In this document: one piece after another, positions 1 to 64,000 of the stretch
Numbering within the stretch: position 1 is the stretch's first letter
How the letters are laid out: the number at the start of each line of letters is the position of its first letter
From: Microcaecilia unicolor
Lineage: Eukaryota
Assembly: GCF_901765095.1 (NCBI RefSeq)
Contig: NC_044034.1
Span: 62,498,339-62,562,338 of the forward strand
DNA length: 64,000 nucleotides
Reading direction: 5' to 3'
Notes under the pieces: model-generated
The model's database searches: none
Told to the model about the DNA's origin: nothing
Seen by the model: only the letters and a program-made list of their open reading frames with translations
Program-made: the position numbers and the translations under genes

Positions 1-2204
1 TCTAATGCTGATGGTAGACAACCCACGGGACTCCATACGGAACTTGTTGAAGGAGGTACAGTGTTATGGAGACCTGTCAGGATTCCGCTTGAACCTGTCA
101 AAATCAATGGCAATGGGGATGACAGAGGAAGCACAACAAAGTTGGGTAGGGCCATTCCCTTTCCAGTGGGCAGAGGGGAGATTGAAATATTTAGGGGTAG
201 AAATTCCGGTTAAATTATCCACACTGTATAAGATAAATGTGAGACCCCTGTTAGCGGAGACTGGACGCCTACTGGGAATGTGGAGCGCTTGTCCGCTTTC
301 CCTGTCGGGACGTATAGCTCTCTTTAACATGTTCATAGCCCCGAAATGGTTATATAAGTTCCAGGTATTGCCACTGCATCTAAGGGGAAGGGAGGAGAGG
401 GAGTTGAAGGTCATGTTGAGGAAGTTTTTGTGGAACAACAAAAGACCCAGGCTGCCATTAGAAGTACTATATAAGCCTAAAACACATGGGGGAATGGGTC
501 TACTGAGTATTAGATACCTCACTGTTTCTTGCACTATGCGACATGTAAGGGATTGGCTGGTAGGTAGTCAACACTTCATGAACACGCAGTTGGAGGCTTC
601 CTTGACGCCTGGAGTACACCTGAGCTGCCAGCTGCACACTACCAAAAACGGGGTGGGAATCAAAACCCCCATGAACTGGTTTGTGCGTTCAGCTAGAGCA
701 ATGTGGAGATGGCTGTGTAAGAGACATGATTTTTCGGCAGCTGCGACACCATTTGTCTCCCTGAGGTTGAACCCGGACTTTCCAGCGGGAACAACAGATA
801 AAGTATTTGTGCGCTGGAGACAGCTGGGAATTTTATATCTATATCAGCTGGTAGACGAAGAGGGGCAGCTTAAATCCATGGAGGATTTGAAGAGAGAGTA
901 CGGCATTGTGGATACAGACTTTTTTGGGTATGCACAAGTACAACATTATGCCCAGGCGCTGGGAGCATTCAACTTAAGCGAGGACGTGCAAGAGGTGCTC
1001 TCAACAGCATTAACACTGGGATCACAAAATATAGTGCCCCTGCGCTTTCATCATCGCAATCTTCAGGACACCACACCAGATATAGATTACTGCAAACTTG
1101 CGACAAGTTGGTCCCGAGATCTGGGAACCGAGTTAACGGTAGAAGATCTTCAGGACTTCCTGAGGGCAATTTTAAAGAGATCCATTTTTATACGACAGTG
1201 GGAACAGCAGTACAAGTTTGCCCTGCGCACATATATAGCACCAAGTAGGGCGCAAAAAGCAGGTTTTGGCACTGGGACGTGCCCTAAATGCAGAATGGCA
1301 GAAGCGACCCTGGGCCATTTATTTTGGAAATGCCCAGATATCCAGAAATTCTGGATACAAATAATAACAGAATCGGGGCAGTACTGGAAACGAAAACTGT
1401 CGGCGGGACCCTTGTTGTTGTTTGATATATTTCAGTTGGGGCAACATACGCCATCGGGCATGATGGGATTTTTACAAAGAGTAACATTAGTTGGAAAACA
1501 AGTGATCCTCCTTAAATGGAGAGAAGAGCAGCCCCCTACGAGAGAATTATGGAGGACAAAGATGACTGAGCTAATGCACCAGGAGCTCTGTGGAGTAGTT
1601 TCAGCAACTAACCATGTAAAAGACCCTAATGTGTTTAAGCAAACATGGAGGAAATATTGGAACACGATGCATCCTGCTGTCCGCCGCCATATTCTTCAGA
1701 AGCTGACATATAGACAAGGGAGGCGGGAAGCATCTGAAGCAGAGTGAACGAGAAAGTGCCGTGGTCAACTGCATCTATATTTCAAGGAACTGGGAAGGGA
1801 GGGGGGGGAGGGATTGTTTTTTGGGACAAAGGCGTTTTGATATGAAAGGTGGAGAGCTATAAGAAACAAAGCTCTCTACATTCGAGTGTAGCTTATACAG
1901 GTGCATGTACATAATACATAGTTAATAACGAACTTTATTGTTTGGAAGTTACACATAGGTGCTATATATAATGCTGTTCGATTTGGAAAGGAGATAGGGG
2001 GGTGGGAAAGGGTTTACAATACATAAAAGGGGGATAAATGGTGATGGAAAAATTGTTTTCTAGTAATAAGCACTGTGGTTTGCGGAATTATCAGAATAAT
2101 GTTGTGAATGGTGCTTTATATGTTTGTATATTTCATCAATAAAAATTATTGAAATAAAAGCAGAAATGATTAGGTGAAAAAAAAACAAAAAAAAAAACTA
2201 CAAA
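1..2204 (+). mobile_element. L1-like LINE, 5'-truncated at the window edge. Comprises the ORF2 C-terminal part, a 3'UTR and an A-rich tail at about 2160-2204.
   Basis: ORF 5-1747 (580 aa) resembles the region after the L1 ORF2 reverse-transcriptase domain, including the C-terminal Cys motif 'CPKCRMAEATLGHLFWKCPDIQKFW'. The stop at 1747 is followed by an A-rich stretch 'aaaaaaaaacaaaaaaaaaaa' near 2170-2200. Confidence 0.75.
5..1747 (+). CDS. L1-like ORF2 protein, C-terminal fragment (TE-encoded, 5' truncated)
   Basis: A 580-aa open frame that shares motifs with the two other L1-like ORF2 copies in the window, for example 'GFRLNLSKS', 'WLYKFQVLPL' and the C-terminal 'HLFW.C' motif. Confidence 0.7.
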   Translation: MLMVDNPRDSIRNLLKEVQCYGDLSGFRLNLSKSMAMGMTEEAQQSWVGPFPFQWAEGRLKYLGVEIPVKLSTLYKINVRPLLAETGRLLGMWSACPLSLSGRIALFNMFIAPKWLYKFQVLPLHLRGREERELKVMLRKFLWNNKRPRLPLEVLYKPKTHGGMGLLSIRYLTVSCTMRHVRDWLVGSQHFMNTQLEASLTPGVHLSCQLHTTKNGVGIKTPMNWFVRSARAMWRWLCKRHDFSAAATPFVSLRLNPDFPAGTTDKVFVRWRQLGILYLYQLVDEEGQLKSMEDLKREYGIVDTDFFGYAQVQHYAQALGAFNLSEDVQEVLSTALTLGSQNIVPLRFHHRNLQDTTPDIDYCKLATSWSRDLGTELTVEDLQDFLRAILKRSIFIRQWEQQYKFALRTYIAPSRAQKAGFGTGTCPKCRMAEATLGHLFWKCPDIQKFWIQIITESGQYWKRKLSAGPLLLFDIFQLGQHTPSGMMGFLQRVTLVGKQVILLKWREEQPPTRELWRTKMTELMHQELCGVVSATNHVKDPNVFKQTWRKYWNTMHPAVRRHILQKLTYRQGRREASEAE

Positions 2205-2593
2205 GTACTTAATATGATACTAGATTCTTATGAAGTGCAAGATCTAATTAATGAGAGAGGGAAAAAGCCTCTGTGCCCAACCTCCCCCCAGAAATGTTAT
2301 TTATGGGATAAATAACGTTTGTCTTCACAAGTGTTCAGAATTTTAAGCTAAGTGCTTTTTTTTTTTTAAATTAATTTCTTTGGATTCAGTATTCCTGTGA
2401 CGTTTTTAGCAAGTAAAGAATTGAGTAAATTTTTTTTTTCATGCCGATGAAGAAAGTTGACCCAGTTTTTTCCTTCTTATGCCATAAATAACATTTTTGG
2501 GTGGAGGTTGGGCACAGAGGCTTCTTCTCTTTCTCATTAATTAGATCTTGCACTTCATAGGAATCTACTATCATATTGAGTACTTTGTAGTTT
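2205..2593. mobile_element. MITE or foldback-like element with ~90 bp terminal inverted repeats, inserted in the LINE A-tail
   Basis: 2205-2293 'actacaaagtacttaatatgatactagattcttatgaagtgcaagatctaattaatgagagagggaaaaagcctctgtgcccaacctcc' is the near-exact reverse complement of 2506-2593. An internal inverted pair 'atgttatttatgg' and 'ccataaataacat' is also present. Confidence 0.6.
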
Positions 2594-2763
2594 TTATCAA
2601 GTGAGATTTTTCTATTGTATTTCTATTGTGTGTAGCATCAGGCTAATCTGTGGTTTGGGCATTCAGGGCACAGTCCAGTTATAATTAGTTAAGCATAGCA
2701 CTTGGACAGTTTCTTCGTATGTGAACAACACTTTACCTTGGCAAACTGTTTTTCTTTCTACAG

Positions 2764-2901
2764 CAACTTCTTGAAGAAGCCAGAAATACAAGCAGCTTAT
2801 CTCCAGAGACATATAATTTTGTGGAGCTCATTTGGGTAGAAGCACTTGGCCACTTGGATCATATACTTCGCAAACCTGTAAACAGCATTAGTCTCAATGA
2901 T
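2764..2901 (+). CDS. PARP4: PARP4 exon, PARP regulatory helical domain part
   Basis: Acceptor 'tttctttctacag|CAACTT' and donor 'AATGAT|gtgagt'. Encodes 'QLLEEARNTSSLSPETYNFVELIWVEALGHLDHILRKPVNSISLND', in phase with the next exon. Confidence 0.65.
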
Positions 2902-2934
2902 GTGAGTTGAGTGTATTAATTATTATATTATACT

Positions 2935-3700
2935 AGTAAAAAAGGCCCGTTTCCAAAACCAATGGAACGGGCGCTAACATGTGGCTTTTTTTGTGTGTAT
3001 ATGTGTCACAGAGTTATTTTGTGTGTGTGTGTAGGTTGTTGATGTGTGTCTTTTTTTGTTTTGTTTTGTTTTTTGCTTGGGGGTTGGGGGATGTGCTGTG
3101 CTGTCCTTGGTCGCTGTTTGCTGCTGGCTGGGTCGCGGGTAATCCTTCCAGCTGGGCCGCAGCTTGTCCTGTTCGCCCACGTCCCAGATGGTGACGGGCA
3201 CGTTGTTTTCCGGCTCCTCTGACTCCATGTCAAGCGATCCCAAATATAGTCTCTGCTATAGGCCCTCTGGCACTCTTCAGTACTGGCATTAGGCATTTTA
3301 AAATTTCTCCCCCCCCCCCCCCCCCCCCCGGTCTATTTTTGCACATACCCACAGCAGGAATATTCTTCTCTTGTTCCAGTGGTGGTTCTGTGCTCTCCGT
3401 GCTGCACAGATAATGAGCCATTCTGCTGGGGAATGCTCCTCCCTTATTGTCACGTAGTTTCCTCTGATTGGTCCGTCTTATGTTGCCTAGTGTTGCCTGG
3501 GAACGGTGTTGTGATGGTCCTTTGTGTTTCAGAATGTTGAGGGTGTTTTTTCTGATTGGTCCGTCATGCGAGGGCGGGGCAGAGAGACATGGTCAGTGTT
3601 GTGGCTTCACCACTATGAATCCATGAACCCTTCAGGGAGTGACTGAGTGACTTCAGAATGTTGTCTTCAGAACGTTGAGGGTAAGTTTTATTATAGTAGA
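2935..3700. repeat. Unclassified interspersed repeat, copy 1, with a hairpin head and a shared internal 'gagggcggggcagaga' motif
   Basis: Head 'ctagtaaaaaaggcccgtttccaaaaccaatggaacgggcgctaac...tgtgtgt' recurs at 46608-46660 as 'ctagtaaaaaagccccgtttctgatgcaaatgaaacgggggctagcg...gtgtgtgt'. Both copies also contain 'gagggcggggcagaga/ca'. Confidence 0.4.
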
Positions 3701-4295
3701 TAGGGCCCTATTCAGTCATAAAGTTTCCCTCCCCTTCTCCTGGAGTTGGGGGATACCTTTATATAAGAGCGTGGTAATGATTTGTAAATGAGAACAAACT
3801 TGAATATGTTAACAAATGAGCATTCACCCTGATCTTTTTTTTTTTTTTTAGCTCCAGAAACAAATGTTTTGGGAAATTCATGTTTTGCTGAATAGAAATG
3901 GTTGTAAAAGGGCCAGTCCGGGAGCTATTTGGAGTAAACACAAACAGTGTTAGGCGCAATTAAAAAAAACCCACAAACAAAAAAGCCCAAGGATATCCAA
4001 GAGGATGAGCCACCATCGATGCTGTATTAACACTTTCTGCTCAGCACGTGGACTGGTCCACAAGGGGTGATGGACCCACACACTTAAACTCTTTTATTCA
4101 CTACCCCGAATCCTAAAACTCAGATGTATTTTGCATGCATTATTTTGTGTAAGCCACTTAGTTATAGGCGGGTATAAGCTCTATAAATAAATTTGATCAG
4201 GAGTATCTCTGGCAGTTCATGTCCCACATCTGGTGCTGTAGGCTGTAAGAATGATTTTCTTATTTTATTTTACTTACTCTCATAGCCAAATCAGC

Positions 4296-4700
4296 AAACC
4301 CAGTTTAACAACATAAGAATAGCCATACTGGGTCAGACCAATGGTCCATCTAGCCCAGTATCCTGCTTCCAGCAGTGGCCAATCGAGGTCACAAGTACCT
4401 GGCAGAAACCCAGTTAGTTGCACCATTCCATGCTACTAATCCCAGGGCAAGCAATGATTTCCCCCATGTCCATGTCAATAACAGACTGTAGACTTTTCCT
4501 CCAGGAACTTGTCCAGCCCTTTTTTTTTTACCCAAATATGCTAACCACTGTTACCACATCCTTTGGCAATGAGTCCCAGAGCTTAACTATTCTTTGAGTG
4601 AAAAAATATTTCTCCTATTTATTTTTAAAGTATTTTCATGCAATTTCATTGAGTGCCCCTGGTCTTTGTAGTTTTTGAATGAGTGGAAAATCGATTCCTC
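4296..4700 (-). mobile_element. CR1-like LINE 3' end: degenerate ORF2 C-terminus plus 3'UTR
   Basis: The reverse complement of 4540-4640 encodes a degenerate 'LDKFLEEKS' CR1 C-terminal motif. Segment 4310-4390 'ataagaatagccatactgggtcagaccaatggtccatctagcccagtatcctg...agtggccaatc' matches the reverse complement of the CR1 3'UTR at 28620-28700. Confidence 0.55.
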
Positions 4701-5749
4701 TCCACCTGCTATGCGAGTTGCGTGCCAGGTTTACATAATACTGCTTAGAGCCCAGTTGTAACATTCACACGTATAAGTGCTAATATTCTGTAATCTTAGA
4801 GCGTAAATGGTGTTTACATTTAGGCACTAAGATTATAGAATGAGGGGTATAGGGGATTATTTTAGAAGCATCTCCATGCGCAGATAGTGGTATCTGCACA
4901 TATAGATTGCATACACGTGTAAATGCCAATTTTGGAAAGCTGCTGTTTCCACGGGGAGGTTTACACAAGGAGGCATAGTCTGGGCATGCCTTGAATGGGA
5001 TAAAAATCTACACGTGTATTCCCCGTTTTACAAAGGAAATAATGTTTATTGGAAAAAATGTCCTGGTTAGGTTTTACACCAGCTCAAAGGCATGCACAGA
5101 TTTTTAGAAAGCACATGTTTTGGCTTGGGCTTTATACTAGGGATTAAGAGGGTAATTATTCTCTTTAATGACTTCACTACTTTATGGGCGGTACTCACTG
5201 GACAGCTACACGTGGAAGCACCACTATTTCTACATGGAAGTGACAACAGTTTTATGTGGAAGCTGCCAGGCTTCTGACGCTTATTTTTTTCCATGTGTAG
5301 AATGGCTGCTTTGTCACATCCACGCGCACTCCTGCATGTCCCTATCGATATTTTACAAAAGGAGCCTGTCGTTTAACATACTTGTCCTTTTTCTTGTTGT
5401 ATACTGTTTTCATTTGTGTTTTTGGTTTAAGTTTAAATAAAAACAACTTGAAAAAAATAAAGCCTTTGGTAGTATAGCCTTTTGTAAGATACTGCTGAAA
5501 TTGAACACGACCAAAATTCAGATGCCCTGGTTTGGATCTCAGTGTTCTGCTGAAATGGGTCTTCAAGCCTCATTTCATTCCCTTCTCATTTAATACTATT
5601 ACCACAGAGCTGAGCATGCATACCTCCACCACCCATCTCTTCCTAATTCTTTTTTTATTCAGAGGCTTTCACCTCCAACTAAAACTGCTTTGCTTTTTAC
5701 TGTAAAACTCAAAGGAAAACTCATATACACTGTGAAGAAACTGTGTGTT

Positions 5750-6530
5750 TTAAGCCTGTAAAATGTATTGGACATTTTCCTGCATTATGTCCTGAAGTGT
5801 ATTTCTCCTACTTGGCCAGCAGGTGGTGTTTCTTTGCTGTAAAGCTGTTATGGAGAAATGAATGTTCTTTTCTTTAGTTTTAGTACACAAACAGGAAGCA
5901 AGAATCAGTATATGTTTGAAATTTTCTTGTTCTGGGCTCTGATTGGCACAGGAGCTCATTTTATTTGGAGGCTTTTACTCTAGTCTTAGCCAGGAAGAAG
6001 AGAGAGACAGATCTCTTTGCTAAGGCCCTGCAAACAGTTACATTTGATAACTTGTGAGCAGCTATATGTCCTGATCTTTCCAAGTACGTTTTAGAAAGAA
6101 AACAAATATTTGGCTAGTGTTATAATTGATCCATATTTCAGTTACCTGTTATTGTTTGCTGATTGCACATTTTTCTGAACACTGTTCATTTTTAAAAGAC
6201 AATAAACAATTTAGTTTATTACCTCTTTGTCTGGACTGATAAGGAATCCTGGTGGTTTGTGCGTTGGTTCTGTGAGTGCTTTCTGGGAACTGTGGGACCA
6301 CTGGAAGTGTGGCCCCAGTAACCTAGAAATCAATGGATATAATTTGAGAGTGGGAGACTTGCCCAGAGGCGGTTGTGACCCAGTCGGTAGGAGGAGGGTG
6401 CTAGTGTAGAGCACAAGCAGAAGGTGCAAGCGGACCTGAGCTGTGCAGGGGATAGACCCTCTAATTGGCGGTGGGGTAACCGCAGTTGGGTGGCTAGGCA
6501 TTTCATGACATCCACCTTATCCCCAATTAT
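5750..6530 (-). repeat. Unclassified interspersed repeat family R1, ~0.8 kb. Further copies lie at 60830-61580, with partial copies at 14290-14620 and 41440-41760.
   Basis: Long collinear similarity between 5760-6520 and 60830-61570, for example 'gaagtgtatttctcctacttggccagcaggtggt', 'ctgtgggaccactgg.. cccagtaacctagaaatca' and 'gacctgagctgtgc.ggggatagaccctctaa'. The ORF translations 'RGSIPCTAQVRLHLLLVLYTS' at 6211-6501(-), 'SIPSTAQVHLHLLLVLYTS' at 41328-41756(+) and 'SIPSTAQVCLHL' at 61281-61571(-) are the same repeat read as protein. Confidence 0.55.
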
Positions 6531-7161
6531 CCTGCCAGGCTAGTTTCACTAGTCCCACAGCCAGAGCCCTCTTAACAAGTCTCATCTGCGTTTGCTTTAC
6601 AATTTTTCTTTAATCTCTCTGATTTGTCTTCCTGTTTCTGACTCTGTGGTTCAGACCCCCCCCCCCCCTTACAAATCCTTGCTCAGACAGTATGTTCAGA
6701 AAGCTCAAAGTAGCGTCACCAGGCCAAGGACTGGAGAGGAACCTCAGCCATACACACTGACTGTAGGGATTGATAGTAGTATTAGCCATCTTTCTTTCAT
6801 TTCCCTTGCCTGAGTACACCACTTCCATAGTTCATTCAGCCTGACTAATCCTGATGGATGGGATCGCGAAGTCTTGATTTCACTGTGTGGCTACACTTAA
6901 CCATTGTAGCTTGAGACCTTGTGCAGTTTTATAACCACCAATGTTTTGTTCTTCTCATTGTTTTGTAGTATATTGATGCAAATTCTGAATGTGATCAGTT
7001 TGAGAACAGCATACCATCCACAATCCATGTATCTCAATGTGAAAAGCTATCTAGATATGTGTATATTTGTTTTCTGCCATTAGGTATCTGTTATAGAGAT
7101 TATTTTTTATTTATTTTTCCTGTAATCTTTTTTTTTTTTTTTTTTTTTTTTTTGTTTAAAG

Positions 7162-7335
7162 GTGAGCAAAGGTGAAGGTATTTTGTTTCATGTCAGAAAG
7201 GCTCTGGATGATGGGGCTTCAGCAGAAGTTTTGAAACAGATGATGATGGAATTCTATCGCATTATCCCTCACAAAAATGGAATCGATTATAATGTTAACA
7301 AAAAGCTCTTGTCTTCCAAAGAGGACTTATGTCAG
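7162..7335 (+). CDS. PARP4: PARP4 exon, PARP regulatory helical domain
   Basis: Acceptor 'tttgtttaaag|GTGAGC' and donor 'TGTCAG|gtaaaa'. Encodes 'VSKGEGILFHVRKALDDGASAEVLKQMMMEFYRIIPHKNGIDYNVNKKLLSSKEDLCQ'. Compare the PARP1 helical-domain motif 'FYTLIPHDFG'. Confidence 0.8.
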
Positions 7336-8544
7336 GTAAAACATAATCTACGTGATTTAAAGAAGAGAAATCTATGTTTCTAAATGAAAAATATTCTTGG
7401 ATTATTAACCCTTTGCTGATTTTAAAATGCAGTTTTAATTTTGTAGAGCTAGTTAGGAAGTGGGTGTCACTGTCTATCTTGGTTTAATTTCCCACATTTC
7501 TTCAGAAAGAAATAAAGTGTTGCATCTGAATGACTGTTATTGTATGCAAAACCAGTGCAGAAAAACAAATGGTGGTGCCATCATTATGAGATACGTTCCT
7601 ATGGATAGCATGAGGACTAACTGTTGGGCACTGCTGCAGGTAATTCAAAGGTGTTGCAACCCTCCTCTCCCCACAAAGCAGAGCCAGATGTGCCCTAAAA
7701 AATATGGTGCCTTCCAGAAAGTCCTAGTTGCCCTGCCCTAGTTCTAAACCTGCTCGGGGAGGACAATTTTTATTTATTTCGATTTAGTTTATGCCTTTTT
7801 ATTGGTCAATTATATTCAGGCACAGTAGATATTTCTCTATCCGCTGGATTTGCTAACCTGTGTTAATGTAGTAACGTGTATTAATTTGTGATACAAGAGG
7901 TTATTAGTAAATAGGCCTCATTAAGAATAATGGGTCCTGTGTTAAATATGAGTTAGAACAGGTTAGTATATAAAAACTTAAGATAAGGTTGTAAGTTTTG
8001 CACCTGAGCCAATGAACGGTGAAATAACTTGTCAAGGTCACAAGGAGTGTCAACAGAATTTGAGCCCTGTCTTCCCTGGTTCTCAGCCTGCAGCTTTAAC
8101 CTTTATGCCACTTCTTCACTCTTCAGATCAAGCTAGCCATGTTAAAATGGATTACCACACCTAGATTGTTCTTTCTGAAAATTTGCATTCTGGCCACCCA
8201 AAGTATGCACAGGCATCCACATCTTTCATCCTTTTAGCTGGATTGTGAGGTGTCATTCCCAGGGATGTGGTTAGGTTGGGGAAGGAAAAGAACATGACTG
8301 CTTTGTTGTTTTCAAACGTGTTTGCACTATTTTATCTTCTTGGTCGTTAAAACGAATAGCAGGTGCAAAGTATACAGATGCTGTAGTACTCAAAATGTAT
8401 GCTGATTTTCAAAGAGAATCCACTGGGGTGATTTCTCTTTGAAAATTAGTGTAAAGGAAAAACTGAATGCTATGGAGAGGGGGAATTCTATAAATGGTGC
8501 TGAAAACTAGACCTGAGAATAATCTGGGCCAAGCACTATTCTAT

Positions 8545-8766
8545 AAAGGGAAGGGAAATGGGACTTGATATACTGCCTTTCTGAGGTTTTGTTTTGCAAC
8601 TACATTCAAAGTGGTTTACATATATTCAGGTACTTATTTTGTACCAGGGGCAATGGAGGGTTAAGTCACTTGCCCAGAGTCACAAGGAGCTGCAGTGGGA
8701 ATTGAACTCAGTTCCCCAGGATCAAAGTCCACTGCACTAACCACTAGGCTACTCCTCCACTCCAGT
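8545..8766 (-). mobile_element. tRNA-derived SINE copy
   Basis: The reverse complement matches the SINE at 62150-62345, for example 'ggaggagtagcctagtggttagtgcagtggactttgatcctggggaactgagttcaattcccactgcagctccttgtgactctgggcaagtgacttaaccctccattgcc'. It carries a box A-like 'tagtggttag' and a box B-like 'gagttcaattccc'. Confidence 0.7.
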
Positions 8767-9605
8767 GCACACTGAGCTGAGCTTAGTGCCTTTTATACCA
8801 TAGCGCTTAGAGGGCTTCTTTTATCAAACTGAGCTAGCGGTCCCCGGTGTGGTAATGCTGACAAGCCCATTCTCTTTCAGTGATTTTCGTCAGCATTGCT
8901 GCGCAGGAATCGCAAGCATGGTTTTGTAAAAGAGGTCCAGAGCATATTCCTGCATCCATCTATGGGCGTGAGGACTTACACTTGCTGAAACTAACACTGT
9001 GCCTAAATATTTGGAAAGCCCCTGATCCGTCGATGCCCCTCTCATGGCCACACCTCCTTTTGGGTTGTTTGGGTGCACAGCATTATAGAATATAGTGTGG
9101 GACAGATGCACATCTGGGCTTTGCGCCCAAATTTGGATGACCTAATTTGGATGACCTATATAGAATCTGGGGGAGTGACCCTCTTCAACAGCTTAGAAAA
9201 GAAATTCAAATCCTCCTGAGCAGAGATAAATTAAGGTGAATATTCTGGAACAGTGGAAAATTAAGAAGATGTTAAAGGATGATTCTTAAATAAATGTTTA
9301 GTACAGTAAAGTCTGGATTATCTGATGTAAATGGGACCGACCTGTTATAAGTGAAAAGTCAGATAACACAGAAAACAATGGTAACCCCTCAAACAATGCA
9401 GAAACAAAGACTGTAAAAGCAGAGTCTCTGGTCTATAACAAACTGTCTCAGGTGCGAAATTTCCCTCTGTGCTATCCTGGAAAATGGAAAGAGACATGAT
9501 GACATCACCAGAGAATCTGTCAGATGTGCCGAATGGTCGGGTTAGTGAAGGTCAGATAATCGAGACTGTACTGTATAAAGTATTAGAAATCTAAACAATT
9601 TTGGG

Positions 9606-9718
9606 CTAGTTATATTTGAAGGGCTTATTTCCAAAACCCTCTAAATCCAATGCAACTAATGTGGATTTAGCGGGTTTTGGAAATTGGATTTAGAGGGTTT
9701 TAGAAATAAGCCCTTCAT
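9606..9718. repeat. Short hairpin or MITE-like inverted repeat
   Basis: Segment 'gaagggcttatttccaaaaccctctaaatccaa' at 9611-9643 is the reverse complement of 'ttggatttagagggttttagaaataagcccttc' at 9683-9715. Confidence 0.45.
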
Positions 9719-10085
9719 TTTTAGTTGAAATGTTTTTATTGGTTTTATACAGAAGCAATACAAAAACCAAACTTCTGTCAAACAGCTTAAATGTACAAAA
9801 TCCAATGCCGCCTGATGTATCCAAAAACAGCATCTTACTGCCATGGTCCACCTGCAGCCAGGCTGCGAAAAGAAGCGCAAATTTAATTTTCTGGGCAAAG
9901 AGGGTGGAACAAACAGGGCTAAAGCTCTTCCTCAGCGCTATAACCCGGGCCGAATGATCCTGGAAAAATAAGACCTTGTGGCCCTCATGCATGAGTTTTT
10001 TTACCAGTTCATAGTGCCTGCAGAATTTCTTGCTTGTGCTGGAAATTTAAAAGTCGGCATATCCCCATTTTCGGGTGGGAGGTGT

Positions 10086-10560
10086 CTAGTTTTCAGGATC
10101 CCACCCGATGTGCCCACTCAATATGGAATGGCCCCACCCTGGATTGCAGCTGTAGTAGTGAAGTTGACAGCCAATTTTCAAAAAAACACCCAGTTCACCA
10201 TCTATTGTAGAGTCAGATAACCCCACAGATCTAAGGTTGTTACGCCTCAAATGGTTTCCTAGGTCGTCGATCTTATCCTTGAGGGAGGCCACTTGTTTTA
10301 ATAAGGGATTGCTCCAAGGCCTCCAGCCGTTGTATTGATGATTCCAACGTGTCAACGCTCTGCTGTGTCATGGTGAAATCATTATGGAGATCTTCGAGGC
10401 ATTTCTGTGACCACATCTAATTTGTTGGAAATTTGCTGTAGTCTCTTTTTTCTGAAGTGAGCTTCACTGCTGCCATCACCTCGGTCACAATTTCAGCTAT
10501 CCACATGGAGCTAATGGAGGCGCGGAGGGCTTCTGTGGATCCGCCACCTTGCTCTTGTGA
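10086..10560 (-). mobile_element. L1-like ORF1 fragment, an isolated 5' piece of an L1
   Basis: ORF 10086-10355(-) contains 'LKDKIDDLGNHLRRNNLRSVGLSD'. This resembles the conserved L1 ORF1p 'RSRRNNLRIIG.PE' motif that follows a coiled-coil region. Confidence 0.5.
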
Positions 10561-10899
10561 GATTTACGGCACACCACGTCTTTCCACAGACCTTTAAATG
10601 CCATTCAGCTCAAACGTCCAGGCACCAGGGGTGCGAAACCAAAGAACACACCCTGATGCAGCAGATATGTGGTATAAAATTAATGGTAAGTCAGACCAAT
10701 GGGGGTTCACAGTGGCCGGGCCTGGGAGCTCCAGCTATCGGCATTCTCTCCCAGGCATGGTGTCACGTGATCTCCATAAACCCTTCATTTTTTGTTATGA
10801 TAAATACTCTGTGCCTTTTGAAAATTGTTTGTATTTTTTTTTTATTTCAACAGTTTTTATTAATGGTTCAGCATGTTAAACATGAATGTACATTTCGAT

Positions 10900-13690
10900 G
10901 TACAATTGTGTAAATAATATAACATACTTATATGGAACAATCATTGGTTTCTGTTATCTAGGTTTTTTCCTCCCCCCCCCCCCTCCCTCCCTCCCACATT
11001 TCTCCCCCCCCAAACCTTTGTGCTTATAAACAGAATATTTATCTCTTTGTTTGTACATAAACATCCAAATAAAAATTAAATTCAACTAATAACTCTTGTT
11101 GTATGTTGCTGATTGGTTGCCTATCTTGATCCACCGAAATCGCAGATCACATACCTAGCCGTTTAATATTGCGGCAGTATCCTCTTGTAGACCAAGGTTA
11201 AAGATAATACAAAACAACCATCTATTTTGTGTTTTAGAAGCTTTTCTCCCCCCTATGCCCCCCATCCCTTCCCCCTCCTTCTCAGGTTGGTATACTTTAT
11301 TAACTTTATTAACTTCAAAATGACCTGAGCCTCAGTCATCTAAAACCTTCCCTGAACTGGGAAATAACCGTAATATATATTGACCTCGTTAAACAAATGT
11401 CAGGTATGGTCTTGAGATCAGGGCCTCATCCATCCTTTAACCTACCTAGCCAAGACTCTTTCCTTATTCCCCCAAAATCCCCCCCCTCCCCCCCTCCCTT
11501 CCCCTCCCTGCGCATTGCTTATAGTCCAATTCCCTTCACTGGTCCCAGGGAAGTCTATTCAAGATCTGACTTCTCGCCTTAGGTGATATGGTGTTTATAT
11601 ATGCCCCCCAGATTGCTAGAAACCTCCGCTGCCTTCCCGGCGACAGTCCCGCTCCTCTAGACTCCCATGTCAATAATTCCTGGAGTCTATTCCTCCAGTG
11701 CCAAAAGGAGGGTGGGCAATCCTCAGTCCAGTGGAGTAAGATGCATTTTTTCCCCAATATGCAGGCCTTGCTGAGAAACAATTTCTCTCCCCTCGTGGTT
11801 CCCATCCAGAGTCTGGGCATACTGAATATAGCTCTTTCAAATGTTATGCTGATTGTGCGCCCCAACACCCTTGTCAGGTATCTACCAATTGCCGCCCAGA
11901 ATGATGATATTGACCTACACTGCCAAATCCCATGAAATAAGTTTGCCTCCAACCTGAGACACTTCCTACAGTTCTGTGTGGTCAAGACTCCTGCTCTAAA
12001 AGCTTGTCTCTGCGAGAAATAGGCCCGATGGATAGTGCGGAAGTGACACTCCTGTAATTCTGCATTGTGAACTATGGTTACCCCACTCTGAAGAGCTGAC
12101 GATATTAACTGTGTAGAGATGTTTCTGCCTGACTCTATACTCCATCTATGTGCCACCTCTGTCAGGTCCCGTTCCCTTGCAAGCCTACCTAATTTATTGT
12201 AAAACCAGGACACTGAGATTTGTCCCGCTGCATCTCCTTCTAATAATTCTCTTAATTGTCTCCCAAATCGTGGGTGTAGACTATCTGGTGGGAGGGTATG
12301 CACATAGTGATATAACTGCCTGTACGCCAGCCAAGTGGCCGTTTTTTGCCCACACTTCTCCAAGAAGTCAGCGTACGAGAGCAAGGATCCATCTTCCCTT
12401 ACCAGCTCGTCCAACGAATGGACTCCCCTACTCTCTAATAATCGGAAAATCCTATTTTCATCTCCGGGCCTGAATGAAACATTCCCCCTCAGAGGCAACC
12501 ACACACTTCCTCTACTATCCTGCCCCCAATACATGAGCACCGTTTTCCACACATGTCTCATTGACTTTAATAGCACACTTCCTCTTACTTTTTCTGGTAA
12601 ATCTCTCCTTGGAGAGTGTATCAAAGATACCAGGTGCCAAGGCCTAAAGAGGTCTCGCTCAAGCTCCACATGTGTATAAGTATCTGAGTCCATCAACCAA
12701 TCTTTCAAATGTCTCAACAGACACGCCTGGTTATACTTGCGGATGTCTGGGAGTCCTAAGCCCCCCATCTTTTGTGCCCCTAATAGGTATTTCCATCTCA
12801 CTTTAGGTTTTCTACCCCCCCAGCAGAATTTCATCACTAATTTCCTAAGGGTTTCTAAATCTTTTTTGAGTAGCCACAGAGGAAGGGTTTGTAGAAGATA
12901 GAGCCATCTAGGGAAGACCATCATTCTGAACAAATGCAATCGTCCCAATAAAGTCAATGGCAAATTTGCCCAGTGCATCAGTTGCTCCTTTGTCTCCCGA
13001 AGGAACCTTTGCACATTAATGTCATATAACCTCGTCGGGTCCATTGCCAGCTGGATTCCTAAATATTTAAATGATGCGTTTGCCCACTGCAATGGGAATC
13101 CCTCTCCCCACAACCTCCGCAAATCATCTGAACCAGCCAACGCTTCTGATTTTAAAAGATTTAATCGGAAACCAGAAAAGTCCCCATATTCCGCCAGACT
13201 CTCCATCAGGTAGGGGAGGGAATCTCTAGGTTCAGTTATCAATACCAATAGGTCATCTGCAAACGCAGCTGTTTTAAAAAGAAAGTCCCCTATATGTACC
13301 CCCTTTACATCGGGATTAAGCTGCAGTTCCCGCAGCAGTGGATCCAGAGTTAGAACAAATAGCAGAGGGGAGAGAGGGCATCCCTGTCTAGTTCCTCTTC
13401 TAATCTTAAATCTATCTGAAGTTATACCATTTGCGTATACACGGGCTTCGGGGTCTTTATACAATGTTTGCACAGCTTCATTAAACCAGCCTTCTATCCC
13501 GTAAGCCTTTAATATACCAAACATGAAGCCCCAGTCCACTCTGTCAAACGCTTTTTCAGCGTCAAAGCTGATGAGTAAAGCTGGGTGTCCTTCCCTTCCA
13601 ATTGTCTCCAAAGCCGCCAGAATCCGTCTTATATTTTTGGCTATAACCCTTCCCCGAGTAAACCCCACTAATTGTTTGTATTTTATTAGC
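10900..13690 (-). mobile_element. L1-like LINE, 5' truncated, with no endonuclease domain, carrying the ORF2 RT and C-terminal domain
   Basis: ORF 11536-13668(-) of 710 aa has RT motifs 'LISFDAEKAFDRVDW', 'GTRQGCPLSPLLF' and 'FADDLL', plus the C-terminal Cys motif 'CRKCLRLEANLFHGIWQC'. A 3'UTR lies below 11536. Confidence 0.85.
11536..13668 (-). CDS. L1-like ORF2 reverse transcriptase, TE-encoded, 5' truncated but an open frame of 710 aa
   Basis: The RT motifs FDAEKAFD, QGCPLSP and the FADD box are all present in a single open frame. Confidence 0.85.
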   Translation of the reverse strand: MGFTRGRVIAKNIRRILAALETIGREGHPALLISFDAEKAFDRVDWGFMFGILKAYGIEGWFNEAVQTLYKDPEARVYANGITSDRFKIRRGTRQGCPLSPLLFVLTLDPLLRELQLNPDVKGVHIGDFLFKTAAFADDLLVLITEPRDSLPYLMESLAEYGDFSGFRLNLLKSEALAGSDDLRRLWGEGFPLQWANASFKYLGIQLAMDPTRLYDINVQRFLRETKEQLMHWANLPLTLLGRLHLFRMMVFPRWLYLLQTLPLWLLKKDLETLRKLVMKFCWGGRKPKVRWKYLLGAQKMGGLGLPDIRKYNQACLLRHLKDWLMDSDTYTHVELERDLFRPWHLVSLIHSPRRDLPEKVRGSVLLKSMRHVWKTVLMYWGQDSRGSVWLPLRGNVSFRPGDENRIFRLLESRGVHSLDELVREDGSLLSYADFLEKCGQKTATWLAYRQLYHYVHTLPPDSLHPRFGRQLRELLEGDAAGQISVSWFYNKLGRLARERDLTEVAHRWSIESGRNISTQLISSALQSGVTIVHNAELQECHFRTIHRAYFSQRQAFRAGVLTTQNCRKCLRLEANLFHGIWQCRSISSFWAAIGRYLTRVLGRTISITFERAIFSMPRLWMGTTRGEKLFLSKACILGKKCILLHWTEDCPPSFWHWRNRLQELLTWESRGAGLSPGRQRRFLAIWGAYINTISPKARSQILNRLPWDQ

Positions 13691-14040
13691 CTATATTCTT
13701 AAAGAAGGCCTTTAAGACTGCTGTATGTTTGTGTTTTCCTGTAAATTATTTATTTTGGTTTTGATGCCTTTTCTACACTAGGTTTTCAGGTCATGTCAAG
13801 GGAAGAACGTTTTAAATTTTATTTATTTATTTTTAGTGAACATGTATGTATAGACATACATACTGGAAAGTGTGCGCTTTTAGTTCTGGATGGAACTTGC
13901 ATAATAACTGTTGATTGTAATTATTGATATTTTTGTGTGTATATATTTTGCTTATTTCTTTGTAGATATTGACCTTTATATATGTTTGGTGCATGATGAT
14001 TATGATAATTCTGAGTGTCTCTTTATTTTTCTATGTGCAG

Positions 14041-14201
14041 TTGATAAGGGACATGGTTAATGTCTGTGAAACAAGCATGTCGAGCCCTAATCCACCCGCT
14101 CTTGCTAAATATCGTGCTTTGAGATGCAAAATAGACTATGTGGGACCGGACAGTGATGAGTTCCTACAAGTTGAACACCAGGTGCTGCAAAACAATCATA
14201 G
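14041..14201 (+). CDS. PARP4: PARP4 exon, end of the helical domain and start of the catalytic domain
   Basis: Acceptor 'ctatgtgcag|TTGATA' and donor 'CATAG|gtaagc'. Encodes 'LIRDMVNVCETSMSSPNPPALAKYRALRCKIDYVGPDSDEFLQVEHQVLQNNH'. Compare PARP1 '[24 protein letters not shown]'. Confidence 0.8.
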
Positions 14202-14289
14202 GTAAGCATCCTATAGCAGCTACAGAACTACTGTATAAAGTTTTTTGAAAATCAAATCTATGCTCAAAGAAAATGGACTTGGGGTTCTG

Positions 14290-14620
14290 ACACATAATGC
14301 CTGGAGTGCTGCCTCTAGCATCTACCTAGAGTTAACCTGTGGCCACCTGAAGGGTCCTACCCAGCACTGCCCAAGCCTGCTTGCACCTGCGCATGTGCAC
14401 CTACACTAGCATACCCTCCACCACCTGCTGGGTCCTACTTGCCTCTGGGCGAGTCTTCCACCCACAAGTTATTTTCCCAGTGGTTTCTAGGGATACTGGG
14501 GCCACAATCCTAGGGGTCCCACAGTTTCCAGAAAACCACTCGCAGAGAACAGAAACTGCCAGGATTCTTAATTAGTCCAGGACAACAGAGCTAACAAACC
14601 AATAGGTTTATTATCACAAA
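14290..14620 (+). repeat. Partial copy of repeat family R1 in the opposite orientation
   Basis: Segment 'ctgcccaagcctgcttgcacctgcgcatgtgcacctacact...gggcgagtcttccacccacaagttattttcccagtggtttctagggatactggggccacaatcctagg' is collinear with 41500-41700 and with the reverse complement of 6240-6480. Confidence 0.5.
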
Positions 14621-16099
14621 AAAAGAACCGTGAACAGTAAAAGTTGTAAACCTAAGTAGTACTTGAGGAGATCAAGAAAAGGAACTGCTCACAGGATTTG
14701 AATAGGGTTTCAGTGCAGATTTCTACCCCCCTCCACACTCCTACTCTGAGACTGGAGAATTCTAGCACCTGGCTAGATCTTGGGCTTCAGGGCCAATCAG
14801 GGTACAGAGCATTAGCCCTAAGGGTGTTTGACCAATGGCATTGCAGATTACTCTTGGGGTTTTCATCTTTTCTTTGGGGAAGATCAGCTAAAAGAAAAAT
14901 GGACCTCCGCTACAGCTATAGTGCAGAGGACAGACACCACCTGCTGGCTAAACACGGAAATTACCATGAAAGAGAAAAAGTGTCATAAGTCAACATTACA
15001 AATTGCAAGCATGAAAGTCTTTTGTTTCACCACAGGTTCATTCTAAGAACTTACTGCTTTTTCTTCTGGGTGCATTAAAATCTGTCATACTGGCATGCAT
15101 AGATCTCTGTACTCTTTAATGATGACCTCTTCTAATATAAGCTCCTGAAAATAGTAAAATCTCAGGACAGAGTCTTAAAAATTTCTACTATCATAATATG
15201 GTAAAATTATGCCAGTGTGCTAATAGTGACAAGCAAAAGTAAGTTGACGACAGCAGTCGGAGACTGGAGAACCTCAGTCTTATGTGGAGATCGTTTATTG
15301 ATGAAGGACTCCCATAAGATTGAGGTTCTCCAGTTGGTATTGTAGTATTGAGTCCCTTCTTTTTTTTTGTTCTGCCTGAACTCCCACAAGTGTGACGTGG
15401 TATGACGTGGCATTGAGAGGTACGGAAGTGAAGCTGTTTGAGTCGCTGCTGGGATGATCGGTTAATGGTGATGCTTGGAATTGCTGACAGGCTGCAAGAT
15501 TTGTGTTAAAATAGCTTGTTTTTGTAGCGTAATCCTGCAGGTGAGGGTTGGATTCAAATATGATGGTTTGTTTTAAGGGTAATTTTCTTTGATTTGCTGA
15601 GCGAGGAAAAGTTTGTTTTCTGGATTTGGCTTCTGGTGGGAATTGGTGTGTATTGGGGTGTGGAAAAAGTTTTTTTTTTTTAAAGGATTTTTTTTCCCCA
15701 AATGTTTTCTTTGGTGTGCTTTTTTCTGGTAACTCTGCAAAGCTCAGGTGGTGTATCAACATGCAGGGTTGCCACTGGGACAGTGTTGGGGAGTGGAATA
15801 AGTTATTTGGGTATGGCATGTTTAAAGGTAATGTTTGGGAGGGGTATTGACCCCCACACCTCCCCAAATGATCTAGAAGGGGAAAGGGAAGGAGATTAAT
15901 TGTCCTAGTGTGCTGTGCATTTTTGGTTATGGGTGGGAATTCTCCTCCCTAGTATGGTGGGAATTGTCCAGATGGGAATTGGTGGGTGGGAACTGACCTA
16001 GAACATCTCTTTAGTTTAGATTTTGAGACCCTTTTAGTTTGCAGGTATATATTTAAGGTCTGCACCTTTAATTCACAGGATAATTTACGGGGAAGTTCC

Positions 16100-16360
16100 A
16101 GAATATATGCTTGAATTGGTTGACTTGCCACCTAGAAATAGATCCAGTCTCTCACGATCCTACTTGAATCTACACTACCCAGACTGTAATGGCCTTAAGT
16201 ACAAATCTATTTATGCCTCCAACTTCACATATATAGGCACACAATTGTGGAATGCTCTACCCAAATTAGTCAAATGTACCCTGATCTACTTAAAATTCAG
16301 AAAATTATTGAAGACTGTAATGTTCAAAAAGGCTTATTCTCCAGGCTCAACATAATTCAA
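16100..16360 (+). repeat. Non-LTR retrotransposon or SINE 3'-tail fragment, the 'WNALP' tail type
   Basis: ORF 16107-16355 has 'YIGTQLWNALPKLVKCTLIYLKFRKLLKTVMFKKAY'. This resembles the conserved 3' tail module 'LWNSLP..IR...SL..FK..LKTHLF' shared by several vertebrate LINE and SINE families. Confidence 0.4.
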
Positions 16361-16484
16361 ATTAACTTCTAGTCTAACAAAGATTCAAAGACACTAGTTA
16401 TCTTTTTCTCTTTACATATTGTTGTTTCAAATGTTGTTTACTATCTTACTTTTAAACTGTATAATTGTACTTCATGCACTGTAG

Positions 16485-16560
16485 CCTTTTCTACAGATTG
16501 TGTAAGCCACATTGAGCCTGCAATTGGTGGGAAAATGTGGGATATAAATGTATTAAATAA
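16485..16560 (+). repeat. SINE tail fragment, 'gtaagccacattgagcctgc...gggatataaatg'
   Basis: It matches the 3' region of the SINE at 62270-62330. An equivalent fragment occurs at 58375-58450 as 'ctgtaagccacattgagcctgcaaaaaggtgggataatgtggggtacaaatgcaataaataaatgg'. Confidence 0.5.
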
Positions 16561-16858
16561 ATAAATATTTGCTTTCTTAACATTTTCCTTAGTTCTCCTA
16601 CATATATTCTTGAATCCAGTTTTGTGGACTTGAGTGATTAGTTTCCTATTGTTAGTCTTGTTTGTTTTGCAGTAATATTATTTTGATTTAAATTTTTCTA
16701 TTGGATCACTTTTCTGTACAAGTGCTTATTACTTGGTCGTATATTGTAAAAACTTGATAGATAAAAAAAATTTTAAAGAAAGAAAGTGGAAAGTCATGCA
16801 GAAATGACAATGATGTTTGAATCTTCTTCTATGGAAATCTTTAATATTGTCTTTATAG

Positions 16859-16996
16859 TGACATTCCAGTGAAAGTCTTGCAAGTATACAGAGTTGGCAG
16901 AATGAATGAAACAGCAGCATTTCAGAGCAAGTATGGCAATATTCAGTCCTTACTCCATTCCTCTTCTGTTTGCAACTTTGTTGGCATTCTCTCTCG
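16859..16996 (+). CDS. PARP4: PARP4 exon, catalytic domain
   Basis: Acceptor 'ctttatag|TGACATT' and donor 'TCTCG|gtaagt'. Encodes 'DIPVKVLQVYRVGRMNETAAFQSKYGNIQSLLHSSSVCNFVGILSR'. The phase is consistent with the previous exon and with the next exon at 25895. Confidence 0.8.
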
Positions 16997-17239
16997 GTAA
17001 GTGTGTGTTATATCCTGCTACATGGTTTTGTGGGTTTTTTGGTTCACGTTCTGTATTCAGTTGGTATTTCCCCGTTTCCAGAAAGCTTGCAGTCTTTGAG
17101 GGGAAATTATCAAAGTGGGTTGTTATCTTACTGTTATCCCAGTTTATTAGTAACTAGGTCTTATTGCAATAAAATAGGACCTGTGCTAAAATGAATTAGT
17201 GGTAAAATAATCAGAATAAATGGTAACCCACATTGCTAA

Positions 17240-17360
17240 CTTCCCCCATGTACCTGAGGCAATGGAGAGATAAATGCCTTGCCCAAAGTTACAGATCTGA
17301 ACCCTGACTGTACTGGTATTCAGCCCACTGCTGTAACCACTAGACTGTCCTTCCACTCTA
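17240..17360 (-). mobile_element. Partial copy of the same tRNA-derived SINE
   Basis: Segment 'gaggcaatggagagataaatgccttgcccaaagttacagatctgaaccctgactgtactggtattcagcccactgctgtaaccactagactgtcc' is the reverse complement of the SINE head and body. Confidence 0.55.
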
Positions 17361-17689
17361 ATGTTTATTCAGGCAGGGCCGGTCTTAGCAAGTGCAGGGC
17401 CCTGTGCAGACCAATTTGGTGGGGCCCCATCCTAGCCCCGCCCCTGCCCTAGCCCCGCCCCCACCCCAGCTCCACCCCATTGATAAGATTATTCAATTTT
17501 TAGAAATTTTTTTATGAAATTTCAAATTAAGACAAATGAAGCTAAACTTGTACAGAAAAACTGATTGAAATAATAAGCACAATGCTATCATGAACCCCCC
17601 CCCCCGAAATTATTCAGTTCAAGTCCACTACAATTAGTAGTTCCAATTCTCATAACCCCGGGGGGTCAGAGGTTCGGACACACAGTCTC

Positions 17690-18300
17690 CTTCTCTGCAC
17701 ATATTCAGCAGACTAATAAAATCTGTTGCTTCTTTCTCTATAATATCAACAAAATTCATACTTTCCTTTCTGAGCACACTACAAGAACCCTTATCCACAC
17801 TCTTATCACCTCTCATGTAGACTATTGCAACTTGCTTCTCACAAGTCTTTTACTAAGCCATCTCTCTCCCCTTCAATCTGTTCAAAATTCTGCTGCATGA
17901 CTTATATTCCTCCAGTGTTGCTTGCTATGCTCATATTAGCCCTCTTCTCAAGTCACTTCATTGGCTCCCTATCCATTTCTGCATACAGTTAAAACTCTTC
18001 TTATTGACTTACAAGTGCATTCAATCTGCAGCTCCTCAGTATCTTTCCACTCCTATATCTCCCTACACTCCTACCTGGAATTCTGTTCACTGGGTAAATC
18101 TCTCTTATCTGCGCTCTTCTCCTCCACTGCTAACTCCAGACTCTGTTCCTTTTATTTTGCTGTGCCATATGCTTGGAATAGACTTCCTAAGCCGGTACGT
18201 CAAGCTCCATTTCTGGCCGTCTTCAAATCTAGGCTAAAAGCCCACGTTTTTGATGCTGCTGCTTTTAACTCCTAACCCTTATTCACTTGTTCAGAACCCA
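17690..18300 (+). repeat. Non-LTR retrotransposon or SINE 3'-tail fragment, nested inside the hAT-like element
   Basis: The sequence translates to 'LLLTSL...PLLKSLHWLPIHFCIQLKLFLLTYKCIQSAAPQYL...FAVPYAWNRLPKPVRQAPFLAVFKSRLKAHVFDAAAFNS', which is the same conserved tail module. Confidence 0.45.
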
Positions 18301-18984
18301 TGTTTTATCATTCCCACCTTAGTAATTCCCTTATTTGTCTGTCCTAATTACATTGTAAGCTTTGTCGAGCAGGGACTATCTCTTCATGTCCAGTGTATAG
18401 TGCTGCGTACATATAATAGTGCTATAGAAATGGTAAGTAGTAGTAGTAGATGCTTTTCCTGGGCGGTGACTCCTAGTGTGGAACCTTGCATCACATAACT
18501 ATGGTTTGGGTTCCTCTTTCCCACATGCATCACTTTGCACTTGCTCACAATAAATGTCATCTGCCATTTGGATGCCCAGTCTCCCAATCTCATAAGGGCA
18601 TCTAGGAGCAAAAAGTTCAAACATAACTATACCTTCTCAAGCCTATGCACCTTCCTGAAAAAAAATGCCCAGTAACAAGGCAGTTTGTCACACTGTAGGT
18701 TAAAAAAAAAAAAGCCAAATTTAAGCGCATCATTTATTCTAGATTTCTAAAAGTGTATATTCCACCAGTCTGAGTCCACCAATGAAAAAAAAGAAAAAGA
18801 AAGCAACACCAAAAAATTGCAAATCAAAACATTTGAAGAAACAGAAAAGTCAATAGGCTAACAGCAAATTATAACTATGGTGGTATGACTGGTGGGCATA
18901 GGATCAGTGGTAATTACACAGCATTAGCCAGTTTTGTTTCAGTGAACCAAGTGCAGCTAAAAAGAACAGTGTGAAGGACTTCTG

Positions 18985-20612
18985 CTAACTAAGGCCCAGA
19001 TGATCAAAAGCCCTGCGCTGTTCCAAACAGCGCCCTAAAAATAGCGCCGGGACAGCGCAGGGCTTTTCTGCATCGATGATCAAAGATAATGCATACAAAT
19101 CTAAGCAGCGCTATTATCTTTGATTATCATGTTGACGTGCGGGAGAATTGCGCTCGAGCATGCGCTCAGCACAATCCTCCCGCACTTCTTTGACAAGTCT
19201 GGGCTGTCAAAAGCCCAAAACTGTCAGTGGCCTGCCGATCCCCCAACAAAGAGGCCACCGCCGCCGGCCAAACCGACTCCCACCCTCCCACCCAGCGATG
19301 GGGGGGGGGGCTGGAGGTCCAGTGGACCTCCGGTCTCCCCGACGACCCCCCCCATGTTCACGGAGGGCTGGAGATCCGGTGGTTCTCCAGCCCCCCCCAC
19401 GAACCCCCAGAGGACTTGGTTGCCGGCTTTAGAGAAACGCTGCCCTACCCTCCCATCTGCGACGGGGGGGGGGGGGGGGGGCTGGAGGATCGGTGGGTCT
19501 CCAGCCCCCCAAACCCCCAGAAATCGTTGTGATCCACCGGACCTCCAGCCCACCCCAACTCCTCCCCCCCCCGGCGTTCTCCACAAATCCCTGGTGGTCC
19601 ATGGTGACACTTAACCCACCCTCCTCCCTCCCTCCCGGCCCCCCTACCTTTGTTGGAGGAGGGACGCAGCCTGCATGCCTCCCTCCTCTTCCTTTCGACG
19701 CTCAGCCCCGCCCATTGCATCCTGGGATGTGCTGGGAGGGGCTACATACCATATAAGGGAGCGATTCCCTTACATGGTATGTAGCCCCCGCCCAGCGCAT
19801 CCCAGGATGCAATGGGCGGGGCTGGGCGCCGCCATTTTGAAGCGGCGTCGAAAGGAAGAGGAGGGAGGCATGCAGGCTGCGTCCCTCCTCCAACAAAAGG
19901 TAGGGGGGCCGGGAGGGAGGAGGGTGGGGTTACGTGTCATCACGGACCACCAGGGATTTGTTGAGAACGCGGGGGGGGGGAGGAGTTGGGGTGGACCTCC
20001 AGCCCCACCCCCCTTGTTGGTAGATTACAGCCCTTGGCCGGAGGTGGCCACAAGGATTTCTTGGGGTTTGGGGGGCTGGAGGCCCACCGAACGTCCAGCC
20101 CCCCCCCCCCCCGGCGCTGGTGGGAGGGTGGGACAACGCTTGGCCGGAGGCGACCACGAAGATTTCGTGGGGGGGGGGGGGGTTCAGGGGAGGGTCGGAT
20201 CGTTTGGGGGTGGGGGGGACCGGAGGTCCACCGGACCTCCTGTCCCGTGTGCTGTTGCCTTGGGGGGGAACGGGGGCCTGCCAGCATGCAACTGCATGCT
20301 GGACAGGGCTCACCATTCCTCCCCAATGATCCGCAAAACCTAACGCCAGCTTGGAGCTGGCGTTGATTTTGCTGCGGCCAGCGACCCAATCTTTGGCGCG
20401 CTGGTCGCTGATCATTGGGGATGAATGCGTTAAGCGCCAATTAGCATGCATTTGCAAGCTAATTGCGCTAGAAGCCCTGTTTAGCATGCATTTGCATGCT
20501 ATTTGCGCTGAGAGCCCTCGAGGGCTCTGATTATGGGTCGGCTGCAAACTCTGGTTCTAGTATGGCGTTAACAGCCTCTAGCGCCAGAGTTTGCTTTTGA
20601 TCATGAGGGCCT
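18985..20612. repeat. GC-rich long imperfect palindrome, an inverted duplication of about 1.6 kb centred near 19770, with a central ~55 bp-arm hairpin and termini 'CT(A/T)AGGCCC..ATGATCAAAAG'
   Basis: Segment 19560-19690 is the reverse complement of 19840-19980, for example 'ggcgttctccacaaatccctggtggtccatggtgacac' against 'gtgtcatcacggaccaccagggatttgttgagaacgc'. The central hairpin is 'ccccgcccattgcatcctgggatg..ggctacataccat ataagggagcgattccctta catggtatgtagcccccgcccagcgcatcccaggatgcaatgggcgggg'. The termini 'ctaaggcccagatgatcaaaag' at 18989 and 'cttttgatcatgagggcctaag' at 20594 are inverted. Repeated palindromic units such as 'ctggaggtccaccggacctccag' and long G and C homopolymers occur throughout. 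Confidence 0.65.
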
Positions 20613-21061
20613 AAGTGCTCATAATTTCAAGTGCATGTCCTGTGTAGCTCTGTGTGCACTGCACTGACCACACTAGGGGGTCATCAAGGCTTCCCCTTTC
20701 TCTATTATCTGTAGTTCATTGTTAGGAGGTTCTATTAAATTAGTCTTTCAGAAAGGCTGGCTGGAGTTAAAGATCAAACAGTTTAGGCAGGCCATCCTGC
20801 CTGCTTTGTGCATGCAAAGTCAGTGAAAATCAGGTAGTTGTGGATCAAAAACACCTCTGCTGCCAAGAATCTCTTTTGTTTAATGAACTCCTGTCAGTTC
20901 CCCCCCCCCCCCCACCCGGACACTTTCAGTCCCGCCTTTTACTTTAATTGCTTGCGGTCACAAATCCACCTGACCGAGAAGAAGGATTAACATATTCCCT
21001 AAGTGTCGGGATAAGCATAAAGGAATCCTGTGCCAAAGGAATGGATCCTCAGGAGCTTAGT

Positions 21062-21360
21062 CAGGATCGGGAGGCGGGGCTGGTGGTTGGGAGGCAGGGA
21101 TAGTGCTGGGCAGAGTTGTACGGTCTGTGCCAGAGCCGGTGGTGGGCAGCGGGACTGGTGGTTGGGAGGCGGGGATAGTGCTGGACAGACTTGTACGGTC
21201 TGTACCAGAGCCGGTGGTTGGGAGGCAGGGCGATGGTTGGGAGGTGAGGATAGTGCTGGGTAGACTTACACGGTCTGTGCCAGAGCCGGTGGTTGGGAGG
21301 AGGGGCAGGTGGTTGGGAGGCGGGGATAGTGCTGGGCAGACTTATACGGTCTGAGCCCTG
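21062..21360. repeat. Tandem repeat (minisatellite) with a period of about 77 bp and about 4 copies
   Basis: Unit 'ggtggttgggaggcggggatagtgctgggcagacttgtacggtctgtgccagagccggt' is repeated four times with minor variants. Confidence 0.8.
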
Positions 21361-21739
21361 AAGAGCACAGGTACAAATCAAAGTAGGGTATACACAAAAA
21401 GCAGCAAATATGAGTTATCTTGTTGGGCAGACTGGATGGACTGTGCAGGTCTTTTTCTGCCGTCATCTACTATGTTACTATGTAACAGCAATGATGCCTT
21501 AACTGAAAAGGTGAATAAATAAATGTATAGTTATGTTGATGTAAATATGCTGGGGGGGGGGGTCGTTTTGTTTTTAATTCTTCAACAGGCATTTTTCAGT
21601 GGACGATGTTCTTCTGCCACACGGTGATCGTGATCTACAGTTTAATTGCCCTGAAGAGGGGGAGGGGGAAGAGACTGCTGTGCTCCAGAGCTGGAAAAAA
21701 AGATGGGGAAGAAAAGCTAATAATCATAAATACCTGGCT

Positions 21740-22190
21740 GGCTTGCCTTTGAATGGCAGTGCAGGAGGCGCACAAACTTGCTCCAGCTGATCAGCTCCGT
21801 TCCACTTCACTTTATTTGAAGTCGACTCACTCGCATCAGGCTCACCTCTTTTCCCTTCCCGCTCAGGAAATACGTCATCAGAAGGAAGGCGGGACATTGG
21901 GCGGGAAGGGAAAAGCTGGGTGGGTGAGCCATCGCTGCCTGCAACTCTGACTGTCGGGGTTTGGGGCGTCGCTGCAAGCCTGCAGTCTGTCGGGTCCGGG
22001 GAGAGGCGGGAGCTGACAGCGAGCTCAGCGGTGAGTAGGCAGGGCATCGGACCGGAGGCAGAAGTGGAGCGGCCGAGCGGGAGCGGGATCAAATCATGAT
22101 GTGGCGGTGCAGTCTAAGCGGGGGTTGGTCGGAGAGGCAGAGTTGAGGCGCGGCGCGCGGGGCCCCCTTAAGCGCGGGGCCCTATGCAGC
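21740..22190. promoter_or_regulatory. CpG-rich promoter and 5'-exon-like segment internal to the hAT-like element; function unknown
   Basis: CpG density is high across 21740-22190, in contrast to AT-rich surroundings. The segment holds 'gaaatacgtcatcagaaggaaggcgggacattgggcggg' and a donor-like 'cagcggtgagtag'. It sits immediately inside the right TIR. Confidence 0.3.
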
Positions 22191-22795
22191 CGCCTCGGTT
22201 GCCTCTGCCTAAGACCGGCCCTGTATTCAGGCATACTGCTTCCCAGCAAGGGGCAACTTGTGCACTATTCAAGCACTATGGTAAGTGTTTGTTTTAAGTT
22301 AAACTTGTTTATTTTGCCATATCTCCAGAGAGGTATGAAATATATCCAGGTTTTATCTTCAAAATCACATAAACAATTCTGAAATAAACTTGCTATGAGT
22401 GACGAGAATGATTAGTCAAATCCACTTCCCCAAATCTTCCCACCCCAACATTCCCTTCTTCATTTTACACTTCTAAACTTTTTAACAAGGCAGTGCACGA
22501 ACATCAACATCCCCAAAAAGGGGTCCAAACTTTCAAAAATAACTTTTTAGCTATTAATTCTGCTGTTTTTGTTGACATGTACTCCATTTGCAATAATTCA
22601 TACATTTGGTTTTGCTATAACACCAGAGTCAGTAGGTAATCGGACACCCATTGTAATAGAATACAGTGCTTTGCTATCAGCACTTTATGTATAAACAGTA
22701 CATAGGGTCCTGCACCCTTGGGCAGAACCTCCATTTTGTGTAGTAAATTTATCTGTGGGTTCATATACAGCCTCACTCCAATCATGCTACTTAAA

Positions 22796-22953
22796 GGCCC
22801 TGTTTACTAAGGTGTTCTAGTGTTTTTAGCGCACGCTAAATGCTAGAGTCGCCCATATGTTCCTATGGGCGATTTAGCGTTTAGTGCGTGATAATCATTA
22901 GCGTTCGCTAAATACGCTAGTGCATCCTTAGTGCGGCTTAGTAAACAGGGCCC
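22796..22953. mobile_element. MITE of 158 bp with 16-17 bp perfect TIRs 'GGCCCTGTTTACTAAG'
   Basis: The element starts 'ggccctgtttactaaggtgttctag...' and ends '...cttagtgcggcttagtaaacagggccc'. The flanks are 'cttaaa|' and '|taaatg', which is compatible with a TA or TTAA-type target. Internal 'gcgcacgctaaatgctag' and 'gcgttcgctaaatacgctag' subrepeats are present. Confidence 0.65.
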
Positions 22954-23527
22954 TAAATGTTCTCAAACACCTGCCCAAAAGTTTATCATCTTCAGGAAGT
23001 TCCACATTCAGTGTTACAGTGTACCCTATTCATGCTAGCACTTAGCACAGCCTCCTATGGTTATAATTAGAAACTGACCAAATTTCAGTTTTAGCTTCAG
23101 TACTAAAACAGGCCTGAAATCCAGATTTGGCCGTTCTTCAGTTTTGACCAAAAATGCAAGTGCATTTTTGGCTGAAATCAAAACCCGCTGCCTCCACCCC
23201 CCCCCCCCCCATGACCACTCTGGGCCAGATGCACTAAACTTAACGAGCCCTTAACGAGCAAGTAGTAAACCCTGGCATGCACTAAACACTTTTTTCCGAC
23301 GACGGTAGCAGCTAACGAAAACGGAATGCAGATGAGCAAATAGTGTAGAAACCCTATTGTAATGAGATGCACTAACCTTTTCTGATTGCCTTAATGCTGG
23401 AAAACGCTGGAAAATCTAACGAGAGGTCTGTACCTCTCGTTGGGGCTACGCGGGATTGGAAAAATTATTAAAATGTAAAAGAAAACCAAAACAATCGGGG
23501 GGGGGGGGGGGAACGGCCAAGTGCTCG

Positions 23528-24030
23528 TTAGGAGCGTCCTTTATGGACGTTCTTCACTATATTTAAAAAAAAAAAAAAATCAAACAGGCTCCGATGCTGT
23601 TTTGATAAATGTTCAATAAAGACGTCATACAACTTAAAAAAGTGGAAAAAAAATCCAAGTGCTTGTCCTTTTTTTTTTTTTTTAACAAAACTATTAGTCA
23701 GATTTGAATCCTCCACCTCTGGATTACAAGACCGGTGCTCTAACCACTCGGTTACCACTCTACTTGCTTGGATGCCCCTCCCTTACTTCCAGGTCTCTCA
23801 GCTGAGTGAAGCACGGCCAAAAAGGACGTTTTTATTATTGCGGGGGGGTGGGGGGGTGGGGGGAGGCCACCCAAAATGTACGTTTTTTTTTTTTTTTTTT
23901 TTTTGAAGTGAAGCTTTATTAAAAAAAATCAAACAGGCTCCGATGCTGCAGGCTCTTTTTTGGACCTCATTCAACCCCTTTAAAAAGAACTCTTTTTACA
24001 GGGAGTTTTTTTTATAGTGAAGGACGTCCA
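23528..24030. repeat. Inverted-repeat-bounded element (candidate MITE) with internal direct repeats and a tRNA-like fragment
   Basis: The left end 'ggagcgtcctttatggacgttcttcactata' is the inverse of the right end 'tatagtgaaggacgtccataaaggacgtcc'. The internal unit 'aaaaatcaaacaggctccgatgctg' occurs twice, alongside poly-A and poly-T tracts. The tRNA-like piece lies at 23697-23760 on the minus strand. Confidence 0.35.
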
Positions 24031-24214
24031 TAAAGGACGTCCTTGGCATGCGCAGAGCAGCCAGCATAACGCTTGACTCTGCTCTGCGCATGCTCCACCG
24101 GCCAATTGGCTGACTGTTTAACGATGGAATAGAGAATGCAAGTGAGCTACAACGAGCAACTCATTTACATTCCTATTCCTTGATGCATGCCTGTTCCTTA
24201 CCGATCCATGTCCA

Positions 24215-24470
24215 GCAACCCTCCTCTCCCCGCCTACCCTCCCAGCACCAGGCAGGCAGGCCTCCCTCCCAGCACCAGGCATCCCTCCCTCCCACCAAGC
24301 ACCAGGCCTCCCTCCCTCCCACCCAGCATTCAGCATCAGGCCTCCCACCCTCTCTGCCACCCAGCACCAGGCCTCCCTCCCATCCAGCATCAGGCCTCCC
24401 TCCCTCCGAGCACCAGGCTGCCCGCCCTCCCTCCCTCCTAGCACCAGGGCCCCCCCCTCCTCCGAAATTT
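24215..24470. repeat. Minisatellite with a unit of about 21-24 bp, 'cctccctcccagcaccaggc'
   Basis: There are about 10 tandem degenerate copies. They give Pro/Ser-rich pseudo-ORFs on both strands. Confidence 0.8.
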
Positions 24471-24989
24471 AAAAGGCATACCTCGTCGGGGTTAAGGCGG
24501 CGTCGGCAGCGAAAAGTGTTTGCTCGGCGCGCCTTTGGCCTTCCCTTCTGTCTCTCAAGCTCTGGTCCCACCCTTGCGGAAATAGGAAATTAGGGCGCTC
24601 GATGTATGTGCTACGCGTAGCACAAAAGTGAGCCGGAAGCAGGGGACAGGGTGGACAATTAACTTGTTAATAACCATATAGGGGCAGGGGGCATGAGAGA
24701 ACCTATGTGAGAGGCTAGGAAGGGGGCAGGGGGCATGAGAGAAGCTGGATTAAAAAGCAGAACACTTGTTCAGGAGTATAGGGGAGTGCTTCTGCTTCAT
24801 ATTTGCTGAATGCAAGGGTGTTTTTTGTAGTGGGACAAAGAAGGAGTGTAGGGGAGGGGATCATTTGTGAAAAGAGAGGAGGGAGGGAAGATGGGGGATG
24901 TATCTTCGTTCTATTTTTGTTTTATTAATGACAATTCAGAATATTCATTTTTATACTGTAATAAAAGATTTAAATATAAAATCAACTGT

Positions 24990-25095
24990 TTGCGGCTTCT
25001 GTGGATGAGGACAGAGTTTGCAGGGATGGGACGGGCACAGAGTTCACCGGGACGGGCGTGGGCAGGAACAGAGTTCACAGGGATGGGACGGGGAT
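24990..25095. repeat. Short tandem repeat with a unit of about 30 bp, 'gggacgggcacagagttcaccgg'
   Basis: The array is 'gaggacagagtttgcagggatgggacgggcacagagttcaccgggacgggcgtgggcaggaacagagttcacagggatgggacgggg'. Confidence 0.7.
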
Positions 25096-25894
25096 AAACT
25101 TTGTCCCCACGTCATTCTCTACCTCCACCATCTCAGAAATCCTACCACAAAACTCATAAAGGTTACTCCTTATCTCCTTAAACCAATCCATGTGTGAATA
25201 GATTGTCCTCAGCATCTCTCTTGGGAGACTCATGATCTCTACCACCATCCTTATGTAACCTCATGGTTCCCGTTATGACCATCTGCAGTCATTTCCAATT
25301 AGATGCTTTGCGGTAAGAGCAGTCATTTCCAACTAGATGCTTTGTGGTAAGAGCATTAAATAACACCTGGGAGGTCATGGCACCAGAGTTGATACTTGGT
25401 GGTGAGCTGCTTTTCTCCATGGGCCAAACAAAGTTCGGGTCTTAAGAAGCCATCTAAGAACGGGTTCTTTGCTACTGTGTTATTAAAATGGGTATCTCCG
25501 TGTTCCTCACTGCATTTTCTTAGCAGCCTTCTTTTTCCACCTCTGATTAGAAATGGACAACATAAAAAAATACTTGGAAACATTGAGATTTTGATATAGT
25601 ATAATGGATTTGACTTACTGTATTTTATATGAAACAGATCTGATGTTTTTGTAAATGTGACCCCACATCCTTTCTAATAAACTTGTGCGTGCTCATGTGG
25701 GGAAAATGTGGGGTAAAAATGCACAAAAATAAATAAATAAACTTTTCCAGATTACCTTTTCTACAGTTTCTGTGAAATGTCTTATTCATATGTGGCATCT
25801 TGAACACTTCCATTTTATGTCAGAAAGCAACATTGTGATCAGATTACAGCATATCTGGATGTGTTACTCATTTTTCTTTCCCTCATCCTCACAG

Positions 25895-25993
25895 TGGTTT
25901 ACTTCTACCAAAGATGGTGGTAGAAGATCATGGCTTGGAGAGGACAGATATTGGGAACCTTGGCAGCGGCATTTACTTTGGTGATTCCATCAG
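25895..25993 (+). CDS. PARP4: PARP4 exon, catalytic domain
   Basis: Acceptor 'cctcatcctcacag|TGG' and donor 'ATCAG|gtctgg'. Encodes '(R)GLLLPKMVVEDHGLERTDIGNLGSGIYFGDSI'. It continues ...GILSR from the previous exon. This matches my recollection of vertebrate PARP4 'GLLLPKVVEDRGVQRTDVGNLGSGIYFSDS'. Confidence 0.85.
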
Positions 25994-26402
25994 GTCTGGC
26001 ATGTTTTGGACCTTCTCTATATCTATCTATGTATCTCTCTATCTCTATCTCATCCAGGAGTAGTATCTGAAGTCTGGGGATGTGTCTTTCCTATTCCATT
26101 ACTCATGCTTGTTATCCATCTTTATTTCAACTAGGATATTACAGAATTAGCTTATATTAGTGCTATAATTATTTAAATTGAATTCCTGTTTTTCACTTAG
26201 CCTATTAGAAAGTTATCCTCATTATCTCATTAACAAATTAAATCGCTAGCTTCATAACAAATGCCATAACATGCATTTGACTCCTTATGATTTTGACTTG
26301 TATAATTTTATCTGGATCAGTATCTCAGCTTAAAGTTCTGCAACTTAATCTGTGGCACTTGGGAGAATGGTTTAAGCAGATTGCTTTTCTTCATTTAGAG
26401 CG

Positions 26403-26697
26403 GGGGTTCTGAACCCAGTCCTCAGGACTCACCTAGCCAGTTAGGTTTTCAGGATACCCACAATGAGTTTGCATGACAGAGATTTGCATGACCTACCTCC
26501 ATTTCAAGGGTATGTAACCCAGTCCTCAGGACACATCAAACCAGTCTGGTTTTCAAGATATACATTGCAAATATGCATGAGAGAAATTTACAATCATTGC
26601 CTCCATTGTATGCAAATCTATCTCATGCATATTCATTGTGGGTATTTGAAAACCTAACTGGCTGGGTGTACCTGAGGATTGGGTTTAGAACCTCTGT
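26403..26697. mobile_element. MITE of about 295 bp with ~70 bp TIRs and an internal half-duplication, containing octamer-like ATTTGCAT motifs
   Basis: The left TIR is 'ggttctgaacccagtcctcaggactcacctagccagttaggttttcaggatacccacaatgagtttgcatga' and the right TIR is 'tcatgcatattcattgtgggtatttgaaaacctaactggctgggtgtacctgaggattgggtttagaacc'. The internal segment 'aacccagtcctcaggacacatcaaaccagtctggttttcaagatatacattgcaaatatgcatga' duplicates the left arm. Confidence 0.65.
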
Positions 26698-28204
26698 TCT
26701 AAAAGAGTAGGACACGTTGCTCTTTTTGGCTCTTGCTGGCTATGGGTATTGGAATCTAGTTGGTCAGTGTAAAGCAATTATGCAATAGGGACTGAAAAAG
26801 GATGGTTTACACAAAAACAAAATAAAACAGCATGGGTGAATAAAAACCAGGAGAGCATAAAAAGCATATTCATAGATCTTATAGAAACAAATAAAAAGGA
26901 TAATAACATACCAACTGATGCCAGACTGCTTACAAAACATGTACCTAAAGTTTTGTTTAAATATAAAATGTTTGGATTATGTGTGTTTGGCCTCTTTGGG
27001 TATGTGGTGTTTCGCTATTTGCTGTTGGCACCTACAACTTTATTGAGTCATAGGCTTTCACTGTGGCAGAAGCATGAAGTGTAATGTAATACAGTGGTGA
27101 TTTTGTGCTGGGTCACTGACCATGAACCTTTTCACCTGGGCAGCTTGTATAGCCTGAAGGGAAAGAGGCAGCCTCAGCACCTGACAGGGACTGAAGGAGC
27201 AGGAAGCAGCATCAGTGACCCAAATGAGCTGAAACGAGGAGAGGAGGAAGTCGATTCATTAGCCCTGTGGGTTGAGGAAAAGGAGTCCCAGTTTTCTTCC
27301 TGGTAGTTCTCCATGTACAGTGGACAACTGAGCAATGCCCCTTTTACTGCAGGCTGAAAATCTTTAGACAACCAGCCCTTATTCTGCTTCTTTCATCCAA
27401 GCCAGTGAAGGGCTTGAGGAGCCATACCTTTGGTTAACTGCTTTGCACCTGCCTGGAAACTGAAGCCCTGGGGCAGCTGTCCATTTCCCACCATAAGCCT
27501 CATCTCCCAATCAAGTTCCCATCACTAGGGGCATGGCACTGACTGGCCACTCTGCCAGTCACCCTGTTGAAGTTTGACTGTGCTGATGTGTGGTAGAGGC
27601 ATGGTCTGGTTGTTTTTTTTCATGGGGAGGGTGCAGTCTGTCTGCCACTCTTCTGGGAAGGTCAAGGTGGAAGAGGGTAGTTACAGCTCAGCTTCTAGAT
27701 TTTTCTTTTGGGAGGGGGGGCTTGTTTCCAGGGTAGGCACCACTTTGAATTAAACAAAAATATATATATATTAACAATGTCTTAACTGTACCAAGGGGAG
27801 AGGAGTTGGGGTAGAGAGAAGTTTGGCATCATTGTTCTCCCTTCTTTTATCCCATCCAAATAACACTTTAATGAAAATCACCACATGTGCGTGTATATGT
27901 GTATGTGTTTGAGAAACAGTTTGTGAACTCTTAGAACAGTGTGTATTTTAGTACAGTTTATACTCAAAAACATGATTAGATTCTAATCAAAACCCTAATA
28001 AGAGAGAAAACTATTCCCATTGAATACATATGTTATAAAAAATGATATATTTTGATTTTTTTTATTGAACTCCAAAAGAGACCCTCACAGGCTAAAATCA
28101 GTATACTTGCAATCTGTTGGAACTCTGTAACACTGCTCACAATAAATTGCTGGATCTGATTAACTGAATGTGAAAATTATTAGGTGAAGTAGATGACTCG
28201 CAAA

Positions 28205-28705
28205 ATGTTAGGAGCTTTCCTATGAAGAGAGGCTGAGAAGGCTAGGGCTTTTCAGCTTGGAGAAGAGACGGCTGAGGGGAGATATGATAGAAGTGTATAA
28301 AATAATGAGTGGAATGGATCGGGTGGATGTGAAGCGACTGTTCACGCTATCCAAAAATACTAGGACTAGAGGGCATGAGTTGAAGCTACAGTGTGGTAAA
28401 TTTAAAACGAATCGGAGAAAATTTTTCTTCACCCAACGTGTAATTAGACTCTGGAATTCGTTGCCGGAGAACGTGGTACGGGCGGTTAGCTTGACGGAGT
28501 TTAAAAAGGGGTTAGATAGATTCCTAAAGGACAAGTCCATAGACCGCTATTAAATGGACTTGGAAAAATTCCGCATTTTTAGGTATTACTTGTCTGGAAT
28601 GTTTTTACGTTTAGGGAGCGTGCCAGGTGCCCTTGACCTGGATTGGCCACTGTCGGTGACAGGATGCTGGGCTAGATGGACCTTTGGTCTTTCCCAGTAT
28701 GGCAC
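28205..28705 (+). mobile_element. CR1-like LINE 3' end: ORF2 C-terminus plus a 3'UTR with a terminal microsatellite
   Basis: ORF 28257-28553 contains 'RLRGDMIEVYKIMSGMDRVDVKRLFTLSKNTRTRGHELKLQCGKFKTNRRKFFFTQRVIRLWNSLPENVVRAVSLTEFKKGLDRFLKDKSI', which is the classic CR1 ORF2 C-terminal signature. The 3'UTR ends '...atgtacttatgta'. Confidence 0.8.
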
Positions 28706-29305
28706 TACTTATGTACTTATGTAGCTTCACAGTCTCAGCTCGATAAGGCTTTAATAGTCCTTGCTCCCCTGATCAAACCATCACGAAATCAAACCACTGT
28801 AGCTTGTGCTGTATGTACAAATTCACTTATTACAGTGCAATCATTGACAACTCACTTGTAACCTACTAAAAAGTCTTTACAAAAATAGTCACTCCAAATA
28901 TTTAATTTATAATTTTGTAGCTCTATTGAAGCAGCACCAATAATGTGGTCTTACTGACATCCAAACTCCACCGTGTCTAGCTCAAGACTTCAAGTTGGTT
29001 CGATCTTCAGCTTCTTCAGGAGTTGAATCAAATTGCTGTACTCTACAGGTCCACAGCCCAACATGTGAATAGGCAGTGGTGCTGAATATATGTACAAGGT
29101 AGTCACTGCTACTGGCATATGTATAGCGGCTATATTCAGCCATTGTACATATGGCTAAGCACTATGATTTAGGATTGCTTTCCCAGTACTCTTCAACTTT
29201 TCTATTTGTAGCCTTATAGGATAATTTTATAAAAGATGTCTAAATTGCTTTTATAAAATAGGCACTTTTTCACGTACTCCGAAGTTGTAATTGTGTGCCT
29301 GTACT

Positions 29306-29707
29306 CAGGGCCGCCGAGGGGGGGGGAGCCAGGGGGGACAAAATTCCCCAGGCCCGGGCCTCCAAGGGGGGCCCGGCGCCGCAGTCCCACCCGCCCTCCG
29401 TCGTCTACCGTCTGCCACAGGGCCGGGCCCCCTGCATTGAAATCACAGCGCCTCTCACCTCTGTGTGAAAGCGCAGCAGGGCAGCAGATCGCCTCCCTTC
29501 GGGCCTCCTTCCCTCCCTTTGTCCTGCCCTCGTCTGACGTAACTTCCGCGAGGGCGGGTCACAGGGGGGGAAGGAGGCCTGAAGGGAAGCAATCTGCTGC
29601 CTGCAGCGCTTTCACATGGAGGTGAGAGACGCTGTGATTTCAATGCAGGGGGCGGGGCCCCAGGGGCAGCCTTGCCCCAGGCCCGGCCCAGTCTCTCAGC
29701 GGCCCTG
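29306..29707. mobile_element. hAT-like MITE of 402 bp with TIR 'CAGGGCCGC.GAG' and 8 bp TSD 'CCTGTACT'. The body is a GC-rich nested palindrome with an exact TGACGTAA at its centre.
   Basis: The left end is 'cctgtact|CAGGGCCGCCGAGGGGG' and the right end is 'CTCAGCGGCCCTG|cctgtact'. The internal ~70 bp arms 'ccctgcattgaaatcacagcgcctctcacctctgtgtgaaagcgcagcagggcagcagatcgcctcccttc' and 'gaagggaagcaatctgctgcctgcagcgctttcacatggaggtgagagacgctgtgatttcaatgcaggg' flank the core 'gggcctccttccc...cgtctgacgtaacttccgcgagggcggg...gggaaggaggcc'. The TIR start CAGGGCCG is shared with the 4.85 kb hAT-like element. Confidence 0.65.
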
Positions 29708-30082
29708 CCTGTACTCTACACATGTTCTGCATATTTTATGTTTAAATCATTTTTATTCAAACAAACAAATCCAAGTACATTGCTACAACAACTGTCTGTA
29801 GAAATATCCCATTTCATCCAGTTTGTAAACTAACCTCCCAATTGCTACCCACTACACCTTTCCCATCCCTCCCCTCACCCCTCCCTCCCAAACATCCCTC
29901 CTCATCATTAAGTCTATAAGTTCAACAGGTGGCTCCGGGCTGAGGGTCTTAAAGTGTTCCAAAAGGGGCTCCAACTCTGTTGAAAACTATCTCCAGCTTT
30001 GGAATTAAAATCTGTAATTCCCACCCGCTCAATACGCATTAGAAATAGCATGTGCATACACCACTGTTATAGTGAAGGGTAT

Positions 30083-33000
30083 TTATGTCAGCCACTCTGC
30101 CAGAATTACCTGCTTGGATACAATAATGGCCCTAGAGACAAAGGATGCAAATCCACACGGCATCGGGTGTCCCAACTTAGGCTGTCCAAACAAGAGTGCA
30201 GGGTCGTAATGCCAACCTGTCTTCCACAAGCTAGATATGTGAAGCATGATTGCTTTCCAAAAACTTGCAATGCCTTTACAGGACCAGAACATATGTCCTA
30301 GGGTCACACCACTGGCTCCACACTTCAGACTTGACCCCTAAGGAGAAAGTCCCATATGAAATGCCGTTCGAGGAGATATATATAAACGGAGGACAAATTT
30401 GTATTGTAACTTCTGATAAACGCTGAATCGAAAGTATATGCGATTTAATTTGCGCTGCAGTGATGTTTACTTGTAAATCTCTTTGCCACAAAGACAACAA
30501 TCTTGAATAATCCAACTCAGGTATTGAGTCCCGTGTATGCCTGTGATGAAAAGAAAGCAACACCTTATGCTGCACTTCTAAAGAGAAAGCAGATGAAAGT
30601 TCTTCTTGTATTTCCTCTGTCATTGACTCCCAAGGCAGCGATGATACATAATGCCACAGTTGAGCATAATGGAACTCATCAAAATGTGGCAAGGCAAATT
30701 CTACTTGGAGACCTTGAAAAGGTTTTATACGATCTTCTTTGGAAACCACCTGTAGTAAGTACACAATACCTTGCTTCTTCCATCTGCGGAAGACAGAATA
30801 CAGTTGTCCTGGTGCAAAGGCCGCATTATCACAAATTGCCAAATATGGCGTTACCTTTGCAGAAAAACGATGTAATTGGCAAATCCACCTCCAAACTGCT
30901 TTTGCGGACTTCATAATCAAAGAATGTTTTAACACATTTGGTATGGACTCACCATTTGTGTGCAAATAACTACTGAAATGAACTCCCAGGGAGAGTTGTA
31001 ACTCCATAGTTGTATTACAGTAATCTTGAGTGGCTCTAAACCAGTCATTAATATGCTCATGCCACTGGCAATAGTAAGAAATCTTATGCTAAGTAATCCC
31101 AACCCCCCGTACTCCACCGGTATATATAAGGTTGATATGGGAAGACGAGCTTTCCTACCTTGCCAGAGAAAACACTGAACCAATGTGTTCAGTTTCCTTT
31201 CATCCCCCCATTTCAAATACAAAGGTAGGATCTGAAAGACATAAAGCCATCTGGGGACAATAAACATATTGAATAATGCTATACGTCCTAACAATGAAAT
31301 AGGTAAGGAGCCCCATGCATGCAACCTCAATTTTGTCTCCTTTAATAACCACTGAATATTTTTTTCATATAACAAATTTAAATCTGCTGGAATGTGTACT
31401 CCAAAATATTTAATTGAGCCCTGTGCCCAGTTAAGGGGAAACTGTTCTCTCCAATTTATTTGCCTTCCTGTTAATACAGGAAGAGCAAAGGATTTATTTA
31501 AGTTCATCTTGAAACCAGAAATGTGCCCAAATTGCCTAATACTTGTAAGCAGCAACTCTAGTGATTGGGGTGGATTTGTCAATATCAGTAATAAATCGTC
31601 AGCATAAGCCAGTCTTTGATACATTGATCTGCAAGAGAGATGCCCTCTATCCCCTTTGTAAGCGAGAGCATCCGGAGCAATGGCTCTAATGATATCACAA
31701 AAAATAAAGGAGAGAGGGGACATCCTTGCCTAGTGCCTCTTTCTATAATAAATTCTTTTTCTTTAATACCATTAATTAACACGCATGCCTGAGGATGATA
31801 GTAGAGAGCTTGTATCGTTTGTAAAAACCAACCAGTAATTCCCATAGCAGCCATAGTCCTATCCCACCTGGTCAAAGGCCTTTTCTGCATCCAAGCTAAC
31901 CACCAAGAATGGAACACCTTTATCTCTGCGAGATGCCATTGCCAGTAGTAAACGTCTGACATTATGCGCCGCTTGATGGTGTCATACAAACCCCACCTGC
32001 TCAGATCCTATCAATTTTGGTAGACACTGTGCCAATCTTTCAGCCAATATTTTAGCTAACAACTTAATGTCTACATTTAGAAGCAATATCGGCCTATAGG
32101 AGTCTGCCTGCTCTGATGATTTACCCGACTTTGGTATTAAAGTTATCAACGCGGTATTAGCATAAATGGGAAATTTACCTTGTTATATCACCTCCTCATA
32201 ATATTCTAGCACGGAGGCCAGAACCGCTGGGGGTAAGGTCTTATAATAATCTCCTGTGAATCCATCAGGACCTGGAGCAGAATGAAATTTTAGCGACTTT
32301 ACCGCTTTTTGCAACTCAGTTAACGATAGGGGTGCGTTCAAGCAGTCCAGATCTGCTAAGGACAGTGTAGGTAAACCTGAGCGCTTTAAATAATCCAATA
32401 GATTTCGCTCATGAGGTATCAACTCTGCTTTATATAGGGAGGAGAAATATTCTGTGAATAGCTCCCTATTTCCCCTTGATCACTTGTAAGCACTCCACGC
32501 TTGTCCCGTAGGGCTGCCACGGTCCGAGGCCATCCCCAATTCTTAATTAGTCGTGCAAGCATTCGTCCCGGTCTATTACCAAACCTTTGCAATCTATACT
32601 TATAATAAAGAGATGACCTATGGGCATATTTTCAAAGCACTTTGGGAGGCTGTTCCATAGGTTTCTATGGAACTTTGGGAGGCTAAGTGCTTTGAAAATG
32701 AGCTTGCTAGTCTCTATTTTGTAAAATAGAGTATTGAGAGCTATTTGAGTGGCTTTTAAGTTCTCCAGAGTAGCCTTTGTAGGCCTTTGCACATGGGCCC
32801 GTTTAGCCCTTCGTAACTGTTTCTAAATGCAAAATACCTGCTGCTCTACGCTTTTTCTTCATACTACAAAATGCAATGCTGTCTCCCCGTATCACCACCT
32901 TCGATGCAGACCAAAATAATAGTGGCTGATTTTGAGCTTGTTCACCATTATTAGCCGCATACTAAGCCCACCTTATATTTATGTATTTCTGAAATTGAGG

Positions 33001-33704
33001 GTCTGTGTACAAGTAGGCTGGCTATTTCCTCCCTTTTCCACCCGGACTATCAGCAGGTATTTCTAGGTCCACCCACACTAGAGCATGGTCTGAAATTTCT
33101 TCGGGCCCTATGGTCTCTGCTAATGTCAGAGGAAACAAGGAACATTCCATCAAAATATAATCCAAACAGGCTTGTGTTCCATGAGCCCTTGACTGGTGAT
33201 TGTAATCTCGCTCACCCGGTTGCAGTGCCCTCCATACATCAACTAAGTTAAGAGATTTTGAGAGTATAGAGAACTCTCTGGTCCGTTGCCCTGAATAATG
33301 CAAAGAATTCGGGTTGGAACAGTCATAAACCGGGTCCGAAACTAAGTTAAAATCACCCAGTACCATCAACTTTGAGTTCTTATGTGCAAGCAACATCCAA
33401 CCAGCGATTTAAAAAAGACTGGGTCATAACAATTGAGACCATACAACACCACTAGCAGAAAGTCTATGCCTTGCAGCCATACATGTAAAATTATGTAATT
33501 CCCCTGTGTCCCTTTTGTCACCAAAGTAGCTTTATACGATAGCCCCTTTCGAAACAAAACTGCCATTCCCCCTTTCTGCCCCTGTGAGGCAGCCGCGTAA
33601 ATCTCCCCTACCCAGGATCTCTGCAACTTAGCGTGTTCTAAATCCGTGAGACGTGTCTCTTGCAAACAAGCTATATCTGATTTATGGCGTTTTAATGCTG
33701 ACAA
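30083..33704 (-). mobile_element. L1-like LINE copy, degraded, with ORF2 split by frameshifts into EN, RT and C-terminal pieces
   Basis: Five minus-strand ORFs cover the domains. 33366-33704 has the endonuclease N-terminus 'SALKRHKSDIACLQETRL'. 31585-31989 has RT 'GTRQGCPLSPLFFVISLEPL'. 30929-31723 has RT 'YADDLLLIL'. 30276-31007 holds the C-terminal domain. 30083-30307 holds the 'LGHMFWSCKGIASFW' Cys motif. The layout is collinear with the L1 at 11536-13668. Confidence 0.8.
30083..33704 (-). pseudogene. L1 ORF2 pseudogene (EN-RT-C domains, frameshifted)
   Basis: Frames switch between successive ORFs at about 33366-33396, 32183-33022, 31585-31989 and 30929-31007. Stop codons lie between the segments. 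Confidence 0.7.
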
Positions 33705-35071
33705 AATTTTAGAGTGCTTTATCGGGGAACTAATGCCCCCTACATTCCAAGATATTACTCATGTAGGCAAACGCTATTTAAAGAAACTAACATTGGTAAA
33801 GAGATATCCCCTATGCACATTCCTATCCCCTCCATTAAAACCTGTAAACATACATTCAGCAACATATTCATACAGATTCAATGCAATTTTGACCCTTCTT
33901 GCCCAGGTTAACAGTACCCTCAACCCTTCTATTTCCCGAGAACTCCTCCCCCTTCCCATGTAACCATTGTAAATCCAGTACAGGTCCCCTCATCCTTCCT
34001 ACCTTCCCTCCCCATTCCCCCCCAACCCTAAACTTAACCCAATCCATCTACCCAGGGAACAGACCTGGGGATGGAAGCAAAGATCACATTAAGTGCTAGG
34101 GACCCCAACCTCCAAATGCAACTGCTTATAGGCTATGTCACCATAATACACTATGTTAAAGCAACTAGTAATATATTTACTCCTGTACCACACCAACAAA
34201 TGCAACATGGATTAATCCGCATCAATCAATCTGTTGTTCAATAATGCTGATTTTGCCTCTGTTACAGTCTTGAAAGCTTGCCATTGACCTTGAATTGAAA
34301 CCCTTAATTGTGCTGGATATTGTAAAGCAAAATGAATTCTTTTATAAGAGCTGAGCAGAGAGGATGAAACTGTTGACGCTGCTTTGTGCGGGGGAGAAAT
34401 CTTGTAAAATCATCAGTATGTTGCGCCCGTCGTGCATCAGTGAGTCTCTCTGTAATTTAAACCCTCGAAGAATTTCAACTTTATGTCTGTAATTCAATAT
34501 TTTTGCCATAATTACTCTTGGTCAGTTCTGATCCTCCGATCTGCGCCCGACGCAATGTGCCCTTTCCACCACTACCGGGCCCATTGTGTCTGTAAGGGCC
34601 AATTCCTTAGCCAGCCAAGTCGCTAGGTTCCATTCAGGGAGTTTTTCTGTTAACCCCACTTTCTCCGAGGACAAGCAGGCTGCTTGTTCTCACTGATGGG
34701 TGACGTCCACGGCAGCCCCTCCAATCGGAATCTTCACTAGCAAAGTCCTTTGCTAGCCCTCGCGCGCCCGCGCGGCCGTCTTCCCGCCCGAAACCGGCTC
34801 GAGCCGGCCAGTCTTCTTTCGTCCGCACTTGGTACGGTTGTGTTTTTCGCCGTGTCGAGCCCCGGAGAGTCGACCTCGCGCGTCCTTTGTCTAATCGACG
34901 TGTTTTTTATTCGGAAAATATTAGAATTCGTTCGGGAAGTGCTCCGGAAGCCCCCTTGGGTTTCGTTTTGCCCCTTCCCGTATTTTCAGTCTTTGCCCCG
35001 GTAAGTTTTCTTTCGTCGTCGGGGTAGGCCTCTTTTCGGCCTCGGTCGAGATTTTTCTCCCTCAAAGTTTT

Positions 35072-37370
35072 TTGGTGCTCATTTTCGTCATTTTGGATTT
35101 TGATTTCGCCGGCGTGATTTTTCCGCCCATGACATCGAAGCCTTCCAGCGGCTTCAAGAAGTGCACCCAGTGCGCCCGGGTTATCTCGCTCACTGACAGG
35201 CACGCGTCGTGTCTTCAGTGTCTGGGGGCCGAGCACCGCCCTCAGGCCTGTAGTCTGTGTTCCCTTTTGCAAAGGCGGACTCAGGTAGCGAGATTGGCCC
35301 AGTGGAACGTTTTGTTCTCGGGCTCTTCGTCGGCATCGGCACCGGGGGTATCGTGTACATCGACGTCTTCAGCGTCCAGAGCTTCATCCTCGGCCGCCAG
35401 TGCATCGAGTGCATCGAGGCATCGGCCCTCTGCATCGGCGCCGAGACATCGGATAGCTGCATCGACGTCGGTGGTACCGGGACCTCGTCTGCTGATGTCG
35501 TCGGACGGTGGTGCATCGTCAGGTGAGGGCTGTCCATTCCCCTGCTGGTGGCGGTGAGCCTTCGGGTGGGTCTCCCCCTACCCTGAGGGCTCCTGCGGTA
35601 CAGCCCCCCCGAGACCGACCTCCTTCGGCCTCGGCCCCGAGGAAGCGACGGCTGGATTCTACATCCTCCTCGTCGGTACCGGGAAGCTCCGGTGACATGC
35701 TTCGTTCCAAGAAGTCGAAGAAGCATCGTCACCGGTCCCCTTCCCGTGTCGGTACCGAGAGCTCTGGGTCGCCGAGGGAGTCGGCACCCACCAGGCATCG
35801 GCACCGAGAGGACCGCTCACCCTCTGTTCAGGAGGTGTCGATGCGCTCCACTCTGGACAGCCCGGAACAGCCTCCACGCCCGGAACAGGTTCTGACGTCG
35901 ACGCCTGCATCAACCTCCATGCCTTTCTCTGCAGCCGCTCTGAACGAGAGCCTCCGGGCCGTTCTCCCAGAGATTCTGGGAGAGCTGTTGCGCCCTACCC
36001 CTCCGGTACCGGCGGTGCTTGCGCCACCGGTACCGTCGAGCGTGGCGCCGGCTGGCCCATCGCCCGAGGTGAGGTCTCCGGCGTTGGTGCCGCGTGCGGT
36101 GCCGGCTGCCGTCGCCTCCCAGGAGGGCTCCCCGACTACGTCGGCGGAGGGAGCTTCGCCGATGCGGGCGAGGGAGTCTACCTCTCGACGCCCCCATCGT
36201 GGACGTGGCTCCACGGAGTCGAGTCGGGCACGGTTGCAGACACAGGTCCGTGAACTTGTGTCTGACACCGAGGGTGAGGCCTCGTGGGAAGAGGAAGAAG
36301 ACCCCAGATATTTCTCTGACGAGGAGTCTGAGGGTCTTCCTTCCGATCCTACTCCCTCTCCTGAAAGACAGCTTTCTCCTCCTGAGAGTCTGTCTTTCGC
36401 TTCCTTTGTCCGGGAGATGTCTACGGCCATCCCCTTCCCGGTGGTTGTGGAGGACGAGCCCAGGGCTGAAATGTTTGAGCTCCTGGACTATCCTTCTCCA
36501 CCTAAGGAAGCGTCCACTGTTCCCTTGCACCATGTCCTGAAAAAGACATTGCTTGCGAACTGGACAAAACCATTAACTAACCCCCACATCCCCAAGAAGA
36601 TCGAGTCCCAGTACCGGATCCATGGGGACCCAGATCTGATGCGCACTCAGTTGCCTCATGATTCTGGAGTTGTGGATCTGGCCCTAAAGAAGGCTAAGAG
36701 TTCTAGGGAGCATGCTTCGGCGCCCCCGGGCAAGGACTCTAGAACCTTAGACTCCTTTGGGAGGAAGGCCTACCATTCTTCTATGCTCGTGGCCAAAATT
36801 CAGTCTTACCAGCTCTACACGAGCATACACATGCGGAACAATGTGCGGCAGTTGGCGGGCTTGGTTGATGCTCTCCCCCCTGAGCAAGCCAAACCTTTTC
36901 AGGAGGTGGTCAGGCAGCTGAAGGCGTGCAGAAAATTCCTGGCCAGAGGGGTGTATGACACCTTTGATGTTGCGTCCAGGGCCGCTGCTCAAGGTGTGGT
37001 GATGCGCAGGCTCTCATGGCTGCGTGCCTCCGACCTGGAGAATAGAATCCAGCAGCGGATTGCGGACTCGCCTTGCCGTGCAGATAACATTTTTGGAGAG
37101 AAAGTCGAGCAGGTGGTAGAGCAGCTCCACCAGCGGGACACCGCATTCGACAAGTTCTCCCGCCGGCAGCCTTCAGCTTCTACCTCTACAGGTAGAAGAT
37201 TTTTCGGGGGAAGGAAGACTGTTCCCTACTCTTCTGGCAAGCGTAGGTACAATCCTCCTTCTCGACAGCCTGCGGCCCAGGCTAAGCCCCAGCGCGCTCG
37301 CTCTCGTCAGCAGCGTGCGACTCAGCAAGGCCCCTCGGCTCCCCAGCAAAAGCAAGGGACGAGCTTTTGA
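35072..37370 (+). CDS. DIRS ORF1, gag-like, with an N-terminal CxxC...CxxC zinc-finger-like segment and a Ser/Pro/Arg-rich region
   Basis: ORF 35508-37370 of 620 aa is preceded in a neighbouring frame by 35072-35557 'CTQCARVISLTDRHASCLQCLGAEHRPQACSLCS'. Either a frameshift or alternative start lies near 35510, so the exact start is uncertain. The frame is continuous to a stop at 37370, which overlaps the ORF2 start as is usual for DIRS. Confidence 0.6.
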
Positions 37371-39192
37371 CTGGCTCCAGCAGAGCATAGCCGACATCCA
37401 AGTGTCAGTGCCGGGCGACCTGCCAGTCGGAGGGAGGTTGAAAGCTTTTCACCAAAGGTGGCCTCTCATAACCTCCGATCAGTGGGTTCTGCAAATAGTC
37501 CGGCAAGGATACACCCTCAATTTGGCCTCAAAACCTCCAAATTGTCCACCGGGAGCTCAGTCTTACAGCTTCCAGCACAAGCAGGTACTTGCAGAGGAAC
37601 TCTCCGCCCTTCTCAGCGCCAATGCGGTCGAGCCCGTGCCATCCGGGCAAGAAGGGCTGGGATTCTATTCCAGGTACTTCCTTGTGGAAAAGAAAACAGG
37701 GGGGATGCGTCCCATCCTAGACCTAAGGGCCCTGAACAAATATCTGGTCAAAGAAAAGTTCAGGATGCTTTCCCTGGGCACCCTACTTCCCATGATTCAG
37801 GAAAACGATTGGCTATGCTCTCTGGACTTGAAGGATGCCTACACACACATCCCGATACTGCCAGCTCACAGACAGTATCTGCGATTTCAGCTGGGCACAT
37901 GTCACTTCCAGTACTGTGTGCTACCCTTTGGGCTCGCCTCTGCGCCCAGGGTGTTCACAAAGTGCTTGGCTGTAGTAGCAGCAGCACTTCGAAGGCTGGG
38001 AGTGCACGTGTTCCCATATCTCGACGATTGGCTGGTGAAGAACACGTCCGAGGCAGGAGCCCTGCAGTCCATGCAGATGACTATTCGCCTCCTGGAGCTA
38101 CTGGGGTTTGTGATAAATTACCCAAAGTCCCATCTTCTCCCAGCGCAGAGACTCGAATTCATAGGAGCTCTGCTGGATTCTCGGACGGCTCGCGCCTATC
38201 TCCCAGAGGCGAGAGCCAACAACTTGTTGTCCCTCGTCTCTCGGGTGCGAGCGTCCCAGCAGATCACAGCTCGGCAGATGTTGAGATTGCTGGGCCACAT
38301 GGCCTCCACAGTTCATGTGACTCCCATGGCCCGCCTTCACATGAGGTCTGCTCAATGGACCCTAGCTTCCCAGTGGTTTCAGGCTGCTGGGGATCTAGAA
38401 GACGTGATCCACCTGTCCACGAGTTTTCTCGAATCCCTGTATTGGTGGACGATTTGGTCCAATTTGACTCTGGGACGTCCTTTCCAAATTCCTCAGCCAC
38501 AAAAAGTGCTGACCACGGATGCGTCTCTCCTGGGATGGGGAGCTCATGTCGATGGGCTTCACACCCAAGGAAGCTGGTCCCTCCAGGAACGCGATCTACA
38601 GATCAATCTTCTGGAGTTGCGAGCGATCTGGAACGCTCTGAAGGCTTTCAGAGATCGGCTGTCCCACCAAATTATCCAAATTCAGACAGACAACCAGGTT
38701 GCCATGTACTACGTCAACAAGCAGGGGGGCACTGGATCTCGCCCCCTGTGTCAGGAAGCCGTCAGCATGTGGCTCTGGGCTCGCCGTCACGGCATGGTGC
38801 TCCAAGCCACATATCTGGCAGGCGTAAACAACAGTCTGGCCGACAGGTTGAGCAGGATTATGCAACCTCACGAGTGGTCGCTCAACTCCCGAGTGGTGCG
38901 CCAGATCTTCCAAGCGTGGGGCACCCCCTTGGTGGATCTCTTCGCATCTCGAGCCAACCACAAAGTCCCTCAGTTCTGTTCCAGGCTTCAGGCCCACGGC
39001 AGACTGGCATCGGATGCCTTCCTCCTGGATTGGGGGGAGGGCCTGCTGTATGCTTATCCTCCCATACCTCTGGTGGGGAAGACTTTGTTGAAACTCAAGC
39101 AAGACCGAGGCACCATGATTCTGATTGCTCCTTTTTGGCCGCGTCAGATCTGGTTCCCTCTTCTTCTGGAGTTATCCTCCGAAGAACCGTGA
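37315..39192 (+). CDS. DIRS ORF2, reverse transcriptase, RNase H and the post-RNH domain; 625 aa, intact
   Basis: RT motifs include 'YFLVEKKTGGMRPILDLRALNKYL', 'LDLKDAYTHIPI' and 'FPYLDDWLV'. The RNase H has 'LTTDASLLGWGAHVDG' and 'IQTDNQVAMYYVNKQGGTGSRPL'. The C-terminal segment 'LLYAYPPIPLVGKTLLKLKQDRGTMILIAPFWPRQIWFPLL' is typical of DIRS. Confidence 0.9.
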   Translation: MRLSKAPRLPSKSKGRAFDWLQQSIADIQVSVPGDLPVGGRLKAFHQRWPLITSDQWVLQIVRQGYTLNLASKPPNCPPGAQSYSFQHKQVLAEELSALLSANAVEPVPSGQEGLGFYSRYFLVEKKTGGMRPILDLRALNKYLVKEKFRMLSLGTLLPMIQENDWLCSLDLKDAYTHIPILPAHRQYLRFQLGTCHFQYCVLPFGLASAPRVFTKCLAVVAAALRRLGVHVFPYLDDWLVKNTSEAGALQSMQMTIRLLELLGFVINYPKSHLLPAQRLEFIGALLDSRTARAYLPEARANNLLSLVSRVRASQQITARQMLRLLGHMASTVHVTPMARLHMRSAQWTLASQWFQAAGDLEDVIHLSTSFLESLYWWTIWSNLTLGRPFQIPQPQKVLTTDASLLGWGAHVDGLHTQGSWSLQERDLQINLLELRAIWNALKAFRDRLSHQIIQIQTDNQVAMYYVNKQGGTGSRPLCQEAVSMWLWARRHGMVLQATYLAGVNNSLADRLSRIMQPHEWSLNSRVVRQIFQAWGTPLVDLFASRANHKVPQFCSRLQAHGRLASDAFLLDWGEGLLYAYPPIPLVGKTLLKLKQDRGTMILIAPFWPRQIWFPLLLELSSEEP

Positions 39193-40331
39193 AGATTGGA
39201 GTGTTTTCCGACCCTCATCACGCAGGACGAAGGGGCTCTTCTGCATCCCAGCCTCCGGTCCCTGGCTCTCACGGCTTGGATGTTGAGAGCGTAGACTTTG
39301 CCTCTTTGGGTCTGTCAGAGGGTGTCTCCCGCATCTTGCTTGCTTCCAGGAAAGATTCCACTAAGAGGAGTTACTTCTTTCTGTGGAGGAGGTTTGCCGT
39401 CTGGTGTGACAGCAAGGCCCTAGATCCTCGCTCTTGTCCTACACAGACCCTGCTTGAATACCTTCTGCACTTGTCTGAGTCTGGCCTCAAGACCAACTCT
39501 GTAAGGGTTCACCTTAGTGCAATCAGTGCATACCATTACCATGTGGAAGGTAAGCCGATCTCAGGACAGCCTTTAGTTGTTCGCTTCATGAGAGGTTTGC
39601 TTTTGTCAAAGCCCCCTGTCAAGCCTCCTACAGTGTCATGGGATCTCAATGTCGTTCTCACCCAGCTGATGAAACCTCCTTTTGAGCCACTGAACTCCTG
39701 CCATCTGAAGTACTTGACCTGGAAGGTCATTTTCTTGGTGGCAGTTACTTCAGCTCGTAGAGTCAGTGAGCTTCAGGCCCTGGTAGCCCAGGCCCCTTAC
39801 ACCAAATTTCATCATAACAGAGTAGTCCTCCGCACTCACCCTAAGTTCCTGCCAAAGGTCGTGTCGGAGTTCCATCTGAACCAGTCAATTGTCTTGCCAA
39901 CATTCTTTCCCCGTCCTCATTCCTGCCCTGCTGAACGTCAGCTGCACACATTGGACTGCAAGAGAGCATTGGCCTTCTATCTGGAGCGGACACAGCCCAA
40001 CAGACAGTCCGCCCAATTGTTTGTTTCTTTTGATCCCAATAGGAGGGGAGTGGCTGTGGGGAAACGCACCATATCCAATTGGCTAGCAGATTGCATTTCC
40101 TTCACTTACGCCCAGGCGGGGCTGGCTCTTGAGGGTCATGTCACGGCTCATAATGTTAGAGCCATGGCTGCGTCGGTAGCCCACTTGAAGTCAGCCTCCA
40201 TTGAAGAAATTTGCAAAGCTGCGACGTGGTCATCTGTCCACACATTCACATCTCATTACTGCCTGCAGCAGGATACCCGACGCGACAGTCGGTTCGGGCA
40301 GTCAGTTCTTCAGAACCTGTTTGGGCTTTAG
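39193..40331 (+). CDS. DIRS ORF3, tyrosine recombinase (YR), the C-terminal part of the long 37458-40331 frame
   Basis: The YR region has 'SKRSYFFLWRRFAVWCD', 'VTSARRVSELQAL' (the catalytic R box), 'GHVTAHNVRAMAAS' (the H-x-x-R box) and 'ATWSSVHTFTSHY' (the catalytic Tyr region). The exact YR start inside the overlapping frame is uncertain. Confidence 0.8.
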
Positions 40332-40861
40332 GATCCAACTCCACCCCCCGAGGGCCCTGTTTGTTCTGTTCCAGGCTGCACTCTCAGTTAGTTGGTAAAT
40401 TTTTTTAGGTCAATCTCAGTTATGTCCTCGCCGTTGCGAGGCCCAATTGACCATGGTTGTTGTTTTGAGTGAGCCTGGGGGCTAGGGATACCCCATCAGT
40501 GAGAACAAGCAGCCTGCTTGTCCTCGGAGAAAGCGAATGCTACATACCTGTAGAAGGTATTCTCCGAGGACAGCAGGCTGATTGTTCTCACAAACCCGCC
40601 CGCCTCCCCTTTGGAGTTGTGTCTTCCCTTCTCTTGTCTTGCTACATATGAAACTGGCCGGCTCGAGCCGGTTTCGGGCGGGAAGACGGCCGCGCATGCG
40701 CGCGAGGGCTAGCAAAGGACTTTGCTAGTGAAGATTCCGATTGGAGGGGCTGCCGTGGACGTCACCCATCAGTGAGAACAATCAGCCTGCTGTCCTCGGA
40801 GAATACCTTCTATAGGTATGTAGCATTCGGTATACGCAAGTTGTTCCTGTGGGAGCGGTTT

Positions 40862-41341
40862 TCAAGATCTTCCAGTTTGTTCATTTGTTCCTTTAGCTGC
40901 TATGTCTGGGCCGTACACGTGGGAGTCATCCTCCAGAGCCGAAACCCTGGCTTCTAAGTCCCCCGTGCGGGTCCCCAAACCGTCCAGCATCGTTTGAAAC
41001 AAATCCAGTTTTTGATCCATCATTTCCCACTTCTGCTCCCAGGCTTTCTCTACTGCTGATGTTAGCTGCAGGAGCTGGGTGTCAGTAAAGGCCGGTGGCG
41101 GCAAGGGAGGATCCTTCGCCATGTTGGCCTCCACACTGCCAGGCTTACTTTTTTCTTTAACAGCCTTATGCGCATCCCAGCAGGCAATTTGTTCAAATGT
41201 TTGTCCATAAAGAAATGTCCCACCACCATCCAGCACCAAACAAAGATATAGTGCAGCAGTTAAGATGATATGGATGCGAGGGCCCCAGAGCTTCAGCAAG
41301 ATGGTGCTGTTCAGCTCATAGCAGCACGTGATGTTCTGCAT
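40862..41341 (-). repeat. L1 ORF1-like coiled-coil fragment, possibly the 5' part of an L1 copy
   Basis: The ORF has 'QLLQLTSAVEKAWEQKWEMMDQKLDLFQTMLDGLGTRTGDLEARVSALEDD', a heptad-rich coiled coil similar in style to the region upstream of 'RRNNLR' in the 10086-10560 fragment. The RRNN motif itself is not intact here. Confidence 0.35.
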
Positions 41342-41439
41342 ATTTTATAAAATACACATGTACATTACAATTTCAGCTCCTCTTCATCCAAACTATGCCT
41401 GCGAGGGCTCATGTATAAGTGTGCACAATCCTTTAGGCA

Positions 41440-41760
41440 CTGTCACGAACCCACCTGGGGTTACCCTGCGGCCACTTAGATGGTCTATCCCCAGCACAGC
41501 TCAGGTCCACCTGCACCTGCTTCTTGTGCTCTACACTAGTATTCTCCTCCCACTGACTGGGTCACAACTGCCTCTGGGTGAGTCTCCCACTCACAGATTA
41601 TCCCCAGTGATTTCTAGGTTTCTGGAGCCACACTCCCAGTGGTCCCACAGTCCCCAGAGAGCACTCACAGACCAACACACAAACCACCAGGATTCTTTAT
41701 CAATCCAGGCAAACAGGGTGAACAAACAATTTGTTTATTCTCTTAAAAAATATTGAACAG
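41440..41760 (+). repeat. Partial copy of repeat family R1
   Basis: Segment 'ccagcacagctcaggtccacctgcacctgcttcttgtgctctacactagtattctcc...gtgatttctaggtttctggagccacactcccagtggtcccacag' matches the other R1 copies. Confidence 0.5.
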
Positions 41761-42699
41761 TGGAACAAAATAGTTCAATTGGCAAACAATAACAGGTAAC
41801 TGAAATATGGATCAATTATAACACTAACTAAACACTTACATACTGCCTAGAAAGTACCTGGGGAGATCAGGGCATATATCTGTTCACAGAGCTTCAGCAA
41901 AACAGATCTCTCTCTCTCTCTTCTTCTCCCAGGCTGAAACTGAAGCAACAGCCAGCATCTGCTGGGTAATTTCAAAACTCCAGGCCAGTCATAGCCCAGA
42001 ACAGTTAAGTTTCAAATAAAAACTGGTTACATCACTACAGGCACTTCCTATTATCTGTGTTCCAAATAAAAGAAAGAGATGTCAGTCCTCTGTAACAGCT
42101 TAAAGCGTAAACATGCACGATCTGCTGGCCAAACAGGAGAAATATACTTCAGACATATTTAAGACAGGAAAATATCCAATACATTTTACAGACTTAAAAC
42201 CCACTGTTTCTTCACAGGCACATATACTTACATGCATGTAAACAGTTACAGAGTTTTTTTAAAAGGCCTTTTCTGCCCCTTAGCATCAGCTCTACACACA
42301 GAAAATCTTTTATAAAATTACCCCCACAGTGGATAGATGGTGCTGCAATTATTTAGAAAGGGTCTTGACACCTTGTTGGACAAATGAGCATCAACTACTT
42401 TTTGTAGATCCTCTGATATTTCTTTTGACCTTAGAATGAGTTGCTACTAAATTTTTTTTGGTGAAGGCCAAACTCAGAATCTTTTAGATGCCCAAATATT
42501 CTCATGCAGATAGATTCACTTTGCAGAACAGATTACTTGTTACCCAGTTATTTAAGCACTTGAATTTAATTAGCCAATTAATTGTGCTAAGGGAGGTAGG
42601 ATACACTTACTGTTCACACACCGATGGTAAACTAGTCTTATTGTTCCTACTTTGTAAATTATAGTTTCTCATGAAACATGGAATTGTTTAATTTATACC

Positions 42700-43400
42700 C
42701 TTTTTGTTACATAAGCAAATAGTCCGATCCCTATTTAGCTCATGGTGGCCAGAATTAGCCCCGGATATTCAGTGCTGGGCCGTGTTTAGGCAACCGCATT
42801 GAATATCTGGGGGTAATTCAATGGTGTTAACTGCCGGAGCTTATGTAAGTCCAGGATGATAGTCAGCTGGGATCTGCATAAAACACCTAGGCAGATCCCA
42901 GCTGAATATTGGCGAGGACCTGCATAAAAACAAATGCAAAGTCTGGCATTCCCCTCCCCTCCCTAGGCCCTCTGGGCTTGCCTAAAAAGTTCCTGGTGAT
43001 CTAGAAGAAACTCGGGTAGGAGAAATTCCCACTTGTTCCTGTTTGGTACCAGCCTGCATTCCAAAATGGCTGCTGCAGCCTCGCTAGACCCTATGTAAGT
43101 TTAACCAGGTCACAGCTGATATCGGACCAGTGCCCGGTTAAATTTGTTGCATAAAATTTTAGGACAGCCTTTTTCTGTCGTAACTTTATGCTCCAACCTA
43201 GCTGCTTTGCAGTCTGAATATTGCCGCTAACCAGCCTGAGCTGTGTGCCACCTGATTTCCAACCTTAGCTCACCCCTAACCTCACTGGTTGGCCATTTAG
43301 TGGCAGCATTAATCGGCACTGTCCGGTTAAGTGCTGTTGAATATTGCTGGTTAATCCTGACTAAGCAGTTTAAATGGCCTGGAGCTTCTTCTTTGAATAT
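42700..43400. repeat. Unclassified repeat with reiterated 'tgaatattg' and 'ccggttaa' motifs
   Basis: The motifs recur as 'ccggatattcagtgctggg', 'gctgaatattggcgagg', 'tgaatattgccgctaaccag' and 'gttgaatattgctggttaatcc'. 'cagctg..atc.ga' appears on both sides of the region. Confidence 0.3.
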
Positions 43401-43956
43401 AGGGTGGATTGTTTTCAATTAAACAAAAGTCTTATGGTAAGAATTTGTACTTATTATTTAGGTGTTCACAAACTGTCTTAGCACTGTACGTACATATCCA
43501 CCTCTTCCACTATACTTTGTGCATCTGATGAAGTGGACTCTTGTTCTTGAAAGCTTATGCCTCAATAAATCTTTCAGGCACCACCTGCATCTTTTGATGA
43601 TTTTGTTTCTACAGATTAACCTGGCTACCCCTCTGGCTAATTTCTCCTAGAGAATCATCCTGAAAAAAAGTTGAAAAGCAAGGGGAGAATAAGGTTTAAA
43701 AAGCAAATATAGAAAATGCATACATGTATCCACTGGAGTACTGTCCTTGGAATCTGCTACTGTTTAAAATCTCACTTTGGGAATATCTCAAATTATTTAT
43801 CATAAATAGTTTTTAACTTGGTTGTCAACTAATGTTATCTGTGACTCAAATTATCTTTTTACTCTTTTTTTTCCCCATGATAAGTATTCTAGCATACCAA
43901 GACTGATGTCCTTGAACATGTAACCATTTATTGCTTGTGTATTTTATTATGCAAAG

Positions 43957-44140
43957 TACCTGCATCAAATACTCAAAACCCAGTGAAACAGATGGCTCCC
44001 GGCTCTTAGTGGTATGTAGCGTGGCTCTTGGGAAATGCATGGAGCTGTACGAGACAGATTTTTCATTAGCCAAAGCCCCAGCAGGATATCAGAGTGTACA
44101 TGGGGTTCGGAAAGCACCAGGCAGCCTCTCGGACTTTGAG
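43957..44140 (+). CDS. PARP4: PARP4 exon, catalytic domain
   Basis: Acceptor 'ttattatgcaaag|TACC' and donor 'TTTGAG|gtatga'. Encodes 'STCIKYSKPSETDGSRLLVVCSVALGKCMELYETDFSLAKAPAGYQSVHGVRKAPGSLSDFE', which is highly similar to my recollection of human PARP4 'STSIKYSHPGETDGTRLLLICDVALGKCMDLHEKDFSLTEAPPGYDSVHGV'. Confidence 0.85.
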
Positions 44141-44924
44141 GTATGAAAATACATATTGAACCATACCAGTAATGAGTCTTGAGAACCTTAAAAACCATTG
44201 ACAGGGCTCTCATTTAGGCACTTAACAGCATATATAGAATTTGGCCCTAAAAGTTACGTGCATTAAATTGGACGTGCACCCCCATTTAATGCGCATAACT
44301 TAATGAGTCAATCTGCACTGATAATTGGTGATAAATTTAAATGTTAAATTTTCACACCGAGTTTTAGACACTACTTATAGAATATACCCCTTAATGTTTA
44401 GAATATTTTACGGTATGCACCACTCTTCCATACTTATGTACTTGCACTTACAGTAGCCCTATGACTGGCGTAAGTGTGAGCACCTAAATGTTAGGTGCAT
44501 TGATACTCAGTTGAAGTAGGCACCTGCTGCGTTCCAGTTATAGAATTGCTCATAAAGTGTGCCCTGGAACTGTCTAATTATGTTGCACGCCACCATTCTG
44601 GTGCCCTATATCTTGGTCACCTGTCTGCTGCTATTTGTTCATTATGTCTGTGCTTCTCGCATGTTTTTTGTGGGCGCTTGCATGAATTATTGTTGATAGT
44701 GTCCCATTTAAAAAAAAATTTGTCTTAATAAATTTGGATATTTAAGCTGTTTAATCTTTTGTTTTGATTGCTTGCTTGTTCCAGTTTGCATTTGTGTTAT
44801 GATACAGTTCAGTTGCATTAAAAGAAGCACATTTAGACAAATGGGTGGATGTTTTTTGGTGTGATTTGTAACTGTAATATATGTCTATATATCTATATAC
44901 AGGTTTGTAATTTTTTTTTTATAG

Positions 44925-45074
44925 GATGATGAATTTGTTATATATAATACAAACCAGGTCAAAATGGGATATATTGTAAAATTTTGCCTGGAGGAAGACA
45001 ATGTGAAAGAGTTTTTTCCTGATATAAGTATTACTGAGGTGGCAGAAAGAGTTCCATGTCATTTACAGTCAGAA
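44925..45074 (+). CDS. PARP4: PARP4 exon, end of the catalytic domain
   Basis: Acceptor 'ttttttatag|GATGAT' and donor 'TCAGAAG|gtaaag'. Encodes 'DDEFVIYNTNQVKMGYIVKFCLEEDNVKEFFPDISITEVAERVPCHLQSE'. Compare 'DDEFVVYKTNQVKMKYIIKF'. Confidence 0.85.
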
Positions 45075-46604
45075 GGTAAAGAATATTTTTTAATTACACT
45101 TTTTTTTTCCAATCTAAAATATTTTTATTTTGCATAACTCTGTAATAAGAGCACATCTCGCTCACATTTGCCCACGCAGGGGCTCATAAATACTTTACTA
45201 CACTACTACATCTAAAACCAACTCATCACTATATCCACTACAACAAATAACAAGATCATCACAAAGACAACCACCACAGCCCAACTAAACCTTGTACTCC
45301 TCAGATACAACATCCCCCTCCCCTTCACTCTCACCATCTCCAGCTCCAACTCAGCTTAAGAGCACCTCGTGGTTTTTTGGAGCACTCTCTCTCCCCCTCC
45401 CTCTCCACTCCCCTCCCCCCTCCTATAAGGCTCCATTGACCTAAATACTTGTCAATCGCTGTTGTAAGCGAACCCATCTTCCCTTATGTCGCCATGTACC
45501 CTCCCTACGGTAAGCCGTTAGTCTCTCCATTTGTATTAACTGACCCAATTTACATTTCCAATCACCCAATGTCGGGGGATCTACCCTCTTCCAGTACTGT
45601 GCTATGAGGCACTTAGCTGCTGCCAGCTCCCAGCGTAACCATTTCCGCTCCTCCCAAGATTCCCTCTCATTATGTAAGCCCAAGAGACACACCAAAGGGC
45701 TGCACACCAAGGATGATCCAATCAACTTTACTAATACTTTCATAACATCTTGCCAAAAAGGTACCACCCCGGAGCATGACCACCATATATGTATAAAAGT
45801 ACCCCTCTGTGAACCACACCTCCAACATAGATCCGACGCACTGGGGTACATCCTCTTCAATCTCTCAGGTGTGTAATACCATCGGGATAAGACTTTTATA
45901 TGCATTTGCCTGCACCAAAACACATACCGAGGCTTTCTGCACCTCCCCACAAATAACTTCCCACTCCTGATCAGAAAAACAGTAATTTAAATCCTCCTCC
46001 TAAGCCCCCTGAAAACCAAATGGCCTAGGGTCATATTCCCTCAAAAATTTGTATATCACCAGTATTGGTCTGGGAACCTTCTTCAACAAAAGCCACAGAT
46101 TTTCCAGACTCTCCCTTTCCTGTGGATTCCCCCCCCCCCCCAACCCACTGTCCCCATTAACCTAAATTTGTTTATTAATACATTGGAGGTCATTTTTATC
46201 ACTATTTTAATTACTATATTTGTATTTTTAAATTATTGGTATTGTCTTTTACATACACACTTCTTATAAACATTCTTTTAAAACAATTTTATTTTTTTTT
46301 TGGTTAAAATTAATAATACAAATTTTTTTTGGTTAAACTTAATAATATGGTACACAAATGAATATAGGAATTTAAACCCATGTTTACATGTGTTCATTTG
46401 ATTCATTCATCAGAATCAGATATGGATGTTTATACATAGATATGTTCGGTTTATATGTGGTTGGTTTTTATTTATAGATGTTCTTGAACATTTTCACCCA
46501 TTTTGATGGATGGATTTTCTTAAGTTTGTACATACTTTATACACACACATATGTATTCCTAAAGTATTTCTAATTATTTGGTAATGTCCTTTTTATATAA
46601 ATAC

Positions 46605-46900
46605 TAGTAAAAAAGCCCCGTTTCTGATGCAAATGAAACGGGGGCTAGCGATGTTTTCTTCTGTGTGCATGTGGGAGTGTGTGTGTCCCTGCCCTCTGGC
46701 CTCTCTCCCCTCCCCCCTCTGAGTCCTTCACTGTTACAGAGCCAGCGATTTGATTTCGTGCTCTGCTGTTTTCCTTCACTGACTGTGTTACAGAGAGGGC
46801 GGGGCAGACACTCATAGGGAAACCGGATATCTCGCCCCCTTCACACTTCCGGCTGGAGGCTTCATAGAACGTTGGTGTTGCTTTTTATATAGAGAGATTT
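46605..46900. repeat. Second copy of the hairpin-headed unclassified repeat (same family as 2935-3700)
   Basis: Stem-loop 'gccccgtttc ... gaaacggggg', a downstream GT-rich stretch and the shared motif 'agagggcggggcagaca'. Confidence 0.4.
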
Positions 46901-46995
46901 CATGGTGATGCTGTTTTATCATTACACTATATGTTGCCTATGTTGTTTTTATTATCATTATTATTTTGTAATTATTATTATTATTCTCATTTTTA

Positions 46996-48437
46996 TGCCA
47001 CTATCCAGCTTGTTTCCGAAAGAGAAAGACGCCCATATTTCGACCCTAATCGGGAGATGGGCGTCTTTCTCCCGTTTGCGACCAAATCGGTATAATCGAA
47101 AGCTGATTTGGGGCGTCTTCAACTGCACTCCGTTGCAGGAACGACCAAAGTTGACGGGGGCGTGTCGGAGGTGTGGTAAAGGCGGGACTGGGGCGTGGTT
47201 ATCGGCCGAGGAGAGATGGCCGCCTTCGGCCAATAATCGAAAAAAGAAAGGCGGTTTTACTGCAATTTTGGGTCACTTTTTTTGGACCCTTTTTTTTCAT
47301 GAACAAGTCCCAAAAAAGTGCCCCAACTGCCCAGATGACCACTGGAGGGAATCGGGGATGACATCCCCGGGCTCCCCCAGTGGCCACTAACCCCCTCCCA
47401 CCAAAAAAAAAGAACTTGAAAAACCTTTTTTTCCAGCCTGTATGGCAGCCTCAAATGTCATACCCAGCTCCATGACAGCAGTATGCAGGTCCCTGGAGCA
47501 ATTGTTAGTGGGTGCAGTGGACTTCACCCAGGTGGGCACAGGCCCATCTCCCCCTACCTGTTCGAACTTGTGGTGGTAAATGGGAGCCTACCAGACCGCC
47601 CCCAAAACCCACTGTACCCACATATAGGTGCTCCCCATCACCCCTTAGGGCTATGGTAATGGTGTAGAGTTGTGGGCAGTGAGTTTTGGGGGGGATTTGA
47701 GGGGCTCAGCACCCAAAGGAAGGGAGCTATGGACTTGGGAGGTATTTTACTTTCGTTTTTATGCTTTACAAGTGCCCCCTAGGGTGCCCAGTTGCTGTCC
47801 TGGCATGTGAGGGCAGTGGCGTTCCAAGGGGCGCTGACACCCGGGGCAGATCGCCGATGCGCCCCGCCCCCCCGGGTGCAGTGCCCCCCCCCCCGTGCAG
47901 CGCCCCCCCCCCCCCCGGCGAAGGGACACCCCCCCCACCCCGGTGAAAGAACCCCCCCGGTGCACGCCGCTGGTCAGCGTCGTTCGTTTCCATGCTCCCT
48001 CTGCCCCGGAACAGGTTACTTCCTGTTCTGGGGCAGAGGGAGCATGGAAACCAACGACGCTGACCGGCGCGTGGCACCCCCCCCAGCGGCGTGCACCCGG
48101 GGCAGACCGCCCCCACTGCCCCTCCTTGGTACGCCACTGTGTGAGGGGGACCAGTGCACTACAAATCCTGGCCCCTCCCACGACCCAATGCCTTGGATTT
48201 GATTGTTTTTGAGCTGGGCGCCTTCGGTTTCCATTATCGCTGAAAAACGATACTGCCCAGCTCAAATCCGCACAAATTTGATGCATTTGGCCGGCACAAA
48301 CTGTACTATCGAAAAACAAGATGGACGTACATTTTGTTCGAAAATACGGTCTGTCCCGCCTCTTCACGTACCCGTTTTCGGACATAGACACCCATGGAGA
48401 TGGGCGTTCGCGTTCGATTATGCCCCTCCACATGCTT
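46996..48437 (+). repeat. Interspersed repeat R2, copy 1, of about 1.1 kb. It has inverted termini 'cgaaagagaaagacgcccat' and 'atgggcgttcgcgttcg' and many subterminal GACGCCCAT and ATGGGCGTC motifs. The 326 bp MITE at 47814-48139 interrupts this copy.
   Basis: The copy is collinear with 49330-50392. Shared blocks include 'cgtgtcggagg', 'cagatgaccactggag.gaat.ggggatgac', 'cagcctcaaatgtcatac...cagcagtatgcaggtccctggagca', 'gtggtggtaaatg.gagcc' and the terminal 'cgattatgcccctccacat'. Confidence 0.6.
47814..48139. mobile_element. hAT-like MITE of 326 bp with TIR 'CAGTGGCG' and 8 bp TSD 'TGTGAGGG'. The body is a GC-rich palindrome with a ~45 bp-arm hairpin.
   Basis: The element reads 'catgtgaggg|CAGTGGCGttcc...ggtaCGCCACTG|tgtgaggg|ggaccagtg'. 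The central hairpin has 'ggtcagcgtcgttcgtttccatgctccctctgccccggaacagg' and 'cctgttctggggcagagggagcatggaaaccaacgacgctgacc' as its arms, with C-homopolymer-rich flanks. The R2 copy at 49330-50392 provides the empty-site comparison. Confidence 0.7.
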
Positions 48438-48803
48438 TATTACTAGACCCCTGAGGCAGGCGTTATGTAACGCCGAAACACGACCCATGTTGGGTCACTT
48501 ATTAATAGAGGACTCCTGTTGTCTCAGTCTTGAAGGCCCAGTTTTGCTTTTTTTGTTCGTATTCATATATGTAGCAATGGTGTACTCCCTACTGGATGCT
48601 TGTTTGTTTATTTATTAGGATTTATTTACTGCCTTTTTGATGTACCAAGGTCGTGTGAACAAGAAATGTAAAGTTTCTGACCAAACCACCATGTGGTTTA
48701 GGATAATGAAATATACTGACAGTTCATATGTCTGTTACCTAAGTCATGATACTCATTCAGCAAAGACAAAAATATATTTCTTCTTCATGCTATTCATATT
48801 TAG

Positions 48804-48925
48804 AGATTTCTTTGGATAACAGCTCATTGCACAAGATAAAAGCTGGTCTTCTGGATACTTCTGGTAACTCTATCCCCCTTAAAGATATTCATATTAAAGG
48901 AAGAATAATGGATCTAATTGCACAG
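48804..48925 (+). CDS. PARP4: PARP4 exon, linker before the VIT domain
   Basis: Acceptor 'ctattcatatttag|AGATTT' and donor 'GCACAG|gtaatg'. Encodes '(E)ISLDNSSLHKIKAGLLDTSGNSIPLKDIHIKGRIMDLIAQ'. Compare human 'KAGLQDASGNLVPLEDVHIKGRIIDTVAQ'. The phase links exon 44925-45074 to exon 57980. Confidence 0.8.
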
Positions 48926-49329
48926 GTAATGTTTCATTCCTGCCTTTTGTTCTCAGGTTTGCATGTTTTTCTGTTGGAATTAAATTGTTGGTGGTGTGGG
49001 TATTTGTACACAAGTATTCAGAATACAGCCGTTTGGCTGATCTATGGACTTCAAACATATGACCCAATTAGAGCTTTCTACTCTAAATTGCACTGGCTTC
49101 CAATTGAGGCATGAGTACAATTTACATTTAAGCATTACAGTGTCCCAAAATTCTATGTTGAGTTGCTCCATCTTAAATGTCTGACCTGATTTCTTTACTT
49201 CATGGAGCAAATACTGTATTTAATACTCGTAATCTATTTATGTTGCATTTCCCAGCTACAAACAAGTTCCATGAAACAATTGCTTTCTATACCATATCAG
49301 GCAGCAACCATTTGGAACATATTCAGGCT

Positions 49330-50392
49330 TATTTTCGAAAGAGGAGGATGCCCATTTTTCGACACAAATCGGAAGATGGGCGTCCTTCTCACAGGGTCGC
49401 CCAAATGGATATAATGGAAAGCCGATTTTGGGAGTCCCCAACTGCTTTACGTCACGGAGACGACCAAAGTTCCCAGGGGCGTGTCGGAGGCGTAGCGAAG
49501 GCAGGACTTGGGTGTGCCTAACACATGGGCATCCTCGACCCATAATGGGAAAAAAAAGGGCGTCCCTGACGAGCACTTGGACGACTTTATCTGGTCCTCT
49601 TTTTCTAATGAACAAGGCCCAAAAAGGTGCCCATCTCCAGATGACCACTGGAGAGAATTGGGGATGACCTCCCCTTACTCCCCCAGTGGTACCTAACCCC
49701 CTCCCACCCTCAAAAGTCATCTTTAAAAATCTTTTGTGCCAGCCTTTTTGCCAGCCTCAAATGTCATACTCAGGCCCATCACAGCAGTATGCAGGTCCCT
49801 GGAGCAGTTTTAGTGGGTGTATTGCACTTCAGGCAGGTGGACCCAGGCCCATCCCCCCCACACACCTATTACACTTGTGGTGGTAAATGTGAGCCCTCCA
49901 AAACCCACTATACCCATATCTAGGTGCCCCCCTTCACCCGTAAGGGCTATGGTAGTGGTGTACAGTGGTGGGTAGTGGGTTTTGGGGGGCTCAGCACACA
50001 AGGTAAGGGAGCTATGTTCCTGGGAGCAATTTCTGAAGTCCACTGCAGTGCCCTCTAGGGTGCCCGGTTGGTGTCCTGGCATGTGAGGGGGACCAGTGCT
50101 CTATGAATGCTGACTGCTCCCACGACCAAAGGGCTTGCATTTGGTCGTTTTTGAGATGGGCGTCCTTAGTTTCTATTATAGCCGAAAATCAGAAACGACC
50201 AAGTCTAGGGACGACCATCTCTAAGGACGACCTAAATGTCAAGATTTGGGCGTCCCCGACCGTATTATCGAAACGAAAGATGGACGTCCGTCTTGTTTCG
50301 ATAATACGGGTTTCCCTGCCCCTCCACCGGGAAATTTTGTGAAGATGTCCTCAGCAAAACTTGGCGTCCCCTTCGATTATGCCCCTCCACAT
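49330..50392 (+). repeat. Interspersed repeat R2, copy 2. It is uninterrupted at the position homologous to the MITE insertion in copy 1.
   Basis: At the homologous position the copy reads '...gtgcccggttggtgtcctggcatgtgaggg|ggaccagtgctctatg' with a single 'tgtgaggg', so it is an empty site. The terminal motifs match copy 1. Confidence 0.6.
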
Positions 50393-50959
50393 CACTCGCT
50401 ATTAGATCTTTTAGATATTATCTAATATTTAGTAAAAAAAAAAACTGAAAACTTTTCTTTTCCAGAAATATAGATGGGCAGATACTGATTGATTTTTTTT
50501 TTTTTTTTTAAATTATCAACTTTATTTAACTAATTTAATTGAGTTATTGTAACTCCAGACGTAATGACCTGATATCTTGGTTCTGTGATCCACCTTAGTT
50601 GTAATGTAATATAATGTAAAGTATTTGGCTGCACAATTTTATTAAGAACCATTCTGCATATGTAAGACACATTTTACATGTGGAAAAAAAAGCTTTATAA
50701 AATTATCAAGGCTGCACGTCAATCACAATTAATGTAATATATATTGACAGCAATTAAAAATATTAGTCACAGTTAATAAAATTAAGCTCCCGGGGTACCT
50801 TTTCTTCTCCCTGCATGGCCACCATTACTTTCTCCTTCTCTTTCTCTTCTTGTTGCAGCCTGCATTGCTTTCATTGGCTGTTTAGCCCGGGAGTGCCTGA
50901 TTGGCTCTTTGCCCAGTAAGCCAAAGAGGAGTGTCACTATTGGGGAGAGTGCTGAATAT

Positions 50960-51130
50960 CAGCAGGTGCTCCCTCCCCTCTGCTTGCTGCTGCTGCTGCC
51001 TGCCTGCCCACTCCCCTGCCGATGCTTGCCTTCATGTTTGCCCACCTGCCTGCCAGTGCTTGCCTGCCTACTGCTGCTGCTGCTGACTACCTGCCTTCTA
51101 GTGCCTGCCTGCTGCCTGTCTCCACTGGTA
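50960..51130. repeat. CTG/CTGC-rich low-complexity tract
   Basis: The tract reads 'ctgcttgctgctgctgctgcctgcctgcc...ctactgctgctgctgctgactacctgcc' and yields Leu/Cys/Pro-rich pseudo-ORFs at 50901-51322. Confidence 0.7.
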
Positions 51131-52119
51131 AGTACTAGGCATGTGGGCCTCCTCATGGCCACCCTGCTGCAGTCTTGTATCCTTTCTGCCCCCTGCTGCA
51201 GTCTCTCATCCTTTCCGGGTTCCCCCACACCACAGTCCAGCATCCTTTCTGATCCCCCTCCTCCTCCCCCCTCTGTCTCAATCCTGCATCTTCTCAGGGA
51301 CCCCTCCCCCCACCTCCTCTAGACTGCTCCCTGCCTGCATACCTGAATGGTGCCTCAGGCATACAGGCAGGTAGCACACAGTCTGGGGGGAGGAAGAGAG
51401 ATGCTTAAGTGACTACATCTCTCTTCCACTCTGTTCTCCTCCCCCCCCCCAAGGCACTGTGCTGTCTGTCTACATGCCTGATCTGTGAGTCGCAGATCAG
51501 GCATGCAGACAGGACACAGTCTGGGGGGGGGGGGGGAGGACAGGAAAGAAAGACAGAGGCAGTGATGGGGAAGAGGAGGAGGACAGGAGAGAAAGAGATA
51601 CAGTCATTGAGACTGCATCTCTTCCCTCCTTTCCCCCTGTTCTTGTTATGGTTATTTTATTAATAAATACAATATTGTTATTTTAAGTTTTCCTTGCTTC
51701 CTTTGTTTTTAATCGTGTGATTAAACATTTGTAATCAAAACGTACCCCTAAAAACGTAGCCCCTTATAGTTTTGCTGTGTATACTTTTGAAATACTGTAC
51801 AATACAGAGAAGCTGCATGTTTCTTTTGTTATAAAAGTCATCTTATATAAAGAAGCAGAGGTTTGTAGTTTGGGGATCATATCCAACCTTTCAACCAGAT
51901 GAATAGACTGATGCAAAGCCAGAACCCTCTACTGATAGTGATGTAATTGTTCCTTCCAGAGTGATAACTGACCAATTTGGGAGTTTCTTTGTTGAAAGAT
52001 GGGTAGGCTTTTGGAGCCATTTGAGGTCATGAAGTGAGATTTGACATTAGAGAGTGTTGAAATGTTCTAACCTTATGACCCACTCAGCCTTCTAGGGTTA
52101 CTTGTCCTCCATGTGTTGC

Positions 52120-52400
52120 ACAGCACTACAACTACTACTTATCATTTCTTTAGCACTACAAGCCATACGCAGCGCTGCACACCATACACAAAAAGACAGT
52201 CCCTGCGCAAAGACCTTACAATCTGGATAAGAGAGGAGACAGACAGAACAATTAAGGGTAGGGGAATAAAGAGGTGAGGATAAAGGATAGGGCAAGTGAG
52301 CAGTGGTTAGGAGTCAAAAGCAGTGGTAAAGAGGTGGGCTTTAAGTTTGGACTTGAAAACGGCCAAAGAGGGGGCTAGACGTACAGGCTTGGGAAGATGG
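52120..52400 (+). repeat. Unclassified repeat R3, copy 1. The same family recurs at 53285-53880.
   Basis: Shared blocks are 'ctactact.atttc.ttagc.ctacaag.c.tacgcagcgctgcaca...agtccctgc.caaaga.cttacaatct' and 'gtggtta.gagtcaaaagca.tg.taaagaggtgggcttt.agt'. Confidence 0.5.
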
Positions 52401-53085
52401 ATGATTTATGTGGGCCAGTGTTGGCAAGGATTGTGATGAATGAGTCATTGCAAACTGGAATGACGCCAGAGAGTTTAAAATTTGCTACAGTGTTCCCATT
52501 GTTAATTCATCTTTGGTACTCAAATGCTTAAAAATTATAAACCCGTCTCATCTCTCCCAATGCTTGCAAAGGTCATTTAGCATGCGGTTTTGACGTAGCT
52601 CAATGACTTTCTTGAACCTGCTGGGATTTTGGACTCATATGAGTTTGGATTTAGATAGGCCCCAGTACTGAGTCACTCTTGTTGTCTATTGTGGATGTAT
52701 TGAGAGAAGTTTTTTTCATAGTTTGTCTGGATATTTTGGCTGCATTTGATACGTTGATTCTTGCTATTCTGCTGCGTTGTTTAAAAGGATTCGAATTTTT
52801 AGGAGTGGTATGGGAATCGCTTAGTTTATTCTTAAGAGGTAGGAGGCAGGTGATTAGGGTGGGTGATGAGTGTTCTGCTTCAAAACAACTGATTGTTGGA
52901 GTACCAAAGGGTTCTTGTGTGTCTGCTGTATTGTTTACTATTAATCTACGTGATTCCTCTCTGCTATTGCTTAGTATTTATTGGCCTTTTATAGGGTTTA
53001 TACTGGTGATGTGCAGGGCTTTTTTCCCCTTTTTAAATGTCAGTCAAATTGGCATTGGGACAGCTGAGAAACAATATTCATGACA
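52400..53085 (+). mobile_element. Non-LTR (CR1/L2/RTE-type) reverse-transcriptase fragment
   Basis: ORF 52679-53083 has 'VCLDILAAFDTLILAILLRCLKGFEFLGVVWESLSLFLRGRRQVIRVGDECSASKQLIVGVPKGSCVSAVLFTINL'. This resembles the RT motif block 'LDFSKAFDTV...L...G..G..L.W..S.L..R.Q.V......S.......GVPQGSVL.P.LF.I' of CR1, L2 and RTE-type LINEs. Confidence 0.55.
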
Positions 53086-53284
53086 GTGGCCAGCTGGTTG
53101 GAAGATAATAGATTGGTTTTGAATGTTGGGAAATTGGAAGTAATGGTGGTCTCTCAATCTGAGGCAACTGATCTTTCTAGTAGGTTGAGTTAGGTGAATA
53201 GGAAGTTTCTATTATACATCAGGTGTGTAATTTGGGTGGTGGTCTTGACGCAGGCTTGTCCTTTAAACAACAAGTGTGTAAGGT

Positions 53285-53880
53285 GTTTAAGCTACTACTA
53301 TTTAGCATTTCTATAGCGCTACAAGGCGTACGCAGCGCTGCACAAACATAGAAGAAAGTCCCTGCTCAAAGAGCTTACAATCTAATAGCCAAAAAATAAA
53401 AATAAAGTAAGCAAATCAAATCAATTAATGTGAACGGGAAGGAAGAGAGGAGGGTAGGTGGAGGCGAGTGGTTACAAGTGGTTAAGAGTCAAAAGCAATG
53501 TTAAAGAGGTGGGCTTTCAGTCTAGATTTATAGGTGGCCAAGGATGGGGCAAGACGTAGGGGCTCGGGAAGTTTATTCCAGGCACAGGGTGCAGCGAGAC
53601 AGCGCGAAGTCTGGAGTTGGCAGTAGTGGAGAAGGGAACAGATAAGAAGGATTTATCCATGGAGCGGAGTGCACGGGAAGGGGTGTAGGGAAGGACGAGT
53701 GTGGAGAGATACTGGGGAGCAGCAGAGTGAGTACATTTATAGGTTAGTAGAAGAAGTTTGAACAGGATGCGAAAACGGATAGGGAGCCAGTGAAGGGTCT
53801 TGAGGAGAGGGGTAGTATGAGTAAAGCGATCCTGGCGGAAGTTGAAGATGTTTAGTAAGGTGAGGCTCTTTTTGCTTGGA
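53285..53880 (+). repeat. Unclassified repeat R3, copy 2, longer
   Basis: See the feature at 52120-52400. This copy is in the same orientation and flanks a LINE RT fragment. Confidence 0.5.
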
Positions 53881-54189
53881 GAGGATTTTCATTTGTTTGG
53901 TCAGAGTATGATGTTGAGTGATTATTCTAACTCGTTGTACCTAGGATGTTGATTGGTTTAGATTATTCTAACTCGTTGTACCTAGGATTTCCTGCTGGAT
54001 GGATAAAGGCCTTGCAGGTAATACAAAATGTTCTCCATGATATGATCATGTGTTGCCATTGTTCAGCTGCATTGACTTCTTGTGGAAGCTAGGATACAGT
54101 TTAGCCTTTCAGTAGATTAACAATGTGTTCTGGCATGCATATGCTGCTTACCTGACAGGTGCTCTGCACATTTATACACCTGCAAGGTG

Positions 54190-56820
54190 ATTGAGGTCTG
54201 AGGGGGCAGTATTGTTATCCATCCCTAATTTGGCTAGGGTACGTTTTGAGGAGGCTCGGAAGAGTTCCTTATGTTTGGCAAGACCTGTGATATACAATCG
54301 GCTGTTCCATAGCGTCCCACAGATCAATCCAGAGACTTGTGGGTTGCGTCCCTCTACCAGCAGGTTGGAATTGGTTCGTCCGATAGTAGACTCGTTTCTG
54401 GAATCTCCTTGCAAATCTCCCGCCAAGGTGTGGGCAGTTCGTCACACCCTCCTCAACTTACAACAACTGGGAGCTGTCCAGCCTGTACTCCCAGCAGAAA
54501 GAGGGTGCGGTCGATACTCCATTTATTTTGTGATGCCAAAAAAGGGCGGTTCTTGGCGACCTGTCCTAGATCTCAAGTGCTTCAACAGGTCCTTACGGGT
54601 TCGGCATTTCCGCATGGAAACCCTCCGCTCGGTGATCGCAGCGGTACAGCCAGGAGAGTTTTTGACATCTCTCGATCTCAAAGAGGCCTATTTACACATT
54701 CCAATTTGGCCTCTCCACAGTCGTTTTCTTCGCTTTGCAGTGCTCTGTCGTCATTTTCAATTCAAAGCGATGCCCTTCGGCCTAGCCACAGCACTTTGGA
54801 CTTTTGGAAAAGTCCTTTCTGAGATAGGCCGCCACTTCGACAAGGACCTTGGGAAAAGTGGCGGCCTATCTCAGAAAGGAAGGGATTCAAGTCCATCCTT
54901 ATCTAGATGACTGGCTTGTGTGGGCGTCTTCTTTCGAGGAGATTCAATGGGCAACCAACAGAGTGGTCAGGTTGCTTCAGTTGCTTGGTTGCGTGATCAA
55001 CTTCCCAAAGTGCAGCCTTACGCCTTCCCAGACGCTGGAATACTTGGGAGTGTACTTCGATACCCGAACAGAGATAGTTTCTCTTCCTTCAGCTTGAGCG
55101 CAGCGGTTGCAGGGTCAGTTGCGAGCTCTGTTCCAAACTCCGAACCCGCAGACTTGGGACTATGTACAAGTTCTGGGTTCCATGGCCTTCACCTTGGACG
55201 TCGTAAAGTGGGCCAGAGCTCACATGCGCCCCCTGCAGTGGCACCTTCTGAGCCATTGGTCTCCTCTCTGGGAGGATTACGAGGTTCAGGTGCCATATTC
55301 GACCCGTCTGCACACAATCATGCACTTGTGGTTCATTCAAAAGAATCTGGTGTCGGGCATTCTTCTGCAAACCCCAGAATGGAAGATCGTGACCACAGAT
55401 GCGTTGCTGTCTGTTTGGGGGGCTCATTGCCTCCAACAGACGGCCTAGGGCATTTGGACCTCGACGGAGGCGTCTTGGTCCATCAACCGCTTGGAGTTGT
55501 AGGCGATTCGTCTGGCCCTTCGGGAGTTACTGTCTCTTCTGCGTGGTTGCCCAGTTCGAGTTCTCTCGGATAATGTGACGGCGGTCGCCTACGTAAACCG
55601 TCGGGGACACCGGGTGTGCACCACTAGCGTGCGATGCAGCCCTGATTTGCCATTGGGCAGAGACTCATCTCTCTCTCTTGACGGCGGCTCATATAGCGGG
55701 GTAGAGAATATGCAAGCGGACTTTCTCAGTCGCCACCAGTTGGAGCCGGGGGAGTGGACACTCTTCCCTCTGGCCTTAGATCAGATAGCTTCACGTTGGG
55801 GGATGCCGGTGATGGACTTAATGGCCACCACATTCAATGCAAAGTTTCCCCGTTTCTTCAGCAGAGGAAGATAGCTGGGCTCAGAAGGCATCCATGCTCT
55901 TCTACAACCTTAGCCCAGGGGCCTGCTCTATGCCTTTTCCTCTGGCCTATAGTGGGCAGGTTACTGACTCACATTGCCAGTCATTCCGGTCAAGTGATCC
56001 TGGTGGCCCCAGATTGGCCCAAACGTCCCTGGTAAGTTGATATGGTCAGGCTCCTGTTCGATCGTCCGCTCCGGCTCCAGGCGCAGGATGGTCTCTTGCT
56101 GCAGGGACCAGTCATGATGGAGGATCCCTCCCCCTTTGGTCTTACGGCCTGGCCCTTGAAAGGGCGAAGTTGAGAAGGAAAGGATATCTGGATGTGGTTA
56201 TCGCTACGAAGCTTCAGGCTCGGAAAAGATCCACCTCGATAGCTTATGCTAGGGTGTGGCATACTTTCGATTCATTGTGTGCAAGTTCGGGATTGTCAAC
56301 GGCTTTGGCTTCGGTATCGGTTATCCTCGTATTTCTTCAGGATGGTGTACAGAAATCATTCTCATTGAGTTCTCTTAAGGTGCAGGTGGCAGCTCTGGCA
56401 TGCTTTAGAGGCCAACTTCAGGGGGTGTCGATCGCCTCCCACCCGGATGTGGTTCGTTTTTTGAGGGGCGTAAATTGGTTGCGTCCTCCGCATGTGCCAG
56501 TTCTGCCATCCTGGAACCTTAATCTAGTTCTCAAAGCGCTTCAGCGTCCTCCTTTCGAACCCTTATGGGGATTACGGTTAAGGATTTTACCTTGAAGGCA
56601 ATTTTCCTAGTAGCCGTTACTTCAGCTCGGAGAATTTCAGAGTTGCAGGCTCTTTCTTGCAGAGACCCCTTCCTGCGTTTTACAGAGGCAGGAGTATCGA
56701 TTAGGACAGTTCTTTCGTTTTTGCCCAAGGTGGTTTCTTGTTTCCATTTGGGGCAGTCTCTGTATTTGCCGACTTTTCGCCGGGAAGACGTGGGATGTAC
56801 CCAAGTAGTCCTCAAGTAGG
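54190..56820 (+). mobile_element. DIRS-like retrotransposon copy 2. It is 5' truncated with no gag, frameshifted, and its YR is truncated at 56819.
   Basis: ORFs 54191-54910 ('YSIYFVMPKKGGSWRPVLDLKCFNRSLRV...LDLKEAYLHIPIW'), 54849-55097 ('HPYLDDWLVWA'), 55107-55448 and 55575-55874 (RNase H 'VTTDALLSVWGAH', 'AVAYVNRRG'), 55754-56035 ('VILVAPDWPKRPW') and 56170-56819 (YR N-terminus and middle, 'VTSARRISELQAL') lie in successive frames. Together they are collinear with the intact copy at 37315-40331. Confidence 0.8.
54190..56820 (+). pseudogene. DIRS RT, RNase H and YR pseudogene segments (copy 2)
   Basis: Multiple frameshifts separate the domain pieces and the 3' end of the YR is missing on this strand. 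Confidence 0.7.
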
Positions 56821-56829
56821 GCGGGACAC

Positions 56830-57480
56830 CCCCAACCCGGCAGAAATCACCGACTAGCCAAACACCGCATCCTGCCGAGCTGCCACATCCACCCGATAAT
56901 GATTAGTGAACGTATGGACCGAAGCCCATGTAGCGGCTCTGCAGATATCTTCCAGAGAAACCAAACAGGACTCTGCATAGAAGGAAACCTGAGCTCGCGT
57001 AGAATGAGCACGAATTTGCGCAGGGGCTCGCTTGCCCAATGCCATGTAGGCCAGTGATGGCCTCCCTCACCCAATGGGCTATGGTGACCTCGGAAGCCAT
57101 ATGACCCTTCTTACTGCCTCAAAAAAGGACGATGGTCAGAGAGACAAAAGTTATTCGTCACCTCTAATCCAGAGCCCCCCCACCCAGATTTACTGTCTGC
57201 AGTTTTGTTTTGGTTGGTTAGTTTTTTCGGATTTCGTTGTTCTGAATGTTCCTTCATTTGATTAAATAAGAAAAACAAATAAATTTGGAAGTGGTGGAAG
57301 TATGTTGGGCATTTGGTCTGACAATGTCAGGAGAGTTTTCTATTGTTTCCATTCCACTGCTTTGGTATCGTTCATACTGAGGTTTACTTGGTTGCACAGG
57401 TCCACATATAGCAAATCTCTGAGGTTCTCTCTGTCTCCACCTGCTGGTAGAGGGACACAACCCACAAGTCTCTGGATTGA
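56830..57480 (-). mobile_element. Inverted DIRS fragment abutting copy 2 tail to tail. It holds the YR C-terminal catalytic segment and a piece of the region just upstream of the RT.
   Basis: ORF 56854-57045(-) 'IRAHSTRAQVSFYAESCLVSLEDICRAATWASVHTFTNHY' is homologous to the copy-1 segment 'HNVRAMAASVAHLKSASIEEICKAATWSSVHTFTSHY'. The reverse complement of 57400-57480 matches 54330-54400 'cccacagatcaatccagagacttgtgggttgcgtccctctaccagcaggt'. Confidence 0.6.
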
Positions 57481-57979
57481 TCTGTTGGGAGTAATGGAAA
57501 GAAAATGATCAGGTAAGAATTAATTTTTCCCTACTGTTTCGGAGACATGACATTATTTAAGATGCATCTTCAAGGGCTACCTTTTTCCTGATATTTGACC
57601 ACCAAATGAAGGGGGGGCAGGATGATTGACAATCTGGTGACAGATGTGCATATTTGTGTCTTAGAGGGGAAGATCCCCTTTGTAGAGTAGGGAGGTTGAT
57701 GGGGGAAGGTGTTTGTTTTATGTGTTTTTTTATTGTGAAATGTTTTGGATGGAAGCAGACAATAAATGTTTAAAACCATTACTGAAAAACCTGAATAAAG
57801 TTATTGGCCATTTACAGCATGTTCTTCATGTTCAGTGTCTTGTTGATACTTGATAATATTGAACTTGAGTGTAATATATTTGTGCATCTAGGAGTGTGAT
57901 CATCATATGATATAAAAATTTCGGTAGCAGAGTTTTTCACTGAGGACCAGCATGACAGCTAGTTCTCCTTCCATTTCAG

Positions 57980-58111
57980 GTAGTGGTTTTTCAGACATAC
58001 ACCAACTTATCCAGCATTCCCATTGAGGCAAAGTATGTCTTTCCTTTGGATGGCACTGCAGCTGTGTGTGGTTTCGAAGCCTTCATCAATGGAAAACATA
58101 TCATAGGAGAG
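57980..58111 (+). CDS. PARP4: PARP4 exon, start of the VIT domain
   Basis: Acceptor 'ccatttcag|GTAGTG' and donor 'GGAGAG|gtaaat'. Encodes 'VVVFQTYTNLSSIPIEAKYVFPLDGTAAVCGFEAFINGKHIIGE', a canonical VIT-domain N-terminus. The PARP catalytic plus VIT combination is diagnostic of PARP4. Confidence 0.85.
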
Positions 58112-60829
58112 GTAAATTAATCATGTATTATGGTGCATAAATGGGATCCCAGATCCAAAAATTACTGCCATGCTGTAATGTTATAAAAGCAAGGTCTTAG
58201 CTTAAAATGTTCTCTTCAACAAAGCCTACTAAGGACATCCTCACTAACTATTCCCCAAACTACTCAGATGCATCTAAAACACCTCTCACAAGACCTACCT
58301 AGCACCTGCATCTAAATTACCTACCTTAGCTTATCATCGACTGTATCTAAGATCATGTAATGACTGCATCATAACAACACTCTGTAAGCCACATTGAGCC
58401 TGCAAAAAGGTGGGATAATGTGGGGTACAAATGCAATAAATAAATGGTTCCCTCGCTGCAAAAGAGGGGTCCAAGATCCAAAAATTATGGTTCCCTTGCA
58501 TAGAACCATGGTCTCAAAAAAAAAAAAAAGCATGAAAGCTTGGTCTTATAAAAAAAATGGTTCTTTCGCTACAGAAACAGGATCCCAGATCCAAAAATTC
58601 ATTCATAAAAGCATGGGTTCAAATCACAAACAGGAAGAGAAGCCACACGCTTCTTAACTCGGATGAGGGGCGCATGAAAGAGTATCAGCTGCAAAGCATG
58701 CTTCCTTTACAGAGAAGCACGGTGTCAGCACGAACATGGCTAAAAAATGACTTTCTTGCAGCATGTGAAGCCAGAAAAAAGGTTGAGAAGCCGTGCGCTT
58801 CTTAAAGGCAATGCGACATAATTGGGGGGGGGGGGGGCTTTGTTGGATATGTCGGATGGTCGGATTTCCAAAGAATGGATAATCGAGACTGTATCTTGGT
58901 TTGTACAGACTCAAAGCTAATGATCAGATCCTGCTGATTTAAAAAAAACCATGATTCTGTTCACAGAAAGTGTACTTCTACCTGTGGCAAAAAAGGGGTG
59001 AGGTTAGGTTAGGGGAGAGAAGGTACATGTTGGGATTTCATTTGAAACCCCTTCATGTAATCTCTGCATGTACATTTACACTTGCTTCAAAGCAGGTATA
59101 GAGGTATTTGAGTATTAAGTAGCCTTTGTGCACCATGACCCAGTTTTCAAAGGAAAATCCTATAAGGAATTTCCCTTTGAAAACTGGCTTGTAACTACAG
59201 ATACATAATACCCACAGATCAGCAACATAGCCATTCTAAAAATTGCCTCAATATTAAATTATGGAAACAGTTTTCAAAGACATAAATGGGTGTTTACCAA
59301 TGAAAAAATCTAGGCTTTGCAAAAAAAGAAGGAAGCTGAAGCAGGCTGCTCCTTCTCAGCCCAGTCAACTGAAACATATGAATACAGCCAGTTGGTTTTC
59401 CAACATATACCCTGCCGGCCCTGTTAGGTCATGATTACTTTCTTCAAGATTGACAGAAAACAGATGCTTTGTGCTCAGTATTATGATATCTGGATTTCAC
59501 CTCAGATTTCTACTTATTCCACCTGAAAGACCCTTGCCATGTCTCAATTACTATAGGCCCTCATCCACCTACTTCAGGAAGTTATTAAACTGTTAGAAAC
59601 CAATACAATCAGTAGAACTCATGCCAATACAAGAGAATTAAAGAAAGCCTATATGCATATATCAGTTTATTCCATTGGCAGGATGTTCTTAATTTCATCC
59701 TACAAATAACCATTTTCAGTACAAAGCCCTTCCCTCCCCCCCCCCCTACCAGCCTCAAGGTATTCACCAAATGCATTGTGGTTGTGGCAGCCTACCTACA
59801 CAAGCAAATACTCCTTGATGTTTCCGTACTTCAAAGAATGACTTCTACTTCACCACCAGATCTAAATCTATCTTTGCCCATACATTTTCCAGCAAAATTG
59901 TGTCTATAGAAAAAGCAGGTGCAAGTGACCTTATTTTCTACCTGTGGTAAATGTAAAGGCCATGTATACACTTCCACTTTAAGAACTCATGCAAAGTCCA
60001 CAGTAAAAGTTATGCACAATCTTTGTCCCAGTGTGAACAGTTTGAAAACTGCCCCCCTATTTTGCATTATTAGGCATCATATTTTATACAAGCTACAATA
60101 TATATCCTAACAAGTAGAAAGACTGAAGGCACTTTTCCTAACTAGTTTCACAGTGTACACCAATTGTTCTTTGGCATCCTTACCAGACCAGTCCAGAACC
60201 TGTGGGCTGTACAAATTGACCAGCAAATGGGGACATCCTTAATTGCTCTGGCAGATGGTGACAGGCAGACTCTTCAGCTCCTGATCTGGTTACTGAAGCA
60301 TCTCTTGCAAAGTGGTACCTCACTTGGTTGTAAACTTAAAAAAAAAAAGTTAAGGACATATAGCAAATTTAATTTAATCTGGAGCAAGGATTATAATTGG
60401 AGGAGTGCAAGTTCTTCTTCCCATCCCCTTCCCTTTTCCCTCCATTGTTCACTGCTGTTTGTTTTTTCTTTCCCTTGAAAGGGGTTTAAATAATTGGATG
60501 GGAAGTTGTTTCCTCACCTTAAGACATCATAAGAATTGTTGTGCAGCATTTGTTTCAAGCTACACTAGTGGTTAGAGGAAGCAGTTGGGAATATACACCA
60601 GTACCATGAGAAGGGATGATTCCCTTCAACTAGTCCTTAGGGATCCTGCATTAGAGGCCACGTGCTCATTCCAGCAGCAGTGCTTCTTTCAGAGTGCCTA
60701 AGCTAAAGCACCTGTCTTGCTTTCCAGCTTGGCCTGTGCACCTGAGGTAATTTTCAGGGTACGCTATAGGATGCAAACCTCAGTAGAAGAGGATAACTTG
60801 GAGGAGACTGTGACAAAACAGTGGGTTTG

Positions 60830-61580
60830 TAAGCCTGTAAACTGTATTATTTCTTGAAGTGTATTTCTCTAGTTTGGCCAGCAGGTGGTACATGTTTTAT
60901 GTTTAAAGCTGTTAAAGAGAAATGACTGTACCTTGTTTAGTTTAACACAAAGAAGTAGTACCCTGCAGTGATAAGGCCAGCTACTTTTAAAAAATGTTGT
61001 TCTGGGCTCTGGCCCAGGAGCTCAAATTCAGTCTGGAAATACTGGATTTTTCTCCAGTCTCAGTTTGGAAGTAGAGAGAGAGTGACCATTTTACTGAGAC
61101 CCTGTGAACAGTTATATTCTGTATCCTGTGAGCAGCTATATTTCCTGTACTTCCCAGGCTCTATCCAGTTAGTGATAAAATGTTTAGATAGTTTTATAAT
61201 TGATCCTTATTCAGTTACCTGTTGTTTTCCATCTGTTTTTATAGTTCACTGTTCAGTATTTTTATAACCATAAAACCTTTTTAGATTATTGCCTCTGCTT
61301 GTCTGGACTGACTAAGAAGGTAGTTTGTGTGTTGGGGCTGTGACTGCTTTCTAGGAACTGTGGGAACACTGGGTCCCAGCAACCTAGAAATCACTGGGAT
61401 AACTTGAGAGCAGGAGACTTGCCAGGTGGGACCCAGTCGGTGGGAGAAGGATGCTAGCGCAGAGCACATACCCAGGTGCAGGCAGACCTGAGCTGTGCTG
61501 GGGATAGACCCTCTAAGTGGCCGCAAAGTTAGCCCCAGATGAGTGGCTAGTTGTTTCATGACAGAGTCCAAATAACCCTC
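60830..61580 (-). repeat. Second near-full copy of repeat family R1
   Basis: See the feature at 5750-6530. The copy is in the same orientation and about 80 percent identical by eye. Confidence 0.55.
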
Positions 61581-62149
61581 CCCCCTCCCCCCGCTGGTTC
61601 ATTTTCCTTCTTCCAAAATTTCTAACATTTAACTCTAAAGCCAAGACACAAGCCTTGTGCAAATCTATATTTTTTGGTGTGCCATTATAGGTGAGGTTCT
61701 AGCACCGCAAGTAACAAGGGATGACTTTTCGTACCCTTGGCCTGGGGGAGTTCAGGTTGTAGCCACTTTCCTTTGCTGGCAGAAGCAGCATCTTGATCAG
61801 CATTTAAGCACAGTTATTCTCTCTGTAGTAGTGTGGCCCATGCCGCTGAGGAGTTCCTCGGGGCACATTTTGGAGGGAGCCCCCAGCAGACTGCATTTAG
61901 CATGGGCAGCAGCTCTTTTGGTTCCAGCAGCCTCTAGTTGACTGTTGTCCGCAAAACAAGCCAGGACCCAACTTACCAACTATCTTTTGAGTAAAATGAA
62001 AAAGTGACATTTAGTGGTGCTTTGCAAACCTGTGGGTCATGAATATAAGCTTGGGAAGACTGGCTACCTTGAGCAACCTTCTGAAGTAACTCTGGTCTCT
62101 GAGTCTTTAGTACAGTATTTTGGCTTCCTGCCTTCGTTGCTAATGGGAG

Positions 62150-62345
62150 TGGAGGAGTGGCCTAGTGGTTAGGGTGGTGGACTTTGGTCCTGAGGAACTG
62201 AGTTCAATTCCCACTTCAGGCACAGGCAGCTCCTTGTGACTCTGGGCAAGTCACTTAACCCTCCATTGCCCTATGTAAGCCGCATTGAGCCTGCCATGAG
62301 TGGGAAAGCACGGGGTACAAATGTAACAAAAAAAAAACAAATTCT
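62150..62345 (+). mobile_element. tRNA-derived SINE copy, the most complete one, with tRNA-like head, body and A-rich tail
   Basis: Sequence 'ggagtggcctagtggttagggtggtggactttggtcctgaggaactgagttcaattcccacttcaggcac...gtcacttaaccctccattgccctatgtaagccgcattgagcctgc...gggtacaaatgtaacaaaaaaaaaac'. RNA polymerase III box A and box B motifs are present. Confidence 0.75.
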
Positions 62346-64000
62346 TAAAGGAAGGTCTTGTCTCTGGTGAACAGCTTATCTGCCTGAAGGGGATGACTGA
62401 GTTCCAATGGTTTTCACAGAGATCACCATAACAGCAGGGTTCTTTGTTCTATGGATTTGGGCAATTGTTCCTGAAGCATTCTCTGAGAGAGTTTTATTGG
62501 TTGTACCTTTTTATTTGCAAAAAGGTATTTGGAGTGCATCCATTTTCAATCCCTGTGCTTTAAGACACTGAAGAGATGGCAGCCCAAAGTTTGGTTTTCT
62601 GTTCTTCTGCATAATATTTGAGTTGCTTTTCTGTCTGTGTTAGTGGCATTCTTTTCCTTTCTCTGGTTTTATTGTAAACTGTTTTGGCCTGCCTTTAGAT
62701 TAGGTGATGAAGCAAGTTGAAATGGACATAAACATACTATACTTCTTCTAACCTCTTGGCTAAGTGGTCAGTCTCTTCTAGGGCAGCCAAGTTTCCTGTT
62801 GAGGCTTACTCTTCTTAGGTGAGAGACTCCATCACCAAGTCATTGTAAATTTTCCTTCGAGTTCAAGGAGTATTCCAATTTAATTCTACATCCGATTGCT
62901 TCTGCACCACATGGAGCCTTAGTCATGGGGCTAGATAAAGGTGCAGGAATCAGTGCAGTGTCCATAAATTCAGTCTCATGGCCTTGGATTCACATAACGT
63001 CCTTAACGGAGTTTTCTGTTTTCTCACTAGTTGATACACTCTTAGATCTATGCGTGTAGTGTTCTCTTGGAGTTCTAGCATGGTGCAGTATAACGTAATG
63101 GCTTTGGTTCAGCATTGTGTTCTGAGATGTCAACCTTGAAACTACCATTTGGAAAATAACAGCATCAGGTACTGGCCCATTGACTGGGATGCTCTGGATC
63201 AGGTGACACAAGAGGTTTAGTTTTGGTCCACAGTTTTGTGATCCTTCAACTCTCTGGAGCTTTCTGCCATTTGACTACTGCTATAGGCCTTTCTCCTTCC
63301 TCTTCATGGAAGAGCATTGAGGGCGTTTCTACCAAGAGGGAGCTTAGTGCAGTCAACAGATAAGGAGGTATAAGAAGCATTTTCTTTTTCTATCTTCAGT
63401 GCTGATTGCTAGTATACAAACCATTTCTCCAACCCTGAATGTATGGAAACTGAAGTATATGTTCTAGTCATCTCCATGTTAGATTGGGTGCTCCAGAGGT
63501 TCTCTCTCTCTACCACTATTTTCCTATAGCACCAAACTAACCATGGAGGTTTTGGTTATTCAGTTTTAACCTGAGACATTTCAACATCTTTCGATTTCCC
63601 ATTAGATGATATTTTACTGCAAGAAATGTCTCTTATTTTTCTATTACAGATTGGCTCTTGAGTGGTCATGCTTCAAATGCTGTAGATTTCCAAGAGCATG
63701 TCTTAGTCATGCTTTTTCAGTCTTAGAACTGCCTTCCTTCTTTAGCATACTTGAGAGTTTGCAGAGGAGGCAGTTCTTCCTCTGTTGAATCTTTCTTTTC
63801 TTTAGGATAGAATCCAGGTAGAAATAACTTGGGATACCTTATAAGTTCAAGTTGCAGCTTTATCATGCTTTCAAGGCCTCCTGAAAGGTTTTATCAAGCA
63901 TTAAATCCACATGTAGGTCGCCTTCTCTAAGGTGGGATGTTGTACATCCTCCTATGCTTTTCTCCTGTCCTGAGTGGATATTCTGGAGTCCCACCCATCT

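Follow-up and report, generated by a model that had tools for sequence, protein, structure and literature searches.

Which gene do the short open segments on the plus strand of this 64-kb stretch of DNA (hereafter, the window) belong to, and is the portion that can be seen intact? A preliminary description had read positions 2764-58111 as the interior of a vertebrate PARP4 gene with introns packed with transposons. On the strength of sequence comparisons, we conclude that the window almost certainly lies inside a vertebrate gene for PARP4 (vault PARP) that is transcribed from left to right. The PARP4 gene here is already known, and the stretch is an ordinary one, not a discovery.

The gene model consists of nine short plus-strand exons, each with AG at its acceptor and GT at its donor, as had been proposed, and with start phases of 0, 0, 0, 2, 2, 2, 0, 1 and 0. 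The five peptides quoted earlier all lie on the plus strand where they had been placed (25935-25991, 43997-44107, 44925-44966, 57980-58006 and 58028-58111). When joined, the exons yield 1299 nt, or 433 codons, with zero stops and zero frameshifts, and the internal splice sites are canonical in 16 of 16 cases. One boundary was corrected: the end of exon 7 had been given as position 45074, and the correct end is 45075. The original end was tried and rejected, since it creates a GG "donor" and then a stop 11 codons into exon 8. The junctions are supported by protein collinearity and splice consensus. The exons are set apart by eight introns, which range from 0.8 to 18 kb, and the exon share of 2764-58111, earlier put at about 2 percent, was measured at 2.35%. 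The coding part that is visible amounts to approximately one quarter of a PARP4 coding sequence.

Transposon open reading frames are abundant across the window, which lends some support to the idea that the PARP-like frames are products of chance or parts of transposons rather than host-gene exons. We regard this as vanishingly improbable. The nine segments are ordered, lie on one strand, have compatible phases and are bounded by AG and GT, and a mask of transposons and repeats overlaps none of the nine. Furthermore, chance is excluded because the spliced product matches human PARP4 with an E value of 3.3e-179 (phmmer against the PDB, chain 11jf_P). Across residues 249-682 of human PARP4 the product aligns collinearly, with no segment missing; these residues run from the last part of the N-terminal helix through the helical domain, the ADP-ribosyltransferase (ART) fold and the linker to the beginning of the VIT domain. 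Identity to human PARP4 is approximately 64%, and in the same search the crystal chain of the PARP4 catalytic domain, 8sx1_A, was matched at 1.4e-139. Identity of 64% to PARP4 structures that have been solved is enough to establish the fold.

A comparison of PARP4 proteins with the stretch itself, which had been suggested as a check, agreed with this assignment: TBLASTN queries from bird, lizard, frog, teleost and shark match exactly the nine exons, in order. The 12 queries were homologues from a database search and included two unnamed metagenome proteins. In that search the top matches were named PARP4 and came from birds (64%), lizard (62%), frogs (55-56%) and fish (51%). The host itself is a vertebrate outside the mammals and the birds. 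A neighbor-joining tree of the PARP4 region favored no single placement: of 300 bootstraps, 97 grouped the window with birds as its sister and 96 with birds plus mammals.

Because helical domains and ART folds occur in PARP1, PARP2 and PARP3 as well, we asked whether the exons could belong to one of these paralogues. PARP1 and PARP2, which have a homologous helical domain, ART fold and H-Y-E triad, have chains that match spliced residues 34-293 with E values of 1e-17 to 1e-24, and the triad is common to PARP1 to PARP4 (PMC10711553). These matches are nevertheless far weaker than that of PARP4. The best values against the PDB were 3.5e-24 for PARP2, approximately 4e-21 for PARP1 and 2.9e-09 for PARP3; PARP4 beats the other paralogues by approximately 155 orders of magnitude and is the sole match that runs through the linker into the VIT domain. 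The presence of a VIT domain after the ART fold on a phase-consistent product also speaks against PARP1, PARP2 and PARP3, as does a threonine, shared by the window and PARP4, where PARP1 has K903. In the database search, PARP1/2-like matches carry WGR and PARP_reg domains and no VIT domain. The claim that a PARP catalytic domain combined with a VIT domain denotes PARP4 held up well, in that nearly all named matches with PF00644 and a VIT-family domain bear the name PARP4 or that of an unspecified poly(ADP-ribose) polymerase; a few are labeled just "hypothetical protein", and no match bears the name of another PARP paralogue. VIT, vWA and MVP-ID are the domains that distinguish PARP4 from other PARPs (PMC10711553). 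We therefore judge a different paralogue to be extremely unlikely.

The VIT domain (Pfam PF08487) is also found in the ITIH proteins, and homology of the VIT-containing part of PARP4 to ITIH has been noted, though ITIH and PARP4 have only VIT and vWA in common (PMC10711553). In the window, by contrast, the VIT domain comes after an ART fold, and the ART and VIT exons are joined via phase-consistent junctions on one polypeptide. The order of helical domain, ART, linker and VIT is the same as in human PARP4 (vault PARP, ARTD4; PDB 8SX1/8SWY for the catalytic domain and 9BW6/11JF in the vault), from which the spliced product differs in the linker by a few indels of one to three residues.

The domain content that had been read from the sequence was largely confirmed on the spliced product. 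Pfam identifies the PARP catalytic domain (PF00644, 5.3e-34) from aa 142, and C-terminal to it the start of a VIT domain (PF08487, 8.6e-15) at aa 374-433, which covers positions 1-60 of the 111 in the profile, such that only the first half of the domain lies within the stretch. VIT_2 is also matched, from aa 367 (2.2e-10). The regulatory helical domain is upheld by alignment to solved PARP4, PARP1 and PARP2 structures and not by Pfam, in which a weak PARP_reg match to aa 37-107 falls below the gathering score (22.1 vs 26.8 bits); because this profile is sub-threshold, the assignment rests on the structure-chain alignment. The domain lies directly N-terminal to the ART fold and aligns with human PARP4 249-370, and its alignment to the PARP1 and PARP2 helical domains begins at spliced residue 34-36. 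Taken together, the nine exons correspond to human residues 248-682, from the last part of the N-terminal helix through the first half of VIT, with the helical domain, ART fold and linker in between.

Exon 1 (2764-2901; phase 0 to 0) encodes aa 1-46, approximately human 248-293, in which the N-terminal helix ends and the helical domain begins; it aligns to human PARP4 and was matched by TBLASTN from 7 orthologues. The helical domain continues in exon 2 (7162-7335, aa 47-104, phase 0 to 0), the acceptor of which, at 7162, is preceded by a long polypyrimidine tract with a run of approximately 30 T (7129-7154). Exon 3 (14041-14201, aa 105-158, phase 0 to 2) carries the transition from the helical domain to the ART fold, which extends through exon 4 (16859-16996, aa 158-204, phase 2 to 2), exon 5 (25895-25993, aa 204-237) and exon 6 (43957-44140, aa 237-298, phase 2 to 0). 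The donor of exon 5, GTCTGG in intron 5, is the weakest among the nine exons. Exon 7 (44925-45075, aa 299-349, phase 0 to 1) completes the ART fold and enters the linker, and exon 8 (48804-48925, aa 349-389, phase 1 to 0) takes the protein from the linker into the VIT domain. The last PARP4 exon within the stretch, exon 9 (57980-58111, aa 390-433, phase 0 to 0), takes the VIT domain to profile position 60 of 111 and shows 74-85% identity with vertebrate orthologues by TBLASTN.

The catalytic residues are distributed over four of these exons. The NAD+-binding triad of human PARP4 is H438/Y477/E547 (PMC10711553), and all three residues are kept: H191 (codon 16956-16958, exon 4), Y231 (25974-25976, exon 5) and E301 (44931-44933, exon 7) align with the human residues in that order. 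T238 (codon 43958-43960, exon 6), in the motif ISTCIKYS, aligns with human T484 in LSTSIKYS. T484 is the PARP4-specific replacement for PARP1 K903 and is among the acceptor-site changes that have been linked to mono-ADP-ribosylation (PMC10711553). Human PARP4 has H-G-S after the triad histidine and the window has H-S-S. We considered this as a possible catalytic defect and rejected it, since A or S occupies that place in bird, lizard, frog and fish PARP4, and H-A-S and H-S-S are thus within the normal range.

These residues also bear on whether the locus might be an unprocessed pseudogene or a lineage-specific duplicate ("PARP4-like") rather than a functional PARP4 orthologue. Entries named "PARP4-like" exist in several genomes (Meleagris, Sceloporus, Leptodactylus and Pan), just nine exons are visible, and no available orthologue exceeds 64% identity, a modest figure. 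Many of the "PARP4-like" entries, however, are short partial models, and identity of 63-64% equals that between human and bird in this region of PARP4, and is therefore what would be expected of an independent vertebrate lineage and not a sign of decay. The presence of introns shows that the locus is not a processed copy. The uninterrupted 433 codons, the full set of canonical splice sites, and the intact triad and other invariant motifs argue further against a pseudogene or duplicate, which we consider improbable, although a disabling lesion in the coding sequence beyond the visible quarter, or another PARP4-like copy in the genome, may exist. We thus retain a PARP4 orthologue as the preferred reading, and predict that it is expressed and spliced at the junctions given here. 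By analogy with the human enzyme, the protein may mono-ADP-ribosylate and reside in vault particles.

The remaining parts of PARP4 would be placed outside the window, the N-terminal BRCT and WGR-like domains upstream and the vWA and C-terminal MVP-interaction domains downstream. Further VIT exons, for which the preliminary description had left room past 58111, were not found in 58112-64000 by TBLASTN with relaxed settings or by hmmsearch with orthologue profiles (best E value 1.9). Likewise, no PARP4 exon was found in 1-2763 by relaxed TBLASTN or by hmmsearch at maximum sensitivity (best E value 1.1). The relaxed settings were a word size of 2 and E values up to 20, and both flanks gave noise only. 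A faint TBLASTN match at 1520-1585 was rejected as an exon: it lies inside an L1-like open reading frame and duplicates residues of exon 1. The introns yielded no RNA genes by Rfam at gathering thresholds and no tRNA by ARAGORN.

The description of the introns as packed with transposons proved apt. At least 40% of the span is recognizable transposon or dispersed repeat, a lower bound drawn from transposon-protein homology and from repeats detected inside the window, with zero overlap with exons. The bulk of the introns appears to consist of LINE fragments and other dispersed repeats, together with a young DIRS-like retrotransposon; a dispersed repeat of roughly 800 bp and palindromic elements are among them. 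The intron that precedes the first exon contains the tail of an L1-like LINE ORF2 (1-1750, plus strand), a 580-aa open frame with a C-terminal CX2CX8HX4C motif; it has no Pfam match and by eye resembles the reverse-transcriptase-bearing frame at 11536-13668. The latter, in intron 2 on the minus strand, is a LINE fragment that lacks its 5' part and has a 710-aa open frame (RVT_1, 6.5e-24). A degraded LINE in intron 5 (30276-33704, minus strand) retains an apurinic-type endonuclease region (Exo_endo_phos, 5.2e-07 at 33366-33704 and 5.2e-04 at 33022-33396) and a reverse-transcriptase region (RVT_1, 3.2e-05 at 30929-31723). Intron 8 carries a reverse-transcriptase fragment (54191-55573, plus strand; RVT_1, 2.6e-08 at 54191-54910), and its adjoining open reading frame at 54920-55573 has no Pfam match.

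Intron 5 also holds an apparently intact DIRS-like tyrosine-recombinase retrotransposon of 6171 bp (34659-40829, plus strand). Its three long open reading frames (gag-like, RT/RNase H and tyrosine recombinase) are all open, with Pfam matches to RVT_1 (2.7e-19), RT_RNaseH (2.5e-4) and Phage_int_SAM_4 (7.2e-06); a tyrosine recombinase, not a DDE integrase, thus accompanies the reverse transcriptase and RNase H. Homologues of the recombinase, with E values down to 4e-129, are named "Tyr recombinase domain-containing" or "Core-binding (CB) domain-containing". The arms of the inverted terminal repeats, at 34674-34812 and 40653-40791, are 98% complementary. An internal complementary region (40492-40591) matches the outer ends of both repeats: 34659-34700 and 40492-40533 are 100% complementary, and 40534-40591 and 40772-40829 are 98% complementary. 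In its repeats, its internal complementary region and its three frames, this layout fits the DIRS1 pattern. The closest recombinase found, from Latimeria, is just 57% identical to that of the element.

A more unusual reading, which we think rather unlikely, has two parts: the window would come from a vertebrate lineage with PARP4 and transposon families absent from annotated protein databases, and the sense-oriented DIRS-like element, with terminal repeats 98% matched and all three long frames open, would be a recently active copy.

The locus has no bearing on any open biological question, and its value lies mainly in annotation: a reading of the raw sequence recovered the right exon model of a conserved vertebrate gene, with one junction one base off. 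Exact exon coordinates and phases are now supplied for a PARP4 orthologue whose catalytic residues are intact. The apparently intact DIRS-like element and the long LINE open reading frames could seed a repeat library for the host genome, and the DIRS-like copy, if recently active, could still transpose or disturb PARP4 splicing.

We found each of the five peptides quoted in the preliminary description on the + strand, where it had been placed, and the junctions proposed there for nine PARP4 exons are correct at every boundary but one. The exons, numbered from left to right, lie on the + strand at 2764-2901 (amino acids 1-46 of the spliced product), 7162-7335 (47-104), 14041-14201 (105-158), 16859-16996 (158-204), 25895-25993 (204-237), 43957-44140 (237-298), 44925-45075 (299-349), 48804-48925 (349-389) and 57980-58111 (390-433), with start phases of 0, 0, 0, 2, 2, 2, 0, 1 and 0. 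An AG acceptor and a GT donor flank all nine. The exception was the end of exon 7, previously given as 45074; because that position leaves a "donor" of GG and a frame that reaches a stop 11 codons into exon 8, we called the end at 45075. Joined, the exons yield 1299 nt, or 433 codons free of stops, and occupy 2.35% of the interval 2764-58111, with introns 1-8 measuring 4260, 6705, 2657, 8898, 17963, 784, 3728 and 9054 nt. The polypyrimidine tract of exon 2 is unusually long owing to a run of about 30 T (7129-7154) that ends seven bases 5' of the acceptor AG, and this run may represent a poly(A) tail left by a retroelement inserted in antisense.

Pfam analysis of the spliced product identified a PARP catalytic domain (amino acids 142-289, 5.3e-34), followed C-terminally by VIT (374-433, 8.6e-15, profile positions 1-60 of 111) and VIT_2 (2.2e-10); PARP_reg scored 22.1 bits, under its gathering score of 26.8 bits. 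The best match among all PDB chains was full-length human PARP4 (E 3.3e-179), whose residues 249-682 align collinearly and in one piece with query 2-433 at 64% identity, and the crystal chain of the human PARP4 catalytic domain, 8sx1_A, matched at 1.4e-139. The match to human PARP4 and the order of PARP then VIT bear out the earlier assignment to PARP4, and a chance match is excluded. PARP2 (3.5e-24), PARP1 (approximately 4e-21) and PARP3 (2.9e-09) scored far lower among the PDB chains, with alignments that end where the ADP-ribosyltransferase (ART) fold ends.

In a search of 5.8 billion proteins, the top named matches were PARP4 from birds (64%), a lizard (62%), frogs (55-56%) and a teleost (51%). 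Matches combining the PARP catalytic family PF00644 with a VIT-family domain were named PARP4, unspecified poly(ADP-ribose) polymerase or "hypothetical protein", with no such match attributed to a different PARP paralogue, whereas the PARP1/2-like matches carried WGR and PARP_reg without VIT. The PARP4 matches listed were partial models of at most 757 aa, with no full-length PARP4 of approximately 1700 aa, human included, and the lack of a same-species match therefore carries little weight. When twelve of the homologues were compared with the window by TBLASTN, they matched only the nine exons, in order.

The catalytic triad of human PARP4 consists of H438, Y477 and E547, and where PARP1 has K903 the human protein has T484, a residue specific to PARP4 (PMC10711553). 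The triad aligns with H191 (codon 16956-16958), Y231 (25974-25976) and E301 (44931-44933), and T484 aligns with T238 (43958-43960). The presence of T238, together with the VIT domain and the gap in score between PARP4 and PARP1/2/3, excludes the possibility that the exons belong to a different PARP paralogue. At the triad histidine, 16956-16964 encodes H-S-S, in contrast to H-G-S in human and other mammalian PARP4. The residue following the histidine differs among PARP4 orthologues (H-A-S in bird, lizard and frog, H-S-S in one teleost), and because A or S occurs there in bird, lizard, frog and fish proteins, we ruled out H-S-S as a catalytic defect.

No further PARP4 exon was found in 1-2763 or 58112-64000 by relaxed TBLASTN, nor by maximum-sensitivity searches of the same flanks with profiles made from the orthologues' flanking 120-160 residues (best E 1.1 and 1.9, approximately 3 bits). 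The exon preceding exon 1 is thus upstream of position 1. The additional VIT exons previously thought possible in 58111-64000 are not among the results of either search; the remainder of the domain is therefore encoded past position 64000, and the intron after exon 9 spans at least 5.9 kb. That the window shows only a quarter of the coding sequence would be compatible with a pseudogene or a duplicate copy, yet this is unlikely given the intact frame of 433 codons, the 16 canonical internal splice sites and the conserved catalytic motifs.

The introns had been described as packed with transposable elements, a fair characterization: self-repeats and protein-supported transposon intervals cover at least 40% of 2764-58111, a lower bound made without a repeat library, and overlap no exon. 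By self-comparison, 10.5 kb of the window recurs in diverged form at one or more other places within it. Pfam searches of long ORFs identified reverse transcriptase at 11536-13668 (-, 6.5e-24), 30929-31723 (-) and 54191-54910 (+), reverse transcriptase with RNase H at 37315-39192 (+), an adjoining tyrosine-recombinase N-terminal domain in frame 37458-40331 (+), and an apurinic-type endonuclease at 33022-33704 (-). The ORF at 5-1747 (+) had no Pfam match but by eye looks like that at 11536-13668, and it ends in CX2CX8HX4C, a motif known from L1-type ORF2 proteins. Two long, open L1-like ORF2 tails, at 1-1750 (+, 580 aa) and 11536-13668 (-, 710 aa), both finish in a C-terminal cysteine-histidine motif, and frames of this length suggest that LINEs were active in this genome fairly recently.

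Other repeats include a dispersed element of approximately 800 bp in four copies at 70-75% identity (5729-6510, 41449-42217 on the - strand, 60807-61563 and a partial copy at 14324-14642). Palindromes of 707 bp (19435-20141, arm identity 76%) and 241 bp (29420-29660, 86%), and inverted 119-nt arms shortly upstream of exon 1 (2193-2311/2477-2595, 92%), could be MITE-like or foldback elements. Intron 4 holds two G+C-rich tandem arrays (21069-21357 and 24232-24460), one made of 3.8 copies of a 75-bp unit (86% match) and the other of a degenerate repeat of approximately 27 bp in which CCCTCC and CAGCACCAGG are abundant. No RNA genes were found in the window by Rfam or ARAGORN.

Intron 5 contains a 6.2-kb DIRS-like retrotransposon in sense orientation (34659-40829, +), with the full layout of the DIRS1 type. 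Its terminal arms (34674-34812 and 40653-40791) are inverted repeats, 98% complementary. Internally, 40492-40591 can pair with both extremities of the element: its first 42 nt are the reverse complement of the leftmost 42 nt (100%), and its remaining 58 nt that of the rightmost 58 nt (98%). Three coding regions are open, namely a gag-like ORF of 620 aa with a weak LAP2alpha Pfam match, a reverse transcriptase/RNase H ORF of 625 aa, and the recombinase region, which occupies the 3' end of a frame of 957 aa; from its sequence the element is apparently intact. The recombinase resembles "Tyr recombinase domain" proteins of Latimeria (the nearest match, 57% identity), salamanders, turtles, caecilians, frogs and squamates. 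DIRS elements are not known from birds or mammals, which fits the distance of this PARP4 from both groups (below).

Across the 433 spliced residues, the protein shares 63% identity with human PARP4, 61-64% with birds, 58-60% with lizards, 55-57% with frogs, 52-57% with teleosts, 60% with shark (conserved half only), 38% with sea urchin and 43% with a bivalve. Between human and bird PARP4, identity in the same region is 63%, and the host is therefore a vertebrate no nearer to or farther from either mammals or birds than mammals are from birds. A neighbour-joining tree gave the window's PARP4 no firm position, and the host would fit among amphibians, non-avian reptiles or lobe-finned fish.

These results support the preliminary interpretation of the window as a known gene, PARP4, in an ordinary genomic setting, and by homology we infer that the gene is expressed and spliced, and its product active, in this species. 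If it behaves as the human enzyme does, the encoded region would bind NAD+ through the H-Y-E triad and transfer single ADP-ribose units, and the VIT-vWA region and C-terminal MVP-interaction domain (vWA and the latter lying outside the window) would place the enzyme inside vault particles (PMC10711553, PMC12280208).

Follow-up and report, generated by a model that had tools for sequence, protein, structure and literature searches.

A 4.85 kb non-autonomous, hAT-like transposon copy with a repeat-filled interior in Microcaecilia unicolor

A segment of about 4.85 kb in a 64,000-nucleotide stretch of Microcaecilia unicolor DNA (NC_044034.1, positions 62,498,339 to 62,562,338; hereafter the window) begins and ends like a DNA transposon. 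This raises the question whether it moved as one unit, to which superfamily it belongs and how it acquired its interior. A preliminary description had proposed a hAT-like element, either a large non-autonomous one or a transposase-deleted derivative carrying passenger sequence, and the geometry, the recurring ends, the absence of a transposase and the repeat-filled interior all support the core of that reading. We consider it highly probable that a non-autonomous class II (cut-and-paste) transposon, with hAT as its most probable superfamily, is represented by one copy at 17374–22223.

Boundaries and ends of the element

Read from TIR to TIR, the element measures 4,850 bp. The perfect 15-bp terminal inverted repeats (TIRs) and the 8-bp target site duplication (TSD) claimed earlier are both exact in the sequence, with 15 of 15 TIR positions identical, while the right end, previously placed at 22222, was one base short and lies at 22223. 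The features of the two ends are as follows:

17366–17373, no strand: left TSD copy TATTCAGG, 8 bp, read directly from the sequence, identical to 22224–22231
17374–17388, plus strand: left TIR CAGGGCCGGTCTTAG, exact match
17374–17431, plus strand: A-type end, comprising the TIR, CAAGTGCA, GGGCCC, an 18-nt spacer and GGGGCCCCA
17425–17478, no strand: 17-bp tandem repeat (CCCCACCCTAGCCCCGC) of 3.2 copies, on the inner side of the A end
22155–22223, minus strand: B-type end, comprising the TIR, G plus 25 nt, GGGCCCCGCGC and …GGGGG…CGCGC
22209–22223, minus strand: right TIR, reverse complement of CAGGGCCGGTCTTAG, exact match
22224–22231, no strand: right TSD copy TATTCAGG, 8 bp

The element arrived as one unit, and its TATTCAGG target became duplicated on insertion. 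Its TIR matches the window at only these two positions, even when 2 mismatches are permitted, and no uninterrupted copy of the joined flanks, i.e., a paralogous empty site, is present within the window. Four GGGCCC hexamers occur in the element, all of them subterminal and no more than 65 bp from the tips, two in the A end (17397 and 17422) and two in the B end (22160 and 22177).

The preliminary description had left room for these ends being unique to the locus; this is not the case. When metagenome contigs were scanned for the TIR together with GGGCCC, CAGGGCCGGTCTTAG was found in 53 public contigs (JGI samples 3300001689 and 3300001913 among them), representing about 27 distinct insertion sites. 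At least 14 independent elements of 175–2,819 bp possess the partner TIR and an 8-bp TSD, either perfect or with one mismatch. The subterminal architecture beside the TIR is the same in these relatives as in the window element, and all complete ones show the same A(+)…B(-) polarity. The CpG observed/expected ratio (o/e) of the contigs is 0.84–0.94, which speaks against a vertebrate host and indicates eukaryotes without CpG depletion. A control scan of prokaryotic genomes gave a single match, not above a rough chance estimate and matched by neither end profile at E<0.01, and viral contigs gave none. In the literature, the TIR string was encountered only in unrelated primers.

Profiles of the two ends were built from the metagenome relatives only (19 A ends and 8 B ends), with the window sequence left out. 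In nhmmer searches, the A profile matched 17374–17431 on the plus strand with E=3.7e-13 and 45.9 bits, of which the TIR by itself accounts for 9.8 bits, and the B profile scored 40 bits (E=1.5e-11) on the minus strand along the 69 nt of 22223–22155. Both matches are ungapped, at about 77–78% identity to the consensus, and place an A end on the left and a B end on the right in inverted orientation. Since profiles derived from metagenome sequences alone recognise both ends, the window element is a genuine member of a widespread non-autonomous, hAT-like transposon family. Window and metagenome ends have in common an identical 15-bp TIR, the spacing of GGGCCC and about 77% identity.

A chance inverted repeat next to a chance direct repeat, without any mobile element, is thus extremely improbable: a 15-bp inverted repeat alone is indeed expected about once per 64 kb within 15 kb (0.6–0.9 pairs within 10–15 kb), but the calculated joint expectation with an abutting 8-bp direct repeat is only about 1e-5 per window, the element's ends are the sole pair in the window with a perfect TIR of at least 10 nt and a perfect 8-bp TSD (mean of 0.07 pairs with a TIR of at least 10 nt and an 8-bp TSD in second-order Markov simulations), the metagenome relatives bear 8-bp TSDs, and about 45 nt beyond each TIR match the independent family profiles at E of about 1e-11 to 1e-13.

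The earlier statement that the element lacks a transposase ORF was likewise confirmed. A six-frame Pfam search yielded no domain at E<=0.1, which implies that no transposase is encoded, and the ORFs are short or of low complexity. The element encodes no protein; it has either lost its transposase or never possessed one, and is non-autonomous. A 122-aa ORF of the right-end region has no homologues in the protein database. As no Pfam domain or homologue of this ORF was found and the interior is repeat-derived, the element does not resemble gene-capturing ('Pack'-type) transposons.

Composition and origin of the interior

Sequence that looks like the element's own amounts to about 0.1–0.3 kb on the left and 0.35–0.7 kb on the right. 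The remaining 3.9 kb or so consists of unrelated repeats, namely the 3' end of a LINE-type element, a scrap resembling RT sequence, a Harbinger-like palindrome and a minisatellite-bearing repeat. The interior features are listed here:

17924–18449, plus strand: 3'-terminal part of a dispersed retroelement (LINE or derived SINE) with a (GTA)n tail
18450–18620, minus strand: ORF of a short RT-like fragment (…WASKWQMTF.VSKCKVMHVGK…), adjoining the (GTA)n tail
18993–20611, no strand: nested GC-rich palindromic non-autonomous element of 1,619 bp with its own TIRs and TAA duplications
21069–21357, no strand: minisatellite from tandem-repeat analysis, 75–76 bp period, 3.8 copies, 86% matches
21801–22223, minus strand: CpG-island-like right-end region, 64% GC, CpG o/e 0.82

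Two further copies of the retroelement piece, 69% identical and with the same tail end, are present on the minus strand of the window at 53292–53827 and 52122–52396. Its C-terminal ORF2 motifs make this piece putatively L2/CR1-like, with a probable upstream extension to about 17660. The adjoining ORF is presumably reverse-transcriptase-like, judged by its motif; it has no Pfam match and does not resemble any of the window's other LINE ORFs. Elsewhere in the window, an L1-type ORF at 5–1747 had a single match in the protein database, a Microcaecilia unicolor protein of 59% identity.

The 1.6 kb GC-rich palindrome noted previously proved to be an element in its own right. Its arms are 87–93% complementary around a centre near 19763, its TIRs GGCCCAGATGATCAAAAGC and GGCCCTCATGATCAAAAGC match at 17 of 19 positions, and TAA is duplicated at 18990–18992 and 20612–20614. 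A 3-bp TAA duplication is the signature of PIF/Harbinger elements. With a 3-bp TWA duplication and TIRs, and with no protein domain found by Pfam, the nested element appears Harbinger-like. It resembles non-autonomous members of that superfamily in the TAA duplication, the TIRs starting with GGCCC and the lack of coding capacity, but differs from them in its unusual length (1.6 kb) and its internally palindromic, GC-rich body; no autonomous partner of it was seen. The minisatellite reported earlier is also real, although its period is 75–76 rather than 77 bp, and of the supposed CpG-rich, promoter-like segment the CpG richness holds. Within this region, at about 21839–21930, a TGACGTA motif is enclosed by a short hairpin. 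An Rfam scan of 16–24 kb returned nothing but hairpin-like miRNA hits below threshold, on either strand, which were rejected as RNA genes.

How would such a composite move? Mobilisation would require the transposase of an autonomous relative at another place in the genome. The sequences recognised by this enzyme would be the 15-bp TIRs together with the subterminal motifs containing GGGCCC, and excision would be followed by reinsertion with an 8-bp staggered cut. We lean slightly towards much of the interior cargo having already been inside the element at its last transposition, because all 46 TIR and TSD bases are intact and the B end has kept its CpGs while the interior repeats look worn.

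The main competing explanation, to which we assign somewhat less than an even chance, is that a short (<1 kb) non-autonomous element landed long ago and that all interior repeats are later nested insertions, with no cargo carried at all. The palindrome possesses TIRs and a TAA duplication of its own, as expected for insertion into pre-existing DNA, the relatives elsewhere are short, and transposable elements are extremely abundant in the window. Several observations run counter to this scenario, none of them decisive: the intact TIRs and TSDs, the CpG o/e of 0.82 at the B end compared with 0.29 in the LINE piece and 0.44 in the window, the low identity of the LINE piece to the two copies elsewhere in the window, and the RT-like scrap, which has no 3' end and so cannot be a simple in-situ LINE insertion. 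In addition, an insertion bearing a TSD of its own may just as well have become nested at an earlier location of the element.

It is improbable that the A and B ends stem from two neighbouring elements which were used jointly and carried the host DNA between them. Such macrotransposition is known for Ac/Ds-type elements, and the interior does resemble generic repeat-laden genomic DNA. However, neither end profile detects an internal A-like or B-like end within 17374–22223, leaving no trace of two complete elements, and single elements of this family normally show just this A…B polarity.

Superfamily assignment and comparison with known systems

In general, hAT TIRs are short (about 10–25 bp) and start with (T/C)A(A/G)NG, and the TSD has 8 bp. 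The 8-bp TSD and the 15-bp TIR starting with CAGGG agree with this geometry, which is suggestive of hAT but not exclusive to it, as P, Merlin and some Mutator elements also produce 8-bp TSDs. No transposase could be tied to such ends, whether in the window or among the relatives, so the assignment to hAT, although the most probable one, is made from TSD length and TIR start only.

Transposition of hAT elements is catalysed by a DDE transposase with a C-terminal dimerisation domain and often a BED finger. The full-length, transposase-encoding relative envisaged in the preliminary description did not emerge from the 27 or so metagenome loci, where ORFs of at least 150 aa and 150 stop-free pieces of at least 83 aa, inside or next to the elements, were searched. 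Only host-type domains (GST, Ras, EF-hand, GPS, RT) were detected, apart from a weak Dimer_Tnp_hAT match (E=0.002) among the 150 pieces that could not be placed inside any element. Two hATC-like motifs, at position 4776 (plus strand) of locus L003 and position 315 (minus strand) of locus L040, lie kilobases outside the elements, and an isolated 'SERFFSG' in the 2.8-kb element of locus L008 is surrounded by stop codons; all three were rejected.

This empty search leaves some room for another superfamily with 8-bp TSDs (P, Merlin or some Mutator-like elements), as does the target consensus. Targets of hAT elements follow nTnnnnAn (Ac/hobo group) or nnnTAnnn (Buster group); in the small sample of 13 oriented TSDs, T occupies position 2 in six and A position 7 in four, and the nTnnnnAn consensus is not clear. 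On the other side, the TIR start CAGGG fits the hAT terminal rule and the TSD is consistently exactly 8 bp in at least 14 elements, and we regard this alternative as unlikely. P-element TIRs start with CATG, Merlin TIRs with GG, and those of Mutator are usually long and start with GAG or GGG. For the P superfamily, the TSD length fits and the TIR start is, in our estimation, unlike the P-type termini (CATG…).

The preliminary description also reported a 402 bp MITE sharing the TIR start:

29306–29707, no strand: palindromic hAT-like MITE of 402 bp, TIR CAGGGCCGC[C/T]GAG, 8-bp TSD CCTGTACT

This is a real hAT-like element, with both TIR and TSD present. The idea that it and the 4.85 kb element are miniature and long members of one family holds for the shared TIR start, i.e., the first 8 nt, and not for family membership. 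BLASTN revealed no similarity between the two, local alignments remained at chance level, neither end profile matches the MITE, and an identity of at least 80% over at least 80 bp (80-80-80 test) was not reached. A weak, gapped, co-linear likeness exists between the MITE halves and the right-end (B) region, about 5 SD above dinucleotide shuffles but only modestly ahead of the next best GC-rich stretch of the window, with a score of 99.5 against 86; that stretch, at 24.2–24.45 kb, was discarded as a relative since it is a low-complexity array. The MITE would hence be at most a distant relative of the element.

Among the closest known counterparts of the element are the Ds-type hAT elements (maize Ac/Ds, animal hAT-N), with which it shares a short CAG-starting TIR, an 8-bp TSD, the lack of a transposase, two non-identical ends with short subterminal repeats, a heterogeneous interior and, as predicted here, mobilisation in trans. 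Unlike in Ac/Ds, to which its ends have no sequence similarity, the subterminal motif is the palindromic GGGCCC. The TIR may loosely resemble the Tip100-type CAGGGGCGG… ends. The metagenome relatives of 175–943 bp with A and B ends and an 8-bp TSD, as well as the two MITEs in the window (29306–29707 and 47814–48139), are classical hAT-derived MITEs. In contrast, the 4,850 bp element is far above MITE size (roughly <800 bp), mainly because of the unrelated repeats inside.

As with SPIN ('Space Invaders') and OposCharlie1, one family signature is found in very different hosts, here CpG-depleted and vertebrate-like on the one hand and not CpG-depleted on the other. SPIN copies, however, are reportedly >90% identical between hosts over their whole length, whereas in the A/B family conservation is limited to the terminal 60–70 nt, at about 77% identity to the consensus, with interiors that have nothing in common. 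Conservation of the termini alone points to old, functionally constrained ends rather than recent transfer.

Implications for the family

A broader proposal, which we hold to be speculative and rather doubtful, is that of an A/B-terminus hAT lineage whose asymmetric ends of about 60–70 nt stayed near-unchanged between a vertebrate-type genome and several non-CpG-depleted (invertebrate-like) genomes, through either unusually strict co-evolution of transposase and ends or horizontal spread. The window copy would then be a recently mobilised composite carrying 3.9 kb of foreign repeats and an end that is CpG-island-like and might have promoter activity.

Among the DNA-transposon superfamilies of the caecilian Ichthyophis bannanicus, hAT is reported to be the most abundant, and its copies include a spike at <1% divergence (PMC8498967). 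The element described here is an ordinary non-autonomous transposon relic and leaves the current understanding of DNA transposons unchallenged. With it, 4.85 kb of the window are settled as transposon-derived, non-coding DNA, and exact boundaries are now available for the host element and one nested element. Combined, the CAGGGCCGGTCTTAG TIR and the A and B subterminal signatures mark a family present in very different eukaryotes, and the A/B signature offers a way to look for the missing autonomous element and to examine whether the family has remained mobile in this genome.

Termini and boundaries of the large element

The large hAT-like element was inserted as a single unit, and its insertion duplicated 8 bp of target DNA. 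The terminal inverted repeats (TIRs) and target-site duplication (TSD) that record this event can be read directly:

17374-17388, + strand: left TIR, CAGGGCCGGTCTTAG
22209-22223, - strand: right TIR, the exact reverse complement of CAGGGCCGGTCTTAG
17366-17373 and 22224-22231: the two TSD copies, TATTCAGG, directly outside the TIRs

The element spans 17374-22223 (4,850 bp). The perfect 15-bp TIRs, the 8-bp TSD and the start at 17374 had been correctly recognized in the preliminary description, while its end at 22222 fell one base short. For a 15-bp inverted repeat alone, about one pair within 15 kb is expected by chance in 64 kb; for such a repeat with an abutting perfect 8-bp direct repeat, the expectation is about 1e-5. 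When the window was scanned for perfect TIRs of at least 10 nt with a perfect 8-bp TSD, this pair was the sole one found, against a mean of 0.07 pairs in second-order Markov simulations. No further CAGGGCCGGTCTTAG site occurs in the window beyond the two TIRs, even with up to two mismatches, and no paralogous empty site was found within it.

Related ends in metagenome contigs

JGI metagenome contigs were scanned for CAGGGCCGGTCTTAG followed by GGGCCC within 5-30 nt, which yielded 53 contigs representing about 27 distinct insertion sites. Their ends fall into two classes. Type A consists of the TIR, CAAGTGCR, GGGCCC, an 18-nt spacer and GGGGCCCCA, and the left end of the window element has exactly this layout, including the unconstrained octamer and spacer length. 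Type B consists of the TIR, a G, about 25 nt and GGGCCCCGCGC…, and the right end of the window element is laid out likewise. At least 14 independent metagenome elements (175-2,819 bp) possess a partner TIR (often CAGGGCCGGCCTTTA) and 8-bp TSDs that are perfect or contain one mismatch; for example, a 337-bp MITE on contig L026 has two perfect TIRs and the TSD ACCAGGTT. Every complete metagenome element has an A end at one terminus and a B end at the other, inverted relative to each other.

Using nhmmer profiles built from the metagenome ends only, the A profile matched 17374-17431 (E=3.7e-13, 45.9 bits, of which the TIR alone gives 9.8 bits) and the B profile matched 22223-22155 (E=1.5e-11, 40 bits), both ungapped. 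As controls, 596 Gb of prokaryotic genomes contained a single match to the TIR pattern, at or below a rough chance estimate, which neither end profile fits at E<0.01, and the pattern was absent from the viral contigs searched. The preliminary description had considered that termini unique to this locus would speak against a transposon; the same TIR also bounds the metagenome elements. Because both the TIR and the end architecture recur elsewhere, the large element genuinely belongs to a transposon family.

The genes on the metagenome contigs are of eukaryote type (GST, Ras, EF-hand, adhesion-GPCR GPS motif, reverse transcriptase). The CpG observed/expected (o/e) ratio of the contigs is 0.84-0.94 compared with 0.44 in the window, indicating that they come from non-vertebrate-type genomes that were sequenced along with microbial communities. 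Non-autonomous A/B-ended elements, 175-2,819 bp long and bearing the 15-bp TIR of the window element, are strewn across these contigs (e.g. from JGI samples 3300001689 and 3300001913). On one contig, L031, an element end with an identical flank (tatcacaataac) occurs twice at 181-649, 424 bp apart and both times in one orientation, a tandem duplication that takes in a transposon terminus.

Interior and coding capacity of the large element

The interior of the element contains the following features:

17924-18449, + strand: dispersed retroelement 3' end with a (GTA)n tail; two further copies in the window
18993-20611: nested palindromic element of 1,619 bp, GC-rich and non-coding, with 19-bp TIRs
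21069-21357: minisatellite with a 75-76-bp period, 3.8 copies
21801-22223: CpG-island-like right-hand 423 bp, 64% GC, CpG o/e 0.82

The LINE-type piece at 17924-18449 shares 69% identity with the other two copies (53292-53827 and 52122-52396), which stop at the same tail. Judged by its motifs, this piece is putatively L2/CR1-like and 18450-18620 (- strand) a putative reverse-transcriptase scrap; neither Pfam nor within-window comparisons confirmed these readings. On this reading, 17655-18620 comprises a LINE-type 3' part on the + strand whose tail abuts the scrap on the opposite strand, and the scrap presumably stops at the same protein point (…QEK/DLG…) where the LINE part starts. This seems to be an odd head-to-tail inverted arrangement, unlike the usual twin-priming layout.

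The 1.6 kb GC-rich palindrome of the preliminary description proved to be a discrete nested element. Its TIRs, GGCCCAGATGATCAAAAGC and GGCCCTCATGATCAAAAGC, match at 17 of 19 positions, its arms are ~75-93% complementary, and TAA flanks it on both sides (18990-18992 and 20612-20614). A TAA duplication is a PIF/Harbinger signature, and the insertion resembles a non-autonomous element of Harbinger type whose foldback body is of unusual length. The minisatellite array was also recovered, with a period of 75-76 bp rather than 77 bp, and the CpG-rich segment has CpG-island-like composition, its CpG o/e of 0.82 comparing with 0.44 for the window average and 0.29 for the LINE-type piece.

All 46 bases of the TIRs and TSD are intact, and the B end retains its CpGs. 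With a per-site divergence d since insertion, the probability of 46 intact bases, (1-d)^46, is 9% at d=0.05 and 0.8% at d=0.10. The contrast between these intact ends and the diverged LINE-type piece and palindrome arms speaks for an element that was already composite when it last transposed, fairly recently. It does not settle the matter, since in the absence of a family consensus the identity between copies makes a poor clock. A macrotransposon built from two complete elements is unlikely, as neither end profile found internal A or B ends.

As previously claimed, the element has no transposase: a six-frame Pfam scan with stops masked gave no domain at E<=0.1, and the ORFs are short or of low complexity. 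A search of 5.8 billion protein clusters gave no homologue for the 122-aa ORF over the CpG-rich right region, no trace of a captured host exon was seen, and Rfam gave no match above threshold. The full-length, transposase-encoding relative sought on the basis of the preliminary description was found neither in the window nor in the related metagenome loci, and no autonomous copy was found there either. Since no transposase was found, the hAT assignment is a probable one, based on the 8-bp TSD together with the 15-bp TIR starting with CAGGG; the TSD target consensus is uninformative across 13 sites, and a literature search for the TIR sequence gave no match. Motifs resembling the hAT C-terminal dimerisation region (…SVEAERAFS… / …SCSVERSFS…) occur on metagenome contigs L003 (~4776, +) and L040 (~315, -), kilobases from A/B-ended elements, and are probably remnants left by other hAT transposons of those hosts.

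The large element combines conserved asymmetric ends with a lack of coding capacity. By analogy with hAT elements, a transposase acting in trans would bind the TIRs and subterminal motifs, excise the element and reinsert it across an 8-bp staggered cut. The palindromic hexamer GGGCCC is a likely candidate for the subterminal recognition motif: the element has four copies (17397, 17422, 22160 and 22177), all within 65 bp of the tips, out of 16 in the whole window.

Short elements and the repeat landscape

29306-29707: palindromic 402-bp hAT-like MITE, TIR CAGGGCCGC[C/T]GAG, TSD CCTGTACT

The two halves of this MITE are inverted copies of one end, and its three GGGCCC hexamers are subterminal. 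The proposal that it is a miniature member of the family to which the large element belongs did not hold up, as their TIRs have only 8 nt in common, BLASTN and simple local alignments revealed no further similarity, and neither the A nor the B profile matches it. In a gapped co-linear alignment, each MITE half scored ~5 SD above dinucleotide shuffles against the first ~350 nt of the B-end region, which ranked top of 106 natural GC-rich windows, but with 99.5 against 86 for the runner-up. It is possible that the MITE is distantly related, within the same lineage. If this resemblance is real, the CpG-rich segment would be intrinsic to the B end of the lineage and not a captured host promoter. 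The runner-up, 24200-24450, was rejected as a false match, being a low-complexity array of (CCTCCCTCCCAGCACCAGG)-like units that is open on both strands. A second, different hAT-like MITE lies at 47814-48139 (326 bp, 73% GC, internally palindromic), with the TIR CAGTGGCGT[T/A]CCAAGG and the perfect 8-bp TSD TGTGAGGG.

The window is crowded with DIRS elements, L1-type sequences and further LINEs. A DIRS-like retroelement at 34805-40660 encodes reverse transcriptase, RNase H and the SAM-like domain of a tyrosine recombinase, and its ends carry an 8-bp inverted CGGCCAGT adjoining the palindrome GCTCGAGC. A 580-aa open frame at 5-1747 covers the C-terminal portion of an L1-type ORF2, with its CxxC…H…C knuckle; among named proteins, Microcaecilia unicolor LOC115461897 is closest to it (59% identical across 21% of the query), a hint that the source genome is caecilian-like. 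The repeat content agrees with the caecilian landscape published for Ichthyophis bannanicus, in which DIRS are dominant and hAT, with a spike of very young copies, is the most abundant DNA-transposon superfamily (PMC8498967). From these features, the window is probably of amphibian, caecilian-like origin.

The large element is ordinary: a DNA transposon, hAT-like and non-autonomous, that is filled with other repeats and sits in a repeat-rich vertebrate genome. The sole mildly notable point is that its asymmetric termini of 60-70 nt are well conserved between very different host genomes. Such conservation allows the A/B-ended family to be traced easily and poses a modest question, that of constraint versus horizontal spread.

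Follow-up and report, generated by a model that had tools for sequence, protein, structure and literature searches.

Positions 18993-20611 of the window (the whole 64-kb stretch of DNA that was analysed) are occupied by a sharply bounded segment of 1,619 bp, present as a single copy and called the element in what follows. Its features are collected in Table 1.

The window as a whole consists of vertebrate-like, transposon-rich DNA; its GC content is about 45% and its CpG observed/expected ratio 0.44. LINE reverse-transcriptase (RT) ORFs were found at 5-1747, at 11536-13668 on the minus strand and at 30.3-33.7 kb on the minus strand, and an intact-looking DIRS-type retroelement, whose domains include RT, RNase H and the SAM-like domain of a tyrosine recombinase, is located at 35-40 kb. 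The proteins closest to the DIRS RT are those of turtle and of the newt Pleurodeles, at 48-50% identity, and an exact look-up of the DIRS ORF gave no match. The host is accordingly taken to be a tetrapod of amphibian- or reptile-like kind.

The window also contains a GC-rich fold-back hAT-type MITE of 402 bp (29306-29707), which has CAGGG... termini and is flanked by the perfect 8-bp duplication CCTGTACT. This MITE and the element have several traits in common: both are rich in GC, non-coding and bounded by TIRs, contain nested palindromes in the interior and have kept an intact duplication. It differs from the element in the length of the duplication and in its termini, which are those of another superfamily, and the two share no sequence similarity. 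Since this MITE lies in the same window, it can be said that the genome carries GC-rich fold-back non-autonomous elements.

Termini, target site and composition

The left end of the element is formed by the 19-bp sequence GGCCCAGATGATCAAAAGC (18993-19011), an inverted copy of which is found at the right end (20593-20611), with 17 of the 19 positions matching. These terminal inverted repeats (TIRs) read GGCCCAGAT and start with GGCC, and the terminal string of the element is GGCCCNNATGATCAAAAGC. When up to three mismatches were allowed, the TIR matched the 64-kb window at two places, which are the two ends of the element, where 0.02 matches were expected by chance. Inverted termini had been noticed in the first-pass annotation, and the longer strings quoted there agree at 19 of 22 positions.

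The same annotation had identified no target-site duplication (TSD), which proved to be wrong: a direct TAA, the candidate duplication, is present immediately outside both TIRs (18990-18992 and 20612-20614). With the element boundary marked by a slash, the left junction reads CTAA/GGCCC and the right one GGGCC/TAAG. For a fixed pair of positions, the probability that a TAA/TTA triplet matches by chance is about 0.0006-0.001; a 3-bp duplication observed on one copy could nevertheless be a coincidence. Two other readings of these bases are available: a 5-bp CTAAG repeat, and an inverted repeat of 24 nt with three mismatches. The first of them stems from the G at the start of the element and the C at its end, combined with a C-TAA-G target.

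Before insertion, the target would have been AAC-TAA-GTG, with the quasi-palindromic core ACTWAGT; in a longer flank context, the empty site would read TTCTGCTAAC-TAA-GTGCTCATAA. The maize PIF transposon prefers the target CWCTTAGWG, whose CTWAG core we take to match the insertion site of the element.

The GC richness ascribed to the segment at first pass is clear from the comparison with the left flank (16000-18990), as the element contains 62% GC versus 38% in the flank. At the TIRs, GC rises from 34-45% outside to 49-69% inside, and CpG density (per 100 bp) increases from 0-0.67 over the 300 bp of each flank to 4-6.4 within the element, the step falling exactly at the TIRs. The first internal CpGs are found at most 25-30 bp from each terminus, and the CpG observed/expected ratio within the element is 0.56-0.86, indicating that CpG has been retained. 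These compositional steps fit an inserted unit that is younger than its flanks or methylated differently from them.

Runs of G or C of the kind already pointed out at first pass were confirmed up to G18 (19464-19481), together with C14, G14, G11 and G10, but they are not special to the segment: out of 20 such runs of at least 10 nt in the 64-kb window, five fall in the element and 15 elsewhere. Long G/C runs are thus a genomic habit that is enriched in the element. G-quadruplex motifs are 10-fold more frequent in the element (3.7 per kb) than in the rest of the window (0.37 per kb).

Table 1. Coordinates of the features of the element and its junctions (positions in the 64-kb window).
Feature	Position	Strand	Remarks
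Left TSD copy, TAA	18990..18992		direct repeat of 20612-20614; adjoins TIR
Left TIR, GGCCCAGATGATCAAAAGC	18993..19011	+	only two matches in window, 0.02 expected
Left subterminal hairpin	19006..19067		starts within TIR; 19-bp stem, 18 paired
Second left hairpin	19075..19128		stems bear TIR-like GATGATCAAAG and an inverted copy
Pseudo-ORF, 164 aa, Pro/Gly-rich	19120..19614	+	no Pfam family
Rest of left outer segment, local hairpin chain	19134..19290		no mirror partner on the right
Left palindrome arm	19291..19762		C-rich on +; hairpin units U1-U4; G11 and G18 runs; 87% identity
Central hairpin, loop GCGAT at 19761-19765	19734..19792		inverted repeats, stem scan, DNA fold
Right palindrome arm	19764..20260		hairpin units U5-U7; G10, C14 and G14 runs
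Right-arm-only segment of ~19 nt, GGCGCCGCCATTTTGAAGC	19824..19843 (+/-2 nt)		itself a small hairpin; alignment gap
Mirror pseudo-ORF, 205 aa	19930..20547	-	no Pfam family; no homologue in 5.8 billion clusters
Right outer segment, nested hairpin chain	20261..20543		DNA fold z=-12
Right subterminal hairpin, GCAAACTCTGG...CCAGAGTTTGC	20544..20594		abuts and overlaps TIR; DNA fold
Right TIR, reverse complement GGCCCTCATGATCAAAAGC	20593..20611	-	17/19 versus left TIR
Right TSD copy, TAA	20612..20614		direct repeat of left TAA

Internal palindrome and hairpin units

The whole segment had been described at first pass as one inverted duplication. This description holds for the interior only: an imperfect palindrome of about 970 bp, centred on 19763, is confined to 19291-20260, and its two arms agree at 87% of the aligned bases (z=33 versus shuffles), whereas the outer parts (19012-19290 and 20261-20592) show no significant complementarity (z=2.2). 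Beyond the palindrome, the outer ~300 bp on the left and ~350 bp on the right mirror each other at the 19-bp termini alone. Gapped global alignment of positions 18985-20612 with their own reverse complement gave a score of 511, compared with 32 ± 16 for shuffled sequences, and an identity of 63% over all columns including gaps or 84% over non-gap columns. The inverted repeat of the arms stood up to this self-alignment, which the first-pass annotation had proposed.

Identity between the arms is highest at the centre and drops outwards. In the innermost ~215 bp (19550-19762 and 19764-19994) it reaches 95% (z=28). Over their full length, the arms are separated by 30 transitions and 25 transversions (55 substitutions in all), as well as by indels measuring 4, 19 and ~50 nt. 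The central hairpin seen at first pass was recovered, with arms at 19734-19760 and 19766-19792 (24 of 27 positions paired) around a 5-nt loop; outside it, pairing continues at 91-93% in blocks of 46-79 nt as far as 19550 and 19994.

The short palindromic units that had also been reported correspond to seven diverged copies of a 23-nt unit, CTGGAGGTCC-NNN-GGACCTCCAG, which are irregularly spaced in the palindrome arms. The copies are bracketed by G and C runs, so that the full form of the unit is G(n)-CTGGAGGTCC-NNN-GGACCTCCAG-C(n). No regular array of 23-nt units was detected by TRF. In a covariation test on the seven units, 81% of the cells pair, which equals the mean of column shuffles, and two double-sided changes were counted where 1.1 were expected; structural selection on the units was not detectable.

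A scan for stems of at least 9 bp found 24 hairpins in the element, compared with a mean of 5 and a maximum of 14 in 37 window chunks of the same size. Folded as single-stranded DNA, the core reaches a ΔG of -452 kcal/mol (z=-38), and the outer segments also fold strongly, with z=-8.7 for the 298 nt on the left and z=-12 for the 351 nt on the right. Each TIR is adjoined by a hairpin with a stem of ~20 bp (19006-19067 and 20544-20594). The right outer segment contains a 28-nt inverted repeat (20283-20310 and 20473-20500) and a 40-bp sequence repeated twice in tandem (20441-20518). In addition, the motif GATGATCAAAR occurs at four sites in the 64-kb window, three of which lie in the element (18999, 19075 and, inverted, 19118); these repeats are candidate subterminal binding sites.

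The DNA of the element is predicted to extrude cruciforms or hairpins readily and to have a strong tendency to form G-quadruplexes. Considering fold energy and G-quadruplex density, cruciform extrusion, fork stalling and difficulty in cloning are physically plausible.

Proposed assignment to the PIF/Harbinger superfamily

Taking these observations together, the segment 18993-20611 probably represents a single insertion of a cut-and-paste DNA transposon that is non-coding and non-autonomous, for which PIF/Harbinger is the most probable superfamily; we hold this reading with moderate confidence. A fold-back non-autonomous transposon had been one of the suggestions of the first-pass annotation and is the best-supported reading. 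The case for it is stronger than was thought at that stage because of the TIRs, the 3-bp TAA duplication and the sharp compositional boundaries.

The PIF/Harbinger superfamily is defined by TIRs of 14-25 bp (or 25-50 bp) and a 3-bp TTA/TAA duplication (PMC2213677; PMC9179366). The 19-bp TIRs of the element, matching at 17 of 19 positions, fall within this range of roughly 14-50 bp, and TAA is found on both sides, on a single copy and in a context where CTAAG can also be read. Judged from the termini and duplication of one copy, membership of the superfamily is provisional. The target at which Harbinger3_DR integrates is palindromic and has W at its centre (PMC3016246), and for mPing, T and A are required at the outer TSD positions (PMC4561436). 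Harbinger elements are absent from mammals, while turtle and newt lineages have them (PMC9179366).

The element resembles non-autonomous PIF/Harbinger transposons (Tourist-like MITEs such as mPing and mPIF, and the Harbinger-N families of vertebrates) in its short TIRs starting with GG, its TAA duplication and its quasi-palindromic target with a central W. Like the MITEs of this superfamily, it has no coding capacity and would need proteins provided in trans (PMC2213677, PMC4561436, PMC9179366, PMC3016246). It differs from them in size and architecture, as such MITEs are typically shorter than 0.5-0.8 kb whereas the element measures 1.6 kb and contains a ~970-bp fold-back and chains of hairpins. 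This length, with long unique outer segments, exceeds the size and complexity of a typical Harbinger MITE and is a point against the assignment. A further difference is that no sequence relative was found at the family level. The element also lacks the motif G(N)5GTT found in the TIRs of plant PIF elements, which counts against the assignment as well; this motif is a mining criterion for PIF elements of Medicago and other plants (PMC2213677) and does not define the superfamily in animals.

An amphibian counterpart has been described in Xenopus tropicalis, where Harbinger-N12A_XT has TIRs, internal repeats of palindromic nature and a centre that is its best conserved part, and where some copies sit in liver open chromatin (PMC12676858). 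The element has in common with it the TIRs, the palindromic interior and the best-conserved centre, and would likewise be a non-autonomous Harbinger transposon (PMC12676858). The two are likened by description alone, with no evidence of sequence kinship, and the Xenopus consensus is 342 bp long versus 1,619 bp for the element.

Other groups of transposons were considered and rejected. Membership of hAT (8-bp duplication and YARNG TIRs) was discarded, as no 8-bp direct repeat is present at the ends of the element, whereas the hAT MITE of the same window, used as a control, had one. Neither a TTAA, as for piggyBac and Kolobok, nor a symmetric TA arrangement, as for Tc1/mariner, is seen at the flanks. 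An origin from a bacterial IS, a vector or a phage was rejected, since searches of plasmid and phage DNA gave no match. Membership of the FB-like Foldback transposons was likewise rejected, the outer 300-350 bp not being mutually complementary and the fold-back being internal.

The Foldback transposons Drosophila FB, Galileo and Tetris are related to P or MULE elements and generate 7-9 bp duplications; their superfamilies and the lengths of their duplications differ from those of the element. They resemble it in having long inverted repeats made of diverged sub-repeats, with a potential to form structures, and in being mostly represented by non-coding copies (PMC4079207, PMC3688188). Their long inverted repeats are, however, the termini themselves, whereas the fold-back of the element is internal, with 300-350 bp of unique sequence between it and the short TIRs.

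According to the PIF/Harbinger reading, the element, which would encode neither a protein nor a recognisable RNA, would have been transposed in trans by a Harbinger-type DDE transposase and a Myb-like DNA-binding partner acting on the TIRs and subterminal motifs. The fold-back would have arisen by inverted duplication of an internal segment, through template switching or hairpin-primed repair, either in the ancestor of the family or in the present copy, and would have decayed afterwards.

Within the 64-kb window, neither a second copy of the element nor an autonomous PIF/Harbinger partner (a DDE IS5-like transposase and a Myb-like protein) was found, which counts against the PIF/Harbinger reading. 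Scans with the TIR yielded 113, 77 and 2 matches in metagenome, prokaryote-genome and viral contigs, respectively, which are collections without vertebrate genomes; this is at chance level (~70 expected for the prokaryote-genome contigs), and none of the matches extends beyond 19-28 nt. When the joined flanks were used to search for the empty site, the only sequence found was an older repeat that ends ~550 bp to the left of the insertion point. The diagnostic sequence strings of the element appeared in no paper when the literature was searched in full text.

A bolder version of the transposon reading, which we regard as improbable, is that the element belongs to an undescribed vertebrate Harbinger-like lineage in which the whole body is a programmed chain of hairpins and the subterminal hairpins and central fold-back are functional. 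In such a lineage, the hairpins may take part in transposition, through structured or single-stranded intermediates or as docking sites for the transposase or the Myb-like protein. After insertion, they may serve as a source of endo-siRNA or as a CpG-rich bidirectional regulatory module at the GC-box/CArG-like core.

Alternative explanations and significance

The alternative that survives best, although we consider it rather unlikely, is that the element is a non-autonomous DNA transposon from outside PIF/Harbinger, or that it is composite, a TIR-bounded shell with a fold-back element nested inside it. Another superfamily is suggested by the ends, which are readable as a 5-bp CTAAG duplication with TIRs beginning GCCCAG..., but for an element with G at its start and C at its end, a TAA duplication at a C-TAA-G target necessarily allows this reading. 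Duplications of 3 bp are also produced by CACTA, Zator and Academ elements; the TIR of the element, however, lacks the CACTA start, and we take it to be unlike the CACGGTG-type end of Transib.

In favour of a composite, the inner palindrome has no relation to the outer segments, and the 8-mer GGCCTGCC occurs on either side of the palindrome (19229 and 20275). These 8-mers, however, lie beyond the last paired bases, at distances of 70 and 29 bp, and a systematic scan of the palindrome borders found no pair of TIR and TSD, while both positive controls were recovered. Nested insertion of the inner palindrome into a shell was rejected on this basis.

A palindrome formed in place, by template switching during replication or by break repair, would be immobile, and its TIRs and TAA would be coincidental; we give this explanation a small chance. 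An identity of 95% at the centre that declines outwards could be produced by a local fold-back duplication followed by decay, G/C runs and repeats with hairpins abound in the genome, and a single copy was seen in the 64-kb window. A duplication of this type, however, copies its flanks, whereas the flanks of the element, rich in AT and poor in CpG, bear no relation to its interior, and the compositional steps fall exactly at the TIRs. Moreover, a TIR matching at 17 of 19 positions is found ~300-350 bp beyond the palindrome, across non-complementary DNA, and is flanked by TAA (p ~0.001).

It is also conceivable, but quite improbable, that the segment is a functional structured locus, either a cluster of hairpin RNAs resembling miRNAs or a transposon-derived bidirectional promoter or enhancer located at the centre. 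Such a function would be compatible with a transposon origin. At the centre of the palindrome, we recognised by eye a GC-box-like GGGCGGGG, a CArG-like CCATATAAGG and a YY1-like GCCGCCATTTTG, which we presume to reflect the consensus motifs of these names. The number of local hairpins (24, versus a mean of 5 in other 1.6-kb chunks) and the retained CpG would agree with a function, as would the position of the best-conserved part at the centre, as in the Xenopus Harbinger MITE (PMC12676858).

On the other hand, Rfam gave no match in the element at the gathering score. A permissive scan returned matches of 16-38 bits only, for thresholds of 47-168, and these came from dozens of unrelated miRNA models hitting the same hairpins on both strands. 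A known RNA family was therefore rejected, the matches being generic, sub-threshold GC hairpins. Furthermore, neither pairing nor compensatory change is in excess of shuffles in the hairpin units.

An assembly artefact, caused by a fold-back or chimeric long read or by a collapsed inverted repeat, appears very improbable. Palindromes and long homopolymers are classic trouble spots of assembly, and the difference in homopolymer length between the arms (G18 versus C14) could be technical. A chimeric read, however, should yield near-identical arms reaching into the flanks. In this case, the number of substitutions and the indels of up to ~50 nt that separate the arms make a fold-back artefact unlikely; the outer 300-350 bp differ in sequence, the unique flanks are not duplicated and the palindrome lies inside a unit bounded by TIRs and TSD.

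Finally, the possibility that the long ORFs encode real Pro/Gly-rich proteins is close to nil: ORFs of 164-222 aa do exist on both strands, but they belong to a set of at least six overlapping ORFs covering both strands of the element, their composition is driven by C/G homopolymers, Pfam contains no family for the three long ones, and a protein homology search with two of them found no homologue in 5.8 billion protein clusters. Protein coding by the element was rejected on the same grounds. The mirror-image ORFs reported in the first-pass annotation, 19120-19614 (+) and 19930-20547 (-), both exist and terminate in the mirrored peptides ...PTPTPPPPGVLHKSLVVHGDT and ...STPTPPPPRVLNKSLVVRDDT, and the lack of a Pfam match and of homologues agrees with their description there as pseudo-ORFs. 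BLASTP between the two gave weak segments only, low-complexity sequence being masked by the composition correction. The long ORFs are by-products of the palindrome and of the C/G runs.

If the PIF/Harbinger reading is true, the element adds one more non-autonomous DNA transposon to a transposon-rich genome of amphibian- or reptile-like type, which is unsurprising but helps repeat annotation. It would then be an ordinary kind of element in an unusually structured form. With its fold-back, its 24 hairpins, its G/C runs and its excess of G-quadruplex motifs, the locus is likely to be a hotspot at which sequencing and assembly go wrong, replication stalls and deletions arise, and the spurious long ORFs on both strands could be mistaken for Pro/Gly-rich proteins in annotation. 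Sister copies that were conserved at the centre or located in open chromatin, as for the palindromic Harbinger MITE of Xenopus, would make the family more interesting.

Candidate motifs at the centre of the palindrome

Positions 19700-19845, at the centre of the palindrome (the fold-back core of the candidate PIF/Harbinger-type transposon), were inspected by eye for consensus motifs. Within this region, GCCCCGCCC and GGGCGGGGC were taken by us to be GC-box-like candidate motifs, and CCATATAAGG, together with its imperfect mirror CCTTACATGG, is presumably a CArG-box-like candidate. A third candidate, which we assume to be YY1-like (GCCGCCATTTTG), lies within the 19-nt insertion exclusive to the right arm of the palindrome.

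Fold-back and inverted-repeat elements

The coordinates of further repeats of the window are collected in the table.

Repeated elements of the window outside the palindromic transposon candidate
Feature	Position	Characteristics
AT-rich inverted-repeat element	2193-2595	119-nt arms, 92%; termini CTACAAAGTACT.../...AGTACTTTGTAG
GC-rich tandem repeat	21069-21369	75 bp, 4 copies; 77-91% identity to reference copy
CT-rich minisatellite	24232-24460	periods 23-31 bp
GC-rich fold-back element	29306-29707	402 bp; termini CAGGGCCGCCGA.../...TCAGCGGCCCTG
DIRS-type retroelement	35070-40830	gag-like ORF 620 aa; RT/RNase H ORF 625 aa; tyrosine-recombinase ORF region (Phage_int_SAM_4)
Second DIRS-like copy, degraded	54.2-57.5 kb	61-nt inverted repeats at both bounds (54305/57439)

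The GC-rich fold-back element is a hAT-type MITE, flanked on both sides by a perfect 8-bp direct repeat, CCTGTACT (29298-29305 and 29708-29715), which constitutes its target-site duplication (TSD). A nested palindrome is found inside it (arms 29420-29532/29549-29660), and a Pro/Arg-rich pseudo-ORF of 110 aa, read as non-coding, arises from the same element (29293-29625).

The AT-rich element is bordered by a poly-A run to the left and by TTTTT to the right, and no obvious duplication was seen in its flanks. Insertion between AAA and TTT, without TSD, is reportedly the signature of the 'Spy' PIF-like elements (attributed to Han et al. 2014, reference 25 of PMC9179366).

A second GC-rich block, unrelated to the palindromic transposon candidate, was observed at 47790-48170, with C11 and C14 runs and a hairpin (47959-48078) made of 57-nt arms (88%) around a 6-nt loop. 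Both strands of this block yield, on translation, the identical peptide GRGSMETNDAD. Its host repeat covers about 47.0-48.4 kb and also holds other small hairpins, at 47022-47071 and 47268-47326.

Retroelements, tandem repeats and G/C homopolymers

The DIRS-type retroelement is apparently intact, with a CpG o/e of up to 0.94; on its 3' side lies a 58-nt inverted repeat (98%, 40534-40829). Its closest database relatives, found in turtles and Pleurodeles, are only 48-50% identical.

The GC-rich tandem repeat is found on the right side of the palindromic transposon candidate, at a distance of about 450 bp, with a C14 run (20900) ahead of its copies; no relation of the tandem repeat to the candidate was detected. 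Pro/Ser-rich pseudo-ORFs on both strands (24173-24593) derive from the minisatellite.

The 64-kb window contains 20 homopolymers of G or C that are 10 nt or longer, the longest being C21 at 3309. Long G/C runs seem to characterise the repeats of the Microcaecilia unicolor genome in general.

What the first reader, a model, noticed from the sequence alone, without database searches (positions are those of the whole stretch)
29306..29707. hAT-like MITE whose body is a nested palindrome centred on an exact TGACGTAA
There is an 8 bp TSD (CCTGTACT) and TIRs beginning CAGGGCCG. Inside are ~70 bp inverted arms around a ~80 bp palindromic core. At the core's centre is 'cgtctgacgtaacttccgcgagggcggg'. 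TGACGTAA matches a CRE/ATF-type bZIP half-site variant, and GC-box-like 'gggcggg' is adjacent. MITEs that carry transcription-factor-like motifs into introns are a known route to new regulatory elements. This copy lies in a PARP4 intron about 0.4 kb downstream of a degraded L1 3' end.
Basis: partly seen in the sequence, partly recalled or inferred. Interest (0 to 1): 0.5.

Follow-up and report, generated by a model that had tools for sequence, protein, structure and literature searches.

The report
hAT-type MITE in a PARP4 intron
A 402-base, non-coding "jumping gene" remnant (a miniature hAT-type DNA transposon with a long internal hairpin) sits in an intron of PARP4; the insertion is real but of an ordinary kind, and the idea that the motif at its centre regulates genes remains untested.

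Summary
The described structure is real. Element 29306-29707 (402 bp, 69% GC in a 45% GC window) has a perfect 8-bp target-site duplication, CCTGTACT. Its 13-nt terminal inverted repeats match 12/13 and start with CAGGG. A GGCCCGG motif is repeated near both ends. The element has no coding capacity. A window-wide scan finds only two such TSD+TIR structures, against 0.005 expected by chance.

The "nested" palindrome is one imperfect 254-bp palindrome. Its arms are about 118-120 nt and 87% complementary, and a 1-nt indel splits the match. TGACGTAA lies in the 16-nt loop, followed by an ETS-like ACTTCCG and a GC box.

The element sits in an 18-kb PARP4 intron (25994-43956). The upstream LINE end is CR1-like, not L1, and lies 0.58 kb away, not 0.4 kb.

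Best reading: a non-autonomous hAT-superfamily transposon, moved in trans and now decaying neutrally as an intronic passenger. The regulatory reading is neither supported nor refuted. No other copy is in the window, and no DNA from the same species could be reached, so core conservation across the family could not be tested.

A second, unrelated hAT-like MITE with the same architecture lies at 47814-48139. Interest is low: this is a new member of a known kind.

The parts
29298..29305 (.). Left copy of the 8-bp target-site duplication CCTGTACT
   Evidence: (D6)
29306..29318 (+). Left terminal inverted repeat CAGGGCCGCCGAG
   Evidence: I4, 12/13 complementary
29319..29412 (+). Left subterminal region. 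It is G/C-run rich and non-palindromic, carries GGCCCGG/CCGGGCC motifs at 29351, 29354 and 29370, and holds the direct-repeat block CCCCAGGCCCGGGCCTCC at 29346-29363.
   Evidence: D2; motif 5 times against 0.53 expected, P = 0.0004
29413..29532 (+). Left arm of the single long imperfect palindrome. It includes an internal copy of the TIR 8-mer CAGGGCCG at 29418.
   Evidence: (I1, I2, I19)
29533..29548 (+). Unpaired 16-nt loop TCTGACGTAACTTCCG at the palindrome centre. It holds the CRE-variant TGACGTAA (29535-29542) and the ETS-like ACTTCCG (29542-29548, reverse complement CGGAAGT).
29549..29666 (+). Right arm of the palindrome. Its first bases include the GC box GGGCGGG at 29552-29558.
29667..29694 (+). 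Right subterminal region, with CCCCAGGCCCGGCCCAGT at 29675-29692. This is a direct repeat of 29346-29363 and includes GGCCCGG at 29680.
   Evidence: D2
29695..29707 (+). Right terminal inverted repeat CTCAGCGGCCCTG
   Evidence: I4
29708..29715 (.). Right copy of the 8-bp target-site duplication CCTGTACT
25994..43956 (+). Host intron of PARP4 (17,963 bp), lying between the exon ending ...GIYFGDSI (25993) and the exon starting (S)TCIKYSKPSETDG (43957). Besides the MITE it holds an antisense L1-like element and a DIRS-like element.

Best explanation
This is one copy of a non-autonomous, miniature DNA transposon (MITE), most likely of the hAT superfamily.

How it got here (inferred from what is established for hAT elements): a hAT transposase encoded elsewhere in the genome recognised the CAGGG... 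terminal inverted repeats and the GGCCCGG-type subterminal repeats. It cut the element out of a donor site and pasted it across a staggered 8-bp cut in what is now an 18-kb PARP4 intron. Repair of that stagger produced the CCTGTACT duplication.

What the copy is now: it encodes nothing and cannot move by itself. Its 254-bp internal palindrome is part of the element's body, not a second insertion. The two arms now differ by about 13%, with CpG positions decaying fastest, as expected for neutral decay after an insertion tens of millions of years ago.

Likely effect in place (inferred): it is an intronic passenger. Transcribed within the PARP4 pre-mRNA, it would fold into a double-stranded stem of about 115 bp, a typical substrate for RNA editing or dicing. 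The CRE-like, ETS-like and GC-box motifs at the hairpin tip are best treated as family sequence of unknown significance, possibly a relic of promoter sequence, and not as a demonstrated regulatory element.
For: Shown here:
- Perfect 8-bp TSD and 12/13 TIRs exactly abutting it.
- Only 2 such structures in 64 kb against 0.005 expected. A relaxed scan, requiring CAG...CTG ends, at least 10/12 TIR matches and at least 7/8 TSD matches, finds the same two.
- The TIR starts with CAGGG.
- The subterminal motif GGCCCGG/CCGGGCC occurs 5 times against 0.53 expected, P = 0.0004.
- The element is 69% GC in a 45% GC window, a sharp compositional island bounded exactly by the TIRs.
- The only long open frame has no protein relatives among 5.8 billion sequences.
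- Nothing in Rfam reaches a gathering threshold.
- The arms differ at 15 of 117-119 aligned positions (9 transitions, 6 transversions). 3 of 6 CpG pairs are decayed in one arm, against about 5.7% per arm at other sites.
- A second element with the same architecture but unrelated sequence, two introns downstream in the same gene, shows that this genome hosts such MITEs.

From the literature:
- hAT elements have 8-bp TSDs and TIRs of 5-27 bp. The hAT MITE Mar has the TIR CAG(G/A)GGTAGGC (PMC3517528).
- hAT transposases bind subterminal repeats through BED domains and integrate across 8 bp (PMC10368747).
Against: - No second copy of this family was found, either in the window or in anything reachable. 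"Family" and "high copy number" are therefore assumed.
- No autonomous partner with matching TIRs was seen, so the superfamily call rests on TSD length and TIR sequence only.
- The TSD CCTGTACT fits neither nTnnnnAn nor nnnTAnnn. This is weak evidence, since these are statistical preferences and this is a single site.
- The motif cluster CRE + ETS + Sp1 within 24 bp is unique in the 64 kb and never arose in 5000 shuffles of the element. "Inert" may therefore be too dismissive.
Confidence: 0.8

Rival explanations
1. One reading: the MITE family carries a compact CRE/ATF + ETS + Sp1 cassette, displayed at the tip of a hairpin or cruciform. Copies such as this one act as intronic enhancers or cryptic, possibly bidirectional, promoters.
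For: - TGACGTAA is used as a working CRE taken from the human parkin promoter (PMC5517452).
- ACTTCCG (reverse complement CGGAAGT) and GGGCGGG follow within 24 bp.
- This is the only place in the 64 kb with at least 3 promoter-motif types within 30 bp, and 0 of 5000 shuffles reproduce the cluster.
- CpG observed/expected is 0.52 in the element, against 0.32-0.35 in its flanks.
- The unrelated second MITE also has an ETS-like core, ACTTCC, at its palindrome centre.
Against: - The motif list was chosen after seeing the sequence, and with hundreds of known motifs some match is expected.
- No conservation, chromatin or expression data are available.
- The arms decay like neutral DNA.
- Retention of the three loop CpGs is uninformative. 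At about 25% loss per CpG, all three survive 42% of the time.
- The higher CpG observed/expected is also what a GC-rich insert of moderate age would show.
Confidence: 0.1
2. It is a TIR transposon, but of a superfamily other than hAT that also makes TSDs of about 8 bp, such as P-like, Mutator-like, Merlin or Zisupton.
For: - Superfamily assignment from one copy rests only on TSD length and the first TIR bases.
- The TSD does not fit either hAT target consensus (PMC3517528, PMC10368747).
Against: - The 5'-CAGGG terminus, short 13-nt TIR, exact 8-bp TSD and subterminal short repeats are the classical hAT combination.
- Mar, a proven hAT MITE, starts with CAG(G/A)GG.
- From general knowledge, Mutator and Merlin termini usually start with G and make 9-bp TSDs, and P-type TIRs differ. 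These comparisons were not tested here.
Confidence: 0.08
3. The palindrome is the working part. When transcribed in the PARP4 pre-mRNA, it acts as a precursor of small RNAs (MITE-derived miRNA or endo-siRNA) or as a regulated ADAR-editing hairpin.
For: - The stem is very stable, at -316.5 kcal/mol with z = -17.8.
- It lies on the sense strand of an expressed gene's intron.
- Sub-threshold Rfam hits are all to miRNA hairpin families.
- From general knowledge, MITE palindromes have given rise to miRNA genes, for example MADE1 to mir-548.
Against: - Every Rfam hit is far below its gathering score (best 87 bits against 200 for MIR839). The hits go to many unrelated plant and animal families on both strands, so they reflect only a generic long hairpin.
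- The stem is about 115 bp, far longer than an animal pre-miRNA.
- No small-RNA data are available.
Confidence: 0.07
4. It is a composite: an independent palindromic (foldback-type) element inserted into an older hAT MITE, or a post-insertion inverted duplication. Either would make the "nesting" real.
For: - The palindrome excludes the termini. There are 107 non-palindromic bases on the left but only 41 on the right.
- The TIR 8-mer CAGGGCCG recurs at the start of the left arm, at 29418 (I19).
Against: - No TSD of any length flanks the inner palindrome (read).
- Composition is uniform across the element.
- The apparent two-level nesting is caused by one 1-nt indel.
- The second MITE, at 47814-48139, has the same layout of TIR, GC-rich subterminal region and central palindrome. 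This suggests an architecture, not an accident.
Confidence: 0.04

Closest known systems
Ds1-type and other non-autonomous Ac/Ds elements (hAT superfamily, maize)
   Same: About 400 bp and non-coding. They share only short TIRs and subterminal repeats with the autonomous element, have an 8-bp TSD, and are mobilised in trans (PMC3260210 abstract).
   Different: Ds1 comes from plants, is AT-rich and has 11-bp TIRs of a different sequence. Ds1 has no long GC-rich internal palindrome. For the present element no autonomous partner is known.
Mar, a hAT (Buster family) MITE of Drosophila willistoni
   Same: It has an 8-bp TSD and short imperfect TIRs of 11 bp that start with CAG(G/A)GG. It is non-coding and often lies in or near genes (PMC3517528).
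   Different: Mar is 610 bp and AT-rich. Its TSDs fit nnnTAnnn, and a relic full-length element was found.
Tol2 and Hermes (autonomous hAT elements)
   Same: The mechanism inferred here: transposase binding to TIRs plus interspersed subterminal repeats, and integration across 8 bp giving 8-bp TSDs (PMC10368747).
   Different: They are 3-5 kb and encode the transposase, and their subterminal repeats are AAGT-type. The present element has only the cis sequences.
Palindromic MITEs that became hairpin-RNA genes, such as MADE1 giving mir-548 in primates (general knowledge, not tested here)
   Same: A MITE whose body is a near-perfect palindrome, often intronic, that folds into a long hairpin when transcribed.
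   Different: MADE1 is an 80-bp Tc1/mariner MITE with a TA TSD, and the whole element is the palindrome. Here the palindrome is internal and three times longer. No miRNA family match reaches threshold.
Second MITE in the same window, 47814-48139
   Same: It has an exact 8-bp TSD (TGTGAGGG), 13-nt TIRs matching 12/13 and starting with CAG, 73% GC, G/C-run subterminal regions with a direct-repeat block near each end, a central 120-bp palindrome at 87%, and an ACTTCC core at the centre. It also lies in a PARP4 intron.
   Different: There is no significant sequence similarity to the target element (P = 0.40). The TIR sequence differs (CAGTGGCGTTCCA), and it has no CRE-like motif.

Membership tests
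hAT superfamily (non-autonomous member) | 8-bp target-site duplication | tested here: met
   CCTGTACT is 8/8 identical on both sides and directly abuts the TIRs. Definition from PMC3517528.
hAT superfamily (non-autonomous member) | Short TIRs (5-27 bp) with a 5'-YARNG / CAG-type terminus | tested here: met
   The TIRs are 13 nt, match 12/13 and begin with CAGGG. The length range is from PMC3517528. The YARNG consensus is from general knowledge.
hAT superfamily (non-autonomous member) | Target-site preference nTnnnnAn (Ac family) or nnnTAnnn (Buster family) | tested here: inconclusive
   CCTGTACT fits neither pattern, and neither does TGTGAGGG of the second element. These are statistical preferences, and one site cannot decide.
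hAT superfamily (non-autonomous member) | Short subterminal repeats near both ends (transposase BED-domain binding sites) | tested here: met
   GGCCCGG/CCGGGCC occurs 5 times (29351, 29354, 29370, 29423, 29680) against 0.53 expected in dinucleotide shuffles, P = 0.0004. Binding itself was not tested. The concept is from PMC10368747.
hAT superfamily (non-autonomous member) | An autonomous element with the same termini that encodes a hAT transposase (BED, DDE/RNase-H-like and hATC domains) | not testable with these tools
   No hAT transposase ORF appears in the window's ORF list. No DNA from the same species could be reached.
MITE (miniature inverted-repeat transposable element) | Small size (under about 800 bp), TIRs plus TSD, no coding capacity | tested here: met
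   The element is 402 bp. The only open frame (110 aa, partly in the flank) has no homologue at E <= 0.01.
MITE (miniature inverted-repeat transposable element) | Multiple, homogeneous copies in the genome | not testable with these tools
   There is no other copy in the 64 kb. Pattern scans of the metagenome and prokaryote collections gave 0 hits, as expected for vertebrate DNA. Three turtle and lizard loci hold none.
Functional CRE/ATF site | Sequence match to TGACGTCA or an accepted variant | tested here: met
   TGACGTAA is at 29535-29542. The same 8-mer is the CRE of the human parkin promoter (PMC5517452).
Functional CRE/ATF site | Occupancy by CREB/ATF, activity, or evolutionary conservation | not testable with these tools
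   No chromatin, expression or orthologous sequence data are available.
Known miRNA or other RNA families (Rfam 15) | Score at or above the family's gathering threshold | tested here: not met
   There were 0 matches at gathering in the whole window. The best sub-threshold hit is MIR839, 87 bits against 200, and the hits scatter over many unrelated hairpin families.

The most novel reading that the evidence does not exclude
This genome may hold GC-rich non-autonomous DNA transposons built as long hairpins whose tips carry compact housekeeping-promoter cassettes (here CRE/ATF TGACGTAA + ETS CGGAAGT + Sp1 GGGCGGG within 24 bp). If so, transposition would scatter ready-made CpG-island-like, possibly bidirectional, promoter or enhancer modules into introns. 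The second hAT-like MITE has an ETS-like core at its centre. The large palindromic element at about 19-20.6 kb has CArG-like and YY1-like motifs around its centre. Both would be further examples of this design.
Probability: 0.07. Interest if true: 0.55.

Novelty: new member of a known kind. Interest (0 to 1): 0.2.

Why it matters
As it stands this is routine repeat annotation: one more hAT-type MITE in a vertebrate intron. It would matter only if the family consensus keeps the CRE-ETS-Sp1 loop and copies show promoter or enhancer chromatin. That would be a clear case of a DNA transposon spreading a composite regulatory cassette. The practical value here lies in the corrections and additions to the annotation:
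- The palindrome is single, not nested.
- The neighbouring LINE is CR1-like.
- The intron boundaries are now defined.
- A second MITE of the same design was identified in the same gene.

Tried and rejected
1. Finding family members through spurious ORFs. The 105-aa frame through the MITE was searched against 5.8 billion proteins, and nothing scored E <= 0.01.
2. Exact-pattern scans. Conserved arm segments, including versions tolerant of CpG decay, gave 0 hits in metagenome contigs and genome contigs.
3. Reaching DNA from the same species.
   - PARP4 exon translations match at best 66% (birds), 61% (Sceloporus) and 55% (frogs).
   - The DIRS reverse transcriptase in the window matches at best 48% (turtles, salamanders).
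   - Exact look-ups of five window ORFs all failed.
   - So the source species, or its TE proteins, is not in the reachable collections.
4. Loci from Chrysemys, Pogona and Macrochelys (L001-L003) hold no relatives of either MITE. Only an 80-bp CR1 3' end matches, at 85-89%.
5. Rfam found nothing at gathering, and the E-value hits are generic hairpin matches. The miRNA-family reading was rejected.
6. Relatedness of the two MITEs was rejected (P = 0.40).
7. The nested-insertion reading found no inner TSD. The apparent nesting is a 1-nt indel.
8. Species identification. Uncorrected PARP4 distances place the source nearer to sauropsids than to frogs or mammals, but this is not resolved.
9. Literature searches for TGACGTAA together with transposons found nothing relevant.

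Full report
OBSERVATION

CCTGTACT occurs at 29298-29305 and again at 29708-29715. Between these copies the element begins CAGGGCCGCCGAG and ends CTCAGCGGCCCTG, a 13-nt terminal inverted repeat with one mismatch (I4). The 11-nt direct repeat reported by the tool (TGCCTGTACTC) is the 8-bp duplication plus chance identities with the TG and C of the TIR ends. Only an 8-bp duplication keeps the TIRs symmetric.

I scanned the whole window for an exact 8-bp duplication directly flanking a 13-nt inverted repeat with at most 1 mismatch, for elements of 50-3000 bp. The scan returned two hits: this element and one at 47814-48139. In 200 first-order Markov simulations of the window the mean was 0.005 hits. 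A relaxed scan (CAG...CTG ends, at least 10/12 TIR matches, at least 7/8 TSD matches) found the same two. The structure is therefore not chance. The element is also a sharp compositional island, 69% GC in a 45% GC window.

INTERNAL ANATOMY

The element matches its own reverse complement from 29420 to 29660 at 85.6% (E = 1e-73). The repeat finder splits this into two arm pairs, 61 nt at 90% and 53 nt at 87%. An explicit alignment of the arms shows one continuous palindrome, 29413-29532 against 29549-29666, interrupted by a single-base indel near 29480. It has 104 matches, 9 transitions and 6 transversions. The "nested palindrome" is therefore one imperfect palindrome.

Its 16-nt loop is TCTGACGTAACTTCCG (29533-29548). 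TGACGTAA occupies 29535-29542, and the symmetry axis falls between 29540 and 29541.

The parts outside the palindrome are asymmetric, about 107 nt on the left and about 41 nt on the right. They carry a short motif, GGCCCGG/CCGGGCC, five times against 0.53 expected (P = 0.0004 in 5000 dinucleotide shuffles). They also carry an 18-nt direct repeat near each end, at 29346-29363 and 29675-29692 (D2).

As a single strand the element folds far better than shuffles. As RNA it reaches -316.5 kcal/mol with z = -17.8. As DNA it reaches -167.8 kcal/mol with z = -16.7.

CONTEXT

I ran tblastn with a human PARP4 sequence recalled from memory. The hits validate themselves, with E-values down to 1e-20. They place nine PARP4 exons on the + strand between 2767 and 58114.

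The element lies in the intron between the exon ending at 25993 (CATCAG|GTCTGG) and the exon starting at 43957 (tgcaaAG|TACCTGC). This intron is 17,963 bp long. "PARP4 intron" is correct.

The LINE 3' end upstream is not L1. Its translation...LGLFSLEKRRLRGDMIEVYK...TRGHELKL...FFTQRVIRLWNSLPENVV...FKKGLDRFL, and its TACTTATG x2 tail are CR1-type. This judgement rests on my knowledge of CR1 ORF2 C-termini. It is supported by 85-89% matches of the last 80 bp to turtle loci. The fragment ends at about 28722, 584 bp before the element. An L1-like ORF2 lies antisense at 30276-33704, and a DIRS-like element with long open gag, RT and tyrosine-recombinase frames lies at about 35.1-40.4 kb in the same intron.

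WHAT IT IS

The hAT combination is present:
- an exact 8-bp TSD;
- short TIRs starting with CAGGG;
- short repeats near both ends;
- a length of 402 bp;
- no coding capacity, since the one 110-aa frame has no relative at E <= 0.01.

The literature defines hAT elements by 8-bp TSDs and TIRs of 5-27 bp. The proven hAT MITE Mar has TIRs CAG(G/A)GGTAGGC (PMC3517528). hAT transposases bind interspersed subterminal repeats with their BED domains and integrate across 8 bp (PMC10368747).

Three things could not be shown. There is no partner transposase. There is no second copy. The TSD fits neither the Ac (nTnnnnAn) nor the Buster (nnnTAnnn) target preference, although one site is too few to judge that.

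I rate "TIR/TSD DNA transposon" as near certain, "hAT superfamily" at about 0.8, and "member of a multi-copy MITE family" as assumed.

HOW IT WORKS

This part is inferred. The element was mobilised in trans by a hAT transposase that recognised the TIRs and subterminal repeats. It was inserted by cut-and-paste with an 8-bp staggered cut. It cannot move alone.

The arms differ at about 13% of positions. Three of six ancestral CpG pairs have decayed in one arm, about 25% per CpG copy, against about 5.7% per arm at other sites. This is the pattern of neutral decay in methylated DNA. If the inserted copy was a perfect palindrome, about 6% change per arm implies an age of tens of millions of years. 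A perfect TSD (probability about 0.37 at that divergence) and one TIR mismatch are compatible with this.

In place, the element is transcribed as part of the PARP4 pre-mRNA. It would form a duplex of about 115 bp, a plausible editing or dicing substrate, but nothing shows that this is used. Rfam gives no match at gathering thresholds. The E-value hits, best 87 bits against a threshold of 200, scatter over unrelated plant and animal miRNA families on both strands and reflect only a long hairpin.

THE MOTIF CLAIM

TGACGTAA is an accepted CRE variant, the CRE of the human parkin promoter used in reporter constructs (PMC5517452). It overlaps ACTTCCG, whose reverse complement CGGAAGT is an ETS core, and GGGCGGG follows four bases later. 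All three lie within 24 bp.

In shuffles of this GC-rich element, TGACGTAA arises with P = 0.0004, and the three-motif cluster arose in none of 5000. I also scanned with a hand list of 12 common promoter motifs. This is the only place in the 64 kb with three motif types within 30 bp.

These numbers are descriptive. The motifs were picked after seeing the sequence, and the universe of possible motifs is large. No evidence of binding, activity or conservation is available.

- No other copy is in the window.
- Four pattern scans of the large collections gave nothing.
- The source species is not represented among reachable proteins or contigs. PARP4 matches at best 66% and the DIRS reverse transcriptase at best 48%, and five exact look-ups failed.
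- Three sauropsid loci hold no relatives.

COMPARISON AND NOVELTY

The element works like Ds1 or Mar: cis sequences only, mobilised in trans. Its internal palindrome resembles palindromic MITEs that have become hairpin-RNA genes, but it meets no RNA-family threshold.

The second element, at 47814-48139, has the same layout. It has the TSD TGTGAGGG, the TIR CAGTGGCGTTCCA, 73% GC and a 120-bp central palindrome at 87%, yet no significant sequence similarity to the first. The layout therefore recurs in this genome.

This is a new member of a known kind. Interest is low (0.2). The only reading with some novelty, hairpin-tip promoter cassettes spread by MITEs, is given about 7%.

Noticed in passing
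window 47814-48139: A second hAT-like MITE in another PARP4 intron. It is 326 bp and 73% GC, with an exact 8-bp TSD (TGTGAGGG), TIRs CAGTGGCGTTCCA / TGGTACGCCACTG matching 12/13, a direct-repeat block CACCCGGGGCAGA(T/C)CGCC near each end, and a central palindrome at 47959-48078 (87%). The centre, GGAACAGGTTACTTCCTGTTC, has an ETS-like ACTTCC core. It shows no significant similarity to the target element.
   Followed up: partly
window 18993-20611: A GC-rich element of about 1.6 kb whose interior is a large nested palindrome. The arms span about 19300-19741 and 19786-20250, built partly from tandem units of about 90 bp, and the centre is at 19742-19785. Candidate termini GGCCCAGATGATCA...TGATCATGAGGGCC (12/14) are flanked by TAA (or CTAAG), which suggests a PIF/Harbinger-type non-autonomous element. 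A CArG-like CCATATAAGG sits at the centre (19749), and GCCGCCATTTTG (YY1-like) and GC boxes lie nearby.
   Followed up: partly
window 35100-40400: A DIRS-like retroelement in the same intron, with long open frames for a gag-like protein (35508-37370), RT/RNase H (37315-39192) and a tyrosine recombinase (C-terminal part of 37458-40331). It appears intact and so possibly young. The closest proteins are only 44-50% identical (turtles, salamanders). A second, degraded DIRS-like RT lies at about 54.2-56.6 kb.
   Followed up: partly
window 5-1747 (+), 11536-13668 (-), 30276-33704 (-): Three L1-like ORF2 copies, two of them with uninterrupted frames of 580-710 aa. This suggests recently active L1-type LINEs in the genome. 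The third lies antisense immediately downstream of the MITE, with an AATAAA about 40 bp from the MITE's right TSD.
   Followed up: no
window 28200-28722 and 4311-4628: CR1-like LINE 3' ends that are 69% identical to each other. The last 80 bp match loci from Chrysemys and Macrochelys at 85-89%. With the PARP4 distances (closest to turkey at 65% and Sceloporus at 61%, frog 54%), this hints at a slowly evolving sauropsid source. This is unresolved.
   Followed up: partly
window 21069-21357 and 24232-24460: GC-rich tandem arrays. One has a 75/151-bp unit in 3.8 copies containing GGGCAGACTTATACGGTCTGTGCC. The other has degenerate 23-54-bp CCTCCC/CAGCACCAGG units that give open frames on both strands.
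   Followed up: no

Follow-up and report, generated by a model that had tools for sequence, protein, structure and literature searches.

Does the PARP4 intron within the window (the whole stretch of DNA that was analysed, 64,000 nt) hold an intact retrotransposon that might still be active? The first-pass annotation had placed at 34655-40828 an apparently intact and recently inserted DIRS-like element with a tyrosine recombinase (YR), inside a PARP4 intron and on the strand of the gene. As to kind and setting this was correct; the features of DIRS1 are present (a gag-like ORF, reverse transcriptase (RT) with RNase H, an MT-like domain, YR, inverted terminal repeats (ITRs), an internal complementary region (ICR) and no target-site duplication). 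An element does lie there on the + strand, but its exact edges had to be corrected, as the alignment of the repeats gives 34659 and 40829. The stretch 34659-40829 (+) is one 6,171-bp copy of a DIRS1-like tyrosine-recombinase retrotransposon (order DIRS). Taken as a whole, the reading that we consider very likely is that of a young copy, inserted without target-site duplication into an antisense LINE in the PARP4 intron, with its cis structures and YR whole and with gag and pol each broken once, most likely non-autonomous and perhaps mobilisable in trans.

The surroundings of the element consist of the following features:

25895-25993, + strand: upstream PARP4 exon (catalytic domain), context only
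43957-44140, + strand: downstream PARP4 exon (catalytic domain), context only
40830-41341, - strand: interrupted LINE, 5′ part of the ORF1-like region
33366-34658, - strand: remainder of the interrupted LINE; 34658-34267 holds the 3′ part of the ORF1-like region, and 33704-33366 the beginning of ORF2, which has an AP-endonuclease domain

Both exons between which the element had been placed match human PARP4 on the + strand (residues 452-544, contiguous, E 2e-36), and the intron that holds the element, on the gene's strand, measures 17,963 bp. The start of the LINE ORF2 (33704-33366) matches Pfam Exo_endo_phos at 5.2e-7; the ORF1-like region, presumably of this identity as recognised from its motif, gave no Pfam or PDB match. 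When 34659-40829 is excised in silico, the frame of the ORF1-like region is rejoined (…NRSHRNNLRI/LGLTEKLPEW…, with the slash at the junction), and no bases are repeated or missing. This reconstructed empty site shows the DIRS element to be nested in an antisense LINE without target-site duplication. The target reads CCA/GTA, with no CTT, and the right end of the element reads TCG, followed by GTA, while its left end is CTT. As the target has no trinucleotide matching the circle junction, the 3-bp homology model (PMC3266345) is not supported for this insertion. AcDIRS1 also has unlike ends, CTT and CAT (PMC3266345).

The cis structures, all delimited by inverted-repeat search, blastn and alignment, are as follows:

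34659-34812, + strand: left terminus, with the divergent ITR at ~34659-34683 (beginning with CTT) and the conserved ITR at ~34684-34812
40492-40591, + strand: ICR
40653-40829, + strand: right terminus, with the right ITR at 40653-40805 and a 24-nt right extension at 40806-40829

The ITRs, previously described as ~150 bp long with a handful of differences, align over 152 nt with 97.4% identity (34661-34812 with 40653-40803). An ICR joining right-end and left-start sequence, which had been located at 40488-40600, was likewise confirmed, at 40492-40591. Its left half (40492-40533) and the left end (34659-34700) are reverse complements without a mismatch (42/42), and between its right half (40534-40591) and the right end (40772-40829) 57 of 58 positions are complementary; the junction trinucleotide, AAG, is complementary to the left-end CTT. 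The outer ~25 nt of the two ITRs are unlike each other, each matching its own half of the ICR, and the complement of the 24-nt right extension was found only in the ICR. Split direct repeats were not found at the termini by the inverted-repeat search, which returned only ITRs and the ICR.

The conserved core of the ITRs (~128 nt) has two mismatches, which are adjacent, and the ICR/terminus pairs have one in 100 nt; over the repeat pairs this makes 3 differences in ~228 positions, or ~1.3% divergence. From this divergence we infer that the insertion is probably a few million years old, a figure that rests on three differences, that depends on the host mutation rate, and that presumes the ITRs and ICR/terminus pairs to have been identical at insertion, under a model unproven for vertebrate elements. 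On such a scale the element may indeed be called recently inserted, but not if something newer was meant. The CpG observed/expected ratio (0.71 in the element vs 0.39 in the rest of the window) and the stop-free YR frame likewise speak for a young copy.

The coding part of the element comprises:

35129-35557, + strand: N-terminal part of gag in frame 2 (as position modulo 3), with the ATG, a zinc-knuckle-like motif (CxxC..HxxC) and a Ser-rich linker, up to the stop at 35555
35496-37370, + strand: gag body in frame 0, including a LAP2alpha-like domain (Pfam, phmmer, frame map)
37366-39192, + strand: pol ORF with RT, RNase H and MT-like domain (frame 1, open from 37120, ending at the premature TGA 39190-39192; Pfam, alignment)
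39193-39294, + strand: C-terminal tail of pol, RLECFPTLITQDEGALLHPSLRSLALTAWMLRA followed by the stop, severed from pol by the TGA at 39190 (homologue alignment)
37371-40331, + strand: long YR ORF (frame 0, the same as gag), of which ~640 codons overlap pol, with the YR domain at ~39300-40328

Three open ORFs, among them an RT ORF of 625 aa, had been reported, and such spans are present (35508-37370, 620 aa; 37315-39192, 625 aa; 37458-40331, a frame of 957 aa that ends in the YR). Their intactness, by contrast, does not hold, as gag is split over two frames and pol has a premature TGA at 39190, both lesions lying outside the catalytic cores. Breaks in the RT or YR cores, which the first-pass annotation had named as what would contradict it, were looked for, and YLDD in RT, D-E-D-D in RNase H and R..K..HxxR..W..Y in YR are all retained.

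The recombinase ORF of this copy reads as intact and is predicted to adopt a Cre-like fold. Residues R189, K221, H319, R322, W345 and Y355 are conserved in the homologue alignment, and a search with the YR profile finds Cre at 1e-10, HxxR/W/Y falling opposite Cre H289/R292/W315/Y324. Its AF2 model (pLDDT 77) matches Cre/Tre in Foldseek, and also the XerA and lambda Int fold. Cre/Tre (phage P1) are the closest solved structures and are alike in their two-domain fold (E 5e-9, TM 0.55-0.65), with HxxR, W and Y aligned, although identity is only 14-16% and the YR here makes up the C-terminal end of a far longer ORF. The YR frame is stop-free over 957 codons and, within the overlap with pol, it has 0 stops vs 17.8±3.3 expected (minimum 7) from 20,000 synonymous-codon shuffles of pol.

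For pol, the proposed HMM check was run and Pfam returned RVT_1 (2.7e-19) and RT_RNaseH (2.5e-4), RT and RNase H being of the Ty3/gypsy-related type. YLDD and the RNase H residues D402/E434/D459/D510 are invariant in an alignment of 15 pol sequences, and the best homologues are 48% identical. The MT-like domain that follows RNase H has invariant DLFA, DAF, Y..PP and WPRQ.W in common with 14 DIRS pol homologues; it has no Pfam model, its membership was called from motifs and its methyltransferase activity is putative. Past the TGA at 39190, the pol frame runs on for 33 codons to the true stop at 39292, and the severed tail carries a motif (LP..P.L.TQ..G...HP.L..L.LTAW.L) that is present in 13/13 homologues, with nine near-invariant positions. 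Counted from the gag stop, pol has 607 aa here vs 629-731 aa in 31 other elements, the shortest of the 32. Judging from these alignments, pol is not full-length in this copy, as the TGA removes 33 conserved codons.

In gag, the body is open over 624 codons without a stop and matches Pfam LAP2alpha (1.1e-4, below the curated cut-off) and, by phmmer, the gag regions of DIRS proteins P0207, P0256, P0263, P0269, P0273 and others (1e-12 to 1e-20). The CxxC..HxxC motif gave 78 matches, mostly at the N-termini of proteins, and 10 homologous gag ORFs hold zinc-knuckle and body in a single ORF. Here, the frame map places the start ATG at 35129 and the zinc-knuckle in frame 2 vs the body in frame 0. The break must fall in 35496-35554, because this is the sole overlap of the two frames. 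In this copy, no uninterrupted gag ORF leads from the start codon across both the zinc-knuckle and the gag domain.

Because the gag frame is broken and pol has a nonsense codon close to its end, the initial description of the element as apparently intact and potentially active was overstated, and the copy is most likely no longer autonomous. Both lesions are of single-nucleotide scale, so they could be assembly errors, and it is conceivable, though rather unlikely, that the copy is fully intact and autonomous, with the gag break and the pol TGA being sequencing or assembly errors or being tolerated (gag starting at an internal AUG without the zinc-knuckle, and pol working without its last 33 residues). 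The stop-free YR frame, pol and gag body (957, 607 and 624 codons, respectively), the retention of all catalytic residues in pol and YR, and the near identity of the repeats agree with this, as does the pol tail, whose perfect in-frame conservation beyond the TGA indicates that this codon is very recent or artefactual. However, the union of zinc-knuckle and body in the homologous gag ORFs, the presence of the tail in 13/13 homologues and the length of pol, the shortest of the 32 elements, all argue against it, and two independent lesions are less likely both to be errors. We therefore retain the reading of a copy broken once in gag and once in pol, which an intact relative acting in trans could mobilise.

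The replication scheme of the family derives from the Cappello model and from experiments in Dictyostelium on DIRS-1, an element that requires its ICR and whose proteins act in trans (PMC7192593). If this scheme applies here, a sub-genomic transcript would be reverse-transcribed by the element's RT/RNase H, and the missing termini would be rebuilt on the ICR, setting the right end beside the left end as the circle junction. The resulting circular double-stranded DNA would then be inserted by the Cre-like tyrosine recombinase, without target-site duplication. The present copy would have arisen by such an insertion into an antisense LINE, within its ORF1 region, in the 18-kb PARP4 intron, probably a few million years ago. 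Later, or in its immediate parent, the frame break between the gag zinc-knuckle and body and the nonsense codon 33 codons ahead of the pol end would have appeared.

It may be asked whether a member of another YR superfamily (Ngaro, PAT-like, VIPER), a Crypton DNA transposon or an LTR element has been misread as DIRS1-like. A tyrosine recombinase, taken here as common to all of them, would allow it, and Ngaro and PAT-like elements also encode gag and RT/RNase H. Nevertheless, the latter are bounded by split direct repeats, whereas the termini here are inverted and the ICR is complementary to both ends. Additionally, the MT-like domain follows RNase H as in DIRS1-like pol and is absent from Ngaro and VIPER, and Ngaro usually lacks ORF overlaps (PMC3266345). 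Crypton has no RT, and the domain set recovered by Pfam in the element (RVT_1, RNase H-like, LAP2alpha-like gag and a SAM-like integrase N-domain) included no protease and no rve/DDE integrase. This candidate is already refuted by the repeat architecture, and its probability is negligible. To read the element as a DIRS-derived host gene that has been domesticated, or as an exon gained by PARP4, is equally implausible: LAP2alpha was derived from DIRS gag in an earlier co-option (PMC4495291) and the element lies in sense orientation within PARP4, but whole termini and ICR are kept, a LINE is interrupted, two ORF lesions are present and, as the PARP4 exons on either side follow directly on each other in the human protein, nothing of the element is needed in the coding sequence.

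Among known DIRS1-like elements, AcDIRS1 and AcDIRS2 of Anolis carolinensis have very similar dimensions. They measure 5.9-6.0 kb (6.17 kb here), begin with CTT/TTT and have AAG/AAA as circle junction (CTT and AAG here) (PMC3266345). Their divergent and conserved ITRs are of 26 and 136-140 nt (~25 and ~129 here), with right extensions of 26-28 nt (24 here) and ICRs of 40-58/39-60 nt (42-58 here) (PMC3266345, Table 3). AcDIRS2 likewise has a long overlap of the YR and pol ORFs (PMC3266345). The family is a different one, because the closest lizard proteins are only 42-46% identical, and the likeness to AcDIRS concerns published dimensions. DIRS-1 of Dictyostelium discoideum, the founding member, also has ITRs whose outer ends differ, gag, an overlapping YR ORF, an RT/RH/MT ORF, insertion without target-site duplication and an ICR with the left-end complement beside the right-end complement (33+55 nt vs 42+58 here). 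By contrast, its sequence is very distant, it is 4.8 kb long with ITRs of ~300 bp, and its mechanism was experimentally tested (PMC7192593), whereas here it is proposed from the sequence. Xenopus families such as DIRS-37_XT likewise have three ORFs, conserved ITRs and an ICR, with several putatively functional copies and amplification waves of <3-16 My (PMC9210276); the YR here is only ~42% identical to Xenopus proteins, and the single copy in the window has two ORF lesions.

In the searches, 1,510 pol (E<=1e-10) and 86 YR homologues were found, from turtles, newts, coelacanth, lizards and frogs; no protein in the databases searched was >57% identical to the element's pol or YR, and the 64,000-nt window contains no second copy of the family. 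Intact YR retroelements had been taken to be uncommon except in a few lineages, which for non-mammalian vertebrates does not agree with the 775 sequences, in 42 families, detected in Anolis (PMC3266345) or with the Xenopus copies (PMC9210276). In fact, structurally complete DIRS1-like elements are common and well documented among amphibians, reptiles and fish; this copy is an additional member of a well-known kind, ordinary as a single insertion.

One further feature lies at the boundary of gag and the YR ORF:

37365-37372, + strand: gag stop in the context UUU UGA C, a candidate site both for a +1 frameshift into pol and for read-through into the YR frame

In this element and in 31 other DIRS1-like loci, gag and the YR ORF share one frame, with a single TGA or TAG between them and never TAA, and in the same 32 loci pol is nested in the +1 frame. 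The related loci surveyed form 28 clusters at at least 60% pol identity, from starfish to lizard, and the separating stop is TGA-C in 17 of the 28. Upstream of its first AUG, the YR frame (~950 codons) stays open over 492 codons at most, the median being 66. This architecture was not found described in the DIRS literature examined.

We know of no expression mechanism for pol and YR in DIRS elements. In other systems, +1 frameshifting occurs at CUU UGA C in prfB (RF2) and at UCC UGA U in antizyme, and gag-UAG-pol of MuLV is read through. The gag stop here is similar, as it reads UUU UGA C, with pol in the +1 frame starting at GAC and the YR ORF in the zero frame; unlike at those sites, recoding is something that we infer from the sequence. 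Tentatively, and with the odds rather against it, YR might be made as a Gag-X-YR read-through product and Gag-Pol by a +1 shift at the same leaky, prfB-like stop, which would then fix the proportions Gag : Gag-Pol : Gag-YR, ~2 kb being read in two frames. No consistent RNA structure was found downstream of the gag stop, and in most related elements the codon ahead of it is not slippery.

As a single insertion the element is of little weight, complete DIRS1-like elements being well documented and this copy having two coding lesions. It is, nonetheless, a clean worked example, in which the boundaries are exact, target-site duplication is absent and the empty site within a LINE can be rebuilt, and a high-quality template for building a family consensus; it may also mark recent DIRS activity in the host, and is a sense-oriented 6-kb insert in a PARP4 intron. 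The leaky-stop architecture is the more valuable and general lead, and may be more interesting. If confirmed, it would explain how DIRS elements make three proteins and the list of recoding events would gain a long dual-coding region and a prfB-like site in eukaryotes.

The identification of the retrotransposon in the PARP4 intron as a DIRS1-like element with a tyrosine recombinase (YR) is correct, and its geometry fits the definition of Piednoël et al. 2011 (PMC3266345). Using a repeat finder and blastn, a long inverted pair, the inverted terminal repeats (ITRs), and two shorter inverted pairs, which define the internal complementary region (ICR), were delimited. The element, its repeats and the host features are located as follows.

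34659-40829, forward strand: the element, 6,171 bp
34661-34812 and 40653-40803: left and right ITR, inverted, 152 nt, 97.4% identity
40492-40533: left half of the ICR, reverse complement of 34659-34700 at the left end, without a mismatch (42/42)
40534-40591: right half of the ICR, matching the right end at 40772-40829 (57/58)
40806-40829: right extension, the last 24 nt, complementary to the ICR only
25895-25993 and 43957-44140: PARP4 exons, with AG/GT boundaries
33704-33366, reverse strand: AP-endonuclease ORF of a LINE (Pfam, 5.2e-7)

Since the halves of the ICR pair with the left and right ends, its reverse complement reads as the right end followed by the left start, i.e., as a circle junction. 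In their outer ~25 nt, the left and right ITR are unlike (CT/TA, a 1-nt indel and C/A), and each fits the ICR half with which it pairs; such differences are inherent to the family and not mutations. The first-pass annotation had described ITRs of ~150 bp with few differences and an ICR joining right-end and left-start sequence, and both descriptions hold; it had also found the right locus, with the start misplaced by four bases and the end by one. The closest geometry is that of AcDIRS1/2 of Anolis, for which the values are CTT/AAG, an ICR of 40-58, a conserved ITR of 136-140 and a right extension of 26-28. The GC content is 56% in the element vs 44% in the background, and no sense-strand AATAAA or ATTAAA is present inside it. 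A separate GC-rich block (55-62% GC) occupies 19001-22000 of the window, where ORFs of the two strands overlap (19120-20547); a single ORF from this block was tested, and it had no match in Pfam.

The two exons, when joined, encode GLLLPKMVVEDHGLERTDIGNLGSGIYFGDSISTCIKYSKPSETDGSRLLVVCSVALGKCMELYETDFSLAKAPAGYQSVHGVRKAPGSLSDFE, which matches residues 452-544 of human PARP4 with an E value of 2e-36 (vs 8e-6 for PARP2). These matches bear out the proposed location in an intron of PARP4, here 17,963 nt long, on the strand of the gene. Within this intron, the element was inserted into a minus-strand LINE (30276-34658 plus 40830-41341, with RT fragments at 31723-30276), splitting a coiled-coil/ORF1-like region upstream of the AP-endonuclease ORF. 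Neither Pfam at E<=10 nor PDB phmmer returned anything significant for this region, which we take to be ORF1 because we recognised the motif RNNLRIxGLxE in it, with the AP-endonuclease ORF just downstream as a further basis. With 34659-40829 removed in silico, …NKLEDLENRSHRNNLRI runs on into LGLTEKLPEWNLATW… without a change of frame, the junction codon being split 1+2, and the empty site is reconstructed as …AACCCCA/GTATACGC…. Because the LINE frame is restored, the boundaries are base-exact, with neither a target-site duplication nor a deletion, and such a precise insertion is as expected of integration by a tyrosine recombinase. The target (CCA/GTA) contains no CTT, so the idea of trinucleotide homology is unsupported for this insertion, and no second copy of the interrupted LINE was found within the window for an empty-site alignment. 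Other LINE RT ORFs (e.g., 13668-11536) and an ORF1-like fragment (10173-10012) are also present in the window.

The claim that intact YR retroelements are uncommon outside a few lineages was overstated, as Xenopus has complete, putatively functional DIRS copies (PMC9210276) and 775 sequences were detected in Anolis (PMC3266345). Another DIRS-like element, degraded and from a different family, lies elsewhere in the window (54410-57057, forward strand, CpG o/e 0.68). Its RT pieces, in shifted frames, share 37-41% identity with the first element, and its YR pieces lie at 56140-56777, with the C-terminal piece inverted (57057-56827).

The catalytic parts of the element are well preserved. RVT_1 is matched at 2.7e-19 by Pfam in the ORF at 37315-39192 (pol, which encodes RT, RNase H and an MT-like domain), where the RNase H-like match is weak; a SAM-like integrase N-domain is found in the last ORF and a weak LAP2alpha-like match in the ORF at 35508-37370. 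LAP2alpha itself is a co-opted DIRS gag (PMC4495291). At E<=1e-10, pol has 1,510 homologues, with a top identity of only 48% (Chrysemys turtle and Pleurodeles newt), and the YR region has 86, with a top identity of 57% (Latimeria, coelacanth). In an alignment of 15 pol sequences, D171 and D174 of RT motif A, Y235-D237-D238 (YLDD), D402/E434/D459/D510 of RNase H and the post-RNase H motifs DLFA, DAF, Y..PP and WPRQ.W are kept. Similarly, R189 (ARRVSE), K221 (LPK), H319-x-x-R322, W345 and Y355 of the YR are kept in an alignment of 22 sequences, whose profile matches Cre at about 1e-10 and places HxxR, W and Y on Cre H289/R292/W315/Y324. The AlphaFold model of the YR (pLDDT 77) matches Cre/Tre (E 5e-9, TM 0.55-0.65) and also XerA and lambda integrase. 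Thus, the YR catalytic residues, whose possible loss had been raised in the first-pass annotation, are in place.

As for the frames (35496-40331), a single stop (TGA 37368) divides gag from the YR ORF, the long frame that ends in the recombinase; both are read in one frame, and pol lies in the +1 frame. A long YR/pol overlap has been listed for half of 28 elements (PMC3266345). Here, the YR frame over pol has 0 stops in 606 codons vs 17.8±3.3 expected from synonymous shuffling of pol codons, the fewest in any of 20,000 shuffles being 7, and the overlap is clearly under selection. The part of the YR ORF over pol (37371-39190, ~600 aa) is rich in Ser/Pro/Gly/Arg, contains no Pfam domain and is probably disordered, the usual look of an overprinted region. 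The last in-frame ATG ahead of the YR domain lies near 38550, and a protein starting there would have ~593 aa, similar in size to the annotated homologues (595-656 aa).

Related loci were surveyed as well; 6 were retrieved through their proteins, and a scan of metagenomes contributed 80. Of the 63 loci having both pol and YR, 56 place pol in the +1 frame with respect to YR. In 32 loci (the window and others among L001, L002, L004, L006 and L008-L056), a long gag ORF is in the frame of YR, and the YR frame is open immediately past the gag stop; these loci form 28 clusters at >=60% pol identity and include loci of the starfish Patiria miniata and the lizard Pogona. From the stop to the first ATG in frame, the median distance is 66 codons (maximum 492), and the codons before this ATG that are kept free of stops total 4,571. 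By cluster, the gag stop is TGA-C in 17, TGA-T/G/A in 5, TAG-G in 4, TAG-C in 2 and TAA in 0. This pattern suggests that a leaky gag stop may be read through into the YR frame, which would produce Gag-X-YR, and that Gag-Pol may be made by a +1 shift at the same stop. The site in the window (37365-37372) is UUU UGA C, with GAC then beginning the pol frame …AFDWLQQ, and tRNA-Phe could re-pair perfectly there in +1. It resembles the frameshift site of bacterial prfB, CUU UGA C, and the exact sequence CTT TGA C is found in the Pogona locus (L006). The codon preceding the gag stop is non-slippery in most loci, and a conserved RNA structure 3′ of the stop is unsupported (z -1.2 in the window, inconsistent results in seven other loci). 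A metagenome DIRS element (L036) has a very stable hairpin (3526-3645, -47 kcal/mol, z -5.9) ~25 nt past its gag TGA, and none comparable was found in the other seven loci folded. In a Chrysemys picta locus (L003, CM062323.1, 4809-8103), gag and pol form one 1,034-aa frame with no need of a frameshift; its YR is frameshifted, and the host annotation gives the locus as an ‘uncharacterized protein’. In the DIRS literature within our scope, which leaves out older primary papers, nothing relevant on frameshifting or read-through was found, only ‘long ORF overlap’. We consider recoding a lead and not a finding.

The three open ORFs proposed initially do appear in the ORF list, but gag is broken in frame and pol ends at a premature TGA, so that the description of the copy as intact and potentially active was overstated. 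The sole plausible start of gag, ATG 35129, is followed by MTSKPSSGFKKCTQCARVISLTDRHASCLQCLGAEHRPQACSLC… in frame 2, with a stop at 35555. The body of gag is read in frame 0, and this frame is closed before 35496. We consider the N-terminal motif a real, conserved module from its 78 matches (E<1e-3), almost all of which lie at the N-termini of proteins. In nine database proteins it is found with the gag body in a single polypeptide; for instance, both are contained in one 771-aa ORF in P0207, and a further locus (L002) has a continuous 852-aa gag beginning at an ATG. A search with an in-silico fused gag returned P0207 only, the word index having been overloaded by the Ser/Pro/Arg-rich linker. 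Because homologues join motif and body in one ORF, gag has a +1/-2 frame break in this copy, at some point in 35496-35554, within the Ser-rich low-complexity linker. There is a consensus-like splice donor (CAG/GTGAGG) at 35522/35523; an intron restoring the frame is nevertheless unlikely, as the gag ORFs of homologues need no splicing to be continuous and any intron would be lost from a retroelement. Another database protein, P0208 (566 aa), has the N-terminal zinc-knuckle motif of DIRS gag at residues 9-73 and, in Pfam, a match to the CENP-T N-terminus (1.4e-18); either exaptation or a fused gene model may account for it.

The pol ORF ends in …LLLELSSEEP at TGA 39190, beyond which the frame continues as RLECFPTLITQDEGALLHPSLRSLALTAWMLRA up to a stop at 39292. 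This tail, LP..P.L.TQ..G...HP.L..L.LTAW.L, is kept in 13/13 aligned homologues, with nine nearly invariant columns in the 15-sequence alignment, and pol counted from the gag stop has 607 aa vs 629-731 aa in 31 others. Hence, TGA 39190 is a nonsense mutation that falls in conserved sequence, and a recent one, because the tail shows no decay. Either defect, the gag break or the pol TGA, could be an assembly error.

In the Cappello model, the right repeat serves to rebuild the left one, and the ICR to rebuild the outer ends (PMC7192593), so the ITRs and the ICR/terminus pairs should be identical at insertion; the use of their divergence as a clock is valid only as far as this model, as summarised in PMC7192593, holds. 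The conserved ITR core (~128 nt) has 2 adjacent mismatches (34768-34769, CC vs AT) and the ICR/terminus pairs (100 nt) have 1 transition, about 3 differences in 228 positions (1.3%). With an assumed rate of 0.5-2e-9 substitutions per site per year, the insertion would be roughly 3-13 My old, with a wide Poisson error. The CpG o/e of the element, 0.71 vs 0.39 in the rest of the window, fits a young age weakly, as the degraded second element also has 0.68.

In Dictyostelium, the ICR is essential and DIRS proteins act in trans (PMC7192593). With its gag and pol defects, the element in the PARP4 intron is probably non-autonomous, and we infer that its cis-acting parts are good enough for it to be mobilised in trans.

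Follow-up and report, generated by a model that had tools for sequence, protein, structure and literature searches.

The maize element Ds1, a member of the hAT superfamily that is mobilised by Ac, has 11-bp terminal repeats (CAGGGATGAAA), and its mobilisation has been demonstrated experimentally. In vertebrates, hAT is by far the commonest superfamily producing 8-bp duplications. Its transposases combine a BED finger, an RNase-H-like DDE core and a hAT dimerisation domain. Two weak target consensuses, NTNNNNAN and NNNTANNN, are known for hAT elements. According to a survey of vertebrate elements, an 8-bp duplication and the terminal motif YARNG are typical of the superfamily (PMC3014272). The same survey describes terminal repeats of 14-16 bp such as CAGTGGTTCCCAACCT and CAGTGRTTCCCAAA, non-autonomous families whose members measure 288-330 bp, and the family-specific target patterns NTCTAGAN and NNTNNANN (PMC3014272). 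In Anolis carolinensis, CAGTGGTTCCCAACCT is the 16-bp terminal repeat of hAT-N3_AC, and CAGTGRTTCCCAAA is the terminal repeat of hAT-HT3N1_AC, which is 326 bp long (PMC3014272). The silkworm family BmMITE-15 has the terminal repeat CAGTGGCGTACCTA, and the silkworm families related to it have only CAGTGGCG in common (PMC2997013).

We analysed a 64-kb stretch of DNA, here called the window, in which a 326-bp segment interrupts one of two copies of a repeat. The segment is probably a non-autonomous class II (cut-and-paste) hAT DNA transposon, whose insertion site lies in copy 1 of an older interspersed repeat of about 1.1 kb. It resembles the non-autonomous hAT families of Anolis in its 8-bp duplication, its CAGTGG start, a ...TTCC.AA... 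stretch, termini of 14-16 bp, a length of about 300 bp, the lack of coding sequence and the vertebrate host. However, in a comparison confined to the termini, its terminal repeat departs from theirs after position 6 (CGTWCCAAGG against TTCCCAACCT). Its target, TGTGAGGG, falls outside their NTCTAGAN/NYYTARRN preference, and the element itself has a very high GC content, C-rich tandem units and a hairpin with 57-nt arms.

A literature search on the terminal repeat gave one relevant match, the silkworm MITEs (PMC2997013). BmMITE-15 is also about 300 bp long with an 8-bp duplication of no fixed sequence, and its terminal repeat opens with CAGTGGCGTACC, 12 nt that agree fully with the right terminus found here (PMC2997013). 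The match is limited to these 12 nt, five of which are the superfamily motif, and BmMITE-15 differs in its insect host and in being AT-rich (65% AT). We found no evidence of common descent of the two. Ds1 is likewise a short non-coding derivative with an 8-bp duplication, which keeps only its termini and is moved in trans. Its host is a plant and its sequence is unrelated, and the mobilisation shown for Ds1 is deduced from sequence for the present element.

A filled and an empty target site in two repeat copies

Direct reading and a MAFFT alignment of 46990-48440 against 49325-50395 placed the extra segment of copy 1 at 47814-48139 of the window. As located by alignment and profile search, the filled copy of the host repeat (copy 1) spans 46991-48439 on the plus strand, the repeat proper being 46991-47813 and 48140-48439, and the empty copy (copy 2) spans 49319-50392 on the same strand. 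Features given below without a strand are unstranded. The copies align well on either side of the insertion point. Copy 2 contains one large gap of 334 columns, made up of the 326-bp insert and one 8-bp duplicate, and the insert length of 326 bp given in the original prediction is thus borne out.

A perfect 8-bp direct duplication, TGTGAGGG, flanks the insert at 47806-47813 and 48140-48147, as found by reading, by alignment and by the blind scan described below. In copy 2 the octamer occurs once, at the homologous point 50082-50089 (reading and alignment). The order in copy 1 is ...CTGGCA TGTGAGGG / CAGTGGCGTTCCAAGG...CCTTGGTACGCCACTG / TGTGAGGG GGACCAGTGC, and copy 2 reads ...CTGGCA TGTGAGGG GGACCAGTGC, with no insert. 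The pair of filled and empty sites with an 8-bp target-site duplication, which had been proposed from the sequence, was confirmed by both methods, with two octamers in copy 1 and one in copy 2; the boundaries 47814-48139 are exact. The insert starts with CAGTGGCGTTCCAAGG (47814-47829, plus strand), whose first letters CAGTG fit YARNG, and ends with CCTTGGTACGCCACTG (48124-48139), which on the minus strand reads CAGTGGCGTACCAAGG. These 16-nt termini are inverted with one mismatch (15/16, 94% complementary), and the 16-bp terminal inverted repeat of the element is CAGTGGCGTWCCAAGG.

The whole window was also scanned blindly for perfect 8-bp direct repeats abutting 12-nt inverted termini with no more than one mismatch and a spacing of 60-3000 bp. 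Exactly two elements were obtained in the 64 kb, at 47814-48139 and 29306-29707, and no such structure appeared in 100 first-order Markov shuffles of the window. A relaxed scan anchored on YARNG returned the same two elements (47814-48139 and 29306-29707) and none in 30 shuffles. The insertion, its boundaries and the footprint of an 8-bp staggered cut are therefore direct observations. We read the segment as a class II element because its inverted termini abut the duplicated target, the paralogue has a single target and the composition is foreign to the repeat. That the segment is an inserted DNA transposon flanked by an 8-bp duplication is almost certain.

The host repeat is non-coding and about 1.06 kb long. 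It contains hairpin modules such as GAGAAAGACGCCCAT...ATGGGCGTCTTTCTC, and the motifs ATGGGCGTC / TTCGATTAT recur at each end. Neither copy (46991-48439 and 49319-50392) shows clear terminal repeats or a clear target-site duplication, and neither blastn nor an nhmmer profile search found a third copy in the 64-kb window. Local segmental duplication as the source of the two copies was rejected, as their flanks have no similarity; the unrelated flanks therefore indicate separate copies of an interspersed repeat.

Copies 1 and 2 are 75.8% identical over 1050 aligned positions (24% diverged, K2P 0.29). The 24 positions of the duplication and the terminal repeat (8 + 16) contain one difference, against about seven expected if they were as old as a K2P of 0.29 (Poisson P about 0.007). 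This test presupposes neutral evolution and termini without a mismatch at the time of insertion. With one difference instead of about seven, the insertion is clearly and considerably younger than the separation of the repeat copies, in relative age only. The claim that the element had inserted after the copies diverged thus agrees with 1/24 differences against 24% divergence of the repeat.

Structure of the 326-bp element

From left to right, the element consists of the left terminus, a subterminal motif, C-rich units, a central hairpin, a second subterminal motif and the right terminus. The subterminal motif is an 18-nt repeat, CACCCGGGGCAGATCGCC, at 47838-47855 on the plus strand, with a second copy in direct orientation at 48094-48111 (plus strand, 17/18). 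It contains the core CCGGGGCAGA, and a near-identical CCGGGGCAGA is also present in both hairpin arms. The 18-nt repeat with its CCGGGGCAGA core is a candidate transposase-binding motif. About five C-rich units of 19-25 bp, arranged in tandem (~100 bp), occupy 47859-47958 on the plus strand. Runs of 7-14 C residues occur in these units; in the element as a whole, five such runs lie to the left of the hairpin and one to its right.

The central hairpin (47959-48078) has arms of 57 nt at 47959-48015 and 48022-48078, which are 88% matched and enclose a loop of 6 nt; the innermost 44 nt of the arms pair at 42/44 positions. Folded as single-stranded DNA, the 326-bp element has an energy of -116.9 kcal/mol (z = -16.6). 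At 73% GC, it stands well above the host repeat (52%) and the window (45%). CpG dinucleotides, too, are more frequent in it relative to expectation, at an observed/expected ratio of 0.72 where the window has 0.44. The original prediction described a GC-rich palindrome with a hairpin of about 45-bp arms and C-homopolymer flanks. The GC content and the arms hold up fairly well, given the 42/44 pairing of the inner part. Over its full length the element is no palindrome: it contains a hairpin, the C-rich array lies in the left part with none on the right, and the terminal repeats stand 129 nt from the hairpin on the left and 45 nt on the right. The C runs are present, mostly on the left, but they are no hallmark of such elements, as runs of this kind occur throughout the window.

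A 224-aa ORF spanning the element matched no Pfam family and had no homologue among 5.8 billion proteins; the element, 326 bp and 73% GC, is therefore taken as non-coding. The hairpin was also considered as a known RNA or miRNA precursor. The whole window gave no Rfam match at the gathering threshold. At permissive thresholds some twenty miRNA-precursor models, unrelated to one another, matched the hairpin on both strands, with scores of 38-56 bits against gathering thresholds of 76-137 bits; the best match reached 56 bits against a threshold of 76. An identity as a known RNA was rejected, since all scores are far below gathering and many unrelated families match alike. Such sub-threshold matches are a generic effect of any long perfect hairpin. 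The likeness to MITE-derived hairpin loci for small RNAs, represented by the plant MIR1120 and MIR1862 models, consists in a long near-perfect hairpin within a short transposon. In contrast to those loci, the scores here are far below gathering (38-56 against 76-137 bits), unrelated families score equally, and the hairpin is known from its letters alone.

Superfamily assignment and rival histories

The assignment to hAT, as proposed originally, is supported by the 8-bp target-site duplication and by 16-nt termini (15/16) that start with CAGTG, which agrees with YARNG. hAT is the best assignment because of these two features and because reptile hAT families match in the length of the termini and in size. 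The element is most likely hAT-like, to judge from just the duplication length and the CAGTG motif. The octamer TGTGAGGG fits none of NTNNNNAN, NNNTANNN, NTCTAGAN and NNTNNANN, a single site being set here against statistical preferences. By its length (326 bp, below about 800 bp), its non-coding sequence, its terminal inverted repeats and its target-site duplication, the element agrees with the structural definition of a MITE. The label also implies a family of many homogeneous copies, and here there is a single copy within the 64-kb window. A blastn search of the element against the window returned only the element itself and its own hairpin, that is, one copy in 64 kb, and no hAT transposase and no further matching terminal repeat were found elsewhere in the window. 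Searches for both termini at the observed spacing and for a 20-mer shared by the two hairpin arms gave no match in metagenome, prokaryotic and viral contigs, collections that contain no vertebrate genomes and are uninformative on copy number.

MITEs of the PIF/Harbinger, Tc1/mariner and piggyBac types (Tourist/Stowaway) were rejected, since they need a duplication of TWA, TA or TTAA, respectively, and the duplicated target here is the octamer TGTGAGGG. It is unlikely that the segment is a non-autonomous DNA transposon of another superfamily with duplications of about 8 bp, such as P (including 'Pegasus-like' MITEs), Merlin, Mutator-like, Novosib or Zisupton. The length of the duplication is not by itself specific to hAT: P, Merlin and some Mutator-like elements also produce 8-bp duplications, and the 7-8 bp expected of P agrees with the octamer. 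Merlin and Mutator-like termini start with G. Yuan and Wessler are said to have given CANRG for P termini in 2011; CAGTG has T at position 4, where this pattern requires a purine, a point of modest weight. A terminal repeat of 16 bp is typical of hAT, and CAGTG fits the hAT motif YARNG (PMC3014272). On the other side, the silkworm BmMITE-15, with its 8-bp duplication, its length of 300 bp and its repeat CAGTGGCGTACCTA, is classed as Pegasus-like and not explicitly as hAT (PMC2997013).

Other histories of the locus were weighed against insertion into copy 1. The 326 bp could have been original to the host repeat and lost from copy 2 by a microhomology-mediated deletion between 8-bp direct repeats. 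Deletions between short direct repeats do occur, and the window offers no more than two copies of the repeat from which to judge the ancestral state. However, the ends of the segment coincide exactly with 15/16 inverted termini that abut the octamers, which is not expected of a random internal segment; its GC content of 73% against 52% for the repeat is expected of foreign DNA and not of an internal part of the repeat; such structures occurred 0 times in shuffled sequence; and the two octamers are identical despite the 24% divergence of the repeat. We consider this deletion very improbable. The same small chance is given to a history in which both copies once carried the element and copy 2 lost it by precise excision or by gene conversion. 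Cut-and-paste elements do excise, and the site could also be restored if the two octamers recombined. hAT excision, however, normally leaves footprints at the donor site, and the alignment shows none in copy 2. This history would also need two independent insertions at one octamer, or an insertion in the master copy of the repeat, and, given the unrelated flanks of the repeats, the copies did not arise by a recent local duplication. Assemblies are prone to errors at GC-rich hairpins and homopolymers, so an artefact at the hairpin, or a chance resemblance, was also considered. Against this, the joint occurrence of an 8-bp duplication, 15/16 termini and an exact indel boundary was found in 0/130 shuffles, and a second element of the same design and independent sequence is present in the window at 29306-29707. 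This explanation is extremely unlikely.

In the preferred reading, that of a hAT-like insertion, the element would have been mobilised in trans. A transposase encoded elsewhere in the genome, of the superfamily that we infer from the termini and the duplication, would recognise the CAGTGGCGTWCCAAGG termini and probably also the subterminal motifs of the CCGGGGCAGA type. It would excise a donor copy and insert it at TGTGAGGG; the target would be cut with a stagger of 8 bp, and filling in the gaps after integration would give the duplicated octamer. The element would encode nothing and would now be a passive insert, and its GC-rich hairpin core may have arisen as a structural by-product in the formation of such short derivatives.

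Neighbouring repeats and biological meaning

The second element found by the blind scan, at 29306-29707, is 402 bp long with 69% GC, and its termini, CAGGGCCGCYGAG (12/13), start with CAGGG. A perfect 8-bp duplication, CCTGTACT, lies at 29298-29305 and 29708-29715 and fits the NNTNNANN pattern. Inside the element are nested inverted repeats with arms of 61 nt and 53 nt. Its termini resemble CAGAGSCGGYCC of Anolis hAT-N6 to N8 (PMC3014272). By these features it is a second hAT-like non-autonomous element, unrelated in sequence to 47814-48139. The region 18993-20611 is a 1.6-kb GC-rich palindrome with termini GGCCC(AG/TC)ATGATCAAAAGC (17/19), a TAA duplication at 18990-18992 and 20612-20614, nested inverted repeats and G/C runs of up to 18 nt. 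The TAA duplication and the GGCCC... termini are the signature of PIF/Harbinger and place it in a different superfamily than hAT.

The architecture of the 326-bp element had been said to match that of palindromes at 18985-20612 and 29306-29707. The likeness stands for 29306-29707, with its 8-bp duplication and CAGGG termini, and fails for 18993-20611, with its TAA duplication of the PIF/Harbinger kind. The three GC-rich elements are unrelated in sequence, as had been stated, and only G/C homopolymer tracts match. A common origin of the three was rejected, since these tracts are all that they have in common and occur throughout the window. Runs of at least 8 G or C residues number 30 in the 64 kb, reach 21 nt and in many cases lie outside recognisable elements. 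This unusually high density looks like a genome-wide property rather than one of these elements.

Further repeats were seen in the window. An AT-rich inverted-repeat structure with arms of 119 nt (92%) lies at 2193-2595, and a palindrome of about 150 bp, between C10 and G14 runs, lies at 51412-51563. Two arrays are minisatellite-like, one at 21069-21369 with four 75-bp units of 77-91% identity and the other, C-rich and with a spacing of 23-61 bp, at 24216-24461.

The window as a whole is a transposon-rich landscape of vertebrate type with LINE and DIRS-like elements. Fragments of LINE ORF2 with long open frames occur at 5-1747 and, on the minus strand, at 11536-13668, 30276-31723 and 45441-45950; the first three are reverse-transcriptase ORFs. 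A 710-aa LINE ORF has a reverse-transcriptase domain and about 31% identity to its best database proteins, from the frog Leptobrachium, teleosts and lizards. The DIRS-like retroelement at 34674-40791 has 139-nt inverted terminal repeats (98%) and is apparently intact. Its ORFs encode a 620-aa gag-like protein with a weak LAP2alpha match, a 625-aa reverse transcriptase/RNase H and a 957-aa protein with a SAM-like domain of the phage-integrase (tyrosine-recombinase) type. The best database relatives of these proteins are 48-51% identical and come from turtles, the salamander Pleurodeles and lizards. An exact look-up of the reverse-transcriptase ORF gave no record, and with identities this low the host species itself is taken to be absent from the protein database. 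By these relatives, the host appears to be an ectothermic vertebrate. A degraded second DIRS-like copy is present around 54191-57499.

A nested insertion is an ordinary, textbook event in a transposon-rich vertebrate genome and carries little weight beyond annotation. The element belongs to a very well-known kind, as a member that is new or at any rate has no name here. A more far-reaching reading, in which the hAT family is still or was recently active in the host and in which, in addition or instead, the 57-nt-arm hairpin is processed into small RNAs as a MITE-derived regulatory locus, seems quite improbable. Signs in favour of recent activity are the perfect duplication, the 15/16 termini and the CpG observed/expected ratio, which is 0.72 where the window has 0.44. 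Among vertebrates, active hAT elements are a rarity. The exact termini CAGTGGCGTWCCAAGG are usable as a seed for a repeat library of the genome. The clean internal pair of filled and empty sites means that this lineage had at least one active cut-and-paste family with 8-bp duplications at a time when the host repeat had already spread. The family, if young and numerous, would add one more case to the few vertebrates in which hAT elements were recently active.
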